Virus record (IMG/VR): IMGVR_UViG_3300049893_000724
Coordinates: 120,460-184,459 of that record
From: a virus
Reading direction: 5' to 3' (one strand)
DNA: 64,000 nucleotides
Shown here: piece by piece, positions 1 through 64,000 of the stretch
Layout: every line of letters begins with the position of its first letter
Numbering within the stretch: the stretch's first letter is position 1
Program-made: the position numbers and the translations under genes
Notes under the pieces: model-generated
Told to the model about the DNA's origin: nothing
Database searches by the model: none
What the model saw: the letters and a program-made list of their open reading frames with translations, nothing else

Positions 1-705
1 ACTTGCCGATTGGGCATAGTTGATTAAACTTTCTGTTCCTGCAGAGGAAACTCTTGAAACAACATGAACATCAATTGTGCTATTTCCGTTTGTGGAATCG
101 GTAGTAACACCAGTGATAATTCCTTTGAGATAACCACTAAACAAAGAAGTTGTTCCTGCGCCAGGAAGAACAACGTTAGTGAGTGCAGCAGTAATACCAT
201 ACCCAACCACAGCACCTAAAGTTGCTAAATTGGTTGTTGTAATTCCGATGGTTTGATCTGCAAAATCGTCAATAAAACAAACTTTTAATCCATTTGCCCA
301 AGTGCCTGGATTCTTTGCCGCATAGGTAAAGTTTGTTGCCTCAGACCAATTGCCCGTATAGTCATCATAATTTTTAATTTTTGAATTGGTTGTGGAAGCG
401 ATTCCAACCCCAGCATTCGCATTATTGAGGCTTGAACCATCAGTTCTAACAACCTTTAAAACTCCGCCATATGAGAGATATGATGAAGCACTCATCCAGT
501 ACTCATATTGAGCGTCTGTTGAAATAGGCTTACCGAATACATTGATTAAATCTTGTTCGGTTGCAATATCAATAGGGTAATCGACAGGTCCAATAGGAAA
601 AGGTCCTGCAATCGCACCAATATTATCTAATACATTATCAGCTCTTCCTACCGTTAGATCAACCTCCCTGACTAGTACCCCAGGAGATAATTGAGGAGTC
701 GCCAT
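1..705 (-). CDS. gp18: Tail sheath protein, N-terminal part (runs off left edge)
   Basis: Manual translation from ATG at 705: MATPQLSPGVLVREVDLT...GAIAGPFPIGPVD...FGKP...YLSYGG.LKVVR, typical T4-like sheath N-terminus; open to base 1; follows gp17. Confidence 0.93.
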   Translation of the reverse strand, partial: MATPQLSPGVLVREVDLTVGRADNVLDNIGAIAGPFPIGPVDYPIDIATEQDLINVFGKPISTDAQYEYWMSASSYLSYGGVLKVVRTDGSSLNNANAGVGIASTTNSKIKNYDDYTGNWSEATNFTYAAKNPGTWANGLKVCFIDDFADQTIGITTTNLATLGAVVGYGITAALTNVVLPGAGTTSLFSGYLKGIITGVTTDSTNGNSTIDVHVVSRVSSAGTESLINYAQSAS

Positions 706-740
706 TTTTTTCTCCGTAAAATCTCAGTTTATCTAAAAAA

Positions 741-747
741 TATTTAT
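741..747 (-). promoter_or_regulatory. T4-type late promoter (ATAAATA) for gp18
   Basis: ATAAATA on minus strand about 35 nt upstream of the gp18 ATG. Confidence 0.7.
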
Positions 748-787
748 TAAAAACTCACTTTTCACGGGGGAAACGTGACGTGAATAT

Positions 788-1036
788 CTACCAATCAGGA
801 TATTCCCACTTATCAAGAACTGATGTCACTATTCTACTAGAAACAATTCTTTTTATTGTACACTCTTTACATTCATAAGAATATGAAGATGCTACAGGGC
901 CCCTATCTTTACGAGTTTGGTAAAAACCATCTATCAAATTTTTCATTTCTCCACACACTCTACACTTTCTATCCACAAGAAGCAAATGACCCAATCGTAT
1001 TTGAGCATCAAGTTCCATTAAGAAAGGTACTCCCAC
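788..1036 (-). CDS. Small zinc-ribbon protein (CxxC...CxxC)
   Basis: CRVCGEMK...YSYECKEC; lies between gp17 and gp18; start uncertain (possibly MELDAQ). Confidence 0.7.
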   Translation of the reverse strand: MGVPFLMELDAQIRLGHLLLVDRKCRVCGEMKNLIDGFYQTRKDRGPVASSYSYECKECTIKRIVSSRIVTSVLDKWEYPDW

Positions 1037-2664
1037 ATATACGCACGATCACCATATTCATCAACGTGCCATCTATCACCATCAGCATCTACAAAACTTG
1101 TGTCATCGAGACCATCCAAAATGAATCCAAAAGGTGACATATCTTGCTCAATTTGATTTTTTTGTTCTTCATATAATCTTTTTCTTACATCTTGGTCTGT
1201 GAGTTCTTTGAAGTAATCTTGTGCAACTAACCAAGCATAAATTACAAGACACATTGCAAGGTCGTCATTACATCCTTCTTCTGCTTCAAATGAATTATGC
1301 TTTTGGATGAATGTTGTAAGTTCACTGATAATTTCATAGTCATTTATTAGTAACTTACTTTCCTCAATCATAGTCTTTAGATTAAGACATCCAACTTTCT
1401 TAACTGTTTTGGACATCTTTACTCCAAGTTGAGTTTTCTTTCCAGAAAAACCTTGACCAACGATTTGACCTGCTCTGCCTCTCATTGAGCACATTAAAAG
1501 ATTGTTATATTCCAAATCGTATTGGAGAATACTTGCTACCTGATCTCCAACGTCATTTACCTCACATAAAATATAAGCACTATTATATGCAGATGCTGTT
1601 TCGTGAATTATACTTGGAAATAGCATCGGTTTTATTTCATTGTTTCTATACTTGGCAACAACTTTATGTGGGAACTGGGTGATATCTACCACAGCAAACG
1701 CAGAATAATCATTACCAACCCCTCTAGCAACGTCTACAGTGATGAGGTAATCATGATTCTCTACAGGGTCCTCATAAACATCTAAACCAGCACTGCGGGT
1801 CTTGGGAGCGTCGTATACGAGGGTTCTGAGTTTGCTTGGTGCAATGAGAGTATCAACAGAACCTAAGAATTCGCATTCAAATTCTACCTTGAACTGTTGT
1901 TCGGAAGTGTTTGCAATTGTTTGTTTTTTCCACTCTTCATCACGCCCAGGAACTTCACTCCAATGAACGTCAGTAAAGACATATTCATTTTTACCTTTTT
2001 CAGCATCGTGCCACATACGGTAGAAATGATTCATACCGTGTGGCGTAGAAACTATGATGACTTTTGTTTGTTTACCAGAAGTAATAGTAGGATAAACAGA
2101 TGCAAAGAACGAGTCTGCAATATGGTTTGGAACGAAAGCGAATTCGTCGAGGAAGAGGATATTAAATGACATACCTCGGACAGCACTCGCAGATGTAGAA
2201 GCTGCCAATATCTTACTGCCATTTTCTAACTCCAATGAACCTTTGTTCCAAGCAATAATACCTTGCTGCATCCACTTAGGAAGATTTTCATATGCAGTTT
2301 GCAATCTATCAAGAAGTTCTCTTGCGGTTGCCGCTTTGTTTGCAAGAATACCAATGTTTACATTATCATTAAAAACTGCATAATGCAATAAAAAAGAAAC
2401 CACGGTTGTAGACTTACCTGTCTGCCTAGGCATCTTACAGATATTAAATCTATGATTATGGAAATTATTAATTAACTTCTCTTGGAAATGATATGGTTTA
2501 AATGTTTGTAGTCCGTGATCTAGAGTAACAATTTTTACATAATTATTTGCAAAATAAACGGGATTATCCTTACATTTCATAAACTCAAGAATTTGTTCTT
2601 GAGTAAATTCAATAGGAGTATTTGCTTTTTTTAAAAGCGGATTACCGAGATAAACATCACTCAT
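1018..2664 (-). CDS. gp17: Terminase large subunit
   Basis: Y.GNPLLKKAN start, MPRQTGKST Walker A, LFLDEFAF Walker B, STPHGMNHFY, DVARG and DDLAM nuclease motifs. Confidence 0.98.
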   Translation of the reverse strand: MSDVYLGNPLLKKANTPIEFTQEQILEFMKCKDNPVYFANNYVKIVTLDHGLQTFKPYHFQEKLINNFHNHRFNICKMPRQTGKSTTVVSFLLHYAVFNDNVNIGILANKAATARELLDRLQTAYENLPKWMQQGIIAWNKGSLELENGSKILAASTSASAVRGMSFNILFLDEFAFVPNHIADSFFASVYPTITSGKQTKVIIVSTPHGMNHFYRMWHDAEKGKNEYVFTDVHWSEVPGRDEEWKKQTIANTSEQQFKVEFECEFLGSVDTLIAPSKLRTLVYDAPKTRSAGLDVYEDPVENHDYLITVDVARGVGNDYSAFAVVDITQFPHKVVAKYRNNEIKPMLFPSIIHETASAYNSAYILCEVNDVGDQVASILQYDLEYNNLLMCSMRGRAGQIVGQGFSGKKTQLGVKMSKTVKKVGCLNLKTMIEESKLLINDYEIISELTTFIQKHNSFEAEEGCNDDLAMCLVIYAWLVAQDYFKELTDQDVRKRLYEEQKNQIEQDMSPFGFILDGLDDTSFVDADGDRWHVDEYGDRAYMWEYLS

Positions 2665-2679
2665 AACAAAACCTACTTA

Positions 2680-4374
2680 TTAATTACAGTTCCAACGACG
2701 AAGTGCTTTGTTTATATTGCTATCCGGGTCTCTTGCGGTTTTTGCTGAAGTCAATTTTGACTTCATCCCCTTCATTCTACGGCAAAAAGACTTACGACGT
2801 GCTGCTCTTTTACCTTCTGGATTTTTTTCAGTAACTGCAGTTTGGAGTTTTGAACCTGGATTCTCACGGCGATATGCTTTTACTGCAGCAGGACTTAATC
2901 CATCAGTTTTATCTTGACGATTTACTTTTTGCCAGTCTTCATCAACTTCAACTTCTTCGCCCATAGGCTTTACGTAGTTTTTATTAAAACCCGGTTTTCC
3001 CGCACTACCGCCTTGATAACCAATTCTGATTAATGGTTGTCCTGGTTGAATTTCTGAAACTGAATGATAAATTACTTTTGCGCCTGGATAAACCTTTTCA
3101 ATTTCACTAGAGATTTCACTTCTGGTCGGTAGTTTTGTTTGTGGGAAAAACATTTGTATGCCGTGATACTTCCCTCTCCAAGAAATAGTAATTGAAATTA
3201 TATTTCCAGTCTCTGCTTGCAATCTAGTTGCTTCTTCAACCTGAGACTTAAATCCTTTAATTGGTTCTGGGTTAATTAAATCAACGACCTCAGCAAAGGT
3301 GTTTCCATTTGCATCTTCTATTGTTTGCTCAGGAACGCAGTTTGGAACCATTTTCTTTCCTTTCTTTTTCATGCCAACTTGCTTATAACCAGACCAACAC
3401 GCTTCATCCATTTCCCCACTTGCAACATAATCTGCCGCAGTATCAATATAATCTGCTGCTTTTGTAATTTTAGATTGTACCCATGCTTCTAAATCTCCTT
3501 CACCTTTACCTACTTTCATTTGAAGTCTTTTTACAGCATCAGCAATAGTTTTTAACTCAGATCTTGCCATTGAATATTCATGATCTTTAATGGAAACCTT
3601 ATCCCATGCCTTTCCGCCATATGAACATTCAGATCTAGTTTCTCTCTTATCACACAATGGACAGTATCTTTGTTCTTCAACTGCTTCTGACTTAGTTCCC
3701 CAGTTATCCGCACCAACTTTGCGGCACTTGACTAATGCACCTGAAGCATATGCACTTGGCCAAACACTATAACGTGATTTTACTTTGTGGTAGCAAGCAT
3801 CTTTTTTGCCGCTACCTTTACCTGGTTTATCTTTTGCTTCTTGTACATCCATTTCTTCTTTCATTTTCTTTCTAGGTGAATCTGTAGAAACATAGGTTGG
3901 TTTTGCGGCACCTGATTTTTGTTGCTGGCCAGGATCCGCTTCTTTTTTTCTTCTTGCTGCAGATAGTCTCTCTGCTTTAGTCATAGTCGCTCTTTTTGCA
4001 GAAGAAACACACTTAGGAACTCCTTCTCCAGGTTCATCACTTGCACATGTCCCACCAGTTACTACATTAACCCAACCAGACTTTCCATCTTTTGATTTAG
4101 ACTTTCCAAACCAATCACGAAGTCCCTCTTCGGTAACATCTTTAAATTTTTTATGGTGCTTCTTAGCATCCGCTTCCATTTTTTTCAAACGAGTATAATA
4201 ATCTGGTATTTCATCCAGATGTTGAAGAGCAATGTCCATTGCAAGTTCATGATCTTTAGTGTGTTCATGTTCAATAGGTTCACCCATATCAAGTTGCTTC
4301 TGAATGAAAGAAACATCAAGACGATGCTTTTTTGCAATCTGCTCAACTGTTTTATGTGGTTTAATTTTGGGCAT
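2680..4374 (-). CDS. Modular basic hypothetical protein, probable virion/head-associated
   Basis: 564 aa of short Lys/Cys-rich modules (IALQHLDEIPDYYTRL; KDACYHKVKSRY.VWPSAYASGALVKCRK; CWSGYKQVGMKKKGKKMVPNCV; RRKSFCRRM) separated by Glu-containing linkers; late operon context. Confidence 0.75.
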   Translation of the reverse strand: MPKIKPHKTVEQIAKKHRLDVSFIQKQLDMGEPIEHEHTKDHELAMDIALQHLDEIPDYYTRLKKMEADAKKHHKKFKDVTEEGLRDWFGKSKSKDGKSGWVNVVTGGTCASDEPGEGVPKCVSSAKRATMTKAERLSAARRKKEADPGQQQKSGAAKPTYVSTDSPRKKMKEEMDVQEAKDKPGKGSGKKDACYHKVKSRYSVWPSAYASGALVKCRKVGADNWGTKSEAVEEQRYCPLCDKRETRSECSYGGKAWDKVSIKDHEYSMARSELKTIADAVKRLQMKVGKGEGDLEAWVQSKITKAADYIDTAADYVASGEMDEACWSGYKQVGMKKKGKKMVPNCVPEQTIEDANGNTFAEVVDLINPEPIKGFKSQVEEATRLQAETGNIISITISWRGKYHGIQMFFPQTKLPTRSEISSEIEKVYPGAKVIYHSVSEIQPGQPLIRIGYQGGSAGKPGFNKNYVKPMGEEVEVDEDWQKVNRQDKTDGLSPAAVKAYRRENPGSKLQTAVTEKNPEGKRAARRKSFCRRMKGMKSKLTSAKTARDPDSNINKALRRWNCN

Positions 4375-4529
4375 TATTCAACTGGTTTTGATTTAGTCTG
4401 CTCACCTTTTGCTCTTTTTTTTCTCCCCGCACAATGAGCACGTTGAGAAAATCCTTTTGGATTTGAGCAATCAATACTCTTTTTATATTTATTAGTCCAC
4501 TCTTCTTGAAACTGCTTAAACGTTTTCAT
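4374..4529 (-). CDS. 51-aa basic protein with capsid-targeting-like N-terminus (not in ORF track)
   Basis: Manual translation MKTFKQFQEEWTNKYKKSIDCSNPKGFSQRAHCAGRKKRAKGEQTKSKPVE; overlaps gp16 end and the next start. Confidence 0.75.
   Translation of the reverse strand: MKTFKQFQEEWTNKYKKSIDCSNPKGFSQRAHCAGRKKRAKGEQTKSKPVE
4486..4492 (-). promoter_or_regulatory. Late promoter (ATAAATA) upstream of the 564-aa gene
   Basis: Motif match on minus strand. Confidence 0.5.
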
Positions 4530-4950
4530 CTTGAGTTTGTTGTTTTAATAGTTTTGCTAGTTCTGCAGTGGATCCCACAAAAAGTGCATTATTAACTGTA
4601 GTGGGACCTTTACTAATTTTTTCTTCTTCAATATCTTTTAGTTTTTTCTGAAGATCCATTAATTTATCTGTTGCATCAGCCACATTTTTAATAAGTTGAC
4701 CGGCAACTTCATACGCTCTTGGCATTTCACTTTCCTGTGCAAGTTCAAGAATCCCATTGATTGCTTCTTGTCCTTTTTCAATCAAAGAATACAAATTTCC
4801 TCTGGTGTATTCATAATCTTTTTTGATATCATCTACAGTTGAAGCGATTTTTTCTACTTTTTCGATAGAAGTATCAACGTCAGTAGAAACTATTTCTCCT
4901 GATACATTAAAAGTATTATTCAATTCATCAAATTTTTTTGTCATTTTCAT
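4516..4950 (-). CDS. gp16: Terminase small subunit
   Basis: DYEYTRGNLY.LIEKGQEAI...PRAYEVAGQLIK...TTVNNALFVGSTAEL; position upstream of gp17. Confidence 0.93.
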   Translation of the reverse strand: MKMTKKFDELNNTFNVSGEIVSTDVDTSIEKVEKIASTVDDIKKDYEYTRGNLYSLIEKGQEAINGILELAQESEMPRAYEVAGQLIKNVADATDKLMDLQKKLKDIEEEKISKGPTTVNNALFVGSTAELAKLLKQQTQDENV

Positions 4951-5948
4951 GATGTCGAACCACTAAATCCAAAATCATCTCCCGCTTCAATCGCAGCATT
5001 ATCCGCAGTTGTTATTGATTTAACTGCCGCCCCTGCGAGATGTGAAGTAATCGTGGTTCCATCTCTGCCTCTATCGACAGTTAAAACATTACCAGTCTTA
5101 AGTTTTACATAGATCTCTTCACCTTCAAGATCTAAGTAGGTATTGACGGAAATTGAAGATGCATTGTTAACTTCAATAAGAATATCTTCAGTCGTAATAT
5201 CCTTAACAAGATTTGTTAAGACTATACCAGTATAGTTCTTAATTGCTCTTGGTTCTGATGTATAAACAACTTCGCGTCTTGGTGTTGAAGTTGCATCGCC
5301 AGTAATATAACTGATAGTGGTCTTTTTGACGATATCTTTTGTTGCTGTTTGAGTTGGTCCAAATAGATAGGTTTTTGCAGTAAATCTTAATGTGTATATT
5401 AAAACTCTTCTTGTAGTAAAGTTACCTTCATAATCATCCTGGAAAGTTATATTTTCTAAAACTATTGGAATATCTCTTTTTTCATTAATCGCATCAACAA
5501 GTTCTACTGTTAGATTGTAAGACGGTTGGAAATATGGTAAAATCTGCTCTACAATTTGCAATGCATCATCATTTAATTTGGACATGATTGATAATTCAAA
5601 TTGCATATTATAAGGAACAGGCATATATGCTTTTTTAATTATCGTTCCATCTTCTGCCGTTCCTGCAGTGAATGTTTGAGTTGTCGTTACTTTTCTAGAT
5701 GCATCATAAGTTAACCCAGTAAATTCAAATGACATTCTGGGCAATGTAATTTGAACGGGTTTATTGAGATCTGGAGATTGCTCAAGTCTTGCTAAGAATT
5801 TTTGTGTTGGTCCATATGCTAGAGGGACTTTAATAACATCAATAACTTGATTTGAATTATCTGTATGTTTAATGCTAATATCATTAAACAAAGATCCAAA
5901 TGCTATAACAGTTTTTCTTAGAATTTCGTTATAAAAATATTCAAACAT
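4947..5948 (-). CDS. gp15: Tail terminator / sheath stabiliser
   Basis: YFYNEILRKTVIAFGSLFN, VPLAYGP..KFLARL, LPRMSFE, QIVEQILPYFQP; synteny gp13-14-15-16-17. Confidence 0.95.
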   Translation of the reverse strand: MFEYFYNEILRKTVIAFGSLFNDISIKHTDNSNQVIDVIKVPLAYGPTQKFLARLEQSPDLNKPVQITLPRMSFEFTGLTYDASRKVTTTQTFTAGTAEDGTIIKKAYMPVPYNMQFELSIMSKLNDDALQIVEQILPYFQPSYNLTVELVDAINEKRDIPIVLENITFQDDYEGNFTTRRVLIYTLRFTAKTYLFGPTQTATKDIVKKTTISYITGDATSTPRREVVYTSEPRAIKNYTGIVLTNLVKDITTEDILIEVNNASSISVNTYLDLEGEEIYVKLKTGNVLTVDRGRDGTTITSHLAGAAVKSITTADNAAIEAGDDFGFSGSTS

Positions 5949-5991
5949 TTTATTGGTTCCTAGTGATACTATTTAATCAAATAATAAATTG

Positions 5992-5998
5992 TATTTAT
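5992..5998 (-). promoter_or_regulatory. Late promoter (ATAAATA) upstream of gp15
   Basis: Motif overlapping the gp14 stop codon. Confidence 0.6.
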
Positions 5999-7410
5999 GG
6001 CATCCCAAAGGGATTGCTTTCTGTAAAATCAATAATGTTATCCGCTTCAGTTTCTATATTTAAGTTATCAGCATATGCATCTTTAATGTCATATGCGTTA
6101 ATGGATGATAATACATACGATGCTGAGGAAGCGGATCCAACAATATTTTCTCCTCTAGTAAATGTTCCTGTTACATTAGAAACTTCAAGAATGTTGGATA
6201 CAGAATTCCAAGATCTTACTCTTGCGGTTACGCCGCTAGAACTTCCTGTAATTACTTCATTATATTGATAAGTCCCAAAACCAACAAAGGATGGTGCAGA
6301 AATTGTTATTGTTGGTATTGATACGTATCCGAGTCCAGAGTTTGTAATATTGATTGCCGTAATCGTTCCCGCCGCACTGACGACTGCTGTAGCAGCAGCT
6401 GAAACAGTTGCGGCACCACTAAATGTAATGATTGGTGCTGTTGTGTAACCAGATCCTGCATTAGTGACTGTAATTGGACCAATCAAACCGTTTCCAATGT
6501 ATGCAGTTGCTGCTGCCCCAGATCCTCCTCCCCCAATAAAACGAACTCCTGGTGCTACAGTGTAACCGGATCCTGGATTTACTAGATAGACATTCTGGAC
6601 AGACTTGTTTTGTGGATTTATATTGTCATTACATACCACAACGCCGCCAACCATAACTGCTGTAGCAATTCCAGTAATTCCTCCCGCAGGAGCAGAGGAT
6701 ATTCCAACTGTAGGAATACTAGAATAACCACCACCACGATTTGTAAGTGCAATATACCGAATTGCTCCATTCGCTAAGGTTGTAGTTGCGGTTGCAGTTG
6801 TTCCTGCACCAATCATTGTGAGTATTTGAGTTACAGCGACTCCACCACCAATACCATCAGTTGTATCTCCACCACCTATAATATTATCATCAATTTCGTC
6901 AACACTAGTATCAATAACTTCATCTTCATATCTAAAGAGTTCACACTTTAAAGTATAAACATAAGTTTTTTGTAGTTGGTAAAATGGTTGTTCATGCTCT
7001 ACAAACTTTACTTCAAATAATCTATCTCCAAGAGGGAAATAAATTAAATCACCTTCTCTTGGTCTTGTTCCTAATTTGATATTTGGTTTATTCTTTATAA
7101 GAGGAACAATATATGATTCAAATCTCTCTTTAGATACAGTAATTGTTAATTCATTGAGTGCCTGAATTCCAAATTTAGAAAGGATAGTTGTATTGTCTCC
7201 ATACCCCTCATAATTTTCAATGTAAGCTTCTAGGGGATACGCATCATCAAATGCAGATTCTATTACCTCTCTTAAAACTGTTTTTTCTGTTAGATATCTC
7301 CTGGGCAAATAGTGAATATCAACTCCGTACATACGAAGTTGTTCGTTAATCAAATCTTGTATTAACCCTTGCTCACCAGCGGAACCTTGTAAAAAGAATG
7401 GATTAAGCAT
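5995..7410 (-). CDS. gp14: Neck protein with inserted Gly/Thr-rich repeat region
   Basis: LNPFF.QGS..EQ.LIQDLINEQLRMYG...P.EGDLIYFP...FE.KFVEHEQPFYQL; ends NPFG. Confidence 0.93.
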   Translation of the reverse strand: MLNPFFLQGSAGEQGLIQDLINEQLRMYGVDIHYLPRRYLTEKTVLREVIESAFDDAYPLEAYIENYEGYGDNTTILSKFGIQALNELTITVSKERFESYIVPLIKNKPNIKLGTRPREGDLIYFPLGDRLFEVKFVEHEQPFYQLQKTYVYTLKCELFRYEDEVIDTSVDEIDDNIIGGGDTTDGIGGGVAVTQILTMIGAGTTATATTTLANGAIRYIALTNRGGGYSSIPTVGISSAPAGGITGIATAVMVGGVVVCNDNINPQNKSVQNVYLVNPGSGYTVAPGVRFIGGGGSGAAATAYIGNGLIGPITVTNAGSGYTTAPIITFSGAATVSAAATAVVSAAGTITAINITNSGLGYVSIPTITISAPSFVGFGTYQYNEVITGSSSGVTARVRSWNSVSNILEVSNVTGTFTRGENIVGSASSASYVLSSINAYDIKDAYADNLNIETEADNIIDFTESNPFGMP

Positions 7411-7414
7411 TTGA

Positions 7415-8260
7415 TCATCCTATCATATCGAAAGGTGGAAGTTCATAAGTATTGGACATTTTTTCCATTAAAATATCTATCTCTCTTTGAGCATCGTCAT
7501 ACATTTGTCTACCATTTAATTCAACTCCACCCGGTAACTTGACACCAGTAAATTTCATCATGTTCTGTCCCCACTGACGTTTTATTAATGAGGTTAGATA
7601 TGGTTTTAAGAAAGAATCGTTCCAAACTCTTGGATAATCATTTGGATTTAATGTTGCGTAGCAATCAATGATAATATATTGCCCCACATTCACCGATCCC
7701 CAATCAATATCCAAATAAAGTCTATCTTGTCTTTTATTGAAACGAATTTGTTTCTGTGTAGTCAGTAAGAAATCAAGATCTTCCAAATAAGTCTTGACCA
7801 TTGCATAACTTAAAAGTTCTGTAGCGCCCCAATAATAAATATCATTCAAGAATAATTGATATTTAACACTAAACATATTATGAGTGATGGTATTTGAACC
7901 ATCAAACAAGAATAATTTAGTGACTCCAATTACATTTGGTGGAACTTGAAGATAATTACTATTTTCTTCGTAAGTAAAAGTAGTTGCAGTTCCTACAATA
8001 TTTGCTGTAGCAGTTGTAGTTGCTATTCCTACGGCAGTATTATTTCCTCTCGATCTTCCTCTATCAATATCACCTTGAGTTATTTGATACTTATAAAATG
8101 CGGGATAAACACCATCAAAATGCCTTTCTTGGAAGAACTGAATAGCATCATCTACCAGATCATCAATCTGTTCATCTGCAACGTTAATTTCTAAAACTGG
8201 CGCTCCCAGTTTTCTTTTGCAGTAATCGATTAATTCTTGTCGAGTAGATGGTTGCGCCAT
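7415..8260 (-). CDS. gp13: Neck protein
   Basis: R.ELIDYCKRKLGAPVLEINV...QWGQNM.KF.GV.LPGGV.LNG...ELP. Confidence 0.95.
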   Translation of the reverse strand: MAQPSTRQELIDYCKRKLGAPVLEINVADEQIDDLVDDAIQFFQERHFDGVYPAFYKYQITQGDIDRGRSRGNNTAVGIATTTATANIVGTATTFTYEENSNYLQVPPNVIGVTKLFLFDGSNTITHNMFSVKYQLFLNDIYYWGATELLSYAMVKTYLEDLDFLLTTQKQIRFNKRQDRLYLDIDWGSVNVGQYIIIDCYATLNPNDYPRVWNDSFLKPYLTSLIKRQWGQNMMKFTGVKLPGGVELNGRQMYDDAQREIDILMEKMSNTYELPPFDMIG

Positions 8261-8278
8261 TATTTTCTACTTTTTAAA

Positions 8279-8285
8279 TATTTAT
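8279..8285 (-). promoter_or_regulatory. Late promoter (ATAAATA) upstream of gp13
   Basis: Motif 19 nt upstream of the gp13 ATG. Confidence 0.7.
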
Positions 8286-8461
8286 GGTTTGATCTTTAAG
8301 AGGTCTTTTAATACTTCTTGTTGTTTGAGATATAATTTCATATATGCCTTTGCAATAGTTTTAATCTGCTCAATGTCCTCTACAGAATCAATTTCAATAC
8401 AAGCTTTCATATATTCAAAACTTTTCGATAGATCTTCCAGTTGAATTTCATTTGGATCCAT
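8282..8461 (-). CDS. 59-aa helical protein, NblA-like (not in ORF track)
   Basis: Manual translation MDPNEIQLEDLSKSFEYMKACIEIDSVEDIEQIKTIAKAYMKLYLKQQEVLKDLLKIKP; start overlaps the upstream gene; pattern aligns by eye to NblA. Confidence 0.55.
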   Translation of the reverse strand: MDPNEIQLEDLSKSFEYMKACIEIDSVEDIEQIKTIAKAYMKLYLKQQEVLKDLLKIKP

Positions 8462-8675
8462 TGATTAAACTCCTAAGTAATATTTTGATCTCGTCAATAT
8501 CATTTTTCATACTAGCAAGATCTTCTTCTATATTCTGTACTTTTTGATTCTCTTCATTCTTAGCATTTCTTCTTGAAACATACTCTTGATATTCAGACAT
8601 ATTTGTGTTAACAATTGAATTAGTGTTTCCATCACGCATTAGATGCGTGTATCCATCAACTTTAAAGTAAGTCAT
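8448..8675 (-). CDS. Hypothetical protein with C-terminal coiled coil
   Basis: ORF track; tightly packed in the late operon. Confidence 0.8.
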   Translation of the reverse strand: MTYFKVDGYTHLMRDGNTNSIVNTNMSEYQEYVSRRNAKNEENQKVQNIEEDLASMKNDIDEIKILLRSLINGSK

Positions 8676-8676
8676 G

Positions 8677-11600
8677 TCACGCTAAAGCGATAACTCTTAA
8701 ATCTTTAATTCTTGGAACATAAACCTGATTAGTTGATGTTAGAATAAGTTTAATTCTATATGACTTAAAAGAAGGAAGTTTATCAATAGTGAAAGAATAC
8801 TCTTTGAATTCAATATCAGAGGTTTCGAATCCTAAAGATTGGGTGGGAGTTACAAAAGAATCTGAACGACCATCACTATCAGCAAAATCAATAACTTCAT
8901 TTTTTGTATTTAAATTCATATATCCAGGGAAAGGAACAAAAACAGGATTAAAGTTAGATTTCTCACTAATTGCGTAAAGTGCTCTAATATCACAGTATTG
9001 ATTGATATGAGCATTTAGTAAGACTTTAATTGAACTTGCTCCATTTTCCAAATTGATTTCTTTAGAAATATATTGGAAAGCGCACGGATCTTGGTCGATA
9101 GTGTTGACTCTAGAATCAGTTGCATAGTTAGAAATTACACTGTTAACTCTATTTGAGGTTAAAATTGCACTGACCCTTTGTGTATCAACAACTGGAGTGA
9201 GTCTTGAATCTACAGTATCAAGTTGTAATCTTAGATTCATTGATTTATTGCCAGGTAAGGTCGTTAATCTTACATTTTCATTGACTTTAGAACAAATAAT
9301 TCTTGCACTATCTAAGTAATTTGGTTTGTTAACACTTATATTTTCGAATCCATTATCAATGAATGGAATTTCATTTCCGCTGATACTTGAACCAGTAACT
9401 GATCTGAGAGAAGCACTTAATGAAGTTCCTCTTACAGTTAGGTTTTGTACTATTGGCGTAATAATTTCATAAGGCATATTTTGGGTAGCCTTGATATCAT
9501 ATCCACCAGTAGATTTTGTTTGGTTGATGTAAAGATTTGGATAGCCTACATCAGAAGTTCTTCCAATTCCACTTGATCCCATATCAAGTTTTACATGATA
9601 AGAATCAAAAGTTATTGGATTAGAAACTGTTACATCACCCAGGTAATGAGTTTTATTAATTCTTCTGAGGGAAACTCCGCCAAGTTCATATTTGTAAACT
9701 GGTGTTCCTACTGGATAATTCTTCGAATTTGCTCCTCTAGAAATGTTTCCACCAATTAGATTTCCAGATACTGAAGTGTATTCAATAATTTCATCACCAA
9801 TTAGAATGTAACCTGGATTTGTTGTCCCAACTCCAACATTTTCAAAAGTTGAGAAATTAGTTGCATTATCAACACTGATTGCTCCAGTTGAATTTGAATT
9901 GTATGCAATACTTAATTTTGTTGGATTAATATCTGATTGTATATTGGATAAAGTCACATAATTTTCATTAGAATACATACCATGGTTTTGGTGATTTACC
10001 TTGATATGTAATCCATCACTAATTGTTTCAACAGAATTAATGAACACATTGCCGCCAGTTGATGCATTGAGTGTGGTTGTAATGCCAGAACTGTTAATAT
10101 ACTGAACAGTTTTTGCAGAACCAACTACAAAATCACCCTGTACGTTATCGAGTATAAGTTGATTAACTCCAGTAAGTATACCAACACTAAATCTTGCATT
10201 TCTACCAACTGAAATTGAGCCAAAAGTGCTAATCCCAACAACATCGCCAACTTGATAACCAACGCCACCATTAACAATGGTTGCTGCAATTGCAACGCCA
10301 TTAGAAACAGTTACATTTGCAGTTGCATTTTTTCCATTGCCAGTAACAGTCACTAAATTAATATTATTGATGGTTAATGACCCACTAGATGGAGTGTATC
10401 CAATACCAGGATTAATTACATTTAGCGTGCCTGTTGCACTTCCAGCAGAACCAACATAATTTGCTGTTGCATTGGTTCCTCTCTGAAGAACAGTATTGCC
10501 TAAAGTTAATCCAGAGTCAATCACAGTTGATCCAAGACCAACTCTAATTTTATTTGAAATGAGATTAATAGAGTTGGGCATCAATGTTGGAATCTGCTTA
10601 TTTCCTTCAGTAAGTTCTGGGCTATAGAATTCAACAGTTCCTGAAGTTAAGAAGTCTGCTCTATAGAGAGTAAACTTGAGGTCCTCCCACTGACTTGCTT
10701 CCCAAGTAGAGGCATTTTGAGACTTAAATAGAGATCCAAGATACGGTTGGTTGGAAATAAATGTCTGGGTTAAAAGATCATTTTCTCCAATTCTTGAAAT
10801 ATAAACACTATATTTGGTTGAATTTGATGCAAGACAGATACAATATTCTTTACCTCCTTCAAGATAAACAGGAGCATCAAAGTTAAAAGTTGTTGCTACT
10901 GAACCATCTGATGAAGTTTGAATATCTCCTGGATCTAAAGTAATCTCTGAGAATGGAATAATCTTTTGTGTTGGGAATCCATTCTGCATTGTTCTTAACT
11001 GAAAGGTGACAGGAATGTCCATATCATCCTTTGATCTGAAGAATACATCACATTTGGTTAAGAATACACCTGTATCATCTTCAACTAAGAAAGATTGTGC
11101 AAGGGGATCATACCAACCTACAAGAACATCTCTTCTAGATTGTGATAGAGTTGTGCTATTTACAAGTTGTGTCCCTGTTGTTCTAGAAACTGCTCTTTCT
11201 TCAAATTCCTGTTTATTTTGAATTCTAGCATTTCTTACCGAAATAATATTTTCTTGAACAGTTTCTAATGTTCCACTAGAAACAAAACCTTCTTCAGCGA
11301 TAGTGGTGGCAACATTTTGATCATTAGAACTACTGTTTACCAAAGTAAATGTTTTAGTTCCTGCTTCAAATTTTGGATGAATATTTATATTTGGATTTGG
11401 AATATAGAAACTTCCGATTAAAGTTGCAGATAGGTCTGAAACTAACCTTACATTAGTGATGGTTGCTTGAGCACCACTCGTTTGCCCAACTAAAATCATT
11501 CCAGATTCTACCCACCCACTATATTCTCCTTGTGGTTGATTTGATAATGAGAATGTATCAACATTTAAAATGTTTGATGTTGAAGAATATGTTGATTGTA

Positions 11601-14600
11601 AACTTTGTCCAGTATATGGATTGTTGGGATAAGTTGTTGTTGCTGCATTATATGGACCCTCTTTATGATTAGATTGTGCAACTCTGAATGAAATTTTGGC
11701 AAAATCTTGCCCCAAACTTGGATTTAGTCCAGTATTTTGAACTTTTCCAACAACCTTTTCTCCAACTTGGAATGTACCAGAGATCATAGAAATTTCTAGA
11801 AGTTTTGGTACACAGTATTTGGTTACATTGACTCCATCAAAGAATGAATAGATTTGTGTTAATGGCTTAAGTTTCTTAGAAATAAATTGAACATTTCTGG
11901 ACCTCATATAAGGAATTAGATTTCTACTTACAACACGATCACCTACTGAGGTTTTATCAAATTGCTCAGTAACCACTGTTCTCAAACCAGTTCTTGTTTG
12001 AACTCCAGTATCTCTAATTTCTCTTAATTCGTCTTTAACTACAGATGTTACTTGAGTTTCATATACCTCTCTACCTCTACCACCAGAAATAACCCCTCTC
12101 CAGGCTCCACCAGAAACTTCTTCTCTAACTCTGGATGTATTAATAATTTCTTGACCAGTCCAGTTAGTTTCCCACGCATTCCAAACGACAGGAGCAAATC
12201 CTGTTTGTGGGTCTACGTTTAAAGTTTTAACTGCATTTGAAAGTGTTTCTGCATAATTTCCTTCTGTTTGGATAATTTTTGCTTCCAATCTTACAGTATC
12301 TACCCAAGTATCTGTTGCTGGAGTAAGTTCTAGAGACCCTTGCCAGAAACTAATTAGAAATGGAGTGACACTTTCTGATCTGGTTGCAAAAGATTGCTTC
12401 AGCCATTCAACTTCAGCATAATCGAGAGTTACAACATCTTTCGATTTTCTTACGTTTACACCTTCAATTGGCGTAAATGCAAGATCTTCAGTTGGATCTA
12501 CTCCAGTTACTGGTCCAAAAATTAAATCAACCGAGTTTGTATAATGTCTTGGTCTTAACTGTTTATTGGAAATATCAATACTATTTTTATAAAGAACAGA
12601 ATCTTCTTGTGCCAGTAAAGAAGTAAAGTTATCAACGAAAAATCCAGACTTAAATCTGTTAAGTCCATCACTATCTGGAATAAACAGATTTGCAGTATTT
12701 GTTTCAAGTAAAGAGAGAGCAGTATAGTATTCAAGATTTCTAATTCTATTCTCAAGTTGCTTGATATCAACCATTCGATATCTCTTATGCTCTAAGAATT
12801 GAATAGATGCCTGAGAAACATTATAAAGGTAGGCAGGAAGACTGATTGTTGCAATTTCTAATGCATCATCAACAGAAACTGGTTTTTCTGGTCTTTCGGC
12901 AGGAACTCCGTACTTAACTTGTAATTTACCATCTTTCGTAAGATAAACTCTGTCAATTCTTCCAAGATAGAATGAGAATGTTGTTAAGATTGATTCATCA
13001 GATGCTAGAATGTTTCTAGTAGAGTTTCCAGATGAATTGAAAGTTCTACCATAAAATTCTAGTGGAGATCTTGCATCTACACTAACAGTATATGTTGAAG
13101 TCTTTGGACGAATATCAATAATATCAGTGTTTCTGATTCCATTTACAGTCTGAATTTCTTTCGCATAATCAAATGTACTATAAGAATTGACCGTAGTAAT
13201 ATCACCATCATCATTTGATTGATAATATCCATTGGAGAAATATATTTTTAATTTTTTAGATGGTTCTTGGAATTCTGCCTTTCTCCTCACAGAACCATAA
13301 TCATAGAAAGTTGCTTCCTGACCATTTGTAAAAGTAAAGTTTGAAGAAATATCAAAACTTGGAGAATCTATTGTCTGAACTAGTGCTTGAATTTGAGATT
13401 CTTCAAATTTTAAAGTTTCTCCTTCTTTGAACGTCTTTTGATTTTTGTAAATAAATGATATTTTTGTATCATCTATTCTTTCTGCAAAAATAGCAATAGC
13501 TCCGCTAGTCTGTCCTATCAGTTTCTCTCCAATGACCAAATCAGAGGTAGTTGTTGTTGGACCATTAATGGAAGAAAGAACAACGGTAGGTGCTGATGCA
13601 CTCGAAGTGCCCGCCGATTCAAAAATTCCATGAATTTCAATAATATCTGCTTCGTTTAGTGAAATAATTTCATCTTGAACTCTAGTTCCAAATGGATAAT
13701 TTCCGTAAGAGAGGCCATCGTTTAGTGTCGTTGTTCCAATTCCAGAGTATTCATATTTGGATTTGTCTACAATAACATAATTTACTCTGTTTTTTCTCTT
13801 TAATTTTTCTTTTGGTTTTATCTTTCTAGTTGTTGCAATTAAAGTTGCTCCAGTATCCGATGCCGTTGAAAGATTATAGATTACAAGTGATGTTCCACTC
13901 GAATCAATTTGTACTCTATCAGAAGTTAAAACTTCAGTTTGTCCACTTGAATTAATGAGCGCATATCTTTCTTCATCAAATGGTAAGAAAGTTTCATTAG
14001 CTCCTGCAGTTACAGTTGTAGTTTGGTTTCCAGAAATATTAACTGTAAAGACTGTTCTGATACCAAGGACAGCGTTTGTTAAATCAACGTTTGAAATATT
14101 GACTTTAGGTAGTCTTGTGTACAGAGTGCTATCTGTTGAAGTTTCTAGGTTTGTCGTTAAAACCTTGAGATCAGTTACGTTGAGAGCTACTGTTGGTAGT
14201 TTTGCTTGGTTAATCCCAGATACGGTTGTAACACCAGTTACAGAAATTGATGTATTTCCCGTGCTAACCACTTTTGCATAAACTGGATCAGTGAAAGCGG
14301 GATCGCTATACTGAATCAAATTACCTATTTTAACAACTCTTCCTGGAAATAGTTCATTTGGTCCCGTAATTGTACTAATTCCACCAGAAATGGGAGTGAC
14401 GCTTGCTATTCCAACGTTAAATCGTATAGATTGAATTGCATCTGCCGAAAAAGTAGAAGCAGATCCAACAATTCCATAAACTGATTGAATATCAGAAATA
14501 CCATAAGAAGTAATTGCGGTTGCTACTCTGGTATTTTCAATGCCATCAATAATAAAAGATTCATTTAAGATAAAGTCTCCAGTTTTTTCATAAACTGTGA

Positions 14601-16131
14601 GTGCTACTCCAGCAGTTACTGAATCTTTTAAAAATGCAGTTGCTCCACTATTCTTTCCTTTAATGAAAGTGGGAGTAGATAGAGTAATTGCTTCGTTTAA
14701 AGTGATCTCTGTTATCGTCTGAACATCATAAAGAGAAATATTCCATTGATTTAGATTTGCATTTGCGGCATCATAAGACCCAGATTCTAATCTAAAATCA
14801 TAAACTCTTGCGACACCTATTTCTTTTCCTGGTGCAGTTCTTTGATTTGTCCCAACTCTAGAATCTCTAAGACTTAAAATATAGGTATTTCCAATTCCAA
14901 TTTTTGGAGCACCATAAACTCTATTTAATTTTAAAGTTGGACCGGTATTATAGTTTAATGATTGATTTTCAAGAGTTTTTGTGGTTCTTGGTTTAGGGCA
15001 ATCTAAAAACGTGGAACTTATTGTTTCGCATTCATATCCCCTAACAAATGCCTTACCTGGGGAAATTTGATAGACTGCTAGATCTTTTGATGGGGTTGAT
15101 CCACCATAAGTGAATTGACCTGGACCAAATAAACCATTATTTCCTACATTATCATTCAATGATTCCTTTAAAGAAGCATCAAAAGGAGTTACATAATAAT
15201 CACCAGATTCTGCAAATGTTCTTCTTGCTAATTCGTCAGTTATACTATTATATGGAGTTGTTTGTTGAGATCTAATTACACCCTCTTTAATGGTTGCAAG
15301 TTCAACAAAGTTTCCATCATCAAAATCAGTTATTGCTTTTTTGAATAAAGAAACTGTAATTTTAAGTCTATCAGCCCCTGGAGCAGAATAATTGTTAAAT
15401 CCCTGAGAATTGTCATTCAAGGATTCGTCCATATCAGAAGTTACAATCTCTTCATTTACGAGTAAACCAATTCTATAATTTGGAGTATTCGAATATTGAT
15501 CAAGAATTAAAGTTTCTGTATTAACAGTTACGAATTGTCCTCTAATAAAATAAACTCCCTCAGTGATAGAAAATGCAGATCCAATTGAAGTTGCATTGTT
15601 TGCAACAGTTGATGCAAATGGTTGACCTGCAGCAATCAGAGAATTGCCTAAAAGTCCGGAAGTGATTTGAGTATTGCAAGTTAACAGTTCGCCATCGGAA
15701 AACTGTTGAGTTGAATTGTTTTGGGTATTTGATGCTAAGTAATTGATATAAAGTGTTAGATTTCCTCTTTCAGAATTAGTGGGAAGTAAGACTTTATCTA
15801 CTACTGCAGTAACACCTGATGATTGACCTGTTATTTTTGTGCCTACTAATTGATCTGCATAGGCAGAAACAGGAACACCTAGATATGTATTTTGAAGTTC
15901 TACCGCATAATATAGTTGAGTATATCCAGTGTTCCCTGGAATAACCTTTGCGCCTTCTTTGAAAAAGTGCTGACCAAACTTTTCAATCTGATTTTGTAGA
16001 ATAGATTGTAAAGTTGTTAATTCTCTCGCTTGTACTGGGTATCCTGGTTTAAATAAGACCCTATGATAACCATTATTTGCATCAAAGTCATCAAAATATG
16101 GAGCTACGTTGAGGTTAGTTTCCTGAGACAT
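8677..16131 (-). CDS. Large structural protein, DUF4815/VrlC-like (baseplate/tail associated)
   Basis: Starts M.QETNLNVAPYFDDFD...Y.RVLFKPGYPVQARELTTLQSILQNQ; later YDPLAQSF and DLKFTLYRA; ends PRIKDLRVIALA. Confidence 0.85.
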   Translation of the reverse strand: MSQETNLNVAPYFDDFDANNGYHRVLFKPGYPVQARELTTLQSILQNQIEKFGQHFFKEGAKVIPGNTGYTQLYYAVELQNTYLGVPVSAYADQLVGTKITGQSSGVTAVVDKVLLPTNSERGNLTLYINYLASNTQNNSTQQFSDGELLTCNTQITSGLLGNSLIAAGQPFASTVANNATSIGSAFSITEGVYFIRGQFVTVNTETLILDQYSNTPNYRIGLLVNEEIVTSDMDESLNDNSQGFNNYSAPGADRLKITVSLFKKAITDFDDGNFVELATIKEGVIRSQQTTPYNSITDELARRTFAESGDYYVTPFDASLKESLNDNVGNNGLFGPGQFTYGGSTPSKDLAVYQISPGKAFVRGYECETISSTFLDCPKPRTTKTLENQSLNYNTGPTLKLNRVYGAPKIGIGNTYILSLRDSRVGTNQRTAPGKEIGVARVYDFRLESGSYDAANANLNQWNISLYDVQTITEITLNEAITLSTPTFIKGKNSGATAFLKDSVTAGVALTVYEKTGDFILNESFIIDGIENTRVATAITSYGISDIQSVYGIVGSASTFSADAIQSIRFNVGIASVTPISGGISTITGPNELFPGRVVKIGNLIQYSDPAFTDPVYAKVVSTGNTSISVTGVTTVSGINQAKLPTVALNVTDLKVLTTNLETSTDSTLYTRLPKVNISNVDLTNAVLGIRTVFTVNISGNQTTTVTAGANETFLPFDEERYALINSSGQTEVLTSDRVQIDSSGTSLVIYNLSTASDTGATLIATTRKIKPKEKLKRKNRVNYVIVDKSKYEYSGIGTTTLNDGLSYGNYPFGTRVQDEIISLNEADIIEIHGIFESAGTSSASAPTVVLSSINGPTTTTSDLVIGEKLIGQTSGAIAIFAERIDDTKISFIYKNQKTFKEGETLKFEESQIQALVQTIDSPSFDISSNFTFTNGQEATFYDYGSVRRKAEFQEPSKKLKIYFSNGYYQSNDDGDITTVNSYSTFDYAKEIQTVNGIRNTDIIDIRPKTSTYTVSVDARSPLEFYGRTFNSSGNSTRNILASDESILTTFSFYLGRIDRVYLTKDGKLQVKYGVPAERPEKPVSVDDALEIATISLPAYLYNVSQASIQFLEHKRYRMVDIKQLENRIRNLEYYTALSLLETNTANLFIPDSDGLNRFKSGFFVDNFTSLLAQEDSVLYKNSIDISNKQLRPRHYTNSVDLIFGPVTGVDPTEDLAFTPIEGVNVRKSKDVVTLDYAEVEWLKQSFATRSESVTPFLISFWQGSLELTPATDTWVDTVRLEAKIIQTEGNYAETLSNAVKTLNVDPQTGFAPVVWNAWETNWTGQEIINTSRVREEVSGGAWRGVISGGRGREVYETQVTSVVKDELREIRDTGVQTRTGLRTVVTEQFDKTSVGDRVVSRNLIPYMRSRNVQFISKKLKPLTQIYSFFDGVNVTKYCVPKLLEISMISGTFQVGEKVVGKVQNTGLNPSLGQDFAKISFRVAQSNHKEGPYNAATTTYPNNPYTGQSLQSTYSSTSNILNVDTFSLSNQPQGEYSGWVESGMILVGQTSGAQATITNVRLVSDLSATLIGSFYIPNPNINIHPKFEAGTKTFTLVNSSSNDQNVATTIAEEGFVSSGTLETVQENIISVRNARIQNKQEFEERAVSRTTGTQLVNSTTLSQSRRDVLVGWYDPLAQSFLVEDDTGVFLTKCDVFFRSKDDMDIPVTFQLRTMQNGFPTQKIIPFSEITLDPGDIQTSSDGSVATTFNFDAPVYLEGGKEYCICLASNSTKYSVYISRIGENDLLTQTFISNQPYLGSLFKSQNASTWEASQWEDLKFTLYRADFLTSGTVEFYSPELTEGNKQIPTLMPNSINLISNKIRVGLGSTVIDSGLTLGNTVLQRGTNATANYVGSAGSATGTLNVINPGIGYTPSSGSLTINNINLVTVTGNGKNATANVTVSNGVAIAATIVNGGVGYQVGDVVGISTFGSISVGRNARFSVGILTGVNQLILDNVQGDFVVGSAKTVQYINSSGITTTLNASTGGNVFINSVETISDGLHIKVNHQNHGMYSNENYVTLSNIQSDINPTKLSIAYNSNSTGAISVDNATNFSTFENVGVGTTNPGYILIGDEIIEYTSVSGNLIGGNISRGANSKNYPVGTPVYKYELGGVSLRRINKTHYLGDVTVSNPITFDSYHVKLDMGSSGIGRTSDVGYPNLYINQTKSTGGYDIKATQNMPYEIITPIVQNLTVRGTSLSASLRSVTGSSISGNEIPFIDNGFENISVNKPNYLDSARIICSKVNENVRLTTLPGNKSMNLRLQLDTVDSRLTPVVDTQRVSAILTSNRVNSVISNYATDSRVNTIDQDPCAFQYISKEINLENGASSIKVLLNAHINQYCDIRALYAISEKSNFNPVFVPFPGYMNLNTKNEVIDFADSDGRSDSFVTPTQSLGFETSDIEFKEYSFTIDKLPSFKSYRIKLILTSTNQVYVPRIKDLRVIALA

Positions 16132-16137
16132 AATTCT

Positions 16138-17688
16138 TTAGAACTGCAAAATGACTTTAATATCTTCTTTTTGGTTAGATGATCTAGTAATTGCTGGTCG
16201 GTTATCTACGTAGATGATATTTCCTGAGTACTTTTTGACTTCAGGATTAGCCAGACCGTTAGTAAATTCCTGACCAAGGTAATATGTCCTACTATTTATT
16301 ACTGTAGATATACCTGTAAACGAAGTGTCTATTGCTAGATTAGATCCCGAAGATGGAACAATTGTTAGACTTCCACCAGTAGATGGTGAGCTAGTAAATT
16401 CAGTCAAATCAAAACCATATGTTGGACTTGTAATTGCAACTCCAACAGTCGTAAAACCAGCAAGAGAACGATCTTGCCAGTATTTTAAAACTCCTGTAGT
16501 TTGATCATAACTGATAACTCTTCCAACCGCAGTAGTCCCAGATGCAACAGTTTGTTCTACATAAGAGTCTGCTGTAAAGGTGGCAGAACTATATCCTGCT
16601 CCAACAAGTTTAAGTGCATAAACTGCACTTGCTTTATCGGATGTGAGCAAACTTCCTGTACTTACTTTAGGGTTTTCTACAATTCCAACTCTAGCAATTT
16701 GATTTCCTGTAATAAAATCTGGATTTTGAATATCATTTTCTATTCTAGAATAAAGAAGAACGTTATATGCACCTAATTCGCGGTAAACGTCTGCACCATG
16801 GCCACCCTTAGGTGAAATTATAACATTAAAAGTTGGTCTGGTTGTCCCTGTTGGAACACCACCTGCAAGCAAATCAACGTTTCCGTATGTATAACCGGAT
16901 CCTTGACTTGAAACCGTCACTGTTTCTACCTTTGCGTCATTGTTAATAATAATAGTGCATTCGGCACCAATTCCATCTCCTTTAATAGGAACTCTGGTAT
17001 AAGTTCTATTTGCAGTTCCTAAACCTACACCTCTATTTGTAATAGTTACAATCTTAATCGAACCATCTACTGCATTATCTCTCACTGCTGCATTGTCTGT
17101 CGAAGCATCCCAGTTTGCGGGAACGGGAATAAAATCAGAGGTTTCGAATTTCGTAACCTCTGCAGGTTTTAGAGTATACAGATATTTCCAAATATAACCA
17201 TCGCCACTTGAACCAGCGGATCTTGGTTCTAGATCTGTAAATGTTGGTTCATCTAGGGAGGGTTTTCCATTTGGAGTGTCTGGTGTTGTTCCGTTTTGTA
17301 GGCATATGTAAACTCTATAATCACTGTTTAAAATATAATAAGATGCTGCATATAAATTGGTTGCTCCAGAAACTTTAGCAGTATTTGATCTACTATAATC
17401 GTGACGATACATATCATAAGTTGTTCCAGAAGACCAAAACCTTTTTTGAACAACCTGTCTAACTTCAGATGCACTAATTCTCTTAAGTGCAATCATAGTG
17501 TCCCAATAACTATTCTCCTCATCAAAAGAATCTTTTGGTGAAGGTGGATTTGTATCCCAATCAGACTGAATTTCTGTTGGATTTGGCAGTCCTATAAAAG
17601 AGTAATATGAGTTACCCGAAGAACTTACTCCAGCAACAAAATTCTTAGCATTTAATATTCTAATCTGATCAGTTATAATTGCAGCCAT
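16138..17688 (-). CDS. gp8: Baseplate wedge subunit
   Basis: MAAIITDQIRILNA.NF, DGYIWKYLYT, G.IIYVDNR..ITRS.NQKEDIKVILQF. Confidence 0.93.
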   Translation of the reverse strand: MAAIITDQIRILNAKNFVAGVSSSGNSYYSFIGLPNPTEIQSDWDTNPPSPKDSFDEENSYWDTMIALKRISASEVRQVVQKRFWSSGTTYDMYRHDYSRSNTAKVSGATNLYAASYYILNSDYRVYICLQNGTTPDTPNGKPSLDEPTFTDLEPRSAGSSGDGYIWKYLYTLKPAEVTKFETSDFIPVPANWDASTDNAAVRDNAVDGSIKIVTITNRGVGLGTANRTYTRVPIKGDGIGAECTIIINNDAKVETVTVSSQGSGYTYGNVDLLAGGVPTGTTRPTFNVIISPKGGHGADVYRELGAYNVLLYSRIENDIQNPDFITGNQIARVGIVENPKVSTGSLLTSDKASAVYALKLVGAGYSSATFTADSYVEQTVASGTTAVGRVISYDQTTGVLKYWQDRSLAGFTTVGVAITSPTYGFDLTEFTSSPSTGGSLTIVPSSGSNLAIDTSFTGISTVINSRTYYLGQEFTNGLANPEVKKYSGNIIYVDNRPAITRSSNQKEDIKVILQF

Positions 17689-17705
17689 TTGAGCAGTTTT
17701 TTATC

Positions 17706-17712
17706 TATTTAT
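17706..17712 (-). promoter_or_regulatory. Late promoter (ATAAATA) upstream of gp8
   Basis: Motif overlapping the gp7 stop codon. Confidence 0.65.
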
Positions 17713-20700
17713 GAAATGTAATTGAGGTATTTGAGGGGAGAACTCCTGCGAATCATAGTTCCTGTTGCAATTCCAGTATAACCATTTGTAGTATAAGTAT
17801 TATACGAATTTTGTTTCTTTCTACCACCTAGATTAATTCTTCCCCAACTATATTCACCATAGAAATTACTATACCCAATACCAGAGATATTATTGTAAGA
17901 TGTGAGACTTACCGTTACCTTTGCAACGTGAGTTACGCCTAAACCAGGAACCGAAGTCTGTGCAATAGAAACTGCCACTGCCTGATAAACATTATCTAAG
18001 AAGGTAGTTCCTATTCCTATGACTGAACCATTGGAATTTAAGGTGGTAACACCTTTACCGACATTAGAACTATGAACAACAAAGTAATAACCAGTTGCAA
18101 TTCCGCTAATTGTTGTTACGCCAGTCAAGGATGAATTTCTAAGTGGAGAATCGTTAGGAATTACAAAATCAAATACTATACCAGTAGAAGCAACACCTAC
18201 AGATGTTGTAGAAACTCCTGTAATAATTCCAAAGTCTCCTTCATAACTATTGACTGTGTTTTCCTCTACTGAGAATGATGGTGGAGAAATAAGAACATTT
18301 GGAACATTCGTTGAGGTGTATCCTGTTCCTGGTCCTGTTATGGAGATAGAAGTTACAATTCCTGCAGTAATTGATGCAATGCCAACTGCAGTTGAACCAA
18401 ATCCAACCGCATTTTCAATTGTTACTGTTGGAGTGTTTGTGTAACCAAATCCACCATCAGAGATTTGTACCGATGAAATAGTCCCTGCAGTAGAAACAAC
18501 TGCTGTTGCTGCAGCTGCAACTTTATTTTCTTGAGGTATGATTACTATATCTTTTTGGAATGTTAGTGAGATATTATTTTCGTTAATTGGATTAAAGAAT
18601 GGGCGAATAGAATCGACGAATGCAACAGTAGATCCAATTCCAACGGATTGAATTAGATATGATGATGGATAAATTGAAGCTTCATATAGAATTCTATCCT
18701 TACCAACTTCTTTTTCATCAACGATTTTATCTTCAGTTTGTCTACACCAAGTCACGGGTCTTGTTGTAAGTGCATCATTTGCTATGCCTGGTCCATAGTA
18801 AGGTAAAGTTTTTACAATATCAGTTGATTCTACTGAATTAACCGTTCTTTCACCTTCTTGCAGAGTTGGAGATTGTCCAAGGATTGGATCATAACCAATA
18901 GTTAATTCATCACCAACTTTAACTGTTTCGAGTACATTTTTTTCAACAACATCGATTGAACCACTACCCTTATAAAATATGAGTTTGCAAGTGTCTCCTG
19001 ATTTTGGTGCTTCTGTAAATGCAATTACACTACCACCATTGAAGATGTATCCAGACCCAGGAACCTGAAGAACATCATTTAAGAATATGAGTAGATTATC
19101 TTGGACGTTGATTGATAAACCTTTAGATGCTCTAATCGAAATTAGTGATCCAGCAACTCTTATTGGGAATGTTAAACGATTACCATCAAATAGATTTTCA
19201 ATACTATCCAATACTTGCAATTCTCCAATTGACCATCCAGTAAACTTATCACTGATTGTATTTTGAATTGAAAGTTGGAACTCCCTATAGGTCTTTGTTG
19301 GATCAGTTGGAATTCCAACAGTTCCACCAATAGAAACGGTGAGTATTTCACCTTGGCCATACCCATATCCAAGATTTTTAATTTCAAAGTCAATTATGCT
19401 AGATCCTTGTCCAACAACAACATCAATCGTTGCCCGAGTTCCAACTCCAGTTACTGAAGAAGAACTATAGACAAGAGGTAGATTTGAATAAGACAGTGGA
19501 GCATCGATAACTACATATGGAGGATTTGTTGATGTATATCCTGTTCCTGGATTTGTAACTGCAATACTTACGATGTGACCATTGCTAACGGTAGCAGTTC
19601 CAATAAATTGAACGATTGGTATTCCAGTGGATGATGTTGCAACTCCAACACGTACAACCTGAACTCCTGATCTATATCCAGAACCACTATTACCAATACT
19701 GATAGATGAGATGGTTCCAAGACCAGAAACAATTGCAGTTCCTCCAGCAGAAACTAAAGGTTGATAACCAAATCCTTCAGTAGATCCTACCGATACAATT
19801 ATACCACCAGATGGTATAGATGCTGTGTTCACATCATATGCAGCAGAAACTCCAACTCCAGTAAAAGTAATTGATGTTATTCCTGTGGATTCTGATAGAC
19901 TATAATCATTTGCTAATCCAGGACCTTGGAAGATATCATTTAGGAGAATGATTGCATTTTCTGTAGAAATACCAATCACATTTGATCCATTTGATTTCAA
20001 GTTAAAGGTTTTGGTTATACCGTTAAATTGATTTGAAAGATCATTAAACACATAATTTTTAGAATATGTTTCACTAGAACCTGCTGGAGTCCCTGATCTC
20101 AAGAAAGTTCTTCCTTGGAATTTTGAACTTGTAGATATTCCAGTCCAATCTCTTTCGTCAGGAGGATTGGTGCTTGTTCCAAGAGGAATGTTTCCGTATG
20201 GAGCCTCTGTGAAATTCAAAGTGTTATCTACAATGTTATAGTTTCCGATGACTTTAGTTACCAAAGTTCCTGTAGAATATCCAGCAACTGCAGTTCCTAA
20301 CCAAGGTCTGCGAACTCTGAGAGCATTAGTACTTCCAACACCTACAGAGTCAATACGCATAATTTCACTTCCAATCTTAATTAAGTCTCCACCGAAGAAT
20401 GAAGTTATTCCACTTACATAAATTAAATCATCTGTACTGAATGCATTGATTGCTAATGTAGTTGTTTGTGCTGTAGAAACAATTGGTGACTGAATAAGAT
20501 TATCAACTGCAACAATTACTTTTGCATTTTGATTTGTTGAAGTAAATGCGTGAGAAGTTCCTATGCCAACAGATGTTAGGTTTAAAACTTTTGGAGTCAG
20601 ACTTAGAGCATCTTCTGCACTTCTTGATAATTTAATTGCATTTTCATTGATTTTTACAACATAAACACTTGATGGTAGTTTATCAGTTATCCCGATGCCA

Positions 20701-23700
20701 ACTCCAAAATCAGTTGATGCAATTCCAATTGCTTGAGATGTTCCTGCACCTGCATATGTGTAACTAATTTGTTCTCCAGTAACAAAAAAGTGGTTTGGAA
20801 GAGTAATAGAGTCTGACAATGTGTTCGCAATAGAAATATTACTTCCATCAAAATCTCTTCTGAAGATTTGGTATCCTTTATGTTTTAAATCAAACGCACG
20901 TTTAATATCTCTTTCGGTTCCAAAGTAAGTGTTATAATTTGTTTCAATACTTCCATTATTGAATGATATTGCGTCCTTATCATCATCTTGAACTTTAAGT
21001 GCATTGAAGAATCCAACAACTCTTACATTGATATTTGCTAAGGGTGTAAATGTTAATTCGGTAGTAGATGCATTTTTTCTAACTCCAAATGTTCCAAGAC
21101 CAGAATGTGTTTCTACATTTCCAAATTCAACAATATAAGTTTCTCCAGAACTTTCATCAGTTTCATCATCTAGAACAACAATCTCAGATAATTGATACCT
21201 ATTGTTTGTTGTATCTGCAACTTGAATAACACTATAAGAACAATCATAACCTCCGGGATATTCAATAATCGATGTGGCCACTGGGGAACCGGATGAAGAT
21301 ATTGAAGTTGACATACCCTGAAGTCGGGCGTGTTTCATATCATATGTACCAATTCCTGATGCAGATCCACCAAGGAGTGTTTGGAACGTATTGAAGGTAA
21401 CTGCAACACCTGGATTTGGATAAAAATCAACCTTGAGTTGAGATCCTGAAATGTATGGATAATATGTACCTAAACCAGAACTTGAATAAGCATCAATTGA
21501 ATGGTTGGTGACTTGTCCATATTCTAGCAATTCAACACTTATTCCATCATGAACAAGATTCAACTCATCAAATTCATACTGACCATTAGTTCCAGTAATT
21601 TCAACTAAAATCTTAGCAGAATTGTAAGTAGTACCTACACCAACGATTGTAGTAGATCCAGAAGAAACAAATCCACTACTTGTCTTAACCGTCACCAAAT
21701 CTCCAAAATTGGATGAACCAATTCCGAGCATTGAATCTTTTAAGTTATAAGTTAGTGTTGTTATGTTGTAATCATTAACTGAATAGTTTGTGGGGTTAAA
21801 AGTCAGTACCCCCTCAGATCCCTCAACTATGAAATCAAACGCACCTAAGTCATAAGTTGATTCTAATCTTGCATATTGATTAAGATAACCGATACCACCA
21901 CTATGAATGAGTGTTACTAACATCAATTGTCTTTGACCAACATATCTTCTATCACTCACATAAGTGATATACTTTTGTGCTCTGGCGTCAGTCAATAAGA
22001 ATCTATGAGCTTCTGAATATCTTGTAGATCTTGGGTTACTATTAAACTGAGAACTTATGTCATCAATTGAAAGAACTCTATTGCCGATTGATTCAAAATA
22101 ATCAGTCAGAACTCTGTTTGAGAATGTGATTTCGTTTGAGAATGTTCCTCCACCACTACGAACAAGTGAATTTTCTCTAACCAAATCAAAGTCTGCTACA
22201 CAGTTAAGATCTACAAAACTAGTGATATCATTGATGACCTCAATATATGTCTTTTCAGTTGAAAGACCCACCGCCATTGAATTAGAATTCTTAGTTTCTA
22301 GTTGATATTCTGCAAATTTCTTAAATCCAGTTGTGTGGTTTAAAGTGCTAACAGCATCTTTCCAATCATCATAACTCACTTGGGATTTAACTGAATATGA
22401 GAAGTTTTGATAGAAATCACTATCTTGTATTCTCTCAGAATTAGTATTTAAGAATCCAGCACTAAGTTGCCACCCATTATCAACCAAAGATGAAGAATCC
22501 AATCTAAAAAATGAATCGCTGGTATCTACAATACTTACAATACCTTGAGTTTTGGATGTTGCGCCTTCGATAATTTCGCCAACAACAAAGTTTTCTTTAG
22601 ATACTGCTCTGAGTTGATTTACGATTGGATTCCACCCATCCACATAACCAGTTGTGCTGTTAGATTTAATTGTTTCCCCAATCAAATAATCATTCTTTTG
22701 GAGTTGAATATCAAAACTTGGGAAGTATTTTTCTGGTATTATTCTTCCAGATGAATTAACTTCATCATAAGTGCCGGGTATTTGTGAGTTTGTTAGAAGA
22801 CCATCGAGACTATAAGATACTGATCCAATCCCACCTCTGTTTTCTGTTACTGAGGTGAGTGGGAATAATTTATAATTGTAATTTTCGGAATTATAACCAA
22901 TTCCTGTTGAACCCACACCAACACTGATTCCTTCAATCATAACTTTATCATTCACCTTAAATGGGAATGAATCTGCAGTACTAAATCCTACTGCTAAAGT
23001 AACCGTAACTTCTTTTGTTGATGAATTATATTTAATTGATCCAATTCCAACGCCATTTGTATTTTGTACTGGAAGAATTGTTGGAGTCGTGTTATTCAGT
23101 CCATAAGAATTTTTGCGGATTTCAATTTGATTTTGTCCAAGAGTGTATTTGAGATCAACTTCTGGAACTAACTTATTGGTCTTTCCATCAAATACAAGTA
23201 GTTTTGGTGCCGAAGAATAACCTCTACCAAATGAATTAATTCCAATCGATTTGAAGGAAGATAGAGGTTCTATTTTAATTGTTTGATTTAAAGAAACACT
23301 TGGTCTGAGAGTAAAGTCACTTGGAAAATCAAATCCAATATTATTGATTTTTGTTTTCTTAATTTTTCCAATTGAAGTACTAGATGCTTCTAGGATTGCA
23401 TTTGCGCCAACTGTTGAAATAACTGTTGAAATTCCAGGAAGTGTATAATAATTTCTTCCCTTGCTTATAACCTCAATTTCTGCAATCGAACCGAATGCAC
23501 TTGTTGAATCTGTGGTGTAACTGATGCTTGATGCGGTGCTTACGTAGGATGAATTCTCTGGAGTTTCTGATAGAGTGTAAGTAAAAGTAGTTGATGAAAT
23601 TGATGTTATCACTTGATCACCGTTATACTTACTTTCAAGTATTTCGACTTGATTGTTCAGAAGAACTTCAGTGTCAATGCTTATTTTTTTCTTTTCTTCT

Positions 23701-26700
23701 GGAATCGCGCTTTCATATATTGGTGTAAGCTTGTAGTATAGTTTTTGTGGAATATTTTTGTTAACTGTTAAAATAACCTTAGCGTTTGTTGATACTCCAA
23801 CAGTACCAGACTTTTGCACTTCAAAAGTATTCTGCTCACCGCTGGCTTCAAAAATTTGAGTAAAGTTGCTATCTTTATAGAAATCCAAACTAAATGCAGG
23901 ATATCTCTGAGATTGGTTTAGATAAGATAGGGAAGAATCTGATAGATCAAATGTAACTTGAGAGTTTTTATACAGAGTTAGTGCTGGGTTGATTGGAGAA
24001 ATATTTCCAGTTGAAGAACTTGTAATACCAACAATTGTGGGTACAAGTTGAGTTGATCCATAGAACGTTCTTGATAACTTAAAGTTATCCCTATCAAGTC
24101 TAACAATAAAGTATTCTCCTTCATTTTGTAGACCGCCAGCTGGAGCAGTTGATGTGTGAATTACTTTCTGACCATTATGGAATCCATGATCAATTATTGT
24201 AATTGTATTCGTAGTCGTATTTACGCCAGCAAATGATTTGGGATTAACAACCACCTTTCTATTGTAGTCATCATACTTAACTGTGAAGGTTGTTGTGATT
24301 GCTGGATTTACATCAATATGAACAGCATCATCATTAGTAAGTCCGTGAGTGCTTGCACAAGAAACAGTAACAATGTTTCTTTCAATTGTTCCTGTGATTA
24401 CATTAAAGTTAGTTTTGAAACTGTGATAAACGCCAGAACCATTACTAATAAAGTATAGAGTTGATTGGGATCTCTGAGTGCTCGCAATACCAACAAAAGT
24501 GCCTGTAGAACCTAAACCAACTCTAACAGTGGCAATACCTATTAGATCATTTGAAATTTTTGCGATATAAACGGATGATTGATCACCGATAGTTGTAGTT
24601 CCAACTCCTGTTGCCGAAACTACAAGTGAAGAACCACCATTGTTCGAATAAGTAACAAGATCTCCAGTTTCTAGACCGTGATTTGGAATATAAATTGTTT
24701 TTGTTGGGATGAATATTTGAGTAATGCCTGCTCCAGGATTGCTGAACGTAATAGTAGTACCAATTCCAACACCAGATAATGTACCTAGACCAATAGAATC
24801 AATTGGATTGAAATATAATTGTTTGTTAATTCTGTAATCATACGAAGTTCTGTAACCCGCATTGATTGTAAGTTTTCTTGAAGATTCTTTTATAGAAGTA
24901 GATGCTGTGTGTGCTACTCCAGAAGTTCCTTGATAAGCTCTGATAACTCTAATTCTAGAATTCAATCTATCAACATTAAGAACTTTTACTTTTTCATTTT
25001 CAATCGTTAAAATATCATTTTCTCTTATATTTGGATAAGTTAAAGTACCATTAACATTAACATAAGTTATAATACCAGTAATTCCAGTGCTTCCAATCCC
25101 TGTCGTAACGGTTCCTGAAGTTGTGCCAATACCAGAAAGAGTGAGTATATTTGTGGATATTCCTATTTGATAAAATCCCTCTAGCAATGATGAAGTTGTG
25201 CTTAATCCAGAAATTGAAACTTTATCGTTATTTTTAAAGTTGTGTGGATTCTCTGCAAAAATAATATAATTATCTTTATTTTCGCCAGGATAAATTTCCA
25301 CGCTGGAAATTGAACTGGTGGCAACACTTACGGAAGAAACTGCCTTTCCACTAAGTTTAGAAACCCTAGCACTTGCACCGTTTCCTTGAGTGTCTGTGTT
25401 GTTAAAAATTAATGTATCATCTACCTTATAATTTTGTCCGCCCGTCACAATACCTACAGATTCTACAAATCCAGGTGTTGCAAACTTAACATCTACTGTT
25501 TGGTTTAGTTCGTTTGGAATCGTAAGATATGAATAAGATGATGTACCATTTATCAAATTGTAGAAATAAGTATTTCTAACCCAGTTAGTTTGATTTAGGT
25601 CTAAATCATCTTGGTTTGAAGTCTTTAAGAAATTGAATTCGTTTGGTTTTGACTTAAATGAATTGCCAACCAAATATGGGAATTTTGGTTGCTTATATCC
25701 AGAAAATTTGCCTCCGCTATCTGCAGAAGTTTCAAATGTAGCAAAATATGCATATGTTCCTTTTGGAAATTCTGGAGTTATGCAGAATCTGCCATTATTT
25801 TCATCGAGGAAAGTATCACCTGATTTTTTATAATAGGTAAAATCCTCTACAAAAAATCCAAATTCAAATAATGTCGAAGATGGTCTGTTTGATTTGCTTT
25901 CAAGTACATATGAAGAATTTAATTGTGCAACAACTCCACCAGTTTTTGTAATGTACCCATAAGGACCATATATTGGGTTTCCGTCATATGCCCATCCAAT
26001 TATGGGAGAATGACTTGTTGAATTTGCCTCTACGTTGTTTTCTTTTGCAAGATCAGTTTTGCCGTATACTTTATTGCCACTTTGATCTGATGGTTGAATG
26101 ATTTCTCTTAATTTTCTTGGAGCATAAATGTGAGAATACTGAAGACCAAATTTTTCATTAAGACCCTTTGCTATAAAACCATCATCTGGGGTTATTGATG
26201 AATAATATTTTTTGAATAAATTAACAGTCCAAGATTGTATTTTTGCACTAAACTCCGCAGAAGATCCTGCAGAAGTGACTGTTATTGAAGTAGATCCCTG
26301 AATATATCCAGAACCACCTTCAATTACTTTTACTGAAGTTAATTGACCATTAGTGATTACTGGGGTTACTACTGCACCCGAGCCAGATCCTTGAATGGTT
26401 AAAGTTGGAGGAGCGTTATATTCAGAACCCACATTATTAACTAAAACCTCAACAATCTTCCCATCTGATACGATTGGATTTAATTGCGCGTTCTTTCCAG
26501 ACTTCAAAGTAAACGAAGGTTGTCTGTAAAAATTGATGATTTCTGACGATCCATATCCAACACCTTTAGAACTAAGGTGTACTGACGTAATCTGTCCTCT
26601 AAAAATAGGCTGAACTACTGCATCAAATGTTTTTGTTCCAATTGATGATAATCCAACATTTCCAATCAGTTCTACTTTTATTTCTGGATAGTTAAAAACA

Positions 26701-29699
26701 TGTGTACCAAGTCCAACCGTTGTTAATTCAACATATTGCTTTGTCTTATAATAGAAATCATAATCAGTTCCAACACCAACTGTAGATAATTTAAATGCAT
26801 TATCATTGACTTTGGTTACGATATAATTGGTGCTAGTTGATAGTCCACCAATGGGAGTAAAGTCTGTAGTATAAACAACAGTTTCTCCAGACTTATAATT
26901 GTGGGAATTGATTTCTACTTGAGATAATGAAGTATTAATTCCCAGATGTGTGGTTGTTCTCTTTTTATTTTCATATCCAAAACCAGGATTTTCAATATTA
27001 ATAGATTTTAGAACAGATTTCTTATTGTATGATTGGAATCTATGATTACCAATACCATATGATGATAAAACAACGGTGTTAATACCGGAAATAGCGTCGC
27101 TTAAAGTATTGTGTAGTTTGATTGTAAAATTATCTTTTACAGAAACATAATATGAAGAATCAGTTGAGAGACCACCAACACCTCTTTGACTATCTGTTTT
27201 ATAGATGACTCTTTCTGCATTTCTGAATTTATGGTATGTTGTAAATCCAATAGTTGATAATGCACTTCCAATACCAACTAACTCTGCATTTCCTTGGGAG
27301 TTAAATGAAGATTCGTGGTTAATTAACTTCATATTGGCGTATGCCTTTGCGCCAACGCCATTTCCACCAGTAATCTTAACGATAGGTACGTCCAGATAAT
27401 CAAATCCAGGATCTACTATTCTAATTTCTTGTAAAGATCCACTTATCGCACAGAAACCAGTTGCTTCAGTTCCAACAGAATCTGAAATTGCTAAAACTGG
27501 TGGATTTATAATATCATAGTTTGATCCGGGAGCAATAACTTCTACTCCTTCCAATTCTCCATAATAAACTGATTCACTTGCCTTATAGTTTAAAACTTCC
27601 ACACCGTTAATTAAAACTCCAGTAAATCCTGGATTTGTTTCATAGTAGTTTCCATCATTGATTGGTGCAGATATTTCTCTTAGAATTTTTTGAGTATTCA
27701 GAGTTTTTGATCTAAAATCATAGAATTCAATTTTATCATTCGATACAGTTGTACTACTTGATACTGATACAAATATATTATTAAAGATATTTGATCTACT
27801 TTTTGCTAGTTGAATTCTATTAGAATCAACCCTCTTAACGAAGTATAATCCTTCATCAAATAGAGAATTTGAAGAAACTGCCGGAGTATAATATACGCTA
27901 TCACCAGTATAAAACCCATGATCAGAATTTGGTGTTATCGTAAAAGTATCTCCAGAGAAAGATCCAGAAAATGTTATTGATCTATCTGTAGTGCTTAATG
28001 TTTGATTATGATAACTTGGGATTGATGGTGAAGCGACTAAAGTTTTTTGTTGAATCTTATATACATTTTGTATATTTGTATTAATCGTAGAAGTAGATGG
28101 AAAATATGTAGAATTTGCTTTAAGAAGATTCTTTTTAACAATATAAGTATCTGTTAAAGAAAGTGATCCCTGGCCCTTGATTGTAAATGTAGTGCTTGAA
28201 GTTACATCAATAATCGTAGATGTTTTAATAGATCCCGAATTTGAAATAATATTAACTTTATCTCCAATTTTTAAGATATTTTCATTTTCCGTTGTTACGT
28301 CATATACATCGTTTGTTCCACGAGATGATAATCTCTTGACCCCATATGAAATTGGAACATTAAAAAACCAATTTTTGGAAGTAGTATCTTTTGTATTAAC
28401 ACCTAAGGTTCTAATGACTGATGTATCATCTTTAACGTGATATCGAGTATCTCCAAGAATTTCTGTGGAGTTTAAAACCGACGTAACCCTTAATTTAACT
28501 AAAGAACCATCAATATCATACGCATTTGCATACGTATTGATACCAATAGTTGCTCCATCCAAAATAGTTTTAGACGCTCCAGAACATCCAAAAAATTGAG
28601 TTAATGATTTTGAAGTATAAGTAACAACTCCTGTGGTATTATCGCCATAACTAACTAAAAGTTCTCCACTTGAAGAAAATCCCACAGTTGAATCTACATC
28701 AAAGACACTAACTCCTATTGAAACAGGTCCAACTATTTTTGTTCTTGGGTGAACAGTGAACTTTCCGACAGTTGCACCGTTAGCAATGATATCTCTATCA
28801 TATCCGGCATCTAAACTTAATTTATAATATGTGTTACCAACACCAGAAACTATTCTTTCAACATAAGTAATTGGACTGCGGGCATATGTGATATCACCAT
28901 ATGCATTTTGATATAAAGTTTGGTTGGTTAAGTTAGTAAGATCTCCAGAGATGCTTTCTACAACAATATCATTCGTGAGTCTATATTGAGCATCTGATGG
29001 TCTAAAAAGATTTTCTTTTGGTTTTATAATCTTAACGTCTTTACCATATAAAACCTTGAACAAAATAATAAAAGATTCATCTGTGCCTTTGCTCTGATAA
29101 AAATCTTTTATTTGCTTTAAAAAGACTGATTGGTTTAATCCAGAATACAGGGATCTATTTTCAAATCCAGGAGAAAGTTGATATTTAATTTTTGATAGAA
29201 ATTCTTTGAGGAACAAAGAACTTAAATTTACAATCTTTACGCCAGAGTTGTGTAAAGAAGACTCTGATGAGTTAAATGTTAATTGATCTGGTGCATTTTG
29301 AGTATTATAGGATGTAATACCACTAAACCCTCTTATACATCCAAGAAATGAATTTGTTGTTTTTGAAGTATATGTGATAATTTCATTATCAATTTGAATC
29401 AGTCCATACGAATCTGGAAAATCTAAAGTTCCTTCAGGGTTCTGACCCACATCAACTGTAATTGTTGTATCAACGTCAGTAATTGATGAGGCAAGGTACA
29501 CGAATTCCGTATTATTTGCAATTTCATCAACTTTTACATATTGGTCTATGTTCTGAATTAAATCAACAGGGGCACCTTTAAACTCTTGTGAGATATAATA
29601 TTGAGATAAAAATTCAGATATTAACGGAAATTCCTCCCTAACATACGCGGGAAGTTGATTTTGAACAATGTTGCTGAACTGAATTCTTTTTTCTGTCAT
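17709..29699 (-). CDS. gp7: Giant baseplate wedge initiator (gp7-like), 3996 aa
   Basis: Between gp6 and gp8; IKQIKDFYQSKGT.ESF..LFKVLYG motif; HSPIIGWAYDGNPIYGPYG; many GxGY and GIGT repeats. Confidence 0.85.
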   Translation of the reverse strand: MTEKRIQFSNIVQNQLPAYVREEFPLISEFLSQYYISQEFKGAPVDLIQNIDQYVKVDEIANNTEFVYLASSITDVDTTITVDVGQNPEGTLDFPDSYGLIQIDNEIITYTSKTTNSFLGCIRGFSGITSYNTQNAPDQLTFNSSESSLHNSGVKIVNLSSLFLKEFLSKIKYQLSPGFENRSLYSGLNQSVFLKQIKDFYQSKGTDESFIILFKVLYGKDVKIIKPKENLFRPSDAQYRLTNDIVVESISGDLTNLTNQTLYQNAYGDITYARSPITYVERIVSGVGNTYYKLSLDAGYDRDIIANGATVGKFTVHPRTKIVGPVSIGVSVFDVDSTVGFSSSGELLVSYGDNTTGVVTYTSKSLTQFFGCSGASKTILDGATIGINTYANAYDIDGSLVKLRVTSVLNSTEILGDTRYHVKDDTSVIRTLGVNTKDTTSKNWFFNVPISYGVKRLSSRGTNDVYDVTTENENILKIGDKVNIISNSGSIKTSTIIDVTSSTTFTIKGQGSLSLTDTYIVKKNLLKANSTYFPSTSTINTNIQNVYKIQQKTLVASPSIPSYHNQTLSTTDRSITFSGSFSGDTFTITPNSDHGFYTGDSVYYTPAVSSNSLFDEGLYFVKRVDSNRIQLAKSRSNIFNNIFVSVSSSTTVSNDKIEFYDFRSKTLNTQKILREISAPINDGNYYETNPGFTGVLINGVEVLNYKASESVYYGELEGVEVIAPGSNYDIINPPVLAISDSVGTEATGFCAISGSLQEIRIVDPGFDYLDVPIVKITGGNGVGAKAYANMKLINHESSFNSQGNAELVGIGSALSTIGFTTYHKFRNAERVIYKTDSQRGVGGLSTDSSYYVSVKDNFTIKLHNTLSDAISGINTVVLSSYGIGNHRFQSYNKKSVLKSINIENPGFGYENKKRTTTHLGINTSLSQVEINSHNYKSGETVVYTTDFTPIGGLSTSTNYIVTKVNDNAFKLSTVGVGTDYDFYYKTKQYVELTTVGLGTHVFNYPEIKVELIGNVGLSSIGTKTFDAVVQPIFRGQITSVHLSSKGVGYGSSEIINFYRQPSFTLKSGKNAQLNPIVSDGKIVEVLVNNVGSEYNAPPTLTIQGSGSGAVVTPVITNGQLTSVKVIEGGSGYIQGSTSITVTSAGSSAEFSAKIQSWTVNLFKKYYSSITPDDGFIAKGLNEKFGLQYSHIYAPRKLREIIQPSDQSGNKVYGKTDLAKENNVEANSTSHSPIIGWAYDGNPIYGPYGYITKTGGVVAQLNSSYVLESKSNRPSSTLFEFGFFVEDFTYYKKSGDTFLDENNGRFCITPEFPKGTYAYFATFETSADSGGKFSGYKQPKFPYLVGNSFKSKPNEFNFLKTSNQDDLDLNQTNWVRNTYFYNLINGTSSYSYLTIPNELNQTVDVKFATPGFVESVGIVTGGQNYKVDDTLIFNNTDTQGNGASARVSKLSGKAVSSVSVATSSISSVEIYPGENKDNYIIFAENPHNFKNNDKVSISGLSTTSSLLEGFYQIGISTNILTLSGIGTTSGTVTTGIGSTGITGIITYVNVNGTLTYPNIRENDILTIENEKVKVLNVDRLNSRIRVIRAYQGTSGVAHTASTSIKESSRKLTINAGYRTSYDYRINKQLYFNPIDSIGLGTLSGVGIGTTITFSNPGAGITQIFIPTKTIYIPNHGLETGDLVTYSNNGGSSLVVSATGVGTTTIGDQSSVYIAKISNDLIGIATVRVGLGSTGTFVGIASTQRSQSTLYFISNGSGVYHSFKTNFNVITGTIERNIVTVSCASTHGLTNDDAVHIDVNPAITTTFTVKYDDYNRKVVVNPKSFAGVNTTTNTITIIDHGFHNGQKVIHTSTAPAGGLQNEGEYFIVRLDRDNFKLSRTFYGSTQLVPTIVGITSSSTGNISPINPALTLYKNSQVTFDLSDSSLSYLNQSQRYPAFSLDFYKDSNFTQIFEASGEQNTFEVQKSGTVGVSTNAKVILTVNKNIPQKLYYKLTPIYESAIPEEKKKISIDTEVLLNNQVEILESKYNGDQVITSISSTTFTYTLSETPENSSYVSTASSISYTTDSTSAFGSIAEIEVISKGRNYYTLPGISTVISTVGANAILEASSTSIGKIKKTKINNIGFDFPSDFTLRPSVSLNQTIKIEPLSSFKSIGINSFGRGYSSAPKLLVFDGKTNKLVPEVDLKYTLGQNQIEIRKNSYGLNNTTPTILPVQNTNGVGIGSIKYNSSTKEVTVTLAVGFSTADSFPFKVNDKVMIEGISVGVGSTGIGYNSENYNYKLFPLTSVTENRGGIGSVSYSLDGLLTNSQIPGTYDEVNSSGRIIPEKYFPSFDIQLQKNDYLIGETIKSNSTTGYVDGWNPIVNQLRAVSKENFVVGEIIEGATSKTQGIVSIVDTSDSFFRLDSSSLVDNGWQLSAGFLNTNSERIQDSDFYQNFSYSVKSQVSYDDWKDAVSTLNHTTGFKKFAEYQLETKNSNSMAVGLSTEKTYIEVINDITSFVDLNCVADFDLVRENSLVRSGGGTFSNEITFSNRVLTDYFESIGNRVLSIDDISSQFNSNPRSTRYSEAHRFLLTDARAQKYITYVSDRRYVGQRQLMLVTLIHSGGIGYLNQYARLESTYDLGAFDFIVEGSEGVLTFNPTNYSVNDYNITTLTYNLKDSMLGIGSSNFGDLVTVKTSSGFVSSGSTTIVGVGTTYNSAKILVEITGTNGQYEFDELNLVHDGISVELLEYGQVTNHSIDAYSSSGLGTYYPYISGSQLKVDFYPNPGVAVTFNTFQTLLGGSASGIGTYDMKHARLQGMSTSISSSGSPVATSIIEYPGGYDCSYSVIQVADTTNNRYQLSEIVVLDDETDESSGETYIVEFGNVETHSGLGTFGVRKNASTTELTFTPLANINVRVVGFFNALKVQDDDKDAISFNNGSIETNYNTYFGTERDIKRAFDLKHKGYQIFRRDFDGSNISIANTLSDSITLPNHFFVTGEQISYTYAGAGTSQAIGIASTDFGVGIGITDKLPSSVYVVKINENAIKLSRSAEDALSLTPKVLNLTSVGIGTSHAFTSTNQNAKVIVAVDNLIQSPIVSTAQTTTLAINAFSTDDLIYVSGITSFFGGDLIKIGSEIMRIDSVGVGSTNALRVRRPWLGTAVAGYSTGTLVTKVIGNYNIVDNTLNFTEAPYGNIPLGTSTNPPDERDWTGISTSSKFQGRTFLRSGTPAGSSETYSKNYVFNDLSNQFNGITKTFNLKSNGSNVIGISTENAIILLNDIFQGPGLANDYSLSESTGITSITFTGVGVSAAYDVNTASIPSGGIIVSVGSTEGFGYQPLVSAGGTAIVSGLGTISSISIGNSGSGYRSGVQVVRVGVATSSTGIPIVQFIGTATVSNGHIVSIAVTNPGTGYTSTNPPYVVIDAPLSYSNLPLVYSSSSVTGVGTRATIDVVVGQGSSIIDFEIKNLGYGYGQGEILTVSIGGTVGIPTDPTKTYREFQLSIQNTISDKFTGWSIGELQVLDSIENLFDGNRLTFPIRVAGSLISIRASKGLSINVQDNLLIFLNDVLQVPGSGYIFNGGSVIAFTEAPKSGDTCKLIFYKGSGSIDVVEKNVLETVKVGDELTIGYDPILGQSPTLQEGERTVNSVESTDIVKTLPYYGPGIANDALTTRPVTWCRQTEDKIVDEKEVGKDRILYEASIYPSSYLIQSVGIGSTVAFVDSIRPFFNPINENNISLTFQKDIVIIPQENKVAAAATAVVSTAGTISSVQISDGGFGYTNTPTVTIENAVGFGSTAVGIASITAGIVTSISITGPGTGYTSTNVPNVLISPPSFSVEENTVNSYEGDFGIITGVSTTSVGVASTGIVFDFVIPNDSPLRNSSLTGVTTISGIATGYYFVVHSSNVGKGVTTLNSNGSVIGIGTTFLDNVYQAVAVSIAQTSVPGLGVTHVAKVTVSLTSYNNISGIGYSNFYGEYSWGRINLGGRKKQNSYNTYTTNGYTGIATGTMIRRSSPLKYLNYIS

Positions 29700-29703
29700 T
29701 TGA

Positions 29704-31629
29704 TTATAATCTTACTAAATTCCCGTTTGTGTAACTTGATGATACAATGTAGTTTGATGCTGAAGGGTCTAATCCAGAGGAAATTTCATCGATGACCATT
29801 TCAAAATTACTCTTACTAATATCTAGTTGCAAATATAAATCCTGTAATCCAATCACATCATTTGACTTTGGAGTTGCAGATATCTCAATGATTGGTTGGC
29901 CGTTTCTTTGTTTTGCAGAAGTAACAATAACTGGATTAAGTGTGATAATACCAGATTTGTAGTTGATTGAACCAACATTCCTTCTTAAAATTGTTGGTGT
30001 TGTTGAATTTGCACTCGGAACATTAAAGAAGAAGATAGAACCAGTCACTCTATCCGTGTTTGGAATGTCTGCCAAATAAACATCTTGGGAAATTCCACTA
30101 ATTCTAAATGCAGTAGATTTGATATTATAACCAGACATACTATTGATGTGAAATTCATTTCCAAATCCAATTGAATATTCTGCAAAACTATTCAAAGAGA
30201 CTCTAAGGTCTCTTCGAATTTGAATTTTTGTAATATTTGAAGTTACTGATTCGTGACTGTCATCAATAATCTTTAAAAACTTACTGTACTTAAATCTTGC
30301 GCCGTACTTGTTCAATTCAGTTGATTCTGCATACTTATTTGCATTTGATTGAACAACACTTGAAACGTAAGATGCACTTGGAGCAAGATTTGTATTATAA
30401 TATACCTTTGAATCTGTCTCAATATAAAGATATTTAAGATCTAAAATTTCTGGAACAATTCCTGCAACAGAATATTTTTTAAGTTTGAGTTTAATATTCT
30501 CTTTGACAAGATTTGAGAGAAAATCTCCACTTCTTGGTTTAATACTGATGAATACTTTTCCATATTGTGGTGGAACCAATTCTTCTCCACCAAAAACTGA
30601 TATTGATTCTGTTTCTGGATAAATTTTTGATGGAATTAAAGTTTCATAGTCATTTGCAGTGACTGCTCTGTTCTGAGAGGAATAAATTCTTGGCGCATAT
30701 TTTTTAATCGATTCTACAGATTCAATATTTTCTCCACCAGAAGATATTAATCCAGTTGTGAGTAAAGAAATACCAGAAGTTACTGTATATTCTGTGGAAT
30801 TTCTTGTATAAACAATTCTTCCAGAATATGTGAATTGGCTGACCCCATTTGCAGAGTCGCCATTTGTTGTAATATAAGAAACTTCAATATAATTTCCGTC
30901 TTGCAGTGCTTTACCAAATACATTATCGCCAAAAATCAATTCATATCTCTCATCTTCAATTTCTTGCAGGAAATAAACTTCAGATTCCTTATCAATTTCA
31001 AAAAGACTATCTTGTTGGTTATATTTTACAGAAACTGTTGATTGTTGATTATTTTTTACGATTGTGGAGATTAGATTTGTATCGATGCCAGAGTTTGGTA
31101 AAATAAACCTTTGATTTGGATTGCGAGATGTGTAAGTAAAGTTGGAAGTTAATAAAATTCCTTCAAAAATTGCAATATCATTGAATTCTGCAATGTTATC
31201 ATAAACAGGAACAGTAATATCTTCTAAGATTGAAAAAACAAAAGACTGATTTCCGAATGTTCCAGAGGTGCTTGCAATTGGCCCTTTCTTAAGAGTTAGC
31301 GATACTGGTGCTGGAGTGATATTTGAACAATCTACAAAAAAACTTACTGTAGCTTTTGCTGCTTTCTTTGATCTTGGCACATATCCAATGTTTCTTGCGA
31401 GTGCAACGACATTTTCTCTTAATGTTGCACTATCAATAAACACTTCATTTGCAACCATATTTGCATTATATGAAGTGATGTAGGTATTGTATGCCAGAAC
31501 ATCAAGAATCGTTGAAAGGTTAGACCCTTCAAAGTCATAGTCAGTGAAGTTTGAGTTTGACTTAAGATAATCCCTAAGTGTTGTTTTAATCTGGTCGAAA
31601 TCCAGATTTGTAAAGTTTACTAGTGGCAT
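29704..31629 (-). CDS. gp6: Baseplate wedge subunit
   Basis: LDFDQIK..L..YL..NS.FTDYDFEGSNLS..LDVLAYNT; QNRAVTA.DY; PPQYGKVFISIKP. Confidence 0.96.
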   Translation of the reverse strand: MPLVNFTNLDFDQIKTTLRDYLKSNSNFTDYDFEGSNLSTILDVLAYNTYITSYNANMVANEVFIDSATLRENVVALARNIGYVPRSKKAAKATVSFFVDCSNITPAPVSLTLKKGPIASTSGTFGNQSFVFSILEDITVPVYDNIAEFNDIAIFEGILLTSNFTYTSRNPNQRFILPNSGIDTNLISTIVKNNQQSTVSVKYNQQDSLFEIDKESEVYFLQEIEDERYELIFGDNVFGKALQDGNYIEVSYITTNGDSANGVSQFTYSGRIVYTRNSTEYTVTSGISLLTTGLISSGGENIESVESIKKYAPRIYSSQNRAVTANDYETLIPSKIYPETESISVFGGEELVPPQYGKVFISIKPRSGDFLSNLVKENIKLKLKKYSVAGIVPEILDLKYLYIETDSKVYYNTNLAPSASYVSSVVQSNANKYAESTELNKYGARFKYSKFLKIIDDSHESVTSNITKIQIRRDLRVSLNSFAEYSIGFGNEFHINSMSGYNIKSTAFRISGISQDVYLADIPNTDRVTGSIFFFNVPSANSTTPTILRRNVGSINYKSGIITLNPVIVTSAKQRNGQPIIEISATPKSNDVIGLQDLYLQLDISKSNFEMVIDEISSGLDPSASNYIVSSSYTNGNLVRL

Positions 31630-32031
31630 TTACCTTGTAGGTTGCAATACAAATTGTAATTGTTGAGCAGGAACGTCTGCTCCAATAATGTTATAAACGA
31701 TAACAGCATCAAAAGAACCATTATCATAGTCCGGATAAACATCAACGCTGATCAATTGAACTCTTGGCTCATAATTACGAATTGAATTACGAATTTCATC
31801 GGCAATTGTTGATGCGGAAATTTCATCAATGTTTTCAAACAAACTCTGAGAGATTCTAGAACCAAAGTTTTCATTAAAAAACTTCTCTCCAGGCACAGTA
31901 AACACAATATTACGAATAGAACGAGAGATTGCAGTTTCATTCTTAAGGGCAATCAGGTCACTATTCAGGGGATTAACCTGAAATGACATACTAATATCTT
32001 TAAAACCCTGACTTACCCTTTCGAGTGGCAT
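31630..32031 (-). CDS. gp25: Baseplate wedge subunit / sheath initiator
   Basis: FKDISMSF, AI.RSIRNIVFT.PGEKFF..NFGS, IRNYEPRV. Confidence 0.95.
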   Translation of the reverse strand: MPLERVSQGFKDISMSFQVNPLNSDLIALKNETAISRSIRNIVFTVPGEKFFNENFGSRISQSLFENIDEISASTIADEIRNSIRNYEPRVQLISVDVYPDYDNGSFDAVIVYNIIGADVPAQQLQFVLQPTR

Positions 32032-32051
32032 TAGATATGATAATTCTGTCT

Positions 32052-32058
32052 TATTTAT
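32052..32058 (-). promoter_or_regulatory. Late promoter (ATAAATA) upstream of gp25
   Basis: Motif 21 nt upstream of the ATG. Confidence 0.7.
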
Positions 32059-32312
32059 TATGAATTTTTAGACTCATAAATGGGTTCTGTTCCATATTCC
32101 CAATCATCATAGTCCTCATCATTACGAATTTTTGAGTGTATTTCGCTTTGGTGATAAAAATCGTGTTTTTTGGGTGTTAATTCGTCATTTGCAATCTCAC
32201 GAAGCATTTTTTGCTTCTCTACTTTTGAATCCCAACCATATTCACTTGCCAAATACTGAGTTCCCCACTCATTTTTCATAAAATTTTCATCTTTATCGAC
32301 TTGTTTGGTCAT
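32058..32312 (-). CDS. Hypothetical acidic protein
   Basis: ORF track; co-oriented and packed. Confidence 0.75.
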   Translation of the reverse strand: MTKQVDKDENFMKNEWGTQYLASEYGWDSKVEKQKMLREIANDELTPKKHDFYHQSEIHSKIRNDEDYDDWEYGTEPIYESKNS

Positions 32313-32964
32313 TGTTTTGCTCCTGATTTGTTAAATCAGAACTTTTTACGGGGTTGCTATCCCGAGTATCAATGTAAAATCCTTGTCTTAGGTAATCTTG
32401 GTCATCAATAAAGAACAAATTATCTATTTTTTGAATATTTTGCCCCTTCCAGACTGGTATTGCAACAGAATTTCCATAACGAAAGTCTGGATTTCTTCGA
32501 AAATGTACTTCAATGAGTTTATCACCAATAAATTCACAGTTTATCCACTCATAATTACCTTTTAATGAGTCTAAAATTGAAGGAAATTCAATTTTTGTGT
32601 CAATTTTAGACCATTTTTTCCATTTATACAATGGATCATGATTATCTCTTTCACCCAAAACTACTAATTCTGCTTCTCGACAGTGAAAATCAACGCTGAT
32701 ATGTTCTCCCTCAAAGATCTCACACCAAAATTCTGCAGGATGTAAATCATCAGTGTACTTATCAATCCATTTTATACGAGAAAATCGTCCCATTCCAAGT
32801 AGATTAATACAAGGACGGACGATATAATGACCTGAATGTGGAACGGAGCACCCTGTAGGACCACACAGATGCCCTAGACGATGATTTAAAATTAACTTGT
32901 TATAAACCCAAAGATCTTCTAAATGAATTGATTTCCATTCATCTGTTGGGTCTGAGTAATACAT
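32293..32964 (-). CDS. ATP-grasp-like protein
   Basis: YIVRPCINLLGMG, EIFEGEHISVD and CEFIGDKLIEVHFR resemble ATP-grasp motifs. Confidence 0.55.
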   Translation of the reverse strand: MYYSDPTDEWKSIHLEDLWVYNKLILNHRLGHLCGPTGCSVPHSGHYIVRPCINLLGMGRFSRIKWIDKYTDDLHPAEFWCEIFEGEHISVDFHCREAELVVLGERDNHDPLYKWKKWSKIDTKIEFPSILDSLKGNYEWINCEFIGDKLIEVHFRRNPDFRYGNSVAIPVWKGQNIQKIDNLFFIDDQDYLRQGFYIDTRDSNPVKSSDLTNQEQNNDQTSR

Positions 32965-33170
32965 GTATGAATTCCAGATACATGATTTCGATGAAGAGTA
33001 TAATTCTTCTGAATACGAATATCAGAATTTTTAAAAGTCCAACACTCTCCACTATTATCTAGGAACACGACCCATTCAAGATCATGTTCTTGAGAACGAT
33101 CAATCATAAAAAAAGCCCAACCATTACCCTTGGGAGTAATGACTGGGATTTGAGGATTAAGTTGAATCAC
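32919..33170 (-). CDS. Hypothetical protein
   Basis: GTG start overlapping the upstream stop. Confidence 0.7.
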   Translation of the reverse strand: MIQLNPQIPVITPKGNGWAFFMIDRSQEHDLEWVVFLDNSGECWTFKNSDIRIQKNYTLHRNHVSGIHTCITQTQQMNGNQFI

Positions 33171-33307
33171 CGACCTTGACCGCGATATCTTTTCTTACGA
33201 CCATTTCGAGAGGTCGCACTCAGTAATGTACGAGCCGAGCGTCCCTGACGAGTTTTCTTTGGTGCTCCAGGTTGAAAAATAGTCTTATTCGATCCACCTT
33301 TAGCCAT
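33167..33307 (-). CDS. 46-aa Arg/Lys-rich protein (not in ORF track)
   Basis: MAKGGSNKTIFQPGAPKKTRQGRSARTLLSATSRNGRKKRYRGQGR; GGAG SD upstream. Confidence 0.75.
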   Translation of the reverse strand: MAKGGSNKTIFQPGAPKKTRQGRSARTLLSATSRNGRKKRYRGQGR

Positions 33308-33452
33308 AAATTTCCTCCAGTTCTAAATCATTTGGGTTAATGTCTTCTCCCGAGTAAAAACGCTCAGAGAAGTCTTGAAGAATCTCACTACATTCCTCTG
33401 CAGTGAGATTCGCATAAATTTTACGTCCTTTATAGAGTACGTTATAATTCAT
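33300..33452 (-). CDS. 50-aa acidic protein (not in ORF track)
   Basis: MNYNVLYKGRKIY...ELEEIYG; start and stop overlap both neighbours. Confidence 0.7.
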   Translation of the reverse strand: MNYNVLYKGRKIYANLTAEECSEILQDFSERFYSGEDINPNDLELEEIYG

Positions 33453-34216
33453 CAGATAATGCGAGTTTTTTCATGTCCCACTCTGATACGAGGGTCGCAC
33501 CAGATTTCGAAACCTGCATCCTTTGCATCCAGACAGAATGAAACATCCTCACCACACATATCCTGGACATTGCCAGATTCAAAGACTTGCATCTTTGGAG
33601 CAAACCAAGGATATTCGAGATTCTCAAAGACGCCCTTCTTAATCAGCACCCAACCAAAGCCAGTGTAATCAACTGTGAAAGGCTTTCTGCGCTTCTGAAT
33701 AGACTCAACGGTTTCGTGGTTCATGACTCCACCATTCTTGCGGAAGTCATCTTCTTCCAACCAGTGTGCGACAGAGGTTGTGTGTCCATCTTCTGTTGCA
33801 TACCAACCAGCAGTGATTTCACGCTCAGTACCATCTTCACTCAGAGAAAGATCACAGAGCTGCCAGAACTTGTTTGTATCAAAGACAATATCCGAGTCAA
33901 TCCAAAGTTGATAATCATACTCCAGTTTTCCATCCCAAGGAATTTGCTTAGGACCACGGAGAACATTTGCACCTAGACACTTACAACGTGCAAAGTTAAC
34001 CATCGAAGAGTAATCCTGTGAAATCTGAATACTCATTCCATTCTGTACCATATCAAAGCACAGTTGTACAAAGTTCTTCAGAAAGATAAAAGAACATCCA
34101 CGACCAGGAAGACAGAATACAATACTCTTCCCACGCATCCTTTCTTTGATTGCATCAATATCCCATTCTTGTTTTGGAGTTGGTGCAGTTGCTTTAACAG
34201 TAAATCCTTTTGCCAT
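33452..34216 (-). CDS. GT-A fold (family 2-like) glycosyltransferase
   Basis: LWIDSDIVF (DxD), VDYTGFGWVLIK.GVFE, GEDVSFC, VGH. Confidence 0.8.
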   Translation of the reverse strand: MAKGFTVKATAPTPKQEWDIDAIKERMRGKSIVFCLPGRGCSFIFLKNFVQLCFDMVQNGMSIQISQDYSSMVNFARCKCLGANVLRGPKQIPWDGKLEYDYQLWIDSDIVFDTNKFWQLCDLSLSEDGTEREITAGWYATEDGHTTSVAHWLEEDDFRKNGGVMNHETVESIQKRRKPFTVDYTGFGWVLIKKGVFENLEYPWFAPKMQVFESGNVQDMCGEDVSFCLDAKDAGFEIWCDPRIRVGHEKTRII

Positions 34217-34270
34217 AAGAGAAATAAACCTTCAATGTCAATTTTATCAGTCTATATATGCTTTTGTCAA

Positions 34271-34498
34271 TTAGTAAGAAGGACTCCCGATTGGATCATT
34301 TGACTTATCTCCACCGCCCCCTCCACTACCTGCAGAGAGTTCAATGTAGTTTAAATCATCTACTGTATAATCAGTCTTCATGACTCCAACCATTCGATGT
34401 AAAGTATTCCAAGTATTATGAAATTCTTCTTCTTTTAATGAATGAAATAAACACCGATCCTTTGCATAAATGTGATATACTTTTTCTACTGCAGTCAT
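34271..34498 (-). CDS. Hypothetical protein
   Basis: ORF track. Confidence 0.7.
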   Translation of the reverse strand: MTAVEKVYHIYAKDRCLFHSLKEEEFHNTWNTLHRMVGVMKTDYTVDDLNYIELSAGSGGGGGDKSNDPIGSPSY

Positions 34499-34530
34499 AA
34501 AAAATATCTCCGGAATTTTTTCTTTCAGTT

Positions 34531-34689
34531 TTATTTTGACACTGCATTATATATCAGCACTATGCAGAAACCCAGTGCGACAAAAAATGGGCGTGGATAA
34601 CGGATCATCCAGCCCGCTAATACAACTTTCCAAAATCCCCAGTAGGGCGACCTCCGATAATATCTGCGGGGGTTTATAGGACTAATCAT
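34531..34689 (-). CDS. 52-aa small membrane protein (not in ORF track)
   Basis: MISPINPRRYYRRSPYWGFWKVVLAGWMIRYPRPFFVALGFCIVLIYNAVSK. Confidence 0.6.
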   Translation of the reverse strand: MISPINPRRYYRRSPYWGFWKVVLAGWMIRYPRPFFVALGFCIVLIYNAVSK

Positions 34690-34815
34690 ACTTCCGGAAA
34701 TTTTTTATGAGTGTGATATTTCGAGGTCGATTTGTCACCTCTGTAGGTTAGGGTAGTTTGGGTTTTTTAATAAGGGGGGCGCCTTTAAGAACGCAACGCC
34801 GCCGCGGCGCTATAA

Positions 34816-34842
34816 GAATCGGCGGCAATTAACTGCCGATTC
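34816..34842. other. GC-rich hairpin in non-coding region
   Basis: GAATCGGCGG-CAATTAA-CTGCCGATTC (10-bp stem with one G.T pair); adjacent GCCGCGGC palindrome. Confidence 0.6.
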
Positions 34843-34854
34843 ACTATATCACCA

Positions 34855-34883
34855 AGTATAACACTGCTGCCCCACGATGTCAA
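34855..34883 (-). promoter_or_regulatory. Sigma70-type promoter
   Basis: TTGACA-17-TATACT on minus strand. Confidence 0.8.
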
Positions 34884-34909
34884 CCGCAGGGCACACAGTA
34901 AGCATCACA

Positions 34910-35080
34910 TTAGAACGCGATTTCCTCCAGAGTAGGAATACCAATCACCTGCTCAATCACGGGCGATTCGATATAATCAAAACCACCAACTTGATCACTG
35001 GCGATTGCATCCAGAATGGACATAATCTCGCTGCCAGTGTTACCTTGTGCCAGCAGAGAAAGCATCACGGACTTGGACAT
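34910..35080 (-). CDS. 56-aa hypothetical protein (not in ORF track)
   Basis: MSKSVMLSLLAQGNTGSEIMSILDAIASD...EEIAF. Confidence 0.65.
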   Translation of the reverse strand: MSKSVMLSLLAQGNTGSEIMSILDAIASDQVGGFDYIESPVIEQVIGIPTLEEIAF

Positions 35081-35159
35081 AATAACGAAGGAAAGTGTTA
35101 GAAACTGTGTGGTTGGTGAGTGTCTTTATAAGGGCGCATCTCATTCCCCTTTGTTGATA

Positions 35160-35321
35160 TCAGACTGCTACATCTTCAGGCAGCAGATTTACAATGGCAT
35201 CCACACCAGCGATATGCAGAGACTGTACAAATACCATCGCTTGATTGATAGTGGGGAACTCTACAGTACGCTCTACTTTGTCTTGAACGTTAGTGAAGGT
35301 GACAGTGCGAGCTTGTGTCAT
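35160..35321 (-). CDS. 53-aa hypothetical protein (not in ORF track)
   Basis: MTQARTVTFTNVQDKVERTVEFPTINQAMVFVQSLHIAGVDAIVNLLPEDVAV. Confidence 0.65.
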   Translation of the reverse strand: MTQARTVTFTNVQDKVERTVEFPTINQAMVFVQSLHIAGVDAIVNLLPEDVAV

Positions 35322-35357
35322 TTGAGTGTTAATGAAAGTGTGGTCAGTGAGTGTTAC

Positions 35358-35603
35358 TTAGAAGTCGAACACGTCGCTATCAATCTGGACAACATTTACA
35401 GCGGGGTCATTATAGCGAACCCCATCACCAGTTACTGCATCTGAACCAACGCAATCACAGAAGGTTTGATAATCACCACACTCTTGGGCGAGGTGATACA
35501 AACCCTCATCATTGTTGATCCAGAGAGCAACATTCCAGGTCTCATAATTCTCCCAACCGTTATACTCAGTATCGGTCAGATTTGCTTGGAAAGTGGTGCT
35601 CAC
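35358..35603 (-). CDS. Early hypothetical protein (NGW.NYETWNVALW motif)
   Basis: GTG start at 35603 downstream of repeat R1; the track start at 35657 runs through the repeat. Confidence 0.75.
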   Translation of the reverse strand: MSTTFQANLTDTEYNGWENYETWNVALWINNDEGLYHLAQECGDYQTFCDCVGSDAVTGDGVRYNDPAVNVVQIDSDVFDF

Positions 35604-35633
35604 TGTGTGTTGGTTCGTCCTTACACTATAGAG

Positions 35634-35652
35634 ACACTTTAAGTGGCTCAGT
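35634..35652 (-). repeat. Cassette repeat R1 (ACACTTTAAGTGGCTCAGT on +), probable early promoter element
   Basis: Exact 19-mer; contains CACTT-T-AAGTG palindrome. Confidence 0.9.
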
Positions 35653-35677
35653 AACACTCACTCAGCAACCCTGGGTG

Positions 35678-35851
35678 TTACCAACGATCAGGACAGCTGA
35701 GATCTTCGACATAAGCTTCGACACGCTCAGCTGGTTCCAATTTGAATAACTTCTCCCAGTCAATCTGATGTGGGTCGAAGTCAGGAAACGCGGAGATGTC
35801 CAGCGTGATTCTATAACGAACCTTCTGTGCTTGTTGATAGGCAACTGACAT
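35678..35851 (-). CDS. Hypothetical protein
   Basis: MSVAYQQAQKVRYRITLDI...; ATG chosen downstream of promoter 35880-35908. Confidence 0.7.
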   Translation of the reverse strand: MSVAYQQAQKVRYRITLDISAFPDFDPHQIDWEKLFKLEPAERVEAYVEDLSCPDRW

Positions 35852-35879
35852 AAGTGCGCTCCTTTGGTGTTCTTGAAAT

Positions 35880-35908
35880 AGTCTAAGATACCTGGGAATT
35901 ATTGTCAA
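35880..35908 (-). promoter_or_regulatory. Sigma70-type promoter
   Basis: TTGACA-17-TAGACT. Confidence 0.75.
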
Positions 35909-35980
35909 CGTCCTGGGGAGTATTTATCGGCATCGGTGGATTTATGCGGGGGATCTGTGGGGATTTTGTGACGTTGGGGG

Positions 35981-36010
35981 TTGACGGATTTATGGCGGTC
36001 GTGTTATAAT
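35981..36010 (+). promoter_or_regulatory. Plus-strand sigma70-type promoter firing into non-coding AT-rich tract
   Basis: TTGACG-18-TATAAT with TG upstream of the -10. Confidence 0.65.
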
Positions 36011-36202
36011 GCGTTCGCTAAGATCACAAGACTTCAGCACATTAAAAGCACACAAATACACCCACTAATTCTCAACAATACACCTAAATGATTCTCAATT
36101 ACTAACACTTATTGAGAATAAGATAAAACGTTCATTTATATTTTTAATTACATTTTTTAATTGATTTAATACGTTTTTAACCATAAATCAATCAAAAAGC
36201 AT

Positions 36203-36225
36203 AAAAAAAGGGGGTGTAATCCCCT
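36203..36225 (-). terminator. Intrinsic terminator
   Basis: AGGGG-ATTACAC-CCCCT followed by a T run, just after the stop at 36231. Confidence 0.7.
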
Positions 36226-36230
36226 CTGAG

Positions 36231-36368
36231 TTAGTATGTCATAATAGATGCAATCGTACCTGCTCGTATATAGAAATCAACCATTCTTTCTGCTTCATTG
36301 TAGGTATTAAACCCTTGAAACTTCCACCCTTGAGAATAAGGACAGAACCAGCGAATCGTTGTTCTCAT
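36231..36368 (-). CDS. 45-aa hypothetical protein (not in ORF track)
   Basis: MRTTIRWFCPYSQGWKFQGFNTYNEAERMVDFYIRAGTIASIMTY. Confidence 0.65.
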   Translation of the reverse strand: MRTTIRWFCPYSQGWKFQGFNTYNEAERMVDFYIRAGTIASIMTY

Positions 36369-36383
36369 TGTGTTAAACTCCTA

Positions 36384-36602
36384 TCAGTTAAGTACACTTT
36401 CCACCATATCATTCACATAGTCTTCATCATAAAAGAGTGAAATCTCTTCGATCAGTTCATCTGGAGTTGAGCAACTTTCACGCAGATTCAGTTCAAGTTG
36501 TTCGCTTGCAAATTGTACCAAACTGTCGAGATCCATACCATCAACAATCTGCTCAATGTAGTTAGCAAGCAGTTTATCGTATTGGTCTTGAGTAAGTTCC
36601 AT
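36384..36602 (-). CDS. Acidic early hypothetical protein
   Basis: ORF track. Confidence 0.75.
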   Translation of the reverse strand: MELTQDQYDKLLANYIEQIVDGMDLDSLVQFASEQLELNLRESCSTPDELIEEISLFYDEDYVNDMVESVLN

Positions 36603-36619
36603 TTTGTTTGTGTAATGTT

Positions 36620-36790
36620 TCAGGAATGAGAGTGAAGAATGTCTAGCATTTGTTGGTGAAACTTGTCTGCCTCACGAACCACATTTGCTGCCTCTGATAC
36701 ATCTTCAATCTCATACTTTGTCATCTCCAGAGAATGAATCACATTAGAGAGAAGGTCAGTCAGTGCCTCAACTTTTTGTGCGTCAGTCAT
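36620..36790 (-). CDS. 56-aa hypothetical protein (not in ORF track)
   Basis: MTDAQKVEALTDLLSNVIHSLEMTKYEIED... Confidence 0.65.
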   Translation of the reverse strand: MTDAQKVEALTDLLSNVIHSLEMTKYEIEDVSEAANVVREADKFHQQMLDILHSHS

Positions 36791-36807
36791 CATCAATCTC
36801 CTTATGT

Positions 36808-37122
36808 TCAGTTCAGACGCATACCAGAGAAGAAAGGAATTGGGGCACCTTGATAGTTAATGAACCACTGGCCTTTCTTCTGAAAGACATACTCATTGTC
36901 ACAGCCATGCACTTTCAAAATAGCATTGAGGCGGGACTTTGTGGTTGCTGATTGATAACCACCATCGAACAATTCAATCCAAGTTTCACCAATGCGGGCA
37001 ATCAGATTACCGTACAGAAACACATCAGAAACATTGGAAAAGTTGATGACTTCAGTATTATCTTTCTTCCAATCTTGTGATGCAGTGATGGCATCATTCA
37101 TTTGCTTTTCGATGACTCGCAT
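36808..37122 (-). CDS. Early hypothetical protein
   Basis: First gene after R2; DGGYQSATTKSRLNAIL. Confidence 0.8.
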   Translation of the reverse strand: MRVIEKQMNDAITASQDWKKDNTEVINFSNVSDVFLYGNLIARIGETWIELFDGGYQSATTKSRLNAILKVHGCDNEYVFQKKGQWFINYQGAPIPFFSGMRLN

Positions 37123-37152
37123 TGTGAGAAGTGTTGTGCTTATACTACTGGT

Positions 37153-37171
37153 ACACTTTAAGTGGCTCAGT
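37153..37171 (-). repeat. Cassette repeat R2
   Basis: Exact 19-mer plus adjacent AGTAAC-T-GTTACT palindrome. Confidence 0.9.
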
Positions 37172-37176
37172 AACTG

Positions 37177-37290
37177 TTACTCAGCAGGTGAGATAATGTC
37201 AGCAACTGTGCGTAAAGTGTTGGCAGTGAGCGATCTTGTAGAAGGTGAAAAGACAAGTGCCATAATGAAAATCAATGCAAGAACTTTCAT
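37177..37290 (-). CDS. 37-aa hydrophobic peptide (not in ORF track)
   Basis: MKVLALIFIMALVFSPSTRSLTANTLRTVADIISPAE; stop lies in the R2 flank palindrome. Confidence 0.55.
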   Translation of the reverse strand: MKVLALIFIMALVFSPSTRSLTANTLRTVADIISPAE

Positions 37291-37308
37291 CTTCTTTCTT
37301 TTCATTCT

Positions 37309-37470
37309 TCAGAAGTATTGGCGGCAGTATTGTGATTCATTCCACCCGTCACGTTCATAACGTCGGGCATCATAATCATCGGCATCCATTAGATCATCGT
37401 GTTCGCAATCCTCATAATAAGCATCAAACTTTGAGTAGGAATCACCATTGTAAAATGAAGTTGTAGTCAT
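37309..37470 (-). CDS. 53-aa acidic protein (not in ORF track)
   Basis: MTTTSFYNGDSYSKFDAYYEDCEHDDLMDADDYDARRY... Confidence 0.6.
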   Translation of the reverse strand: MTTTSFYNGDSYSKFDAYYEDCEHDDLMDADDYDARRYERDGWNESQYCRQYF

Positions 37471-37472
37471 AG

Positions 37473-37715
37473 TCAAAAAGTATTCAGAACGTGAACAAAA
37501 TCAAGAGAAAAAACACACCAACCAACATAATCTGTCACCTCTTCGACTAATGCTTGAGCGATGGTTTCATCGGTGTCAGTATCATCAACTTCCACCTCGA
37601 AAGTATTACCAATCACAGAATTGATGACTTCTTGTTGTTCATCAACAGTGAAATCTTCATCATCAAAATCAAACAAAACCTCTGTGACTTGCAGTGTTAA
37701 GGTTTTCATCAACAT
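37473..37715 (-). CDS. Acidic hypothetical protein
   Basis: ORF track. Confidence 0.75.
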   Translation of the reverse strand: MLMKTLTLQVTEVLFDFDDEDFTVDEQQEVINSVIGNTFEVEVDDTDTDETIAQALVEEVTDYVGWCVFSLDFVHVLNTF

Positions 37716-37987
37716 GCACCATAGAAAGGATTACCAAGTTGTGGAAGGTTTGTATTATCGGCAGTCACAAGATAATTGTGTGCTAGACGCTCACGAATTG
37801 CGATTGCTTTCTCTACACGATTCAGATACTTTTTCGACATCTGATCAATACCTTGCCAGGAAAGAACTTGCAAACACCACTCCTTTGAGATGTCACCGTA
37901 AGGTGTTTTGACGGGATAAAATGATACGACCATCGTACCATCTTTAGAGTGAAGTGTAGGAAACTCAGTCATCGTTGAAGTGCTCAT
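37709..37987 (-). CDS. Early hypothetical protein
   Basis: First gene after R3; true start may be the second Met (MTEF). Confidence 0.75.
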   Translation of the reverse strand: MSTSTMTEFPTLHSKDGTMVVSFYPVKTPYGDISKEWCLQVLSWQGIDQMSKKYLNRVEKAIAIRERLAHNYLVTADNTNLPQLGNPFYGAC

Positions 37988-37996
37988 ACTATAGGG

Positions 37997-38015
37997 ACAC
38001 TTTAAGTGGCTCAGT
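37997..38015 (-). repeat. Cassette repeat R3
   Basis: Exact 19-mer plus AGTAAC-A-GTTACT. Confidence 0.9.
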
Positions 38016-38024
38016 AACAGTTAC

Positions 38025-38204
38025 TCAAAGACCGTTGATGTACTCTCTGAGTTCAGCATCATACTCCTCTTGAGTGTTAAAAATACGACCGTGAATGTTG
38101 AGAGGAAACTTCTTCTCAACACCAGCAGCTGCAACCATTTGGCAGTCTGCTTCATCGTAACCCATTTCGATGAGGTTCTGAACGTAGGGATTGTAATGTG
38201 TCAT
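38025..38204 (-). CDS. 59-aa hypothetical protein, sole gene of cassette R4-R3 (not in ORF track)
   Basis: MTHYNPYVQNLIEMGYDEADCQMVAAAGVEKKFPLNIHGR... Confidence 0.75.
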   Translation of the reverse strand: MTHYNPYVQNLIEMGYDEADCQMVAAAGVEKKFPLNIHGRIFNTQEEYDAELREYINGL

Positions 38205-38213
38205 ACTACTGGT

Positions 38214-38232
38214 ACACTTTAAGTGGCTCAGT
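38214..38232 (-). repeat. Cassette repeat R4
   Basis: Exact 19-mer. Confidence 0.9.
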
Positions 38233-38375
38233 TACTTAAACGATACGTTGACACCTACAACTTTTGCTGTAGGATTGCGAGCGAGTGCAGTTTCCCGTGC
38301 ATCTTTTGCAGAGTTTGCTTGCACTTCCTCCTTGAAGACTTTGCCACCAACGTATAACTCAACAATGTATTTCAT
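38232..38375 (-). CDS. 47-aa hypothetical protein (not in ORF track)
   Basis: MKYIVELYVGGKVFKEEVQANSAKDARETALARNPTAKVVGVNVSFK; stop overlaps R4. Confidence 0.7.
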   Translation of the reverse strand: MKYIVELYVGGKVFKEEVQANSAKDARETALARNPTAKVVGVNVSFK

Positions 38376-38572
38376 AGTGTTTGGAATGGTTGGACTTCTT
38401 TGATGTCAGAATTGAAAAACTTTTGAATGATGCTATCAATCACAGGATACCATTGTTCGTTATCACTCGGATAGCCACATTCTCGTGCTTGATTGAGAAA
38501 CTTCAAGATGCAAGTTTCCTCATTTGCAGTGAACTTAACGCGATTGAAAGTGTAACCAGTGTGTTCAGTCAT
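38372..38572 (-). CDS. Hypothetical protein
   Basis: ORF track; ATGA overlaps. Confidence 0.75.
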   Translation of the reverse strand: MTEHTGYTFNRVKFTANEETCILKFLNQARECGYPSDNEQWYPVIDSIIQKFFNSDIKEVQPFQTL

Positions 38573-38835
38573 TTGTTGTTAAGATTGCGGGAATTGATTT
38601 CTTCTTCGATGAGATCAAACACTTGCGTGTAGATGTAATCATAGTCTTCGACTTCGTTGAGAATATCGAACGCAACTTCACGATCTACAGGTACTTGATC
38701 GCCACCATCTTCGCTCCATACGAATACATCTTCATTGGTGAAGATAAATGCAGCAGCGGGTGCATCTTCTCCCTGTTGTTCGATCAGTCGATTAACACGA
38801 TCACGAAGATGTGCTAGGGTATTGTTGTTTGCCAT
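38569..38835 (-). CDS. Acidic hypothetical protein
   Basis: ORF track; ATGA overlap. Confidence 0.75.
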   Translation of the reverse strand: MANNNTLAHLRDRVNRLIEQQGEDAPAAAFIFTNEDVFVWSEDGGDQVPVDREVAFDILNEVEDYDYIYTQVFDLIEEEINSRNLNNK

Positions 38836-38969
38836 CAGATAAACTCTTCGAGGTAGTAATCAAGAGGAAGTCCAAGCTCTGCTGCTTGTTGTTCCCATTC
38901 GGTCCATTCTTCGGGAGAAGCATCATTGAAGAAGTCTTCCCGAGTATAATCAAAAACAGGTCCGCACAT
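38835..38969 (-). CDS. 44-aa acidic protein ending AAELGLPLDYYLEEFI (not in ORF track)
   Basis: Manual translation; resembles 47350..47487. Confidence 0.7.
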   Translation of the reverse strand: MCGPVFDYTREDFFNDASPEEWTEWEQQAAELGLPLDYYLEEFI

Positions 38970-39121
38970 AATCACTTTTTGTTGCGAGGGTTAATGTCAA
39001 TCAGTCGGTCAAGTGCATCACCAAGAGTAGAGCGAACTTGCTCATCTTTCAGTGATACAAACTCATACGCTTCGTAGAGTTTGATGTAAAGATCATCCCA
39101 TTGAGTTTGTGTCATTATCAA

Positions 39122-39370
39122 TCAGGCAGGAAGAATACAAAAGGTGCCACAGAAACGACGAACCCATTGTAGAGTTTCGTGGTAAGATGTGCGGGGGTTG
39201 CTCATCTCCATCGTAGAACCATTCTGAGGATTGTGTGCAACAGCAACATAAAGATTGTCGCACTCTTTATCAGTAATCTGCTCAATCCACATTTGATTGA
39301 CTTTACCTTCCTTCCAATTTGTGTGGTAGGAGTAGACTTCGGAGACGATCATCGGTTGAGTTGCGTTCAT
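39122..39370 (-). CDS. Early hypothetical protein
   Basis: First gene after R5. Confidence 0.75.
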   Translation of the reverse strand: MNATQPMIVSEVYSYHTNWKEGKVNQMWIEQITDKECDNLYVAVAHNPQNGSTMEMSNPRTSYHETLQWVRRFCGTFCILPA

Positions 39371-39379
39371 ACTACTGGT

Positions 39380-39398
39380 ACACTTTAAGTGGCTCAGT
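39380..39398 (-). repeat. Cassette repeat R5
   Basis: Exact 19-mer plus GTAAC-T-GTTAC. Confidence 0.9.
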
Positions 39399-39403
39399 AA
39401 CTG

Positions 39404-39718
39404 TTACCCATTTCTTCCATACCAAGCAAGAAACCCAATAATTGCAGCAACTGGTATAACAATCCACCAGTATTCTACAATCAACCAAATACCAAACACA
39501 ATTGCCGCTAACCATACATAACCCTCAACATCTCCATCAGATGAAGAAGAAGAACTGTTGGACTTTACTTCTCTCAAATTGACGATTTGTTGAACATCTC
39601 CGTGCTTGGCATAGATTTGTTCTTTCGCACCAGAGAATGTTGCAGCTTCAACCTCTGTGTTAATCCTACCGACGCGGGAGTTGACGAATACTTCTGCTCT
39701 CCAAGTTGCCATTACCAA
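39404..39718 (-). CDS. Membrane-anchored hypothetical protein
   Basis: C-terminal hydrophobic helices after a Ser-rich linker. Confidence 0.75.
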   Translation of the reverse strand: MVMATWRAEVFVNSRVGRINTEVEAATFSGAKEQIYAKHGDVQQIVNLREVKSNSSSSSSDGDVEGYVWLAAIVFGIWLIVEYWWIVIPVAAIIGFLAWYGRNG

Positions 39719-39966
39719 GTTCCTCTCTGAATGTGGATTTTGCGGACTTCCTGATACAGAAAATGCCGAAGTTTAGGGTCGGTAGTGTTATCAAAAGCAT
39801 AATACAATCGGTTCAGGTATTCATCTTGTGTCGAACCTATGTTACCATCACCACCAAGGTCATTGAGTGAAGAACCTGCTTTAGCTTTGGCACGTCCAAA
39901 GTTACCAGTGATGTTACCTTGTGTTCTTAGTTTCGGACGGATCTTTGAGAGATTAGAGTAAGTCAT
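39712..39966 (-). CDS. Hypothetical protein
   Basis: ORF track. Confidence 0.75.
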   Translation of the reverse strand: MTYSNLSKIRPKLRTQGNITGNFGRAKAKAGSSLNDLGGDGNIGSTQDEYLNRLYYAFDNTTDPKLRHFLYQEVRKIHIQRGTW

Positions 39967-40223
39967 CGTGCTACAATGTCCAGAGTTTCCATCAACATCA
40001 TCGCAAGTTCAGTCCGATTGTCTTCATCAACCACAGGAATGTTAGTTTCTACAAACTCACTCACAATTTCTTGCAGAAGGTCAGTCATTCGCTGGTCAGC
40101 ATACACATAACCTGCCAATTCATTCTTGAAACCGTCACGCAACAATCGCAGAGATTTTGTTACAGTGCGTTCTTGAGTAGTGTCAGTCATTTGAGGAAAG
40201 ATTTGTGTTTGGAGATACATCAA
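39963..40223 (-). CDS. Hypothetical protein
   Basis: ORF track; start probably MTDTT. Confidence 0.7.
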   Translation of the reverse strand: MMYLQTQIFPQMTDTTQERTVTKSLRLLRDGFKNELAGYVYADQRMTDLLQEIVSEFVETNIPVVDEDNRTELAMMLMETLDIVAR

Positions 40224-40678
40224 CGAGCGTACAAATAACCACCCGACCAGTCTGCATTTTCCAGCAGGTATTCACGATCAGCAATCAATCGCAGATCATA
40301 GCGTACACCTTGAGCAGGAGCTTTCCAAGAAGCAGACTTATACACTTCACCAGTCTTTTTATCAACGAAGCAGTGAGCAGAGCGACCACCGCCACCATCA
40401 ATAAAGATGACTTTGTGATACTTTTTGCCAGACTCGATGACATAATCAATGTCACACTTGCCAGACTTCAGTTCATCAATCTTGCGCTGATGATACTGTG
40501 ACTGAACCGAATCAGTGTTGTCGTAAGTATAATTGAAGTTCTCAATCGCTCGCTGATGTCCGCGAATCGAATACTGACGATAATTGTCTTTCAGTGCTTC
40601 AATCAGCAGATAGGTATTCTTGAGGACCGAATCTGCAATGATTTGTTGTGCTTGTGCTTGCATAGTAGTGGTGCTCAT
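40220..40678 (-). CDS. Early hypothetical protein (HCFVDKKTGEVYKSASWKAPA motif)
   Basis: First gene after R6; phage-type conserved motif. Confidence 0.8.
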   Translation of the reverse strand: MSTTTMQAQAQQIIADSVLKNTYLLIEALKDNYRQYSIRGHQRAIENFNYTYDNTDSVQSQYHQRKIDELKSGKCDIDYVIESGKKYHKVIFIDGGGGRSAHCFVDKKTGEVYKSASWKAPAQGVRYDLRLIADREYLLENADWSGGYLYAR

Positions 40679-40687
40679 ACTATAGGG

Positions 40688-40706
40688 ACACTTTAAGTGG
40701 CTCAGT
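40688..40706 (-). repeat. Cassette repeat R6
   Basis: Exact 19-mer. Confidence 0.9.
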
Positions 40707-40711
40707 TACAT

Positions 40712-41623
40712 TCACCAATTCTTTGCTAGGTTAAAATTTGCGCGACTGAATTGATAGCGGTCAACAATCTTGAAAGTGCCATAATTATTGACCATAACAT
40801 AACCTTCGTGATCACTTTGTTGACCATCAATCTCACAAAGGATTTCATCGTCACGCTCAATGAACCAGAACAAATCCATCTTGATTGAATACACCAACTT
40901 CCAAAGCCGAATCAGGTTGACATCACATTCACATTCTGATGCAATGTCATACTCAGCGACCTCATCAATTTGTTCACCCTCGCGGATGTAGCGATTGATA
41001 ACTTTTTTGAGTTCTTTCGCTTGCTTTTCATTCACGAAGTCGCAAAGAGTGCTCATTTGTTTAGCAAACTTGCACACATCTTCAATATCTTCACGATAAG
41101 GAGAGATCTCTGCTTCGGGACGCACAAACTTGCAGTATTTTGTGCTAATCAGATCACCTTCCAATGGATGAGCTTCCATCTCAGGAAGATAGTCTCCAGT
41201 GTAGTAAGTGTGAGGAGCAATGATAATCTCCTCACGCACAATCTCAGGAAACTTGTAAGTAATGGTATTGGGTCGGAATGTATCCAACCCTTTACCAAAA
41301 CCAATCCAATCACCTTGAAACACACCCTCAGTTTTAGGCAGAAACTCAAGGCAATAGATGAGGATTTGAGTTACACGCGGTTGACCACCAAAGTGCTCAA
41401 AAATGTCATCTTCATTATAGCAAAGACGAATCTTTTGCTTGTTAAATGCTGCCTTGGTGCATACAAAAAACTCACCATTTTGAGGATTAGTTCCCCACAC
41501 AATCGCAGGAGCACCATCAATCTTTACACTGATGTTGCTGTCGGTTTCATACATCCAATCCAGCACAGATAGATCCCCAGTGAGGATACAATCTTCGGGA
41601 TGTTCCAGGTGTTTGTTCTGCAT
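40712..41623 (-). CDS. Ligase-superfamily nucleotidyltransferase (DUF6267 / RNA-ligase-like)
   Basis: KHLEHPED start; motif I VKIDG, III FQGD, IV HEGYV, V FKIVDR. Confidence 0.6.
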   Translation of the reverse strand: MQNKHLEHPEDCILTGDLSVLDWMYETDSNISVKIDGAPAIVWGTNPQNGEFFVCTKAAFNKQKIRLCYNEDDIFEHFGGQPRVTQILIYCLEFLPKTEGVFQGDWIGFGKGLDTFRPNTITYKFPEIVREEIIIAPHTYYTGDYLPEMEAHPLEGDLISTKYCKFVRPEAEISPYREDIEDVCKFAKQMSTLCDFVNEKQAKELKKVINRYIREGEQIDEVAEYDIASECECDVNLIRLWKLVYSIKMDLFWFIERDDEILCEIDGQQSDHEGYVMVNNYGTFKIVDRYQFSRANFNLAKNW

Positions 41624-41632
41624 ACTATAGGG

Positions 41633-41651
41633 ACACTTTAAGTGGCTCAGT
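41633..41651 (-). repeat. Cassette repeat R7
   Basis: Exact 19-mer; supplies the TGA stop of the methyltransferase. Confidence 0.9.
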
Positions 41652-42210
41652 TTTCATCAAGAGGCAGTTTTGCAGCAGAGTTACTCTTTGGTATGATAAG
41701 TTCTTCCATAATGATTTGCTTTGGTAGAAAGTTCCAGCAATAGTAACTAGAACTGAACGTAATCTTGTCGTTTGGTCTACCATCAGGACTATGAAACTTC
41801 ATCCGTTTATCAAACATTAGTAGTTGCAGATCCTTATCCTTAAACAACTGTTTGGGAGCACTATCATTCAACCAGGTGTTAGTCATAATGAGGGCAAATG
41901 GTTTCCCAAAAGATAATGCTCGCTCAAAGAACTTACGTTTGTTGGTGAATGGTGGATTGGATACGATTACATCCCACTCAAAGTCAGGAACATAAGTGAG
42001 AAAATCTTGTCCCGTTGAAATGTGTGTGGAGATGACTAGATTTTGTGCTCCAATCTGCTTGACAAACTCACTCTCTTTGGTATCAAATGGACACCAGACC
42101 TTTGCATCTTTGGGAATGTATTTGAGAATGGGAGTTACACCGTATGCAGGAGTATAGCACTCGTCATTGTTACCCTGCGAGTACATTAGTTTGCCACTAT
42201 CAAGAGTCAT
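41647..42210 (-). CDS. Amino (N6A/N4C) DNA methyltransferase
   Basis: DECYTP, VWCPFD (degenerate motif I), GQDF, DVIVSNPPF (motif IV). Confidence 0.75.
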   Translation of the reverse strand: MTLDSGKLMYSQGNNDECYTPAYGVTPILKYIPKDAKVWCPFDTKESEFVKQIGAQNLVISTHISTGQDFLTYVPDFEWDVIVSNPPFTNKRKFFERALSFGKPFALIMTNTWLNDSAPKQLFKDKDLQLLMFDKRMKFHSPDGRPNDKITFSSSYYCWNFLPKQIIMEELIIPKSNSAAKLPLDEN

Positions 42211-42704
42211 ACAATACGAGTCCCAAATTGTTGGATTTCTTTCTTAGTCAGACTACCAGAGAGACGGGGATCTTTGTGCTTGCCGTGAATCTTACGCTCC
42301 CAATCTTTCTTGAGTTTAGGAAGAAGAATCATCAGCACATCATCACCAGTCAGTTTCCACACTTCCACAACTTTGCCACCTTCATAACGTGCAATGTAGT
42401 GGTTGGAGTATTTACCAAGCTTTTCTTCAATCAGATAACGCTCCTGCTCTTCCCAAGTATCTTGAACACTGATACCATTATACGTCCCATTGATAGAATT
42501 AGCAATGGTAGACTTATACTCACATTCACCCGATTCATCTACAGCATCAGCACCAGAATAGGTTTCTGCTACTTTATGCCCAAGAATACCAGCAAGATGT
42601 ATCTCACGAGAGCGAGCATAACTGAAAGGATCTCCCCAACCTTGTTCATCACAAAGTTGATACATTTCCTCAAACAGTTGTTGAAACCTTTGTTCTGGTG
42701 TCAC
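42207..42704 (-). CDS. PvuII-like PD-(D/E)xK restriction endonuclease
   Basis: GADAVDESGECEYKS vs recalled PvuII GNDAVDNAGQEYELKS; similarity continues to the C-terminus (DWERK..GKHKD...FGTRIV); ATGA overlap with the MTase. Confidence 0.7.
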   Translation of the reverse strand: MTPEQRFQQLFEEMYQLCDEQGWGDPFSYARSREIHLAGILGHKVAETYSGADAVDESGECEYKSTIANSINGTYNGISVQDTWEEQERYLIEEKLGKYSNHYIARYEGGKVVEVWKLTGDDVLMILLPKLKKDWERKIHGKHKDPRLSGSLTKKEIQQFGTRIV

Positions 42705-42728
42705 GGGTGTTCATTATCTACTAAAGGG

Positions 42729-42747
42729 ACACTTTAAGTGGCTCAGT
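42729..42747 (-). repeat. Cassette repeat R8
   Basis: Exact 19-mer; supplies the TGA stop of 42743..42931. Confidence 0.9.
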
Positions 42748-42931
42748 TTTCATCAACTGGCAGTTGTGCTACACTTTTGCCTTTCTTGTGGTCGTTGATG
42801 TACTTTCGTGCAGATGCTTCAGTTCTACACAGTTTCTCAAGTTGTTGACCGTTGTGGATAATGATGTATCCTTTGTTGCCATAAGGAACTGCTGCATAGA
42901 AATCCTTATACATTGTGAACCCTTCTTTCAT
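42743..42931 (-). CDS. Hypothetical protein
   Basis: ORF track; ATGA overlap. Confidence 0.75.
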   Translation of the reverse strand: MKEGFTMYKDFYAAVPYGNKGYIIIHNGQQLEKLCRTEASARKYINDHKKGKSVAQLPVDEN

Positions 42932-43458
42932 ACTAGAAACCTCTTTTCATACTCTAGAAGATCGGAAGGTGCTGGGATAATGTTGTCATCGTATTCTACA
43001 GCAGTTTTCCAGCTTGCGCCAGTCTTGCGATACAATTTGATGCCAAGATGCTGATACTTGAGATTAGTAGGGACGTGAACTTTATAGTCCACACCATCAT
43101 TCTCCGTCAGCATACTCAACCGCTTGTTCTCATCCTTGGTGACCGTAATCGTGGAACAAGATAACCAGAACAGGTTCTCAAATATGTCATAATCAGACAA
43201 ATACTTGTATGGGTTGTCCATAATCATCCGACCAATGAATTGTGGCGACAAACAGTGATCATGAGTACGCTCTTTTGGATTATCCTTTGCTGCCTCACTT
43301 ATCAAACCAAGATGATTGACCTGAGCACAATCAAACACACCAATGTAGTAAATGCGTGTGATGGGTCGGAAGAAATCAGGTTCGCCCCAGTTGTCTATAT
43401 TTGCCTGCAGAGAGTTAAATGTAGTTTGGCAGTAGGCTTTCCAGTTCTTGGAGTTCAT
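42928..43458 (-). CDS. Hypothetical protein, possible His-Me finger nuclease
   Basis: THDHCLSP...TITVTKDEN pattern. Confidence 0.5.
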   Translation of the reverse strand: MNSKNWKAYCQTTFNSLQANIDNWGEPDFFRPITRIYYIGVFDCAQVNHLGLISEAAKDNPKERTHDHCLSPQFIGRMIMDNPYKYLSDYDIFENLFWLSCSTITVTKDENKRLSMLTENDGVDYKVHVPTNLKYQHLGIKLYRKTGASWKTAVEYDDNIIPAPSDLLEYEKRFLV

Positions 43459-43560
43459 TTTAATAAAAAGCGGTGATCTGGTTGCGGTGGATGGGTTCTA
43501 GGTCGCTTGCAGTAGAATTGCAGAAAAATCAGGTTTTTGGCCTAGTGGCCATCAGGGTTC

Positions 43561-44742
43561 TCACCGCTTGATGACCGACACGGCAGGTTGACCCTGATTG
43601 AAGATAGTATCAACAACTGCCTGCACTTTGCGTGAGGTGCTGATGCCAACCTTGTCATATACAGGCACACAAACCAGACCAAACTTCTTGGTTTCGTCAC
43701 CCAAACGGATCACACGTCCGATAGTCTGAGAGATGCCAATGTAATCCATATTCCGCATAAACAACACCGCTTCCAATCCAGACACATTAATGCCCTCAGA
43801 TAGGATGCTGTGGTGAATGACAACAAATCGCTTGCTGCTATCCTTACCCCAAGCATTGAGGGTATCAAAGAATACCTCACGGTCAACTTTCTTGCCGTCA
43901 ATGACAGCACCAGTCTTGGCAGTAATATACATCCAAGAGTAACCACGTTGCTCTAGTTGAGCACAGAAGTCTGATTGAGAAACAAGACCCACAATCTGTT
44001 TGGTAGAGCGAGCACAAATCAGAATCTTGCTGAGGTTCTGGTCATCAATCGTCTCCATCAGATTGTCAGCGTCACGCTCAAAGATCATCTGCCGATCTTG
44101 AACCATAGGCAGTTGCTTCACGACAACTTTAGGAGGCAAAATGTATCCACCATCAACCAACTCAGGAGCAGGAACTTGGCAGATTACCTGACCATAAACC
44201 TCAGGGAGGTTCATCCCAGGTTTAGAAATAGTGGTAGAATGTTTGGGAGTTGCAGTGAAGAAGTAGCAACGGTTAGCATTAGCACTGAAGTGCTCAGTTG
44301 CAGGGAAAAAGTGACGCTGAACGCTGTTATGTGCCTCATCAAAGTAGATCGTATCCACATCAATCTCAGCATCAACCAGACGCTGCAAAGAGTTGTACGT
44401 GGTGAAGATCAACTGATGACGATTAGCAGCGGCACACATACCTGCGTGAACAACAATGTCGGCAGGTTTGGTAGTGCTAACGTGATGAGTTTCGCCACTG
44501 TGAACGTGCAGAACTTCAGCGTTGGTGATGTGCTCCAGAAACTCAGAAGAGAGTTGCTCAGCAAGCAGAATACGGGGAGCAACAACTACAACAGTCTGCG
44601 GAGTTTCAGACTGAAACTGACGCATTGTATCATAGATCATCTTCAGCGTTTTACCGCCACCAGTAGGAACAATCACTTGGCCCTTGCTGTGCTTCTGCAT
44701 CGCAGCAATAGCACGGGATTGATGAGGACGAAGAGTAATCAT
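43561..44742 (-). CDS. Superfamily 2 helicase/ATPase (ResIII-like DEAD/DEAH box)
   Basis: VPTGGGKT, YFDEAH, FFTAT, ILSEGINV, SQTIGRVIR. Confidence 0.9.
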   Translation of the reverse strand: MITLRPHQSRAIAAMQKHSKGQVIVPTGGGKTLKMIYDTMRQFQSETPQTVVVVAPRILLAEQLSSEFLEHITNAEVLHVHSGETHHVSTTKPADIVVHAGMCAAANRHQLIFTTYNSLQRLVDAEIDVDTIYFDEAHNSVQRHFFPATEHFSANANRCYFFTATPKHSTTISKPGMNLPEVYGQVICQVPAPELVDGGYILPPKVVVKQLPMVQDRQMIFERDADNLMETIDDQNLSKILICARSTKQIVGLVSQSDFCAQLEQRGYSWMYITAKTGAVIDGKKVDREVFFDTLNAWGKDSSKRFVVIHHSILSEGINVSGLEAVLFMRNMDYIGISQTIGRVIRLGDETKKFGLVCVPVYDKVGISTSRKVQAVVDTIFNQGQPAVSVIKR

Positions 44743-44783
44743 TACAAATTACAGTGTTTCAGGTGGTTTGGTATCTAAAAGAC

Positions 44784-44819
44784 ATTATAGCACCCTTCTA
44801 GGCGATTGTGAAGGGTGCT
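44784..44819 (-). promoter_or_regulatory. Sigma70-type promoter with embedded stem-loop
   Basis: TTCACA-17-TATAAT; AGCACCCTTC/GAAGGGTGCT 10-bp stem. Confidence 0.7.
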
Positions 44820-44840
44820 GATGATGTATCTGTAACTAGA

Positions 44841-44859
44841 ACACTTTGAGTGGCTCAGT
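44841..44859 (-). repeat. Cassette repeat R9 (one mismatch, ACACTTTGAGTGGCTCAGT)
   Basis: 18/19 identity; lacks the TAGTAT extension. Confidence 0.8.
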
Positions 44860-45464
44860 TAATCTTTGCCGCCTTCGTCACCTGTTCCAGTGTACTTGTG
44901 CTTTAATTGACTTTCTTTCTTCTTACCAGTTGCTTTCAACACAATGTCGCGTAGAGTTCTTCTACCTGCTCTCTTGAGTTGTCTCTTTTCTGCTCTGGTG
45001 TATTCACCTTTTACAGTTTTAACTTGCTTTTGGCGTTGTGGTGCTTCTTTCTTTTTCTTAAGAAGTTGTGATGCCGCTGATGTTAATTCTTTTTCTTTAG
45101 GTTTAGCAGCAGTTGCAGATGCGCCTGTTTTCTTTGCAGCAGCTCTTGCTCTTGCTGCTGCTACTCTTTCTGCTTTTGCTGCTGCTAATTGTTTCTCTCT
45201 TGCAGACCCACGCTCTTGTTCTGGTTGCTGAACTCTTGTTTCTGCTTTACGCTGAGTTCCAATATCTTTGCGTGGTTTGTATTCTTTGGCAGGAACAGTT
45301 TGTCCCCCACCTACTCTCTTTGTCCTGCGTCTTTCAGGAGCAGTTTTCTTACGCTCAGCTCCAACTCTTCCACCATCACCAACGCGACGGATTTGAGATG
45401 AACCCATAACACTAGCGTCATAGGCTGCTTCAGCAATCAAAACAAACTCCTGAAAGGTTTTCAT
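44859..45464 (-). CDS. Lys/Arg/Ala-rich protein with capsid-targeting-like N-terminus
   Basis: MKTFQEFVLIAEA...; late promoter CTAAATA at 45488-45494. Confidence 0.75.
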   Translation of the reverse strand: MKTFQEFVLIAEAAYDASVMGSSQIRRVGDGGRVGAERKKTAPERRRTKRVGGGQTVPAKEYKPRKDIGTQRKAETRVQQPEQERGSAREKQLAAAKAERVAAARARAAAKKTGASATAAKPKEKELTSAASQLLKKKKEAPQRQKQVKTVKGEYTRAEKRQLKRAGRRTLRDIVLKATGKKKESQLKHKYTGTGDEGGKD

Positions 45465-45487
45465 CAGTATCTAAACACTCTTTTTAG

Positions 45488-45494
45488 TATTTAG
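45488..45494 (-). promoter_or_regulatory. Late promoter (CTAAATA)
   Basis: Variant of the late consensus about 24 nt upstream of ATG 45464. Confidence 0.55.
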
Positions 45495-45691
45495 AACTCC
45501 TCCTCCTTTGCTTTATACGAACCCTTGAACACACGTCCCTCAGCATACAGTTGGCGGACACGTTCGCGGCGAGTAGCAATCAACAAATCGTATTGAGATT
45601 GTTGTTCCTTCGTGAACACAAAGTCTTGTTTCCGCCACGCATCTTTCAGTTCATTGATGTGAGGCAGCACATTAGCAATAGTTTCAGTCAT
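45491..45691 (-). CDS. Hypothetical protein
   Basis: Start taken at MTETIANVLP rather than the track start. Confidence 0.7.
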   Translation of the reverse strand: MTETIANVLPHINELKDAWRKQDFVFTKEQQSQYDLLIATRRERVRQLYAEGRVFKGSYKAKEEEF

Positions 45692-45695
45692 TGAA

Positions 45696-45884
45696 TCAAA
45701 AATCAAAGTTGGAGTTAAGGAAAGCGTTGAAAGATTTGTCGTTATCCTCTTCCTCAAAGAGGGGTTCATTCATTTCCTCAACAAAGTCAAAGGAAGAAAA
45801 CTCTTCAATTTGCAGATCGTCGAAGCAGTCCATAATTTGTTTGTTGCTTACACTATTGAAACACTTTAAGTGGCTCAGTTTCAA
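45696..45884 (-). CDS. Acidic hypothetical protein (true start downstream of R10)
   Basis: Track ORF runs through R10; likely start MDCFDD. Confidence 0.6.
   Translation of the reverse strand: MKLSHLKCFNSVSNKQIMDCFDDLQIEEFSSFDFVEEMNEPLFEEEDNDKSFNAFLNSNFDF
45861..45879 (-). repeat. Cassette repeat R10
   Basis: Exact 19-mer. Confidence 0.9.
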
Positions 45885-46076
45885 TCAACGGGACAGAATT
45901 GCTTTCATATTAGCACGCTTCGCTGCCTGTTGTGCTCTTGCTTCAGCACCTAACTCCTGGTGAACGTGCTTAATATGTGCAGTCTTTTGTGTTGCTTGGC
46001 GCTTAGCAACTTGTTGACTGTAGTAGTTTGGCTCCATATGTGGAGATTGTTCCATAAATTGCTGAAACGTCTTCAT
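45885..46076 (-). CDS. 63-aa basic protein with capsid-targeting-like N-terminus
   Basis: MKTFQQFMEQS...; late promoter ATAAATA at 46096-46102. Confidence 0.75.
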   Translation of the reverse strand: MKTFQQFMEQSPHMEPNYYSQQVAKRQATQKTAHIKHVHQELGAEARAQQAAKRANMKAILSR

Positions 46077-46306
46077 TTTACCAACACTTTTTCATTATTT
46101 ATTGTTGGGACATCATTCCAATGTCTTATGACCCCCGCACAAATGAAAAGATTAGTAATGAGATAAGTGAGAAATATAAAGATCCGTATATAAGCAATGT
46201 TGTCTGCTTCTCTGTCATTTTTACCTGCTTTTTCTCCTAATGCTTTAGCAACTAATCGGAACGCAGTTTCCTTCTTCTTCGTACACCGATTCTCTGGTTT
46301 TGACAT
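46073..46306 (-). CDS. Small membrane protein
   Basis: RLVAKALGEK...IAYIRIFIFLTYLITNLFICAGVIRHW. Confidence 0.7.
   Translation of the reverse strand: MSKPENRCTKKKETAFRLVAKALGEKAGKNDREADNIAYIRIFIFLTYLITNLFICAGVIRHWNDVPTINNEKVLVK
46096..46102 (-). promoter_or_regulatory. Late promoter (ATAAATA)
   Basis: 20 nt upstream of ATG 46076. Confidence 0.6.
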
Positions 46307-46514
46307 ACTCTAACTCACACCACTGTTCTGAATAACAAACCACAAGCAATCGGTCATTCCGATGTATTGAACACGCTTTATAGTTAGTCTTATCTTTAGG
46401 ACGCACCAATTCTTCAATTGTAATATACTCTTTATCTTTGAAATAAACCCAACCCTCAACACCTTTTCCGTTATTCCACTTCACATAGTCATTGACTTTG
46501 GGTTCGTAGGTCAT
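46245..46514 (-). CDS. Hypothetical protein
   Basis: ORF track; ATGA overlap. Confidence 0.75.
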   Translation of the reverse strand: MTYEPKVNDYVKWNNGKGVEGWVYFKDKEYITIEELVRPKDKTNYKACSIHRNDRLLVVCYSEQWCELEYVKTRESVYEEEGNCVPISC

Positions 46515-46810
46515 ACAAATGCACTTTCCAGGGGTGTTTGTTTGATAGGCATTGCTGTGTAGTTTCGAGTATTCTTAAACTCCACAACTTTACCAACTTC
46601 CTTACTATTTACAGGACTATAGAACTCACACTTTTTGTAGGAATAGAATCCCCAGATGGTGCGGGTCGGTTTTCCCAAATTGTAATCAAACCTGCGGTCA
46701 CAACGCAACCAAATAGAAAACACATTACGTTTGAACTCTTCAACTTCATAGGAATAACCTTTGGGTGGTTTATGCGTAAACTGAGGAATTAAATCAACAG
46801 AGAGTTTCAT
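46511..46810 (-). CDS. Hypothetical protein
   Basis: MKLSVDLIPQF...IWGFY...TAM. Confidence 0.75.
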   Translation of the reverse strand: MKLSVDLIPQFTHKPPKGYSYEVEEFKRNVFSIWLRCDRRFDYNLGKPTRTIWGFYSYKKCEFYSPVNSKEVGKVVEFKNTRNYTAMPIKQTPLESAFV

Positions 46811-46977
46811 CAACAATCGTAGAACTTTTCTTGAGTGAGAAGTTTAATCATTTCCTGAAGTTGCAGGATTTCCTGTTGCTGTTCTGTAATCTTTTGTTGT
46901 AGTTCTGTAATGCGTCCTTGATACTGTTCTTTTAATTCACCAACCATATGGTTGGTGTGAGATACATTTTGTGTCAC
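46810..46977 (-). CDS. 55-aa Gln/Glu coiled-coil protein (not in ORF track)
   Basis: GTG start overlapping the upstream stop; heptad pattern. Confidence 0.65.
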   Translation of the reverse strand: MTQNVSHTNHMVGELKEQYQGRITELQQKITEQQQEILQLQEMIKLLTQEKFYDC

Positions 46978-47216
46978 GTCGTAAAACTCTCAACAACTTC
47001 AGAATCTACATTTTCAGCAAGAGCAAATGTCACAGCATTAAGAATGTTTTCCTTCAAATCACTGTAGTATTTCTCATAGAAATTACCATCATCTTCAGCA
47101 GAAATCAAATCAAAACATTCATCATCATCCTCTGCAATGACATTCCAAACTCCACCATATTCTGATGCAGGAAAAGGAACATAGTGTTGAACGATGTAAA
47201 GAAACTTTTGTGCCAT
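46974..47216 (-). CDS. Acidic hypothetical protein
   Basis: Downstream of promoter 47240-47268. Confidence 0.8.
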   Translation of the reverse strand: MAQKFLYIVQHYVPFPASEYGGVWNVIAEDDDECFDLISAEDDGNFYEKYYSDLKENILNAVTFALAENVDSEVVESFTT

Positions 47217-47239
47217 TGTTGTTTGTAGATTACCTCTTA

Positions 47240-47268
47240 ATTGTAGTAGTTTTTGTCGCCTTCGTCAA
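47240..47268 (-). promoter_or_regulatory. Sigma70-type promoter
   Basis: TTGACG-17-TACAAT, GAGG SD downstream. Confidence 0.8.
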
Positions 47269-47349
47269 GGTTGTTTCGGTCAGCCGCAAATATAAATGCT
47301 GCACCGATTGTGAGTAGAGAACCAAGACCCATTCCAAGTAGAAAAGTCA

Positions 47350-47487
47350 TCAATAAAACTCCGCAAGATAATAATCAACAGGAACTTCTAAACGTGCTGC
47401 TTCACGCTCAACTTCTTTCCAAAACTCTTCTGCTGCTTTATTCATCTCTGCTTTTTTGATGAGGTCTTGGATGCGTTTTGGAATCAT
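47350..47487 (-). CDS. 45-aa protein ending EAARLEVPVDYYLAEFY (not in ORF track)
   Basis: Manual translation; resembles 38835..38969. Confidence 0.7.
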   Translation of the reverse strand: MIPKRIQDLIKKAEMNKAAEEFWKEVEREAARLEVPVDYYLAEFY

Positions 47488-47818
47488 TTTCGTCTAGGTA
47501 ATCGAAGTGTTTAGAGAATAGAACTGTAAAAAACCAAGCAAATGCTGCTGAGATGATGAGAAAGTAAATCACCTTTGATTTACTATCGCCTGCTGACGAT
47601 AGTACGCTTTATAGAGTTTTTCATCACGTTGGATTAGAAATACATTCCATCCAATCATTGCAATGAAACCAAGAGCGAAAGTGATGACATACTTACGGTT
47701 CATTTTTCAGTCTCAACAGTTGTCTTCAGAAGTTCATAATCTTGTTTTTTGTTGTAGATATTCATAACAAGATCCACAACACAATAACCAAAGGCAAATC
47801 CTGCCATAATTGAAGTAA

Positions 47819-48226
47819 TCATACTGCTAGTGCTCCGTTAGGGATTTCAACGATTTCGGGGAGTTTCTCCTCAAAGGTATTCATATCATAGCACACCCAT
47901 TCACCACTGCGGAAGACATAGGCATACTCTTCACCTTCACGAAGATACTCACAGAGGTCAGCATCAAGGCGAGGAGGGCAATCATCACCGCGATAAGAAT
48001 AATAGTTAGGACCATAAACACCTTTCTTACCACTATCATCCCAACGCTCATCAGTCCAGGCACAGGACACATCACCACCATCAATCAGTTCTTCAGCAAG
48101 AGATTTGGTGTTGTAGTGAGTAGTCAGAATACGACCCAACCATTCGGGATAACCATCCCAGTGGTGATACACGGAAAGAATAGAACCGTCTTTGAGTTCA
48201 AGACCAATTCGTGAGCGAGTTGCCAT
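47819..48226 (-). CDS. Early phage protein (YHHWDGYP motif)
   Basis: MATRSRIG...SVYHHWDGYPEWLG...EEYAYVF; first gene after R11. Confidence 0.8.
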   Translation of the reverse strand: MATRSRIGLELKDGSILSVYHHWDGYPEWLGRILTTHYNTKSLAEELIDGGDVSCAWTDERWDDSGKKGVYGPNYYSYRGDDCPPRLDADLCEYLREGEEYAYVFRSGEWVCYDMNTFEEKLPEIVEIPNGALAV

Positions 48227-48252
48227 CAGAGAGTTGTGCTTATACTACAGGG

Positions 48253-48271
48253 ACACTTTAAGTGGCTCAGT
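48253..48271 (-). repeat. Cassette repeat R11
   Basis: Exact 19-mer. Confidence 0.9.
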
Positions 48272-48272
48272 T

Positions 48273-48746
48273 TCAGCAACTGTAGAGAAGTGCTCCAAGA
48301 CCAGCACCAAATAGCGTCCATCCATTACTGTTAGAACCATAGTTATTCCAACTACCAGAATAACCACCACGATTGTAGTTTCGTTGATAGTTACCGCCAT
48401 AGTTGTAACTATTACCAGTCAGTGCAGATGCAAGTCCAGCACCCAAAGCTGCACCAGCAACAGGATTACAAATACGCTGACGATATTGTGGTTGTTGAAT
48501 AGGAACTGCAACGGGTGATTGATAGACATTACCACCATTCGGGCGATAGTATGTACCAGTTCCGCACTGAACATTGTAGCGGTCTGTATTCACCCGACCA
48601 GAAACATAATTGCCGTAACTATCATAATATCCAGGAGTGTAATTTTCCTGATAATTTGTGCAGACTGAATAGATGTTTGTTTGTTGTGCAAATGCGGGAA
48701 TAGGAGCAGCAATTAGACCAGCAAGTAGAACTGCTTTGATGTTCAT
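48273..48746 (-). CDS. Secreted protein with glycine-zipper segments
   Basis: Signal peptide ending AFA; AGAALGAGLASAL and GAGLGALL. Confidence 0.7.
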   Translation of the reverse strand: MNIKAVLLAGLIAAPIPAFAQQTNIYSVCTNYQENYTPGYYDSYGNYVSGRVNTDRYNVQCGTGTYYRPNGGNVYQSPVAVPIQQPQYRQRICNPVAGAALGAGLASALTGNSYNYGGNYQRNYNRGGYSGSWNNYGSNSNGWTLFGAGLGALLYSC

Positions 48747-48767
48747 TGGATTTGTTATTCTAAAGTG

Positions 48768-48813
48768 ATTATATATGAAAAAAGGGCACTTGTCCAGTGC
48801 CCTTGTGACAGTT
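48768..48813 (-). promoter_or_regulatory. Stem-loop promoter/terminator element
   Basis: AACTGTCAC + AAGGGCACT/AGTGCCCTT stem + T run; TGGACA-17-TATAAT. Confidence 0.7.
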
Positions 48814-48815
48814 AT

Positions 48816-48980
48816 TCAATTGCCCATTTCTTTCAAACTTCGTACCAAATACTCAGTAAACTCCTCCATTTTTTCGGGCACTAATGCTTGTGGTCGTTCG
48901 GTAATAACTTTTCTAAGTGCATTCATCTCATTCCATTCATCATCAGTAAGTTTTTGATGCTTTCCAGATGAAAGTGTCAT
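48816..48980 (-). CDS. 54-aa hypothetical protein (not in ORF track)
   Basis: MTLSSGKHQKLTDDEWNEMNALRKVI... Confidence 0.6.
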   Translation of the reverse strand: MTLSSGKHQKLTDDEWNEMNALRKVITERPQALVPEKMEEFTEYLVRSLKEMGN

Positions 48981-49069
48981 AGTTTTGCTCCCGAATACTC
49001 TGATATGTTAGCATATCCACATACATTATCTAGACATTTAATAATCTCTTCGGGATTGCTTTACATTAC

Positions 49070-49297
49070 TCAATCTTCATCAAAGAATGAACCAAAACTA
49101 CCTTTGCTTCCAGGTTTACGGCTCTCCAGCATATCCATAATCTCCTCAAACTTCTTGCACTGTTCCATATCAAGCAGAAGTTTGGAAAGTTGTTGAATTA
49201 CAAGAGGTTTTTCATTCACGGATGCACTCTTGATAGCAGCACGAAGATGTGATTCTGCTTCAAGAAGATGGTCTAGTGTTTGTTTTGATAATGCCAT
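49070..49297 (-). CDS. Hypothetical protein
   Basis: ORF track. Confidence 0.75.
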   Translation of the reverse strand: MALSKQTLDHLLEAESHLRAAIKSASVNEKPLVIQQLSKLLLDMEQCKKFEEIMDMLESRKPGSKGSFGSFFDED

Positions 49298-49551
49298 TAT
49301 TTTGTACCAAGTAATAGATTGTGATAGCGAAGAACTTCAGGATTTTCTAAATCTTTGCAACGTGGATAGAAGATACCATCACGATAGCAGGCAGCTTCTG
49401 GGTTTGGTTTATCATATTTTACCACATAATCTGGTGGTTGTCTAAAATTACACAAATCTCCTTGCTTTGACATAAAGTTTTCTAGACAAAGACCACCAAT
49501 AAATGGTGCCAAACCTTTTAACATATAAAGAGTGTACATCAGGGTGTCCAC
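49297..49551 (-). CDS. Hypothetical protein
   Basis: ORF track. Confidence 0.7.
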   Translation of the reverse strand: MDTLMYTLYMLKGLAPFIGGLCLENFMSKQGDLCNFRQPPDYVVKYDKPNPEAACYRDGIFYPRCKDLENPEVLRYHNLLLGTK

Positions 49552-49862
49552 TCATAACCATTTGTTTGAATATCTTGCTTTACTTCTTCGTCAACTTGTC
49601 CCCAGAAGTCATTCCAAGCACCTTGACATTCTGGAGATGGGTCATTTTTATCACACTCTAGTTTGACTGGGCGATGACCACTTAATAATTCTAACACTCC
49701 AAGACATTTTTGAGATTGTTCTTTGTGATAATCGTATTCGTCCTGCACAACTTTACGAATTACGGAATAGATTTCGTGCGGTGATGCTTCTCCACACGAA
49801 AGAGCATCGTGCAACCAATTTTCAAGGTTTTCAAGAGAATACTTTTTGTAATCCATAATCAA
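49539..49862 (-). CDS. Hypothetical protein
   Basis: ORF track. Confidence 0.75.
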   Translation of the reverse strand: MIMDYKKYSLENLENWLHDALSCGEASPHEIYSVIRKVVQDEYDYHKEQSQKCLGVLELLSGHRPVKLECDKNDPSPECQGAWNDFWGQVDEEVKQDIQTNGYEWTP

Positions 49863-50059
49863 TCTTCTCTGGGTTTAGGTTTAGAACACTCATTGCAGTA
49901 GTAGGAGAACCCCTGACGAAAGTATTTTACCACTTGATAATGCTTATCGTCAAGGGGTTTTGTTTCGCCACATTTACTACATATCCTTTCCGTATTGTTT
50001 TTTGGCTCGCTTGAGTTCTTTAAGTTCTTCTTTAATTTCTTTATATGCTGCTGCGGCAT
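49859..50059 (-). CDS. Zinc-ribbon ORF overlapping the upstream gene (start uncertain)
   Basis: CSKCGETKPL...FSYYCNEC; nearest in-frame ATG is inside 49977..50159. Confidence 0.5.
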   Translation of the reverse strand: MPQQHIKKLKKNLKNSSEPKNNTERICSKCGETKPLDDKHYQVVKYFRQGFSYYCNECSKPKPRED

Positions 50060-50159
50060 CAATTTTGTTGCCCATTTCAAGAGCAATAATGATGTCCACT
50101 CTCGTACCGAAGTGAGCAAGGGCACGCTCAAACGAATCAAGTTCATACATCTGGACCAC
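49977..50159 (-). CDS. Hypothetical protein
   Basis: YELDSFERALAHFGTRVDII.ALEMG. Confidence 0.75.
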   Translation of the reverse strand: MVQMYELDSFERALAHFGTRVDIIIALEMGNKIDAAAAYKEIKEELKELKRAKKQYGKDM

Positions 50160-50382
50160 TCCAATTTTCTATATTAAGAATATCTATACGTGCATCCACA
50201 GCATCAATCGCATTCATCAATTCATACAGACAATTAGATGTTTCGATGTTCTCTTGTTCAAGTGCAACAATTCGTTCTTCAAGTTCAATCAACTTGGAAT
50301 AAACGTCGTCAGTTTCTACAATTGGTTTTTTAGATGGTGATATAAACCACCTGATAAACTTTCTCATAGTAATTGTCTCCAA
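50143..50382 (-). CDS. Coiled-coil hypothetical protein
   Basis: ORF track. Confidence 0.7.
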   Translation of the reverse strand: METITMRKFIRWFISPSKKPIVETDDVYSKLIELEERIVALEQENIETSNCLYELMNAIDAVDARIDILNIENWSGPDV

Positions 50383-50496
50383 AACTGTTCACCTTTTTGG
50401 AGTGCCAATACAACAGTTGTGTGCTCTCGTGCGTGTCTATCTAAATTATTTTCTTTGAAGTAGATATTAGAACGCTCAACAGCACACTTGAAGATA

Positions 50497-50682
50497 TTAG
50501 CCCACATCTGTTGATTTGGTGTCAGTCGCAGTTTCATTTTTCACATTAGGGTGTGGTGCATACAGAGGGCCTTCATAGTTACCAGCAAACTCTGTTAAGG
50601 TCTTAACTGCTGCAACTACCTCAGGAGTTTCATTCCACTCCCATACATTTCCATTCTTATCAGTAAAAGTTCTCAGGCTCAT
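50497..50682 (-). CDS. Hypothetical protein
   Basis: ORF track. Confidence 0.7.
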   Translation of the reverse strand: MSLRTFTDKNGNVWEWNETPEVVAAVKTLTEFAGNYEGPLYAPHPNVKNETATDTKSTDVG

Positions 50683-50891
50683 AGTTTTCCTCCAACGACA
50701 CCATCATACACTTTAGTTTCTACTTTGTCAAATCCTTCTTGCTTTTGTTTCAAATACCAACGGGTAGCACGGATACATTCTTCTTCTGTAAGTGAAGTAA
50801 TGATGCACGTCCCATCCGCAAGATGAGACTGCCACAATCCATATTTCTTTTCTTCAACATAAAACAAATCATCAATCAGTTGTTTATCCAT
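50679..50891 (-). CDS. Hypothetical protein
   Basis: ORF track. Confidence 0.75.
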   Translation of the reverse strand: MDKQLIDDLFYVEEKKYGLWQSHLADGTCIITSLTEEECIRATRWYLKQKQEGFDKVETKVYDGVVGGKL

Positions 50892-51022
50892 AATGACTTA
50901 ATTGCCTCTTGAGTTCTACTTGCACACTAATTAAATGACTGTATAAAAATTTTTGATACTCATTATCTTTTAGAAGATTGGTGAGATTATCAATCTGCAT
51001 CAACGCAAGAATAATTTTAGTT

Positions 51023-51211
51023 TTATCGCTCATTTTCCCTCACCACACAAGATGTAGTGCATTTCAAGTCACCAGAACTACCAACAACGGTAGATGTGTG
51101 CTGTGGAGTTTTCATATTCACATCCACATAAACTGCATACACATAAATGAATGATGCAACTACACCAACAGCGGAGAACCCCCAAACAATACCAGTGAAT
51201 AGACTTTTCAT
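51023..51211 (-). CDS. Small membrane-anchored protein
   Basis: N-terminal hydrophobic helix. Confidence 0.7.
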   Translation of the reverse strand: MKSLFTGIVWGFSAVGVVASFIYVYAVYVDVNMKTPQHTSTVVGSSGDLKCTTSCVVRENER

Positions 51212-51214
51212 TGC

Positions 51215-51592
51215 TTATTTCTTACGCTTTGTAGTGCGAGTAGTGTTTCTAGGGGTATCCACGCTGGATTTTCGTTTGCGAACTGAACTTGTACCTCCGT
51301 CACTTTTTGGTTTAGACTTTGGCTCCACACTTCTCTTGTTTGTTTTACTGGACTTAGGGGGTTCATCACGATAATCAATCTTTAGAGTTCTTTTGTCTAG
51401 TTTAGAACGAACCAAGTATTTTTGCAAGTCATAGTCATCTTTAAACCACGCAATACGGTTCTCTGCTTTGATTTCCAATCTTACACCAAAGTTCTCATAG
51501 GGAAACAATGAGGTATCAATCATAGACATTTTGTTCCTGCTGAATACGGTCCAAGTAATGATACATTGTCTCTCTGGAATACCTAAACTCAC
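51215..51592 (-). CDS. Hypothetical protein with basic C-terminal tail
   Basis: Start probably MSMIDTS; FPYE.FGVRLE motif. Confidence 0.7.
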   Translation of the reverse strand: MSLGIPERQCIITWTVFSRNKMSMIDTSLFPYENFGVRLEIKAENRIAWFKDDYDLQKYLVRSKLDKRTLKIDYRDEPPKSSKTNKRSVEPKSKPKSDGGTSSVRKRKSSVDTPRNTTRTTKRKK

Positions 51593-51752
51593 GAAAACGT
51601 TGTGGGTTTTTCTTTTCCATCTTGATAAGCATATTCAGCCAATCATAGCGTTTGTCGAGAACATAACCATAACGACGCTCATCGTGCATCAAATCAAAAA
51701 TAGAAATCATCAGTCTAGGTGCTTTGGTTTGTCGGTGTCGAATGTCGTCCAC
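51516..51752 (-). CDS. Hypothetical protein
   Basis: Start probably MISIFDLMH. Confidence 0.65.
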   Translation of the reverse strand: MDDIRHRQTKAPRLMISIFDLMHDERRYGYVLDKRYDWLNMLIKMEKKNPQRFREFRYSRETMYHYLDRIQQEQNVYD

Positions 51753-51895
51753 TTTGCTATCTTAAGGCACATCAGCAAAGTTTGGTGTTCGCGCTGATAC
51801 AAATTCCAATCTTTTTTGAGTTTTGCTGCGTGTCTTCTACGATAAGCACAGCACCAGACGTTATAGTAAATCTTATCCTTTTCAGACAGTTTCAT
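51710..51895 (-). CDS. Hypothetical protein
   Basis: ORF track. Confidence 0.7.
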   Translation of the reverse strand: MKLSEKDKIYYNVWCCAYRRRHAAKLKKDWNLYQREHQTLLMCLKIAKWTTFDTDKPKHLD

Positions 51896-52151
51896 CGCTG
51901 TAGTTCACATAAAGATTATCACCGCCAATATTAAGGTGATACACTGCACCATCGTTATGGTAGATCCCTAACCATACTGCTTTACCTTCTTCCATCACTT
52001 CATAGTGAACCATCTTCACATTTTCCCAAACAAGTTCATCTGGGTTTTTTACAAATCTACTCATTGGTTTTTCTACTCTCTTGTATTTTACACCCATAAT
52101 GGTTGCGGTGTCTCCTTCTATGAGAACTTTTGAGATGTCTATTTCAGTCAT
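51882..52151 (-). CDS. Hypothetical protein
   Basis: ORF track. Confidence 0.7.
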   Translation of the reverse strand: MTEIDISKVLIEGDTATIMGVKYKRVEKPMSRFVKNPDELVWENVKMVHYEVMEEGKAVWLGIYHNDGAVYHLNIGGDNLYVNYSDETV

Positions 52152-52436
52152 TTTTCATCACAAAAGTTTCTATAAATTTCCCAAGCAAACTCCAAGAGTT
52201 GTTCTTCCCAACATTCCCAGTAATCACCTTTTTCACCAGTAAAACTATCAAACCCGCAGGATTTAGCAAGTTCAAGAATTTCTTTGTTAGTCATTCTGCC
52301 TCCTCATAAGCATCCTGTACCATCTCTGCGATTTCCATTACTTCTGCTTTGAACTCTGGTTTTGCGGTCTTTGCGATCTCATCATAGAACAGAGTAAGGG
52401 CAGTCGTCAATAGAACCAGTTGGCGTTTTGTGAAGT

Positions 52437-52652
52437 TCATTGTCCCAATCGTAATTTGCGTTCAGGTGAAGGAATGTGTCCGTAGAAAATATCATCATAA
52501 GGGTAAATATAGGTATCATACCATCCAGAAGAAAGTGCTTCCCAAAAATCATCAGGAAAATGTTCGATGGTATCATAACTCTCTAAAGCATACCAGAAGT
52601 CGTGAAACCCATCAAGGAAGAGTTCCCACTTTGTTGGTTCTTGAAATCTCAT
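52437..52652 (-). CDS. Aromatic-rich hypothetical protein
   Basis: ORF track. Confidence 0.7.
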   Translation of the reverse strand: MRFQEPTKWELFLDGFHDFWYALESYDTIEHFPDDFWEALSSGWYDTYIYPYDDIFYGHIPSPERKLRLGQ

Positions 52653-52800
52653 TTCAATCTTTCCAAGACATTACGAATGTGAGATATTGAAAGATAAAAC
52701 TCTCTGGTATTTTGTCCCCCTAATACGATTGCGTTCAGTTCTTCAAGTGCTTCGTTGATGAGTTCTCTGCGTTCAGCAATAGCAAGCATTTCTTCGTGCG

Positions 52801-53262
52801 TCATTCAGCATCTCTCCACTGCTTTCTCATTCTAACATACTCTGGGTCTTTTGCCGCTAAGTCTCTGAAGTGTTTGAAGATTGTTGCTGATTTTGCTTTT
52901 TCGCACGTAAGTGCATCTTCACTCTGGGGTAATACCTTACCATCTTTAGTGTATTTTTTCCCGTCAGAATGATTCGCGTATCTTCTAGACCTCGTAAATC
53001 CCATCTCAAGGAATTTGCGGGCCATATCCATACCAATGAAATCATCGTTCCTTGCGTATGCACAGAACATTTCGTATATTTTAAGAGCAGATTTGCGAGC
53101 AGTAGTCTCATTCTTGAACCTCCAATACTGGCAAATATCTTCGGTGTATGGTCGCACAAGGAGTACTCCCTGCTCTCCGCGTCCAATTCTATATAGTTTT
53201 CTTGTACTAAAATCAGTGAAATCTAAAGTTTTGTAATCAAGTGAGTAATCAAACTCTTTCAT
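52801..53262 (-). CDS. DUF4385-like protein
   Basis: YRIGRGEQGVLLVRPY, DFIGMDMARKFLEMGFTRSRRYANH. Confidence 0.75.
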   Translation of the reverse strand: MKEFDYSLDYKTLDFTDFSTRKLYRIGRGEQGVLLVRPYTEDICQYWRFKNETTARKSALKIYEMFCAYARNDDFIGMDMARKFLEMGFTRSRRYANHSDGKKYTKDGKVLPQSEDALTCEKAKSATIFKHFRDLAAKDPEYVRMRKQWRDAE

Positions 53263-53654
53263 CGTCCAGTGATGTCCTCATAGTCCATAAGTTTACCATA
53301 GCGGAAGTGAAGTTTCAAGCGAGGCCAATCCTCCCATTTGCCTTTCCAATCTTCTGGATAGACTTCAACATATTTGGTAATCATACAAGGACTTATCTTT
53401 CCGTGATTACCATTAGGAACCCACTTAAAGTTTCTCCATTTGTGAGTTTCTTGGTAGTCCTCATCACCCTCTTCGATAATTACAAAGTCAGCGGTATGTG
53501 AGTAATCAATGTAATACAAAACACCATCAGGAGAAATCCAATACTGAGACATTGTGCCACCAATACCATCTTCAATGTCTTTAGTTTGAAGACGAGTATT
53601 GGTGAATTGTTCCCCTAAGTCATAAGAAGAACGAACATAGTCCATCATTCCCAT
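53259..53654 (-). CDS. Hypothetical protein
   Basis: MGM.DYV...LQTKD; ATGA overlap. Confidence 0.75.
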   Translation of the reverse strand: MGMMDYVRSSYDLGEQFTNTRLQTKDIEDGIGGTMSQYWISPDGVLYYIDYSHTADFVIIEEGDEDYQETHKWRNFKWVPNGNHGKISPCMITKYVEVYPEDWKGKWEDWPRLKLHFRYGKLMDYEDITGR

Positions 53655-53986
53655 TCTTCTTCCTCCTCCTGATTTAAGAGATTTGAAATCTCATCAAGTT
53701 CTTCCAAAGTCATTGGCACAGTTTCTACTTTACCAGTTTCAATATCTTCTGCCATTTGATACAAATTCTCTAGAAACTTTTTAGGTAGAGTATCATCTTC
53801 ACCAAGAGATTGCCAGAACCAACTATAACATTCTTCATAAGGGTCATCATAGAACATTAGAGCATAATCCTTATAGTTGCCTCGCATTAGATCAGACCAG
53901 ATGCGAAAAGTTCCACCAATGTTTTTCCATCCGGTCATCCAGCAGTGACCAATATAATACTCAAACCAGTTCAGTTTCTTTGACAT
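53645..53986 (-). CDS. Hypothetical protein
   Basis: ORF track. Confidence 0.75.
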   Translation of the reverse strand: MSKKLNWFEYYIGHCWMTGWKNIGGTFRIWSDLMRGNYKDYALMFYDDPYEECYSWFWQSLGEDDTLPKKFLENLYQMAEDIETGKVETVPMTLEELDEISNLLNQEEEEEWE

Positions 53987-54269
53987 CTACATCATCCATA
54001 TAGTCCCATCTCCAAGTACGGGAAAGAATATCAATATCTAGTCCAAACTTATATGCCCAGAACAACAAAGAAAATGTGCTACCACTTCCAGACTTGATTT
54101 GAATATAAGGCCAAGAAGGCCAATCATTCCAACTCACTGAAAATTGAAACAAACTCCAATCTCTTACATTTAAAACTTGGAAGTACCAGTCGTGCCCGAA
54201 ATCGTATTGGTGCTTAAGATTAAACAGTTTCATTTTCAAGTTCCTCCAAGAGTTTAGTGTAGACATCAA
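53961..54269 (-). CDS. Trp-rich hypothetical protein
   Basis: Start probably MKLFN. Confidence 0.7.
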   Translation of the reverse strand: MMSTLNSWRNLKMKLFNLKHQYDFGHDWYFQVLNVRDWSLFQFSVSWNDWPSWPYIQIKSGSGSTFSLLFWAYKFGLDIDILSRTWRWDYMDDVDVKETELV

Positions 54270-54371
54270 TCGCTGCCTGAGTGCAGTTAAGTTGTTTCAT
54301 ATCATAGATGTATCTTTCAACTGCCTCGATAATCATTTGATGTTTCAATTCTTCCCAACTATTAAAGTTAA

Positions 54372-54839
54372 TCATTTGTTCTCATAGTCCATCGCTTCCA
54401 TCTCTTCCTCAGTGTAGTTAGGATTATCAGGATTTTCATATCGGGAAAGTTTTGCTTTCAAATCAAGAACTTCACGCTCCAGAGCATAATTTTTGTTCTC
54501 AAGTTCAATCACTTGCTTGCCGTGATTTTCTGCAAGCACCAAATCAAACTCATTAGCAACCCTACGCATATCTTCTTCATCTCGCATATCATTGAAAGCA
54601 AGATAACAAGCACCTTTCATAATGTTAATATCATCGTGTCCCATCGTGCGAGCAACAGTACCAAAGAAACGAAACAGTTGAGTGCTGTTAATATCGTGAG
54701 TGGGAATTTCAAAAGTATAATGTTCTTCAGGCAGCATCTCATCATCATAGATGCCCTTACCATAAGATTTCCATTCAGTATCAAAATGAACTTTTAGTTT
54801 GGCGTCGTAAGTCATTAGAGGGGATTGATATACAGACAT
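54372..54839 (-). CDS. Hypothetical protein
   Basis: Downstream of promoter 54838-54866; start MSVYQ or MTYDA. Confidence 0.75.
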   Translation of the reverse strand: MSVYQSPLMTYDAKLKVHFDTEWKSYGKGIYDDEMLPEEHYTFEIPTHDINSTQLFRFFGTVARTMGHDDINIMKGACYLAFNDMRDEEDMRRVANEFDLVLAENHGKQVIELENKNYALEREVLDLKAKLSRYENPDNPNYTEEEMEAMDYENK

Positions 54840-54869
54840 AATAAAACCCCTGACTGCGAAAGTCAAGGG
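54838..54869 (-). promoter_or_regulatory. Sigma70-type promoter with embedded stem-loop
   Basis: TTGACT-17-TATTAT; CCCTTGAC/GTCAGGGG stem. Confidence 0.7.
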
Positions 54870-54893
54870 TGAAAGGACGGTTAAACAACTGGA

Positions 54894-55103
54894 CTAGGTT
54901 GAAAGGATTTGTCTACATATTTTTCTACAACTCTGCGTATCTTCACTGCACTCGGTCAAGCACTCAAAGTAGGAATTCATAAGTTCGTGCTGATCAATAA
55001 ATTCATTAACAGTTGGCTCAAGTTGTTTCCATGCAGCTAATTGATTGTAAGAAATTAAATTGTGCATAATGACCTCCACACGCACAAAGAATATCATAAT
55101 CAA
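54894..55103 (-). CDS. Small Cys-containing protein
   Basis: YFECLTEC.....CRKICR; start probably MHNL. Confidence 0.65.
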   Translation of the reverse strand: MIMIFFVRVEVIMHNLISYNQLAAWKQLEPTVNEFIDQHELMNSYFECLTECSEDTQSCRKICRQILST

Positions 55104-55181
55104 GAATTTTCGTTCATTCTTATGACCTCATTATTCTACAACTATCTAGGTGTTTTGTGTGGGTTTCTTAACATAACTATA

Positions 55182-55883
55182 CTAATATCTCATCAGTTGA
55201 AATGCACCATTCTTCTCTACGATTGCGGAGCAAGTATCAACAAAGTCACCACAACACATATATTCAACGCCATCAATTTTACGAATATTTGCGTGATGAA
55301 TGTGTCCCACAATGATACCTTTATACCCACCTTTCTGACGGCAATAATTTGCTAAATCTTTTTCGTATTGACTGATATACTTTTTACCACGCACAGTGTT
55401 CTTTAATGCATAAACAAGAGAGAAACGGAAAATCCTCTCCAGAAACAAACTCATTGGTGTAATTAGTTCATAACCTTTGTTAAAAACTAATTGTTTCCAA
55501 GAGCCAGATGAAAACTCTGAATGTTGATCTCCGTGAGTGCAGAGATACTTGTCACCGTTCTTAGTCTTATACACATATTCTTCTTGCATTGAGAAGTTCT
55601 TATGATCAAACATACAATATCGACGTAACATTCCTTCATGATTACCAGGAATATATACAACTTCCACACCTTTCTTGGTAAGATTTAAAATTTGATGAAC
55701 GCATTCAGTATGTTCTTTTTTCCAATGTGTGTTATACTTTTCCATACAATACACATCAATAATATCTCCAACCAATACCAACTTTTTGGTTTTGATTTTT
55801 TTAAGAAACTTGGAGAATTTTTTTACATTGCATCGTGTCGTACCAAGATGTACGTCGGATACAAACACAGCATCATAACTCAT
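55182..55883 (-). CDS. Calcineurin-like metallophosphoesterase (LpxH-like)
   Basis: SDVHLG, VGDIID, GNHE, HGD, GHIH, CGD. Confidence 0.88.
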   Translation of the reverse strand: MSYDAVFVSDVHLGTTRCNVKKFSKFLKKIKTKKLVLVGDIIDVYCMEKYNTHWKKEHTECVHQILNLTKKGVEVVYIPGNHEGMLRRYCMFDHKNFSMQEEYVYKTKNGDKYLCTHGDQHSEFSSGSWKQLVFNKGYELITPMSLFLERIFRFSLVYALKNTVRGKKYISQYEKDLANYCRQKGGYKGIIVGHIHHANIRKIDGVEYMCCGDFVDTCSAIVEKNGAFQLMRY

Positions 55884-56203
55884 CAGTCTCTTGTCCTCCA
55901 GTCTTCTGGACGTTCTTCAGTCCACCAGTCTACCATATCATCAGTGCTTTCAAAACTTCTTTTACCAAATCTTTCGTGACCTGTACCACCAATATCAAGT
56001 TGATTCAAAAAATCATCCATATCTCCCTCCTTCATATTGGGATTTTCAGCTGTTCTTCTTGCCTGCCGCAACATTGTTCCAGCAGTTCGATTTACTTTTG
56101 CAAGTTTCTCCGCCCAGATCATATCTTCAAGACTTACCTCTTCGTGAAGTGCAATCTTTTCGCAAATTGCTTCCAAACGAAGACGATATTGTGTAGAGAG
56201 CAT
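55883..56203 (-). CDS. Hypothetical protein
   Basis: MLSTQYRLRLEAIC...; ATAAATA at 56225-56231 upstream. Confidence 0.75.
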   Translation of the reverse strand: MLSTQYRLRLEAICEKIALHEEVSLEDMIWAEKLAKVNRTAGTMLRQARRTAENPNMKEGDMDDFLNQLDIGGTGHERFGKRSFESTDDMVDWWTEERPEDWRTRD

Positions 56204-56223
56204 ATGTATTATTCGGATAATGA

Positions 56224-56463
56224 TTATTTATTTTTAGATTCTAACTCCTTCATCAACTCTTTCGCAAGTTGATTTGAGCGTCTCCACATAGAGTAACGTG
56301 CCCAGGGTGTTTGTGGATTATTCACCAACCACCAACGGAAAATTACAACCTTGTTTTTTACAATTCTTGTAATATAATAAAATGCCTTTGCCACACTCTC
56401 ATCAGTTACGATAAGATATGCGGCACAGGCAAAGATTACAAGATAGACATATTGAGCAGTCAT
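56224..56463 (-). CDS. Small membrane protein
   Basis: N-terminal hydrophobic helix. Confidence 0.7.
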   Translation of the reverse strand: MTAQYVYLVIFACAAYLIVTDESVAKAFYYITRIVKNKVVIFRWWLVNNPQTPWARYSMWRRSNQLAKELMKELESKNK

Positions 56464-56811
56464 CTTCTCAGTGTTTTCAAATATTCTAACACATTTTCAC
56501 GAACTGCCATCAATTCATTATAGCACTTTTGATTATGAGCACACTGTCTCAGTTCGTGATCTGGTTTATGTACACTTTCAATAAACAGATCCAGTCCTCG
56601 GTTCCATTTAATGTCGGGTGCTTCATCCATCTTTTTTAACTTTCACAGGACAAGTAGGAATAGTTTCACGAATGGTTTCAATTAATTCAGTTTTTAAGTA
56701 TTCGGGTAAAGCACCGTTAGATTTAATCTTGTGAATTAAACTTAATGCTTGACTACAAGTAATCGTAGTCGTGAGAAACAGAGCAACCATTGGCTCTCTC
56801 CTATTCTATCT

Positions 56812-56997
56812 CTATTTAATCAAGTCGTGACGAAGACATACCAACTTACCAATCAGAACACCATAGTAAAGAAGTCTAGCACGATCATTTTTGTGTTTAT
56901 GACTTTCCTCTTTGGTAATACGGATCAGCTCATTAATATCTTTGAGACTTAACTCAGTCTCATGAATGTTGTGTTCAGTTACTTCCATCAATCCCAA
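56812..56997 (-). CDS. Hypothetical protein
   Basis: ORF track. Confidence 0.65.
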   Translation of the reverse strand: MGLMEVTEHNIHETELSLKDINELIRITKEESHKHKNDRARLLYYGVLIGKLVCLRHDLIK

Positions 56998-57374
56998 CTT
57001 ACGTTTTGTAGAAGAAATCCAGGCATCACATAAGTCCAGGCACCCAGGCCATCAACTCCACCAACTTTATACTCATACTTGTAAGCAAACTTGTTATGAC
57101 TATCATAAGTCATAAATCCTTTTTCTTTATCAAAGTATGATTTGATGGTGAGTTTAAACCGATTGGAAAATACAGCACGAGTTCGCAGTGCTCCACCAGT
57201 CTCACGGGTTTCAATTACAATACAAGTATCCATTTGAAACTCTTTTGGTGTTTCAAGAGCACAGGGAGTTTCATATCGGAATGGGCGATACTCTTTCTTC
57301 TTGGCAACAGTTTCAGTCTGTGCAAATGAAGGAGTAGCAAACAGAAGAGCAGTCAGCAGCAGAAGTTTTTTCAT
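56988..57374 (-). CDS. Secreted protein
   Basis: MKKLLLLTALLFATPSFA signal peptide. Confidence 0.75.
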   Translation of the reverse strand: MKKLLLLTALLFATPSFAQTETVAKKKEYRPFRYETPCALETPKEFQMDTCIVIETRETGGALRTRAVFSNRFKLTIKSYFDKEKGFMTYDSHNKFAYKYEYKVGGVDGLGAWTYVMPGFLLQNVSWD

Positions 57375-57571
57375 TTGATAATCTCCCAGTGAGCATCGTT
57401 TTCTTTATTCAACCAAAAGCAGTATCTACGATTGATGGATACTACAAACAACTGGGTATCAGTCTCTTGCTCCACTTCCATAGCGTGAAGTTTATCCATT
57501 ACATTGCAAAATCTATTGCGGGCTTTCGAACTTTTAGGATTGATGTTGATGAGATGTTTTTTGGTCTTCAT
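57371..57571 (-). CDS. Hypothetical protein
   Basis: PKSSKARNRF.N.M motif. Confidence 0.75.
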   Translation of the reverse strand: MKTKKHLININPKSSKARNRFCNVMDKLHAMEVEQETDTQLFVVSINRRYCFWLNKENDAHWEIIK

Positions 57572-57607
57572 CTGTTTGATTGAATTACAAGTATTTTATC
57601 AGATAAA

Positions 57608-57637
57608 AGGGGTCAGTGGTGACCCCTATGTGACAGT
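57608..57637 (-). terminator. Stem-loop preceded by ACTGTCAC (terminator/promoter element)
   Basis: AGGGGTCA-CCAC-TGACCCCT then TTT. Confidence 0.65.
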
Positions 57638-57647
57638 CTCTAAATCA

Positions 57648-58844
57648 TCACTGACAATAACCACGAATGTAGTTTTCAATTTCTTCCCGACTTACACCAG
57701 TTTTGATGGTGGGATTTGCCAGTTTGTAAATTGCCTCCACAAAATTCTTATTTCGCAGGTTGAAGAAAGAATCCGAAACTTGTCCACTTGCAATCAGACT
57801 GTTGTTGACGTGACTTGCAGTTTTCACAAGATGCTGCCAAGGCTTTTTGTCAGTTGAAGTCGATCCAAGATACCGTTTCAGAGGGTATAGTGAGAAATAG
57901 GTTTCAATGTGTTCAGAGATATCAAAGTTGATACCAAGACCTCCCATTGCATCATCCAACATCGGATGCAAACGCTTCTCAAAGTTGTAAAGAGCACGTA
58001 GCAAATATGCAGAGAGTTCCTTGTTAGGTTTCTCTTTGTCCCAATCAACAGCATTGCACAAAGTCTGCACAATGTTCTGGAGAGTATCAAGTTCTCCGTC
58101 ATTGATTGCATATTGGATCAGTTTTTCCATCTGTGCAACTTTTGTGCAACTAAAGTGAGGGTTAGAAACCAGAGGGAAGGGGAAATCAACAGGTTGCCAG
58201 GTGAATCCAGGAATACACTTGTAGAAGTTCATAGTGTTGATTGCTGGAACATCCCCACAACAAACACGGTGATACAGTGCTTCCCAATCTTTTGTAGAGT
58301 TAATGCCCTTGATCTCTTTGTAAAAGAGCTTTGATGCCTCCAGAGCCCGATCAGATTCAGACACAGCAGAATCAAATGCAACTACGCGCACGAACAACTC
58401 AAGGTCTTCATTTTTTACAAGAGAAAGAGCTGCAATTTGTGCGGTAGTATGTTGCTTTTTGACAAGATCAAAGCGACCAGTTGTTTCATTATAGAAGACA
58501 ACAGGAGTTTCGGACTCACAGAAATCAATCGTGTGATTAAACAACTCAAAATTTTCAATACAGTACTCGGGACGCACAATGCGAACAGAACCCTGCTTGT
58601 AATACAGACTGGATATGGGAAGTTTTACAGTGTAAGTTGCCTTACGATCTGTTTGCTTGTTGTAGTATTCATAAAACTCATTTACATTCATAAAGCAATT
58701 CCCAAATCCAATGGGATACTTTATATGTGCGGTGTCAAGATTATCTTGAATTACGGAGCGAAGGCCGCGAAAACGAGGTTCAGAAACTAGATCTAGAGCA
58801 GAAATCGAATCAATTTGTTTGATTAGTTCAAGAGTGTTGGTCAT
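57648..58844 (-). CDS. Hypothetical protein, possible degenerate ParB/Srx-like N-terminal domain
   Basis: PISSLY...VRIV...PVVFY...LVKKQHT; own promoter. Confidence 0.55.
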   Translation of the reverse strand: MTNTLELIKQIDSISALDLVSEPRFRGLRSVIQDNLDTAHIKYPIGFGNCFMNVNEFYEYYNKQTDRKATYTVKLPISSLYYKQGSVRIVRPEYCIENFELFNHTIDFCESETPVVFYNETTGRFDLVKKQHTTAQIAALSLVKNEDLELFVRVVAFDSAVSESDRALEASKLFYKEIKGINSTKDWEALYHRVCCGDVPAINTMNFYKCIPGFTWQPVDFPFPLVSNPHFSCTKVAQMEKLIQYAINDGELDTLQNIVQTLCNAVDWDKEKPNKELSAYLLRALYNFEKRLHPMLDDAMGGLGINFDISEHIETYFSLYPLKRYLGSTSTDKKPWQHLVKTASHVNNSLIASGQVSDSFFNLRNKNFVEAIYKLANPTIKTGVSREEIENYIRGYCQ

Positions 58845-58902
58845 TGAAAGTAAAATACAAGTAAAGGACAAAACCTTTTTACGAGGGCTAACTCAAGTGT
58901 CC

Positions 58903-58931
58903 ACAATAACAGATTGGAGAACCGTTGTCAA
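58903..58931 (-). promoter_or_regulatory. Sigma70-type promoter
   Basis: TTGACA-17-TATTGT. Confidence 0.7.
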
Positions 58932-58988
58932 GTGTGGCAGTGGAAATTTGTGATTCCCACATTACTAGGACATTTTAAAGGGCCCTAT

Positions 58989-59483
58989 TCAAAAAGTCAA
59001 GGTCTCATCTGTTATCAATCTCTCACCAAGAACCCTAACCATTAAATCAAGTGAAATCTGTTGTGGTCTTTGCTTCCACCCGTACCATTTGCTTTTCTTC
59101 CCATTCTCGTGTGGTGGAAATTTATTTACAGAATGATACTGCCCCTCTGTGATATCATAAATTTTAGTTCCATTCTGCAACCACCAGTGTTTTTCTCCAC
59201 GATAATCTTCTGCACTCATTGGAACTAATTCATTCGTATCCATAAGATAAAATAATGCTTGACTTGAATGATAGCAATGACCATAAAGAGGATTAGTCTT
59301 CATATCCTCTGGGTACATTAATTTCTTTCTACCTTTCAATAAATCTGGAGTTAAGTTCTGGCGAACCAACTCCATTACCAAAGTTATGTTATTTTCTGTG
59401 TATTCATATGGCTCAAAGACTAACCGACGTGTTTCAAAGATTGTATTGTCTTCATATCGGTGTCTCTCTATAGTCTTGGCCAT
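58989..59483 (-). CDS. Protein with putative Cys-His-Asp triad (YunG/transglutaminase-like)
   Basis: GHCYHSS, HWWL, YDIT. Confidence 0.55.
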   Translation of the reverse strand: MAKTIERHRYEDNTIFETRRLVFEPYEYTENNITLVMELVRQNLTPDLLKGRKKLMYPEDMKTNPLYGHCYHSSQALFYLMDTNELVPMSAEDYRGEKHWWLQNGTKIYDITEGQYHSVNKFPPHENGKKSKWYGWKQRPQQISLDLMVRVLGERLITDETLTF

Positions 59484-59507
59484 ATTCTCATCAACCCTAG
59501 CAAAGGT

Positions 59508-59536
59508 ATTCTAATGATTTATCGGGGTTGTGTCAA
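59508..59536 (-). promoter_or_regulatory. Sigma70-type promoter overlapping the HNH stop
   Basis: TTGACA-17-TAGAAT. Confidence 0.75.
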
Positions 59537-60279
59537 GACCTCTTTATCATACCTCTTACCCACCCTTCTCCAGGACATTCATTGTGCATCTTATTAGAGT
59601 GTCCATCATTCCAATAAAATCCTCTTCCTTTTACCCATCCTTCTCCAGGACATTCTTTACAATGACGGTTTTGCTCTCCATTGTTCCACCAAATACATTC
59701 CTTCTTTTTTTCTATTGTTTCTTTACTTCTTTTACATTTTCTTCCAGTTGCTTTTATTTTCATTTTTTTTATCGTTTCTTGAGAATATGATCTACCAACA
59801 TTTATTCCAGGTCTTCCTCTTTTCCATTCAGGTCCAGGACACATCTCGCAAAACTTTGTTTCTTTCCCATTATTCCACCACTTTGATTTTTTACGATGTT
59901 CTACCATCTTTTTTCTTGTTTCTTCTGGAAAGATAATTTCGGTTATTCTTAATCTTGCTGATTCATAAAGACGTGAATTATAATATCTTTTTTCAATATT
60001 TTTATTTTTACCGATCATAGATACGTGTGCCCATATCATTTTATATGTTTTTTGATCTTTTAATCCATATCTTCTAATAAAGGCTTTTTCTAATAGAGCG
60101 TGAGCAATGTAATGTTCTCTTGAAGTTAAAAATACAATTCTTTTATTTTTACCGTAAATGCTTACTGGAAATGTATGATGACCTTCTACATACAGTCCTT
60201 GTTTTTTTGCTTTCTTTTTAGTGTAACCTCTTTTCTCTGCTTTTCTTATGAGGTTACAATAAGTCCTTAAGTAGTTCAT
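59533..60279 (-). mobile_element. Free-standing HNH homing endonuclease with NUMOD-like DNA-binding repeats
   Basis: EGHHTFP...LTSREHYIAHALL; repeated WWNNG...C..CPG.GW..GR; ATG at 60279 (track start GTG 60285). Confidence 0.85.
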
Positions 60280-60304
60280 CGGCACTTAACTTGATTGGCA
60301 TTAA

Positions 60305-60340
60305 TATTTATAAAAAAATAGGAGTGGATTGACCCACTCC
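60305..60340 (-). promoter_or_regulatory. Terminator-like hairpin followed by late promoter TATAAATA
   Basis: GGAGTGG-GTCAAT-CCACTCC-TATTTTTT-TATAAATA upstream of the HNH. Confidence 0.7.
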
Positions 60341-60378
60341 AACCTGAAAAGACGCCAATCAAGTTCAGGCATCAATAT

Positions 60379-60807
60379 TTATGATGTTTGACCAGTCTCT
60401 GTAAGGTAATCTTCGTAAAGAATTTCTTCAAGATAATGTGCTTCTACTTCGTGTGGATACTCCCAGTAATCCAAATCTTCAAAGGTTTTATCATTACAAA
60501 GCATTTTACCTCTGCGTTCTTTAAGAAGACCTTTAACCCATTGCCGAATATGTACGCACTCGTGAATTAAAGTTTTTGTATAAAGTTCCAAATCAAGTTT
60601 TGGATCAATTTCAATCAGAAATTCACGAGGACGATAGATATCACCAGCAACAGAACAATATCCATAAGATTGCTCCCTACGAAGACCTCTGTGGTGGACT
60701 TCTACGGTGATATGATGTCTGGGTAAGTACTTGGACAGAAACCACTCTACAACACTGCTACAGCGTCTCCTACGGGCATTATAACCAGTAATATCAAGGT
60801 ATAGCAT
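60379..60807 (-). CDS. Zinc metallopeptidase (HExxH, SprT-like)
   Basis: TLIHECVHIRQ...PHEVEA. Confidence 0.8.
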   Translation of the reverse strand: MLYLDITGYNARRRRCSSVVEWFLSKYLPRHHITVEVHHRGLRREQSYGYCSVAGDIYRPREFLIEIDPKLDLELYTKTLIHECVHIRQWVKGLLKERRGKMLCNDKTFEDLDYWEYPHEVEAHYLEEILYEDYLTETGQTS

Positions 60808-60911
60808 TACAGTAGTGCCTTGAGTGCAACTTCAGTCACTTTAACGCCCCAATGGATGAACCAGATGAACGATGTGACAAAAAGTAATCTGTCTGTGGAG
60901 GAAAACCGCAT
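60807..60911 (-). CDS. 34-aa hydrophobic peptide (not in ORF track)
   Basis: MRFSSTDRLLFVTSFIWFIHWGVKVTEVALKALL; TAATG overlap. Confidence 0.6.
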   Translation of the reverse strand: MRFSSTDRLLFVTSFIWFIHWGVKVTEVALKALL

Positions 60912-60932
60912 CGGTTTCGTGTGTCTCCATAC

Positions 60933-60990
60933 ATTATAAAACCTGCCAGGATCGTTCTGGCAGGTGGGTGTGACAGTTTTTAAAGTGTCC
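60933..60990 (-). promoter_or_regulatory. Early promoter element with stem-loop
   Basis: GGACACTTT..AACTGTCAC + ACCTGCCAG/CTGGCAGGT stem + TATAAT. Confidence 0.7.
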
Positions 60991-63900
60991 TATCGGGCGT
61001 TTGCTTGTGCTCCGTAAAGATTGAATGATGGCGATTCCGCGAAGGCAGCGTAGATGTAAGTTTGGTTGCTGAGATTTTTGGCACTACCCGTTGTTCTTAT
61101 TTTGAACCCATTAGACAGAATATCTATATTTGGAGTGCCGATATTTGCTGAATCTTCGGCATCGCTGAGGTTAGCGCAAAGAGTGCGACTTAATGAGTTG
61201 TATTCGCTTCTTGTCGAGTCATTAATATCCCAAAATGTGTATCCATTGTTGGTGCTTGAACACTTAAACATTATCCATCTAGGTCTAAACCCGGTTATCA
61301 CCACCGGACCGTCGCTGCTTCCATTTCCGGTGTAGGAGCCAAATTTACTGAATCCGGGGATTTCTGCCCATAGGTAAGCTACATAATTATAACCAGAACG
61401 GTTGCAGTTTTCATTGCTACCTGAAGAATTGGTCTTCAAGGTGAATACAGTTGAACTGGTTCCTTTGACAACTCCGCTTCCCCAAGCAGTTTGTGCATCT
61501 GCAAGGTTCAAAACAAGGTTTTTGTTTGAATCGAGAGCGGGGTGATCAACCATCCAGTAGTCCGTGTATCCCCTACTTTTAACAATAATAAATGATGGAG
61601 TTTTTGTAAGTCCGTGAGAAATTGTGCTGTCGTTTACATTGTTTCCAGTATAAGTTATAATACTAAATCCTTGTTTAGTTCCAACAGAAGCACCAGTAGG
61701 AGTAATGGTTCCAGCAGTTAGTCCAGCAGCAGATGCCGTTGCATAACCAACATCATTAATATTAAAAGTACTTGAGTTTCCACCTGCTTTCCACGCCCAA
61801 CTGACGATTGGGTAGGTATCGCCGTTTGTGTCACTATCGGTGCCAACAGAAAATCCATTGGAGTTAAAAGAAGTCAATGCTTGAGCAACGGTGACTTCTG
61901 CATCAGTACCATCTGTAATTAGGCGTTTTGTTGCGCCACGCACCGTGTCAAACAAGCAATGGTTAGAAGATACTGTTCGCCGTTTAATCCATACAAAATC
62001 CGGTTTGAACCCGACATTTATACTCCTCGCTGCACCATTACCCGTATAAGTCGTCACCCCTACATACTGGTCCGGACGAACGATAGTAGGTCTTGGAGTA
62101 TTTGCAAGTGTTAATGGTTGGAATCCTGCTGGTGGTGGGAACTTGAAGGGTTTTTGACCGAAGTTTATCGTACCTTGAGCAGCAGTTGATTGTCCACCAT
62201 CTCCAATTGATGGTGAAAAATATCCAGAGAGACCACTATAAGCAACTCCTTGACTAATTCCATTTTTGTAAAAAGTCACAGTTCCGGCATCCATATCCAA
62301 TGCTACACTTATTGTATCTTTAGTTGTCCAAGTGGACCCATATGCTGAAATACTATTATTATTATATTTGTATGCGATTGCAAGATAATAATAACCACCC
62401 GATGTAGTTCCTGGAGTTGGACTTAAATTGTCAGTATCTTTAGAAATACCAACATTTAAAGCTCCAGTTCCAGTATCATCAATTACTTCCCAATACCATT
62501 TTCCAGAATTAACGTATATTGTTGATGCACATGCACTATCTTGTGTAGTTGTTGATGACCAAGTTAAATTGCCATTACTTAATGTTCCGTCTGGATTTGC
62601 AAGAGGATTCAAAGTACACCAACCACTCTGCTTTCCTCTTTGTGTATTAATATTCACAGTAAAAGGATTGAAGTTTGATGCAGTGGCATTACCATTTGCA
62701 GTAATAGTTCCTGGTGTTACATCTGCTGCTGTTGCTGATGAGTTTGATTTACAGCACAGAAGTTTTGTATTTGCTACTGAACTTATAGGTGCTGATGGTG
62801 GTGTGAAGTTTGATGTGTAGAGTGCGGTTCCTTTGACTACGTGAAGGTTACTGATGAAACCACCCAAAGCACTACCATTACTTGGATTATAAACCCCAAC
62901 ATATGAAGGGTACGATGCACTGCCACCAAATGTATTTGCATTTGTTGCAGAACTTCTCAATATTCCATTGACGAACATATAAACTGTGCTTCCACTTCTT
63001 GTAACTGCAATATGATTCCAACCACCCGGTAAACTTGCAGTTACAACATCTCCACCATTATAATACCAACTTATAAATGATGATGCAGTATTATAGTAAA
63101 GTTGAGTTTCTGTACCACCTTTATTAAATGTTATTGGTGATGGATAATATGGTGATGTATATGGAAAAGATGCATTTATGTATAGTTCAACAGTAAAATC
63201 GCCAGACAAAGAATAATCATTAGAAGAACCGATATTCAGGTAGTCGGTATTTGCACCAAAAGCAACAGCACCATCAGTAATCTGTGTTAGATTAGAACTA
63301 TAAGAAACCCCAGAGGGACTATCAGGAACTATATCTGGGTCTGTGGATGCTGGTATGAAGTTACTGGTGTATTTTGCGAGACCACTATACGCTCTAAAAT
63401 CTTGTATGTATCCATTAAAGTAAAGGTTATTATCGCCACCTTGTCGTCCAAGAGAAAGTTCTCCGTGTGTTATTGAACCACTTGTAACGGAACTTAAAAG
63501 AATACCATCTTTATAGATATCAAAAGTTCCTCCTGCACTTCTAACGCAGGCAAAATGATACCAAGTTCCAGTTGTTAATGCGACGGTAATATTTGTATTT
63601 ACATTCCAACTTCCACTAGCAGTTCCGCCCAAGAAATTAAGAGTTGATGAATTTGAAAAATAGAATGCAATTCCACCTCTACTGCTTGTGGAAGTCATTA
63701 CAGGAAGACTGTTAAATGCATTAAAATTAATCCAAAATTCAACAGTAAAAGTTGATGCGTTAATTGATAAACCACTAGTATTCAAATAAGAACTTGAACC
63801 ATTGAAACTTCCAGAAGCACTATAAAAGTTTCCATAAGAAGAACTATAAGTTATATTACTATCTGTAACTGCTTTATTACTCGTCCCACCATTAATAGCA

Positions 63901-63998
63901 TTACTAAAATCACTCTTAATACCAACAAGAGGTAGTGCTAATACTAAACTACTTGCATTACTATCAGTTCTTACACCAACTCTTGCGACTTTACCACC
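60990..63998 (-). CDS. Tail fibre / receptor-binding type protein with LamG and SPRY domains (starts beyond the right edge)
   Basis: Two LamG-like units (FTVEFW...WYHFA...GYIQDFR), SPRY (SGKWYWEV...ALDMDAG), C-terminal YTGNG modules; frame is open from 63785 to the window end. Confidence 0.85.
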   Translation of the reverse strand, partial: GGKVARVGVRTDSNASSLVLALPLVGIKSDFSNAINGGTSNKAVTDSNITYSSSYGNFYSASGSFNGSSSYLNTSGLSINASTFTVEFWINFNAFNSLPVMTSTSSRGGIAFYFSNSSTLNFLGGTASGSWNVNTNITVALTTGTWYHFACVRSAGGTFDIYKDGILLSSVTSGSITHGELSLGRQGGDNNLYFNGYIQDFRAYSGLAKYTSNFIPASTDPDIVPDSPSGVSYSSNLTQITDGAVAFGANTDYLNIGSSNDYSLSGDFTVELYINASFPYTSPYYPSPITFNKGGTETQLYYNTASSFISWYYNGGDVVTASLPGGWNHIAVTRSGSTVYMFVNGILRSSATNANTFGGSASYPSYVGVYNPSNGSALGGFISNLHVVKGTALYTSNFTPPSAPISSVANTKLLCCKSNSSATAADVTPGTITANGNATASNFNPFTVNINTQRGKQSGWCTLNPLANPDGTLSNGNLTWSSTTTQDSACASTIYVNSGKWYWEVIDDTGTGALNVGISKDTDNLSPTPGTTSGGYYYLAIAYKYNNNSISAYGSTWTTKDTISVALDMDAGTVTFYKNGISQGVAYSGLSGYFSPSIGDGGQSTAAQGTINFGQKPFKFPPPAGFQPLTLANTPRPTIVRPDQYVGVTTYTGNGAARSINVGFKPDFVWIKRRTVSSNHCLFDTVRGATKRLITDGTDAEVTVAQALTSFNSNGFSVGTDSDTNGDTYPIVSWAWKAGGNSSTFNINDVGYATASAAGLTAGTITPTGASVGTKQGFSIITYTGNNVNDSTISHGLTKTPSFIIVKSRGYTDYWMVDHPALDSNKNLVLNLADAQTAWGSGVVKGTSSTVFTLKTNSSGSNENCNRSGYNYVAYLWAEIPGFSKFGSYTGNGSSDGPVVITGFRPRWIMFKCSSTNNGYTFWDINDSTRSEYNSLSRTLCANLSDAEDSANIGTPNIDILSNGFKIRTTGSAKNLSNQTYIYAAFAESPSFNLYGAQANAR

Positions 63999-64000
63999 AC

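Follow-up and report, generated by a model that had tools for sequence, protein, structure and literature searches.

The region upstream of the baseplate genes in an uncultured freshwater T4-like cyanophage (Kyanoviridae), known from a 184,459-bp virus record with an estimated completeness of 88%, is punctuated by a 19-mer that recurs in front of one small operon after another. This raises the question as to whether the repeat is a promoter, a signal acting in the RNA, a site at which gene cassettes are exchanged, or more than one of these. Our analysis of a window of 64,000 nucleotides (the whole stretch of DNA under study) and of related viral contigs makes a joint explanation reasonably probable, namely that each copy serves both as the promoter for a short pre-late operon of accessory genes and as a seam for homologous recombination.

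A conserved module upstream of the baseplate genes

A motif search recovers 11 copies of the 19-mer, all on the plus strand of the window (Table 1), ten exact and one with a single mismatch (44841), at exactly the positions and in the one orientation given in an earlier note on this DNA; the chance expectation is 0.01 matches, even when three mismatches are allowed. That the 19-mer is confined to 35.6-48.3 kb, as that note had also observed, holds for the entire 184,459-bp record, in which a scan at up to three mismatches finds no copy outside the array. The array spans 12.6 kb with 217-2392 nt between copies, all of which are intergenic and co-oriented with the genes (the coding strand being the minus strand), and the operon behind each module comprises 1-10 genes. 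The upstream gene does end at the repeat from R2 to R11, its ORF stopping between 9 nt before the core and 5 nt inside it, while at R1 the upstream ORF ends 25 nt before the core.

Table 1. Positions of the repeat cores and of associated features, counted from the first letter of the window
Feature	Position	Strand	Description
Terminator-like hairpin	48768..48804	-	encloses TGGACA, then 17 nt and TATAAT (11/12 match); predicted canonical promoter combined with a terminator, immediately upstream of the array
R11 core	48253..48271	-	heads 10-ORF operon starting with fam7 (phrog_1987, T4-GC66)
R11 full module	~8 nt upstream to 20 nt downstream of core	-	
R10 core	45861..45879	-	heads two-gene operon (fam8, fam3)
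R9 degenerate core	44841..44859	-	one mismatch; TAGTTA replaces TAGTAT; heads helicase operon, followed by a hairpin-embedded sigma-70-like promoter
Hairpin	44784..44818	-	8-bp arms GCACCCTT/AAGGGTGC around TTCACA, then TG-n-TATAAT; predicted canonical promoter of the SF2 helicase gene; same arrangement before the helicase gene of SynMITS9220M01
Left copy of 51-nt direct repeat	42719..42769	-	92% identical to 41623-41673; made up of 22 nt from the 3' end of fam12, the core and a further 10 nt
R8 core	42729..42747	-	left border of nuclease/methyltransferase cassette; TGA inside core is the fam12 stop
Lineage-private cassette	41647..42704	-	encodes a 165-aa protein with weak PvuII-family match (phrog_35715) and 187-aa DNA methyltransferase (phrog_799)
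Right copy of 51-nt direct repeat	41623..41673	-	methyltransferase gene ends in 7 codons that copy the tail of fam12
R7 core	41633..41651	-	heads DUF6267 (fam0); conserved start is the ATG of TAGTATG
R6 core	40688..40706	-	heads four-gene operon starting with DUF7717 (fam4)
R5 core	39380..39398	-	heads 6-ORF operon, last pair fam9-fam6
R4 core	38214..38232	-	heads single-gene cassette fam66; start codon inside TAGTATG
R3 core	37997..38015	-	heads four-gene operon starting with fam13
R2 core	37153..37171	-	heads 5-ORF operon starting with fam14; identical to R5 over 32 nt
R1 core (last module)	35634..35652	-	heads ORFs continuing towards the baseplate module

At every copy, the 19-mer forms the core of a module of ~45 nt on the coding strand, in which a TRA stop triplet lying 6 nt upstream is followed by ACTGAGCCACTTAAAGTGT, five variable bases, TAGT(A/G)T and a start codon; the earlier coding-strand reading, ACTGAGCCACTTAAAGTGT-N5-TAGTAT, is correct. 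Conservation was assessed on 74 non-redundant copies, made up of the window's 11 and 63 more from 17 related viral contigs (IMG/VR) whose arrays hold 5-16 copies. The core is near-invariant across this set, TAGT is conserved at 89-99% and a purine stands 5 nt after the core in 70 of the 74. Stop codons occur in all three frames across the module, the first start codon comes 0-30 nt after TAGT(A/G)T in most copies, its usual distance from the core being 25-29 nt, and Shine-Dalgarno-like words are rare (7 of 68 copies).

A more distant counterpart is found in the marine isolate Synechococcus phage SynMITS9220M01 (MT408532), whose proteins are only ~60% identical and which carries ~12 copies of a sister motif, TTACTCACCTCTAAAGTGTCCCTATAGTAT. 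Both phages share the downstream half of the motif, its orientation and its location in the syntenic region before the baseplate genes; the upstream half is ACTCACCTC in the isolate as against ACTGAGCCACT here, and the isolate therefore has no palindrome at this point. The pattern AAAGTGT-N5-TAGTRT is at background level in Syn9, S-PM2, S-CRM01 and S-SRM01. In two gene families, DUF6267 (fam0) and fam66, the conserved start codon lies inside TAGTATG, and it does so in both of these distant phages, the homologues in SynMITS9220M01 also starting at that ATG. The suspicion that translation does not really begin at the ATG touching TAGTAT is borne out at R3 (fam13) and R6 (fam4), where the N-terminus conserved among relatives begins at the second ATG, and is contradicted at R7 (DUF6267) and R4 (fam66), where it begins at the touching one.

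The module as a probable promoter

The best reading of the module is that of a lineage-specific, non-canonical pre-late promoter. Its placement is promoter-like (between genes, in their orientation and with a start codon 0-30 nt further on); host RNA polymerase would be the reader, and a factor or feature beyond the sigma-70 consensus may take part in recognition. None of the 11 copies matches at least 4/6 positions in both hexamers in a sigma-70 consensus scan, whereas the region does contain two canonical hairpin-embedded promoters (48768-48804 and 44784-44818). CTGAGC lies 17 nt before TAGTAT, a textbook spacing if these are the -35 and -10 elements as first proposed, and a second -10-like hexamer, TAAAGT, lies inside the core. 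The proposed assignment is doubtful because two conserved start codons fall inside TAGTATG, which argues for a transcription start further upstream. Alternatively, TAAAGT could be the -10 element and the purine found 5 nt beyond the core could be the transcription start, which would leave DUF6267 and fam66 with very short leaders. Each choice has its misfit, as TAGTAT holds real start codons and TAAAGT comes without a conserved -35 element.

The promoter had been called early, a timing suggested only by the synteny of the block in which the modules head operons with the early block of P-HM2 and by a single orthologue. The P-HM2 early block lies, like the array, upstream of g25-g6-g7, and fam7, which opens the R11 operon, shares 42% identity with PHM2_061, a member of the class 'Early (A)' (S2 table, PMC5082946). 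For DUF6267, the relative in P-HM2 belongs to the late class and is a distant paralogue.

Early genes 057, 061, 064 and 068 of P-HM2 are preceded by a cyanomyovirus early box, GTGGCACA, followed after ~30 nt by TATAAT. This box also occurs in Syn9, S-PM2, P-SSM5 and S-RIM8 (reversed controls gave zero matches in Syn9, S-PM2 and P-SSM5), and the present genome has one long-form copy of this type at G000:C1:98509. The two signals share their location, in the block before the baseplate genes, and precede the same kind of small genes. In both, a near-palindromic box comes before a -10-like hexamer; read on its opposite strand, the core gives GTGGCTCA, a 7/8 match to GTGGCACA. They differ in that the box lies here 14 nt from TAGTAT (or abuts TAAAGT) instead of ~30 nt away, so that the fixed 28-31 nt to TAnnnT is not found, and in that no hairpin intervenes. 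It is possible, if tentative, that the module is a plug-and-play junction made of three-frame stops, TAAAGT as the -10 element, a transcription start ~5 nt before TAGT-ATG and a box that is a shortened, inverted GTGGCACA; the box and the GTGGCACA signal of other cyanophages would then share one reading factor. If true, DUF6267 and fam66 would be made from nearly leaderless mRNAs, and the operon behind any copy would be expressed at once, enabling nuclease/methyltransferase and accessory genes to be swapped by homologous recombination.

The failed sigma-70 scan and the two canonical hairpin promoters nearby would also suit a signal that punctuates RNA and is no promoter, that is, a processing or ribosome-loading element within long early transcripts from those promoters, ending the upstream frame and starting the next one. 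The three-frame stops, the scarcity of Shine-Dalgarno words and the starts of DUF6267 and fam66 inside TAGTATG fit such a role. However, when 70 nt upstream plus the core were folded and compared with shuffled sequences, z-scores of -1.5 to +1.4 gave no fold signal, an Rfam search was without a match, and elements of P-HM2, S-CAM7 and P-SSM5 have a clear TATAAT-type -10 at a fixed distance from the box. To our knowledge, no sequence-specific RNA-binding factor would explain an invariant word of 19 nt, and we regard RNA punctuation as unlikely.

The promoter reading could be extended if the 11-nt palindrome CACTT-A-AAGTG were bound as an operator by a dimeric regulator (repressor or activator), or formed a cruciform, making the copies a regulated promoter class. 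The palindrome is perfect in all exact copies of the window, and GTG/CAC inverted words also occur in the boxes of other cyanophages. Its arms are broken in 25 of the 74 copies, though, in each case on one side and without compensation on the other; the SynMITS9220M01 version of the motif dispenses with it, and as a hairpin it would amount to 4 bp around a 3-nt loop in a sequence that folds no better than its shuffles. The palindrome is not a conserved operator or hairpin, and an operator function, which would yield the regulated promoter of the earlier note, is very unlikely.

The module also contains CCCTATAG and CACTTAAAG, which resemble the cores of T7 and T3 promoters. Promoters of the T7 group are ~23 nt long, end in TATAG and are read by a phage-encoded single-subunit RNA polymerase. 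No T7-like RNA polymerase (PF00940) was detected in the record, a weak negative because the same search also came back blank in control genomes.

Probable recombination seams

Comparison with relatives suggests that the repeats act as recombination seams; gene order breaks at them more often than at other gene borders, if not solely there. At least 35 nt of identical sequence recurs in direct orientation every 0.2-2.4 kb, and the phage's own UvsX-type homologous recombination may use these repeats to insert, delete, replace or move units; a RecA/UvsX gene is present in the record. The repeats coincide with sites at which relatives differ by whole operons. Modules are reordered in gene-family maps, with fam7 found in three contexts, always directly after a module, and the fam9-fam6 pair always directly upstream of one in relatives. 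The right neighbour is variable in 19/28 families at module junctions versus 12/32 elsewhere (p=0.02, for families that are not independent of one another). Homology ends at modules in 17/54 cases against 6% expected by length, and modules, which constitute 28% of borders, take 45% of the border-associated homology ends. Among relatives, cassette gain, loss and replacement coincide with the repeats more often than with other borders, without being confined to them.

Breakpoints at operon starts could also reflect selection for intact transcription units instead of recombination between repeats. A reading in which the copies are promoters only, and which we find somewhat unlikely, would have new genes persist only where they bring a promoter along or land behind one; selection would then keep the operon as its unit, and the repeat would have no mechanistic part. 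Many single-gene indels do lie at module-free borders (joints 36613, 39966, 42931 and 47694), and modules exceed other borders by a modest factor, ~1.6 in the DNA comparison and ~3.5 as an odds ratio in the gene comparison. Moreover, since the module abuts the upstream stop codon, a breakpoint at the repeat is indistinguishable from one at the operon border. Against selection as the sole cause stand direct repeats of 51 and 59 nt that flank two cassettes and reach 22 nt into the upstream coding sequence. The 51-nt pair brackets the filled site of the window, which is empty in two relatives (L014 and L009); the 59-nt pair surrounds a cassette inserted in L014 itself; and the matching empty sites in relatives carry a single copy. 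Repeated flanks around filled sites and single copies at empty ones are what homologous recombination through the repeat should leave behind. The single-gene units fam7 and fam66 likewise recur at different modules, and a contig from an independent metagenome is missing exactly the R3-R4 cassette (fam66). Cassette cargo includes nuclease/methyltransferase modules, and a single slot among the relatives has four different fillings, each with a DNA methyltransferase, or none.

Gene units of variable content bounded by direct repeats might recall an integron, and the earlier note had likened the array to one that lacks an integrase; in an integron-like system the repeats would be sites of site-specific recombination. 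Integrons are characterised by an adjacent tyrosine-recombinase integrase, by attC sites (imperfect inverted repeats folding in single-stranded form) and by promoterless cassettes served by a common promoter. In the 184-kb record (88% complete), searches that matched in control genomes found neither a tyrosine (PF00589) nor a serine (PF00239, resolvase) recombinase, and without an integrase the array is not an integron. Nor do the repeats resemble folded attC sites, their palindrome not being maintained. A promoter-like signal stands before every unit, the lengths of the duplicated flanks differ in the way that homologous exchange would produce, and many single-gene indels fall at repeat-free borders. 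Site-specific recombination of this kind is highly improbable.

Comparison with known repeat arrays

The closest precedent is provided by the promoter-early stem-loops (PeSLs) of the T4-type phages RB49/phi1, T4/PST and KVP40/nt-1 (Arbiol et al. 2010, PMC2839356; Comeau et al. 2014, PMC4122927). In both systems, many near-identical promoter or promoter-like modules, all oriented alike, separate the small accessory genes of a hyperplastic T4-like region, and insertions, deletions and replacements among relatives cluster at the elements, for which homologous recombination has been proposed. The 11 copies are clustered in 12.6 kb with none elsewhere in the 184 kb, and indels and replacements are enriched at the elements, though not confined to them. 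In contrast to PeSLs, none of the 11 copies has a stem-loop upstream or an adjoining terminator-like site, the hexamers depart from the sigma-70 consensus, and conservation is concentrated in a 19-nt box of the -35/spacer region. Where a PeSL has a Shine-Dalgarno word and a start codon at its 3' end, a start codon is mostly present here and the Shine-Dalgarno word is mostly missing. The host is a cyanobacterium. The array is PeSL-like in behaviour but lacks the stem-loop.

By analogy only, repeated intergenic sequences are also reported to act as promoters in the halovirus HF2, where they were tested with reporters (PMC8707807); that virus is archaeal and its promoters are of another type.

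Array, genomic setting and module anatomy

T4-like cyanophages are among the most abundant aquatic viruses, and no function is known for the majority of their accessory genes. DNA and protein matches of the record studied here are to T4-like cyanomyoviruses (Kyanoviridae) throughout; the closest isolate is Synechococcus phage SynMITS9220M01, at a protein identity of about 60%, and the public metagenome runs containing the stretch come from freshwater, estuaries, reservoirs and sediment. As the earlier note had described, the 19-mer ACACTTTAAGTGGCTCAGT lies on the + strand of the window in 11 copies (R1-R11) of a single orientation, ten of them exact (35634, 37153, 37997, 38214, 39380, 40688, 41633, 42729, 45861 and 48253) and one, at 44841, with one mismatch. 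Its reported confinement to 35.6-48.3 kb also holds: no further match was found in the window at up to three mismatches (chance expectation 0.01), and a scan of the full 184,459-bp IMG/VR record, of which the window is bases 120460-184459, gave no other copy. The genes around the array are on the - strand, on which every copy reads ACTGAGCCACTTAAAGTGT, then five bases, then TAGTAT or a close variant, in agreement with the coding-strand reading first proposed. The upstream gene does end within or near the repeat at R2-R11, the preceding open reading frame (ORF) closing between 9 nt before the core and 5 nt within it; at R1, it ends 25 nt before the core. Downstream of the array on the - strand are very large ORFs of 641, 3996, 516 and 2484 aa; this run corresponds to the g25-g6-g7-g8 baseplate block of SynMITS9220M01 and P-HM2, and the array thus lies in a block of small accessory genes upstream of the baseplate module. 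The G+C content of the accessory-gene array (window 34000-46000) is 38-44%, versus 32-35% in the adjacent baseplate genes (8000-32000).

An exact-core search of IMG/VR returned 17 further loci, mostly arrays, including one 112-kb contig with at least 16 copies of the core; together with the window, these provide 74 non-redundant copies, collected at up to three mismatches. The core is near-invariant over these copies, in part through this ascertainment, and true variation is confined to position 9 (A in 59, C in 15) and position 16 (G in 66). Conservation extends beyond the core into a module of about 45 nt: a TRA triplet stands six bases upstream in most copies (its T in 64 of 74), the fifth base after the core is a purine in 70 of 74, and the TAGT that follows is conserved at 89-99%, the next two bases being looser. 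The upstream TRA is a stop codon in use in only 20 of 68 copies and the TGA within the core serves as one in 14 others; counting the TAG of TAGTAT, the module closes all three reading frames. By a first-ATG rule, 17 copies have their next start codon in TAGTATG itself, the commonest position being 25-29 nt after the core (21 copies), and a Shine-Dalgarno-like word is present in 7/68.

The palindrome CACTT-A-AAGTG, which the earlier note placed in the spacer of a regulated early promoter, is perfect in 49 of the 74 copies; in each of the other 25 one arm is broken, with no compensating change, and the SynMITS9220M01 version of the motif has no palindrome. As a hairpin it would comprise only 4 bp and a 3-nt loop, and the 70 nt upstream plus core fold no better than shuffled sequence (z -1.5 to +1.4). 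As the palindrome is uncompensated in variants and missing from SynMITS9220M01, and its folds are those of shuffles, both the operator and the stem-loop readings were dropped.

Several known identities were also considered for the repeat. No Rfam family matches across 33-52 kb, and the GTTG-N13/14-CAAC form of the host GntR element CGRE1 (PMC6191309) does not agree with the module. A copy of host sequence is not indicated: the exact 19-mer occurs just three times in 596 Gb of prokaryote genomes, where about four occurrences are expected by chance. Two of the three lie within one Polynucleobacter stretch and are without the TAGTAT part; the remaining one comes from a 2.3-kb contig assigned to an actinomycete bin (L036, CAZZLH010000063.1), probably a mis-binned cyanophage contig since it carries the full module, including TAGTGTAAGCAAC.

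Promoter reading and candidate positions of the -10

The repeats very probably serve this lineage as promoter modules of its own that head pre-late accessory operons, and their position and orientation are consistent with this; if so, they would offer a compact natural promoter for tests in picocyanobacteria. A sigma-70 consensus scan passes none of the 11 copies. It is on the same strand, within hairpins, that two canonical sigma-70-like promoters matching at 11/12 positions are found (44784-44818 and 48768-48804, - strand), the -35 hexamer of each lying inside a GC-rich hairpin; the 48768-48804 site is followed by a T-run and thus looks like a composite terminator/promoter. The 44784-44818 promoter stands before the helicase gene and comes after the degenerate R9; the helicase gene of SynMITS9220M01 is preceded likewise. 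A T7/T3-like promoter, prompted by the words CCCTATAG and CACTTAAAG, was rejected as the record yielded no T7-like RNA polymerase, a weak negative because control genomes also gave zero matches.

The promoter first proposed, with CTGAGC as -35 and TAGTAT as -10, has a good spacing of 17 nt, but conserved start codons overlap TAGTATG, which raises the concrete question as to where transcripts begin. In DUF6267 (after R7), the ATG of TAGTATG is where the conserved N-terminus M-x-N-x-H-L-E-H-P starts; the window, four related contigs and SynMITS9220M01 agree in this, and residue 3 is the first that the Pfam profile covers. In fam66, the gene family after R4, where the window and SynMITS9220M01 differ ahead of the second ATG, the changes are synonymous in the frame opened by TAGTATG. 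TAGTAT is therefore problematic as a -10, since a transcript begun downstream of it would miss the start codons of DUF6267 and fam66.

The alternative -10 would be TAAAGT within the core, whose T, A and final T are invariant or almost so over the 74 copies. The purine conserved at 5 nt beyond the core would then be the transcription start. The ATG would typically stand 27-31 nt from the -10, instead of 13-18 nt, and the leaders of DUF6267 and fam66 would measure about 5 nt. A distance of 27-31 nt resembles the 26-33 nt of P-HM2; counting against TAAAGT, no conserved -35 is present upstream of it. On balance, we lean towards the upstream start, with TAAAGT as -10.

Assembled contigs of a public metatranscriptome run (X17) were rejected as evidence of transcription; they break at the repeats and cannot reveal starts. 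In the Prochlorococcus phage P-SSM5, the DUF6267 homologue has TATAAT just 6 nt before its ATG (L031:5930-6012), a layout from which a leaderless mRNA would be expected. The last operon of the window contains a gap of about 380 nt without a confident ORF (35852-36230, - strand) that opens with a strong terminator-like hairpin (36207-36227) and for which sigma-70-like sites were noted at 35908-35880 and 35837-35808; a small RNA may be encoded there, or the next gene may have an alternative start within it.

Related signals in other cyanophages and timing

In SynMITS9220M01, the syntenic region contains a sister motif, repeated about 12 times; the downstream half, TAAAGTGTyCCTATAGTAT, is common to both, whereas the upstream half differs. 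Other cyanomyoviruses have looser counterparts of the module. In P-HM2, GTGGCACA, followed after about 30 nt by a TATAAT-like hexamer, stands before genes 057, 061, 064 and 068, and this type of box and hexamer is also present in P-SSM5 and S-RIM8; the pattern GTGGCACA-N28-31-TAnnnT occurs one to four times each in Syn9, S-PM2, S-CRM01, S-SRM01 and P-HM2, a reversed control giving zero. The S-CAM7 signal consists of ACTGACCACTGAA, about 24 nt and TATACT. Read on its opposite strand, the core is GTGGCTCA, which matches the P-HM2 box at 7/8 positions. The window's own form is not a family-wide motif, AAAGTGT-N5-TAGTRT occurring only at background level in Syn9, S-CRM01, S-PM2 and S-SRM01. The record's single long-form relative of the module lies 21,950 bases before the window (G000:C1:98509, - strand) and is built of ACTGACCACT, a GC-rich terminator hairpin with a T-run, then TATAAT, a match of the S-CAM7 type.

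P-HM2 genes 056-074, just upstream of g25, are classed as 'Early (A)' (Thompson et al. 2016, S2 table, PMC5082946), and fam7 (phrog_1987), the first gene after R11, shares 42% identity with PHM2_061 (E=8e-33). Synteny and this one orthologue make a thin case that the array genes would be early. On the timing of the DUF6267 and helicase genes P-HM2 is uninformative, offering a distant late paralogue (PHM2_162) and a weak helicase match.

Probable recombination seams and the methyltransferase slot

Coding-strand ORFs were called for the 17 loci as well as the window region and clustered, each locus being written as a string of gene families and modules. Gene order is reshuffled among loci: fam7 follows a module in three contexts, the fam9-fam6 pair and fam19 always stand immediately before a module with differing partners beyond it, and fam4 (DUF7717) and fam5 switch operons. 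Within arrays, the right neighbour is variable for 19/28 families with a module junction versus 12/32 without (Fisher p=0.02); for all genes, the figures are 20/28 and 18/53 (p=0.002). Distinct internal homology ends in the window array fall near modules, that is, within -25 to +45 nt of a module start, in 17 of 54 cases, against 6% expected from length (p=7e-9), and modules make up 28% of gene borders but 45% of border-located homology ends (p=0.017). An independent viral metagenome contig joins fam6 to fam13 via one module (joint 38017 to 38232), lacking exactly the single-gene R3-R4 cassette, and the same adjacency recurs in loci L016 and L020. A RecA/UvsX-type recombinase is encoded in the record. 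From this good comparative evidence, the modules appear to double as homologous-recombination seams.

The idea of cassettes shuffled at the repeats stands in part: breakpoints are enriched at modules, but they also occur at module-free borders, where read laying gives single-gene indels (36613-36807, 39966-40226, 42931-43579 and 47694-47819), and several families switch neighbours within operons. The enrichment is modest and the gene families compared are non-independent events; as the module adjoins the upstream stop codon, repeat and operon border are separable only at duplicated flanks. If one signal is indeed both expression switch and exchange mark, it would provide a simple rule for delimiting expression units in uncultured phage genomes.

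Closest in behaviour are the promoter-early stem-loops (PeSLs) of RB49/phi1, T4/PST and KVP40/nt-1 (PMC2839356, PMC4122927), the analogy drawn at the outset. Repeated promoter-like modules in a hyperplastic region where rearrangements between relatives cluster are common to both; however, the stem-loop, a defining feature of PeSLs, is absent from the cyanophage modules, and their sigma-70 hexamers and Shine-Dalgarno are uncertain here, and the array is thus called PeSL-like rather than PeSL. If this is correct, the PeSL idea would apply to cyanophages as well as to enterobacterial and vibrio phages. In S-PM2, PeSLs were looked for and judged too sparse to account for gene acquisition (Puxty et al. 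2015, PMC4503421), and no description of such arrays in cyanophages was found in the literature covered, which did not include Weigele 2007 and Doron 2016. The suggested likeness to an integron falls away: no tyrosine or serine recombinase (integrase/resolvase) was found in the 184-kb record, and the repeats have no attC-like fold.

The slot between the helicase operon, whose last gene is fam12, and DUF6267 varies in content by locus; L009 and L014 have nothing in it, one module alone linking fam12 to DUF6267 there.

Contents of the slot between fam12 and DUF6267 in the window and in related loci
Locus	Coordinates	Strand	Content
Window	41647-42704	-	nuclease-like gene and methyltransferase (phrog_799 type)
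L010	L010:2700-4230		unnamed-function gene and N6/N4 methyltransferase
L011	L011:2838-5790		two unnamed-function genes, Dam-type (D12) methyltransferase, CAAD-domain protein
L025	L025:1516-4301		two unnamed-function genes, Dam-type (D12) methyltransferase, CAAD-domain protein

The window cassette is flanked by 51-nt direct repeats, 92% identical. Because 22 nt from before the core belong to the repeat, the methyltransferase gene ends in seven codons that duplicate the fam12 tail; L014 provides a second flanked case, with a 59-nt repeat pair. Defence-related cargo in this lineage takes the form of alternative nuclease/DNA-methylase modules in one slot, and the promoter-like modules, if they act as proposed, would constitute a mechanism by which such cargo moves between phages. 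The 165-aa protein of the window cassette is a possible nuclease; its identification as PvuII was rejected (Pfam E=1e-3, below cut-off, with no sequence match to solved structures).

Cyanobacterial aminoacyl-tRNA synthetases are anchored in the membrane by the CAAD domain, and the gene for the 97-aa CAAD-domain protein, which occupies its own module-bounded cassette (L011:2478-2771, - strand; L025:1156-1449), therefore looks host-derived.

What the first reader, a model, noticed from the sequence alone, without database searches (positions are those of the whole stretch)
41633..42747. Phage-encoded restriction-modification cassette: PvuII-like nuclease with a non-PvuII-type methyltransferase
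Seen: interval R8-R7 contains only two ATGA-coupled genes, a 165-aa PD-(D/E)xK protein and a 187-aa NPPF amino-methyltransferase. By eye the nuclease follows the recalled R.PvuII sequence over its full length (YQL...G..D.F; DAVD..G..E.KS; KY...IA.Y.G; WERK...HKD; GT.I). Knowledge: PvuII cuts CAGCTG and its own partner is a larger beta-class N4C methylase, so this pairing differs. CAGCTG is present in the window (e.g. 6396, 35728), so the site is either protected or different. Inference: an early-expressed mobile R-M module for host DNA degradation, exclusion of competing phages or selfish maintenance.
Basis: partly seen in the sequence, partly recalled or inferred. Interest (0 to 1): 0.8.

Follow-up and report, generated by a model that had tools for sequence, protein, structure and literature searches.

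The report
Cyanophage PvuII-fold nuclease–methylase cassette
A T4-like virus of freshwater or estuarine cyanobacteria carries a compact, movable two-gene restriction-modification unit: a DNA cutter related to PvuII, joined to a very small adenine methylase that probably shields the virus's own DNA while unmethylated host or rival DNA is cut.

Summary
On the minus strand, a 165-aa nuclease gene (42207-42704) overlaps a 187-aa methylase gene (41647-42210) by ATGA.

- **Nuclease:** it is a true PvuII relative. The fold search gave PvuII at E 2.5e-7 (TM 0.66-0.74). A family profile hit PvuII at E 2e-7 over the full length. The catalytic D53/E62/K64 are conserved, and a homodimer is predicted.
- **Specificity:** PvuII's DNA-reading residues are not conserved, and CAGCTG is not avoided. 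The site is therefore probably different.
- **Methylase:** it is a M.TaqI-like gamma-class adenine-methylase core with no target-recognition domain. It is not PvuII's beta-class partner.
- **Linkage:** all 80 nearest viral contigs have an amino-methylase gene at or just downstream of the nuclease gene. Where the two genes are unlinked, they still share a genome. Both are under purifying selection (dN/dS about 0.07-0.09).
- **Mobility:** the pair moves as a unit between slots of an 11-copy repeat array. A natural variant lacks exactly the 1096-bp unit.
- **Candidate site:** CATG is the best candidate (about 0.45). It is about 9-fold depleted in the window, and absent from a 50-kb methylase-less record.

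This scan had already found this nuclease family on other DNA, as methylase-less copies in CATG-free phages. Early expression and the biological role are inferred, not shown.

The parts
42207..42704 (-). PvuII-fold PD-ExK nuclease gene, 165 aa, GTG start. Catalytic D53, E62, K64.
   Evidence: ORF. Fold. Profile hit to PvuII. Invariant residues. dN/dS 0.088. Homodimer model.
41647..42210 (-). Minimal gamma-class (TaqI-like) amino-methyltransferase gene, 187 aa. It has a DF motif (69-70) and NPPF (85-88) and no target-recognition domain.
   Evidence: ORF. PHROG 799 'DNA methyltransferase' at E 1e-35. Top fold hit M.TaqI at E 1.3e-6. Invariant motifs. dN/dS 0.065.
42207..42210 (-). ATGA overlap of the nuclease stop and the methylase start, giving nuclease-then-methylase translational coupling.
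   Evidence: Sequence. The same 4-nt overlap occurs in 63 of 89 related loci.
42719..42769 (-). Upstream border: a copy of the repeated element, whose core on the coding strand reads GAGCCACTTAAAGTGT. It includes the 3' end of the 62-aa ORF (…LPVDEN*).
41623..41673 (-). Downstream border: the most similar copy of the same element (92% over 51 nt). It includes the methylase 3' end (…LPLDEN*) and abuts the ATG of the DUF6267 gene.
41623..42718 (-). The 1096-bp cassette unit, one repeat period long, that is present or absent as a block.
   Evidence: A contig in run X17 joins 41622 to 42719, with 46 letters shared by both sides. The repeat spacing is 1096. In phage SynMITS9220M01 the orf62 homolog is directly followed by the DUF6267 homolog.

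Best explanation
This is a compact Type IIP-like restriction-modification cassette carried by a lytic T4-like cyanomyovirus.

**Nuclease.** It is a PvuII-fold homodimer with an intact D…ExK metal site. I infer that it cuts a short adenine-containing palindrome in unmethylated double-stranded DNA. The site is not PvuII's CAGCTG. The best candidate is CATG (about 0.45).

**Methylase.** The gene directly downstream, translationally coupled, encodes a 187-aa TaqI-like N6-adenine methylase core. I infer that it methylates the same site on phage DNA.

**Why nuclease-before-methylase is tolerable.** Packaged phage DNA should already carry the mark from the previous infection, so this gene order does not harm the phage. 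The host chromosome and any co-infecting unmarked phage are exposed.

**Mobility.** The pair sits as one 1096-bp unit between two copies of a repeated regulatory element in the early, hyperplastic region. It is shuffled among slots of that array by recombination at the repeats.

**Shown here:** fold, homology, catalytic residues, gene linkage, purifying selection, cassette mobility and site-depletion patterns.

**Inferred:** enzymatic activity, identity of the site, protection by the methylase, timing and biological role. I favour host DNA breakdown and/or exclusion of rival phages.
For: **The nuclease is a PvuII relative**
- Foldseek's top ten hits are all PvuII (E 2.5e-7 to 2.2e-6, TM 0.59-0.74, 19-20% identity over about 170 columns). 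The query model has pLDDT 93.5.
- A profile of 41 homologs hits PvuII at E 2e-7 over the full length. D53/E62/K64 align with PvuII D58/E68/K70.
- These residues are invariant in 24 close homologs and at least 90% conserved in 41 diverse ones.
- A relative, P0261, passes Pfam PF09225's own cut-off (30.6 bits).
- Homodimer model: score 0.79 against a best control of 0.01. This mark was reached by 20 of 30 proteins solved as pairs and by 1 of 23 solved as single chains. The runs agree in at least 98% of contacts, partner pLDDT is at least 89, and the interface is residues 2-45. PvuII dimers are solved, so the pass may reflect likeness only.

**The methylase is a TaqI-like core**
- M.TaqI is the top fold hit (E 1.3e-6).
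- PHROG 799 matches at E 1e-35.
- NPPF and DF are invariant.
- It is the only recognisable DNA methylase in the 88%-complete record.

**The two genes are linked**
- 79 of the 80 nearest IMG/VR loci have the small methylase downstream. In most it overlaps or lies within 8 nt; in the rest it is 77 to about 1150 nt away.
- The 80th locus, L074, has a 539-aa NPPY methylase in that position.
- A 55%-identical nuclease (L088) still has the small methylase gene overlapping its 3' end.
- Where unlinked, both genes still share a genome: P-SSM2 and P-SSM5 (6.6 kb apart) and G001 and G003 (about 14-15 kb apart).
- dN/dS is 0.088 for the nuclease and 0.065 for the methylase.

**The cassette is mobile:**

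**Site evidence**
- CATG occurs 36 times in the window against 314 +/- 15 in shuffles, and 141 times against 564 expected genome-wide.
- It is the only 4-bp palindrome depleted in every nuclease-bearing group.
- It is exactly 0 in the 50-kb record G002, which has the nuclease but no methylase.
- The putative DNA-reading segments are conserved between that methylase-less copy and this one.

**Precedent:** chloroviruses and marseilleviruses use complete R-M systems offensively, and in melbournevirus the nuclease is transcribed before the methylase (PMC7253447). Cyanomyoviruses lack T4's denA, denB and ndd (PMC2984593).
Against: - No activity, methylation or expression data exist.
- The methylase model is only moderate (pLDDT 70). 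The protein passes no Pfam or NCBIfam cut-off and lacks a glycine-rich motif I and any target-recognition domain. Its sequence specificity, and even its substrate, are unproven.
- The methylase family is about four times more diverse than the nuclease family (4382 against 1013 clusters). It also occurs without the nuclease in Thermus, Fusobacterium and Flavobacterium phages, as an ordinary orphan methylase would.
- CATG depletion is not specific enough. In 43 related loci with no nuclease in view, pooled observed/expected is 0.40 (range 0.06-0.84). Methylase-bearing carriers are themselves strongly depleted (0.10-0.41 in most groups), which simple protection does not predict.
- AGCT is equally depleted, but it is depleted in non-carriers too.
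- The promoter scan is at chance level.
Confidence: 0.72

Rival explanations
1. The two genes have separate jobs and travel together only as cargo. The small methylase is an ordinary anti-restriction (orphan) methylase aimed at host R-M systems. The nuclease spares the phage by site avoidance, not by methylation.
For: - The methylase family is common without the nuclease in unrelated phages.
- Methylase-less nuclease copies exist in CATG-free DNA (earlier notes e1-5353286 and e1-5804289).
- CATG is strongly depleted even in methylase-bearing genomes.
Against: - All 80 nearest loci have an amino-methylase gene at or just downstream of the nuclease gene. 63 of 89 related loci share the 4-nt overlap.
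- The partner is replaced by another NPPY methylase in L074, not lost.
- The genes co-occur in the same genome even when 6-15 kb apart.
- Genomes with the methylase tolerate 39-141 CATG sites, whereas the methylase-less record has none.
Confidence: 0.13
2. The cassette is chiefly a selfish element, homing-like or an addiction module. In mixed infections the nuclease cuts cassette-less relatives, and repair from the carrier genome, or loss of the rival, spreads the cassette. Any benefit to the phage is secondary. This overlaps with the main reading rather than excluding it.
For: - There is a presence/absence polymorphism exactly at the repeats.
- The pair occupies at least five different neighbour contexts.
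- Extra HNH-like or unknown ORFs are inserted between the two genes in some loci.
- Marseillevirus R-M acts against rival viruses (PMC7253447).
Against: - A 4-bp cutter would not target one homing site.
- There is strong purifying selection and wide retention across lineages from 50% to 97% identity.
Confidence: 0.2
3. The nuclease is modification-dependent, like the PvuII-fold enzymes NhoI and Eco15I. It attacks methylated DNA of hosts or rivals rather than unmethylated DNA.
For: The NhoI and Eco15I N-terminal domains are the next-best fold hits (E 1.8e-4 to 1e-2).
Against: - These hits are much weaker than PvuII (TM 0.41-0.53 against 0.59-0.74).
- A co-encoded methylase would create targets on the phage's own DNA.
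- Complete purging of an unmodified word in methylase-less genomes fits an enzyme that cuts unmodified DNA.
Confidence: 0.03

Closest known systems
R.PvuII / PvuII R-M system (Type IIP, CAG^CTG; Pfam PF09225; PDB 1pvi, 2pvi, 1f0o, 3ksk)
   Same: - Same fold over the whole chain.
- Same D…ExK catalytic triad position.
- Similar size (165 against 157 aa).
- Predicted homodimer through the N-terminal helices.
- A methylase gene lies next door.
   Different: - About 20% identity.
- PvuII D34 aligns with Tyr29, and H83-H85 align with Q81-D82-T83.
- PvuII N140/N141 have no conserved Asn counterpart. Close relatives instead have an invariant K-D-P-R motif.
- CAGCTG is not avoided.
- The partner is a gamma-class TaqI-like adenine-methylase core, not a beta-class N4-cytosine enzyme (the class of M.PvuII is own knowledge).
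- There is no C-protein gene.
- The genes are co-directional, nuclease first, and overlapping.
- It is carried by a lytic phage. No relative was found in 185,579 prokaryote species genomes by the pattern scan.
M.TaqI (gamma-class N6-adenine DNA methyltransferase, TCGA; PDB 2adm, 1g38)
   Same: - Best structural match.
- Same motif order, with a DF…NPP[YF] spacing like TaqI's (sequence reading plus own knowledge of TaqI motifs).
   Different: - 187 aa against about 420 aa. The whole C-terminal DNA-recognition domain is missing.
- There is no glycine-rich motif I.
- Below all Pfam cut-offs.
Chlorovirus and marseillevirus R-M systems (PMC7253447 and its reference 14, Agarkova et al. 2006)
   Same: - Complete R-M pairs encoded by lytic viruses and used offensively, for host DNA breakdown or exclusion of rival viruses.
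- In melbournevirus the nuclease is expressed before the methylase.
   Different: - Eukaryotic viruses with unrelated enzymes.
- Virion packaging of the nuclease is known there and untested here.
Methylase-less copies of the same nuclease family in CATG-free cyanophages
   Same: Same nuclease family. The putative DNA-reading segments are conserved between a methylase-less copy and this one.
   Different: This window holds the methylase-bearing form. Its genome keeps 141 CATG sites, against none in the methylase-less record that I checked.
PeSL-type promoter/stem-loop cassettes that shuffle genes in T4-type phages (Arbiol et al. 2010; own knowledge, not read here)
   Same: Repeated short regulatory elements bound small gene units in the hyperplastic early region, and the units change place.
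   Different: The element's sequence is different, and its promoter function is untested.

Membership tests
PvuII-family Type IIP restriction endonuclease (PF09225) | PvuII fold over the whole chain | tested here: met
   The Foldseek top ten hits are PvuII, at E 2.5e-7 to 2.2e-6 and TM 0.59-0.74. The model has pLDDT 93.5.
PvuII-family Type IIP restriction endonuclease (PF09225) | Significant sequence match to the family model or to PvuII | tested here: inconclusive
   The single protein scores 19.5 bits, below Pfam's cut-off of 25. phmmer and a shallow profile find nothing. A 41-sequence profile hits PvuII at E 2e-7, and relative P0261 passes the cut-off at 30.6 bits.
PvuII-family Type IIP restriction endonuclease (PF09225) | Catalytic D…E-x-K triad | tested here: met
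   D53, E62 and K64 align with PvuII D58, E68 and K70. They are invariant in alignment A1.
PvuII-family Type IIP restriction endonuclease (PF09225) | Homodimer | tested here: met
   This is a prediction only. The score is 0.79 against a best control of 0.01, and the interface is residues 2-45. The pass may reflect memory of solved PvuII dimers.
PvuII-family Type IIP restriction endonuclease (PF09225) | CAGCTG recognition (PvuII base-contact residues D34, H83-85, N140/N141) | tested here: not met
   These residues are replaced: Y29 for D34, Q81-D82-T83 for H83-H85, and no conserved Asn pair. CAGCTG occurs 7 times against 10.3 +/- 3.1 expected.
PvuII-family Type IIP restriction endonuclease (PF09225) | Site-specific double-strand cleavage that is blocked by the partner's methylation | not testable with these tools
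   This needs enzyme assays.
Type II R-M system | Nuclease and methylase genes linked and co-inherited | tested here: met
   All 80 nearest loci have an amino-methylase gene at or just downstream of the nuclease gene. The genes share a genome when unlinked.
Type II R-M system | Control (C) protein or another delay device for the nuclease | tested here: not met
   The 1096-bp unit contains only two ORFs. The nuclease gene comes first.
Gamma-class N6-adenine DNA methyltransferase (TaqI / Eco57I type) | Class I methyltransferase fold with an NPP[YF] motif IV following motifs X and I | tested here: met
   M.TaqI is the top fold hit. YTP (residues 19-21), DF (69-70) and NPPF (85-88) occur in that order and are invariant.
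Gamma-class N6-adenine DNA methyltransferase (TaqI / Eco57I type) | Family model cut-off | tested here: not met
   Eco57I scores 18.2 against a cut-off of 25.3, and EcoRI_methylase 17.8 against 26.4. Only PHROG 799 matches strongly.
Gamma-class N6-adenine DNA methyltransferase (TaqI / Eco57I type) | Separate target-recognition domain | tested here: not met
   The protein ends about 100 residues after NPPF. The fold match covers only TaqI's N-terminal domain (TM normalised to the target 0.28-0.30).

The most novel reading that the evidence does not exclude
Cyanomyoviruses hold a whole evolutionary series of one offensive restriction system.

- **Methylase-protected stage:** this window, where CATG survives at about a quarter of expectation.
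- **Later stage:** lineages that have thrown away the methylase after purging every CATG from their genomes.

On this reading the 187-aa protein would be a sequence-specific DNA adenine methylase with no recognition domain, among the smallest known. The PvuII fold would here read a 4-bp word (CA|TG, the outer letters of CAG|CTG). The system would supply the host-DNA breakdown function that cyanomyoviruses lack for want of denA, denB and ndd.
Probability: 0.35. Interest if true: 0.8.

Novelty: new variant of a known kind. Interest (0 to 1): 0.62.

Why it matters
- **Annotation gap.** The nuclease is listed as 'hypothetical protein' in every cultured phage that has it (P-SSM2, P-SSM5, P-TIM68), and its PHROG has no function. 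Yet the family has more than 1000 sequence clusters in aquatic metagenomes.
- **An open question.** Complete restriction systems used as weapons by lytic viruses are well documented in chloroviruses and marseilleviruses (PMC7253447). A widespread one in T4-like cyanophages would bear on how these phages deal with host DNA without T4's den genes (PMC2984593). It would also bear on how they compete in mixed infections.
- **Enzymology.** The system offers a recognition-domain-less methylase and a PvuII-fold enzyme with a new specificity.
- **Testability.** P-SSM2 and P-TIM68 are in culture.

Tried and rejected
**Searches that found nothing or failed**
- Single-sequence phmmer and a shallow 24-sequence profile against the PDB did not find PvuII. 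A wider profile was needed.
- The methylase profile found nothing in the PDB by sequence.
- NCBIfam and PADLOC gave nothing useful for the nuclease.
The contexts of the most distant homologs could therefore not be read, except for L088.
- The wide alignment A3 was too diverse for a pattern scan.
- Alignment A1 found no relative in genome contigs.
- Single distant proteins P0253 and P0353 found nothing in viral contigs.
- Four literature searches found no paper on a PvuII-like nuclease or R-M pair in cyanophages. A fifth search, on phage-encoded restriction in lytic phages, gave nothing relevant. The library is incomplete.

**Candidate sites rejected**
- CAGCTG: not avoided, and the contact residues differ.
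- AGCT: depleted about 3-fold in carriers and non-carriers alike.
- CCGG: it has no adenine, and it is absent from the sampled 50-kb segment of non-carrier P-SSM4 too.
- GATATC: 58 observed against 81 expected.

**Tests that could not settle the point**
- The sigma-70 promoter and terminator scan was at chance level (10 sites against 9.2 +/- 2.9). It does not call the repeat element a promoter.
- Contigs from three RNA libraries (three studies) cover parts of both genes and bridge both repeat borders. Such libraries can hold DNA, and contigs cannot show starts, strand or timing, so expression is not shown. No listed contig bridges the nuclease-methylase junction.
- A clean rule that only carriers are CATG-depleted did not hold against 43 related loci without the nuclease in view.
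Full report
**1. What is there**

Both genes lie on the minus strand. The nuclease ORF is 42207..42704 (165 aa, GTG start). The methylase ORF is 41647..42210 (187 aa), and its ATG overlaps the nuclease TGA as ATGA.

The two long plus-strand ORFs that overlap them have no family match and are taken as antisense artefacts.

The pair is bounded by two copies of a repeat, at 41623-41673 and 42719-42769. These two copies are 92% alike over 51 nt, against 63-71% for the other copies. The repeat occurs 11 times between 35.6 and 48.3 kb of the window and nowhere else in the 184-kb record.

The window is the last 64 kb of a 184,459-bp IMG/VR virus record that is 88% complete. It is a T4-like cyanomyovirus (Kyanoviridae relatives). 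Near-identical DNA is held by freshwater, reservoir, river, estuary and sediment metagenomes from roughly ten independent studies.

**2. The nuclease**

- Pfam PF09225 (PvuII) matches over residues 5-140, but below the cut-off (19.5 bits, E 1e-3). PHROG 35715, of unknown function, matches at 1e-84.
- An AlphaFold model built on 24 homologs has pLDDT 93.5. Its ten best Foldseek hits in the PDB are all PvuII (E 2.5e-7 to 2.2e-6, TM 0.59-0.74, about 20% identity). Next come the methyl-dependent PvuII-fold enzymes Eco15I-N and NhoI, which are much weaker.
- A library-wide profile search found 231 cluster representatives, all from metagenomes where checked. A profile of 41 diverse members hits PvuII chains at E 2e-7, over query 10-165 against PvuII 14-157.
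- In that alignment D53, E62 and K64 sit on PvuII's D58, E68 and K70. They are invariant or nearly so.
- PvuII's base-reading residues are not kept. D34 aligns with Tyr29, and H83-H85 with Q81-D82-T83. No Asn pair corresponds to N140/N141; close relatives instead share an invariant K-D-P-R motif.
- A homodimer is predicted through residues 2-45. The score is 0.79 against a best control of 0.01. This mark was reached by 20 of 30 proteins solved as pairs and 1 of 23 solved as single chains. The runs agree in at least 98% of contacts, and pLDDT is at least 89. Because PvuII dimers are solved, this shows likeness rather than binding.
- dN/dS against 62 relatives is 0.088.
- The GTG start is unusual: 79 of 89 relatives use ATG.

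**3. The methylase**

- No Pfam or NCBIfam cut-off is passed. There are weak hits to EcoRI_methylase, Eco57I and MTS around the NPPF motif. PHROG 799 'DNA methyltransferase' matches at 1e-35.
- The model is moderate (pLDDT 70). Its best structural matches are M.TaqI chains (E 1.3e-6, TM 0.52-0.54 normalised to the query but 0.28-0.30 to TaqI). Type I M subunits and M.BseCI follow.
- The order YTP … DF … NPPF, and the segment after NPPF, follow TaqI's N-terminal domain. There is no C-terminal recognition domain and no glycine-rich motif I (the comparison with TaqI rests on own knowledge).
- dN/dS is 0.065.
- The record has no PF01555, PF02086 or PF00145 methylase.

**4. Are the two a system?**

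- In 79 of the 80 closest IMG/VR loci the small methylase lies downstream of the nuclease. In most it overlaps or lies within 8 nt. In a few there is an extra ORF between, HNH-like in L059 and unknown in L068-L071.
- In the 80th locus, L074, a 539-aa NPPY methylase distantly related to the small one takes its place.
- At 55% nuclease identity (L088) the small methylase gene still overlaps the nuclease gene's 3' end.
- Where nothing is adjacent, the methylase is elsewhere in the same genome. It is 6.6 kb away in P-SSM2 and P-SSM5, 3 kb away in L097-L099, and about 14-15 kb away in G001 and G003.
- Among cultured cyanophages, the only records with this methylase are the ones with the nuclease.
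- Outside cyanophages the methylase family stands alone in Thermus, Fusobacterium, Flavobacterium and Streptococcus phages.
- This asymmetry is what an R-M pair predicts: the methylase can live alone, while the nuclease hardly ever does.

**5. The one exception, and the site**

Earlier notes of this scan reported methylase-less copies of this nuclease in cyanophages with no CATG at all. I had already seen CATG as the most depleted 4-bp palindrome here, at 141 observed against 564 expected. I then tested the lead.

- The window holds 36 CATG against 314 +/- 15 in shuffles.
- Record G002 (50 kb) has the nuclease but none of the methylases I searched for. It has 0 CATG, and CATG and CCGG are its only missing 4-mers.
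- G001, which has the methylase, holds 39 CATG (observed/expected 0.10).
- Across seven groups of nuclease-bearing loci, CATG is the only palindrome depleted in all of them. This includes lineages where AGCT is not depleted.
- The putative DNA-reading segments are conserved between the methylase-less copy and this one.

Against the lead:

- Three marine non-carriers show 0.56-0.82. However, 43 related loci with no nuclease in view pool at 0.40, and some reach 0.06.
- Methylase-bearing carriers are themselves strongly depleted.

CATG is therefore the best candidate, at about 0.45, and is not established. CAGCTG is not avoided. AGCT is depleted in non-carriers too.

**6. Mobility**

- In the non-carrier isolate SynMITS9220M01 the homolog of the 62-aa ORF is followed directly by the DUF6267 gene. 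Here the pair sits exactly between them.
- A contig in run X17 joins 41622 to 42719, skipping 1096 nt, with 46 letters common to both sides. That is precisely one repeat period.
- In carriers with enough flanking sequence, the nuclease-methylase pair keeps together but lies before DUF6267, between DUF6267 and DUF7717, after DUF7717, or right after the helicase.
- This fits recombination at the repeated elements, as described for promoter/stem-loop cassettes of T4-type phages (own knowledge).

**7. Expression and role**

Neither is shown.

- The consensus promoter scan is at chance level. Its best hit is upstream of the helicase gene (44812-44784), and there is no terminator between that site and the pair.
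- Contigs from three RNA libraries cover parts of both genes and run across both repeat borders. They cannot prove transcription or timing.
- The nuclease-first order with translational coupling and no C protein would be dangerous for a plasmid entering a naive cell. It is harmless if the incoming phage DNA is already methylated; this is inference. In melbournevirus the nuclease is likewise transcribed before the methylase (PMC7253447).
- I favour attack on unmethylated DNA in the infected cell, meaning host DNA, rival phages or both. A selfish component cannot be excluded.

**8. Comparison and novelty**

It works like a Type IIP R-M system, and the nuclease belongs to the PvuII structural family. 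It is not a PvuII isoschizomer system for several reasons:

- the recognition residues differ;
- the partner methylase is of a different class;
- there is no C protein;
- the gene order differs;
- the carrier is a lytic phage.

Public records call the nuclease hypothetical. I found no paper on it.

P-SSM4 carries a different pair, annotated 'restriction endonuclease II' + methylase + dam, beside its helicase gene. The first two have no Pfam match. The idea of R-M-like cargo at this locus is therefore not new in annotation.

The scan has met this nuclease family before on other DNA.

Verdict: a new variant of a known kind, with interest about 0.6.

Noticed in passing
window 35624-48293: There is an eleven-copy, same-orientation repeat whose core on the coding strand reads GAGCCACTTAAAGTGT, with a 5+5 palindrome. 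It is followed after about 5 nt by a TAnnnT box. Often the ATG of the next gene overlaps that box, which fits poorly with a simple -10 element for that gene. Other notes of this scan cover it.
   Followed up: partly
whole record G000 (window included): AGCT is about 3-fold depleted. Sixteen 6-bp palindromes are absent, among them GGTACC, GTGCAC, CACGTG and GACGTC, each with 10-15 expected. The AGCT depletion is shared by non-carrier cyanophages.
   Followed up: partly
L083 (P-SSM4) 40590-43188: At the matching place beside the helicase gene, P-SSM4 carries a different trio annotated 'restriction endonuclease II', 'DNA methyltransferase' and dam. The first two have no Pfam match.
   Followed up: partly
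L074 10514-12133: In one relative the small methylase is replaced by a 539-aa NPPY methylase with long N- and C-terminal extensions. It is 24% identical to the small one around motifs I-IV.
   Followed up: partly
L059 10495-10926; L068 7650-8666; L070 2299-3222: Extra ORFs are inserted between the nuclease and methylase genes in some relatives. One is a weak HNH match (143 aa). Two have no family match (307 and 338 aa).
   Followed up: partly
proteins P0272, P0285, P0261: Fused forms of the nuclease domain exist in metagenomes: behind a Zeta-toxin/AAA_33 kinase domain (557 aa), before a Myb-like DNA-binding domain (243 aa), and with a 170-aa N-terminal extension (343 aa; passes Pfam PvuII's cut-off).
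   Followed up: no
window 42477-42505 (minus strand): A sigma-70-like match, TTGCTA-17-TATAAT (10 of 12), lies inside the nuclease ORF about 270 nt upstream of the methylase start. It could give a methylase-only transcript, but the scan as a whole is at chance level.
   Followed up: no
window 40712-41623 and 40220-40678: The neighbouring genes encode DUF6267 (303 aa, E 1.5e-82) and DUF7717 (152 aa). Both are conserved backbone genes of this early region with unknown function.
   Followed up: no
window 41500-42900: Habitat: the stretch is held near-identically by freshwater, reservoir, river, estuary and sediment metagenomes, not by open-ocean ones, among the runs listed.
   Followed up: no
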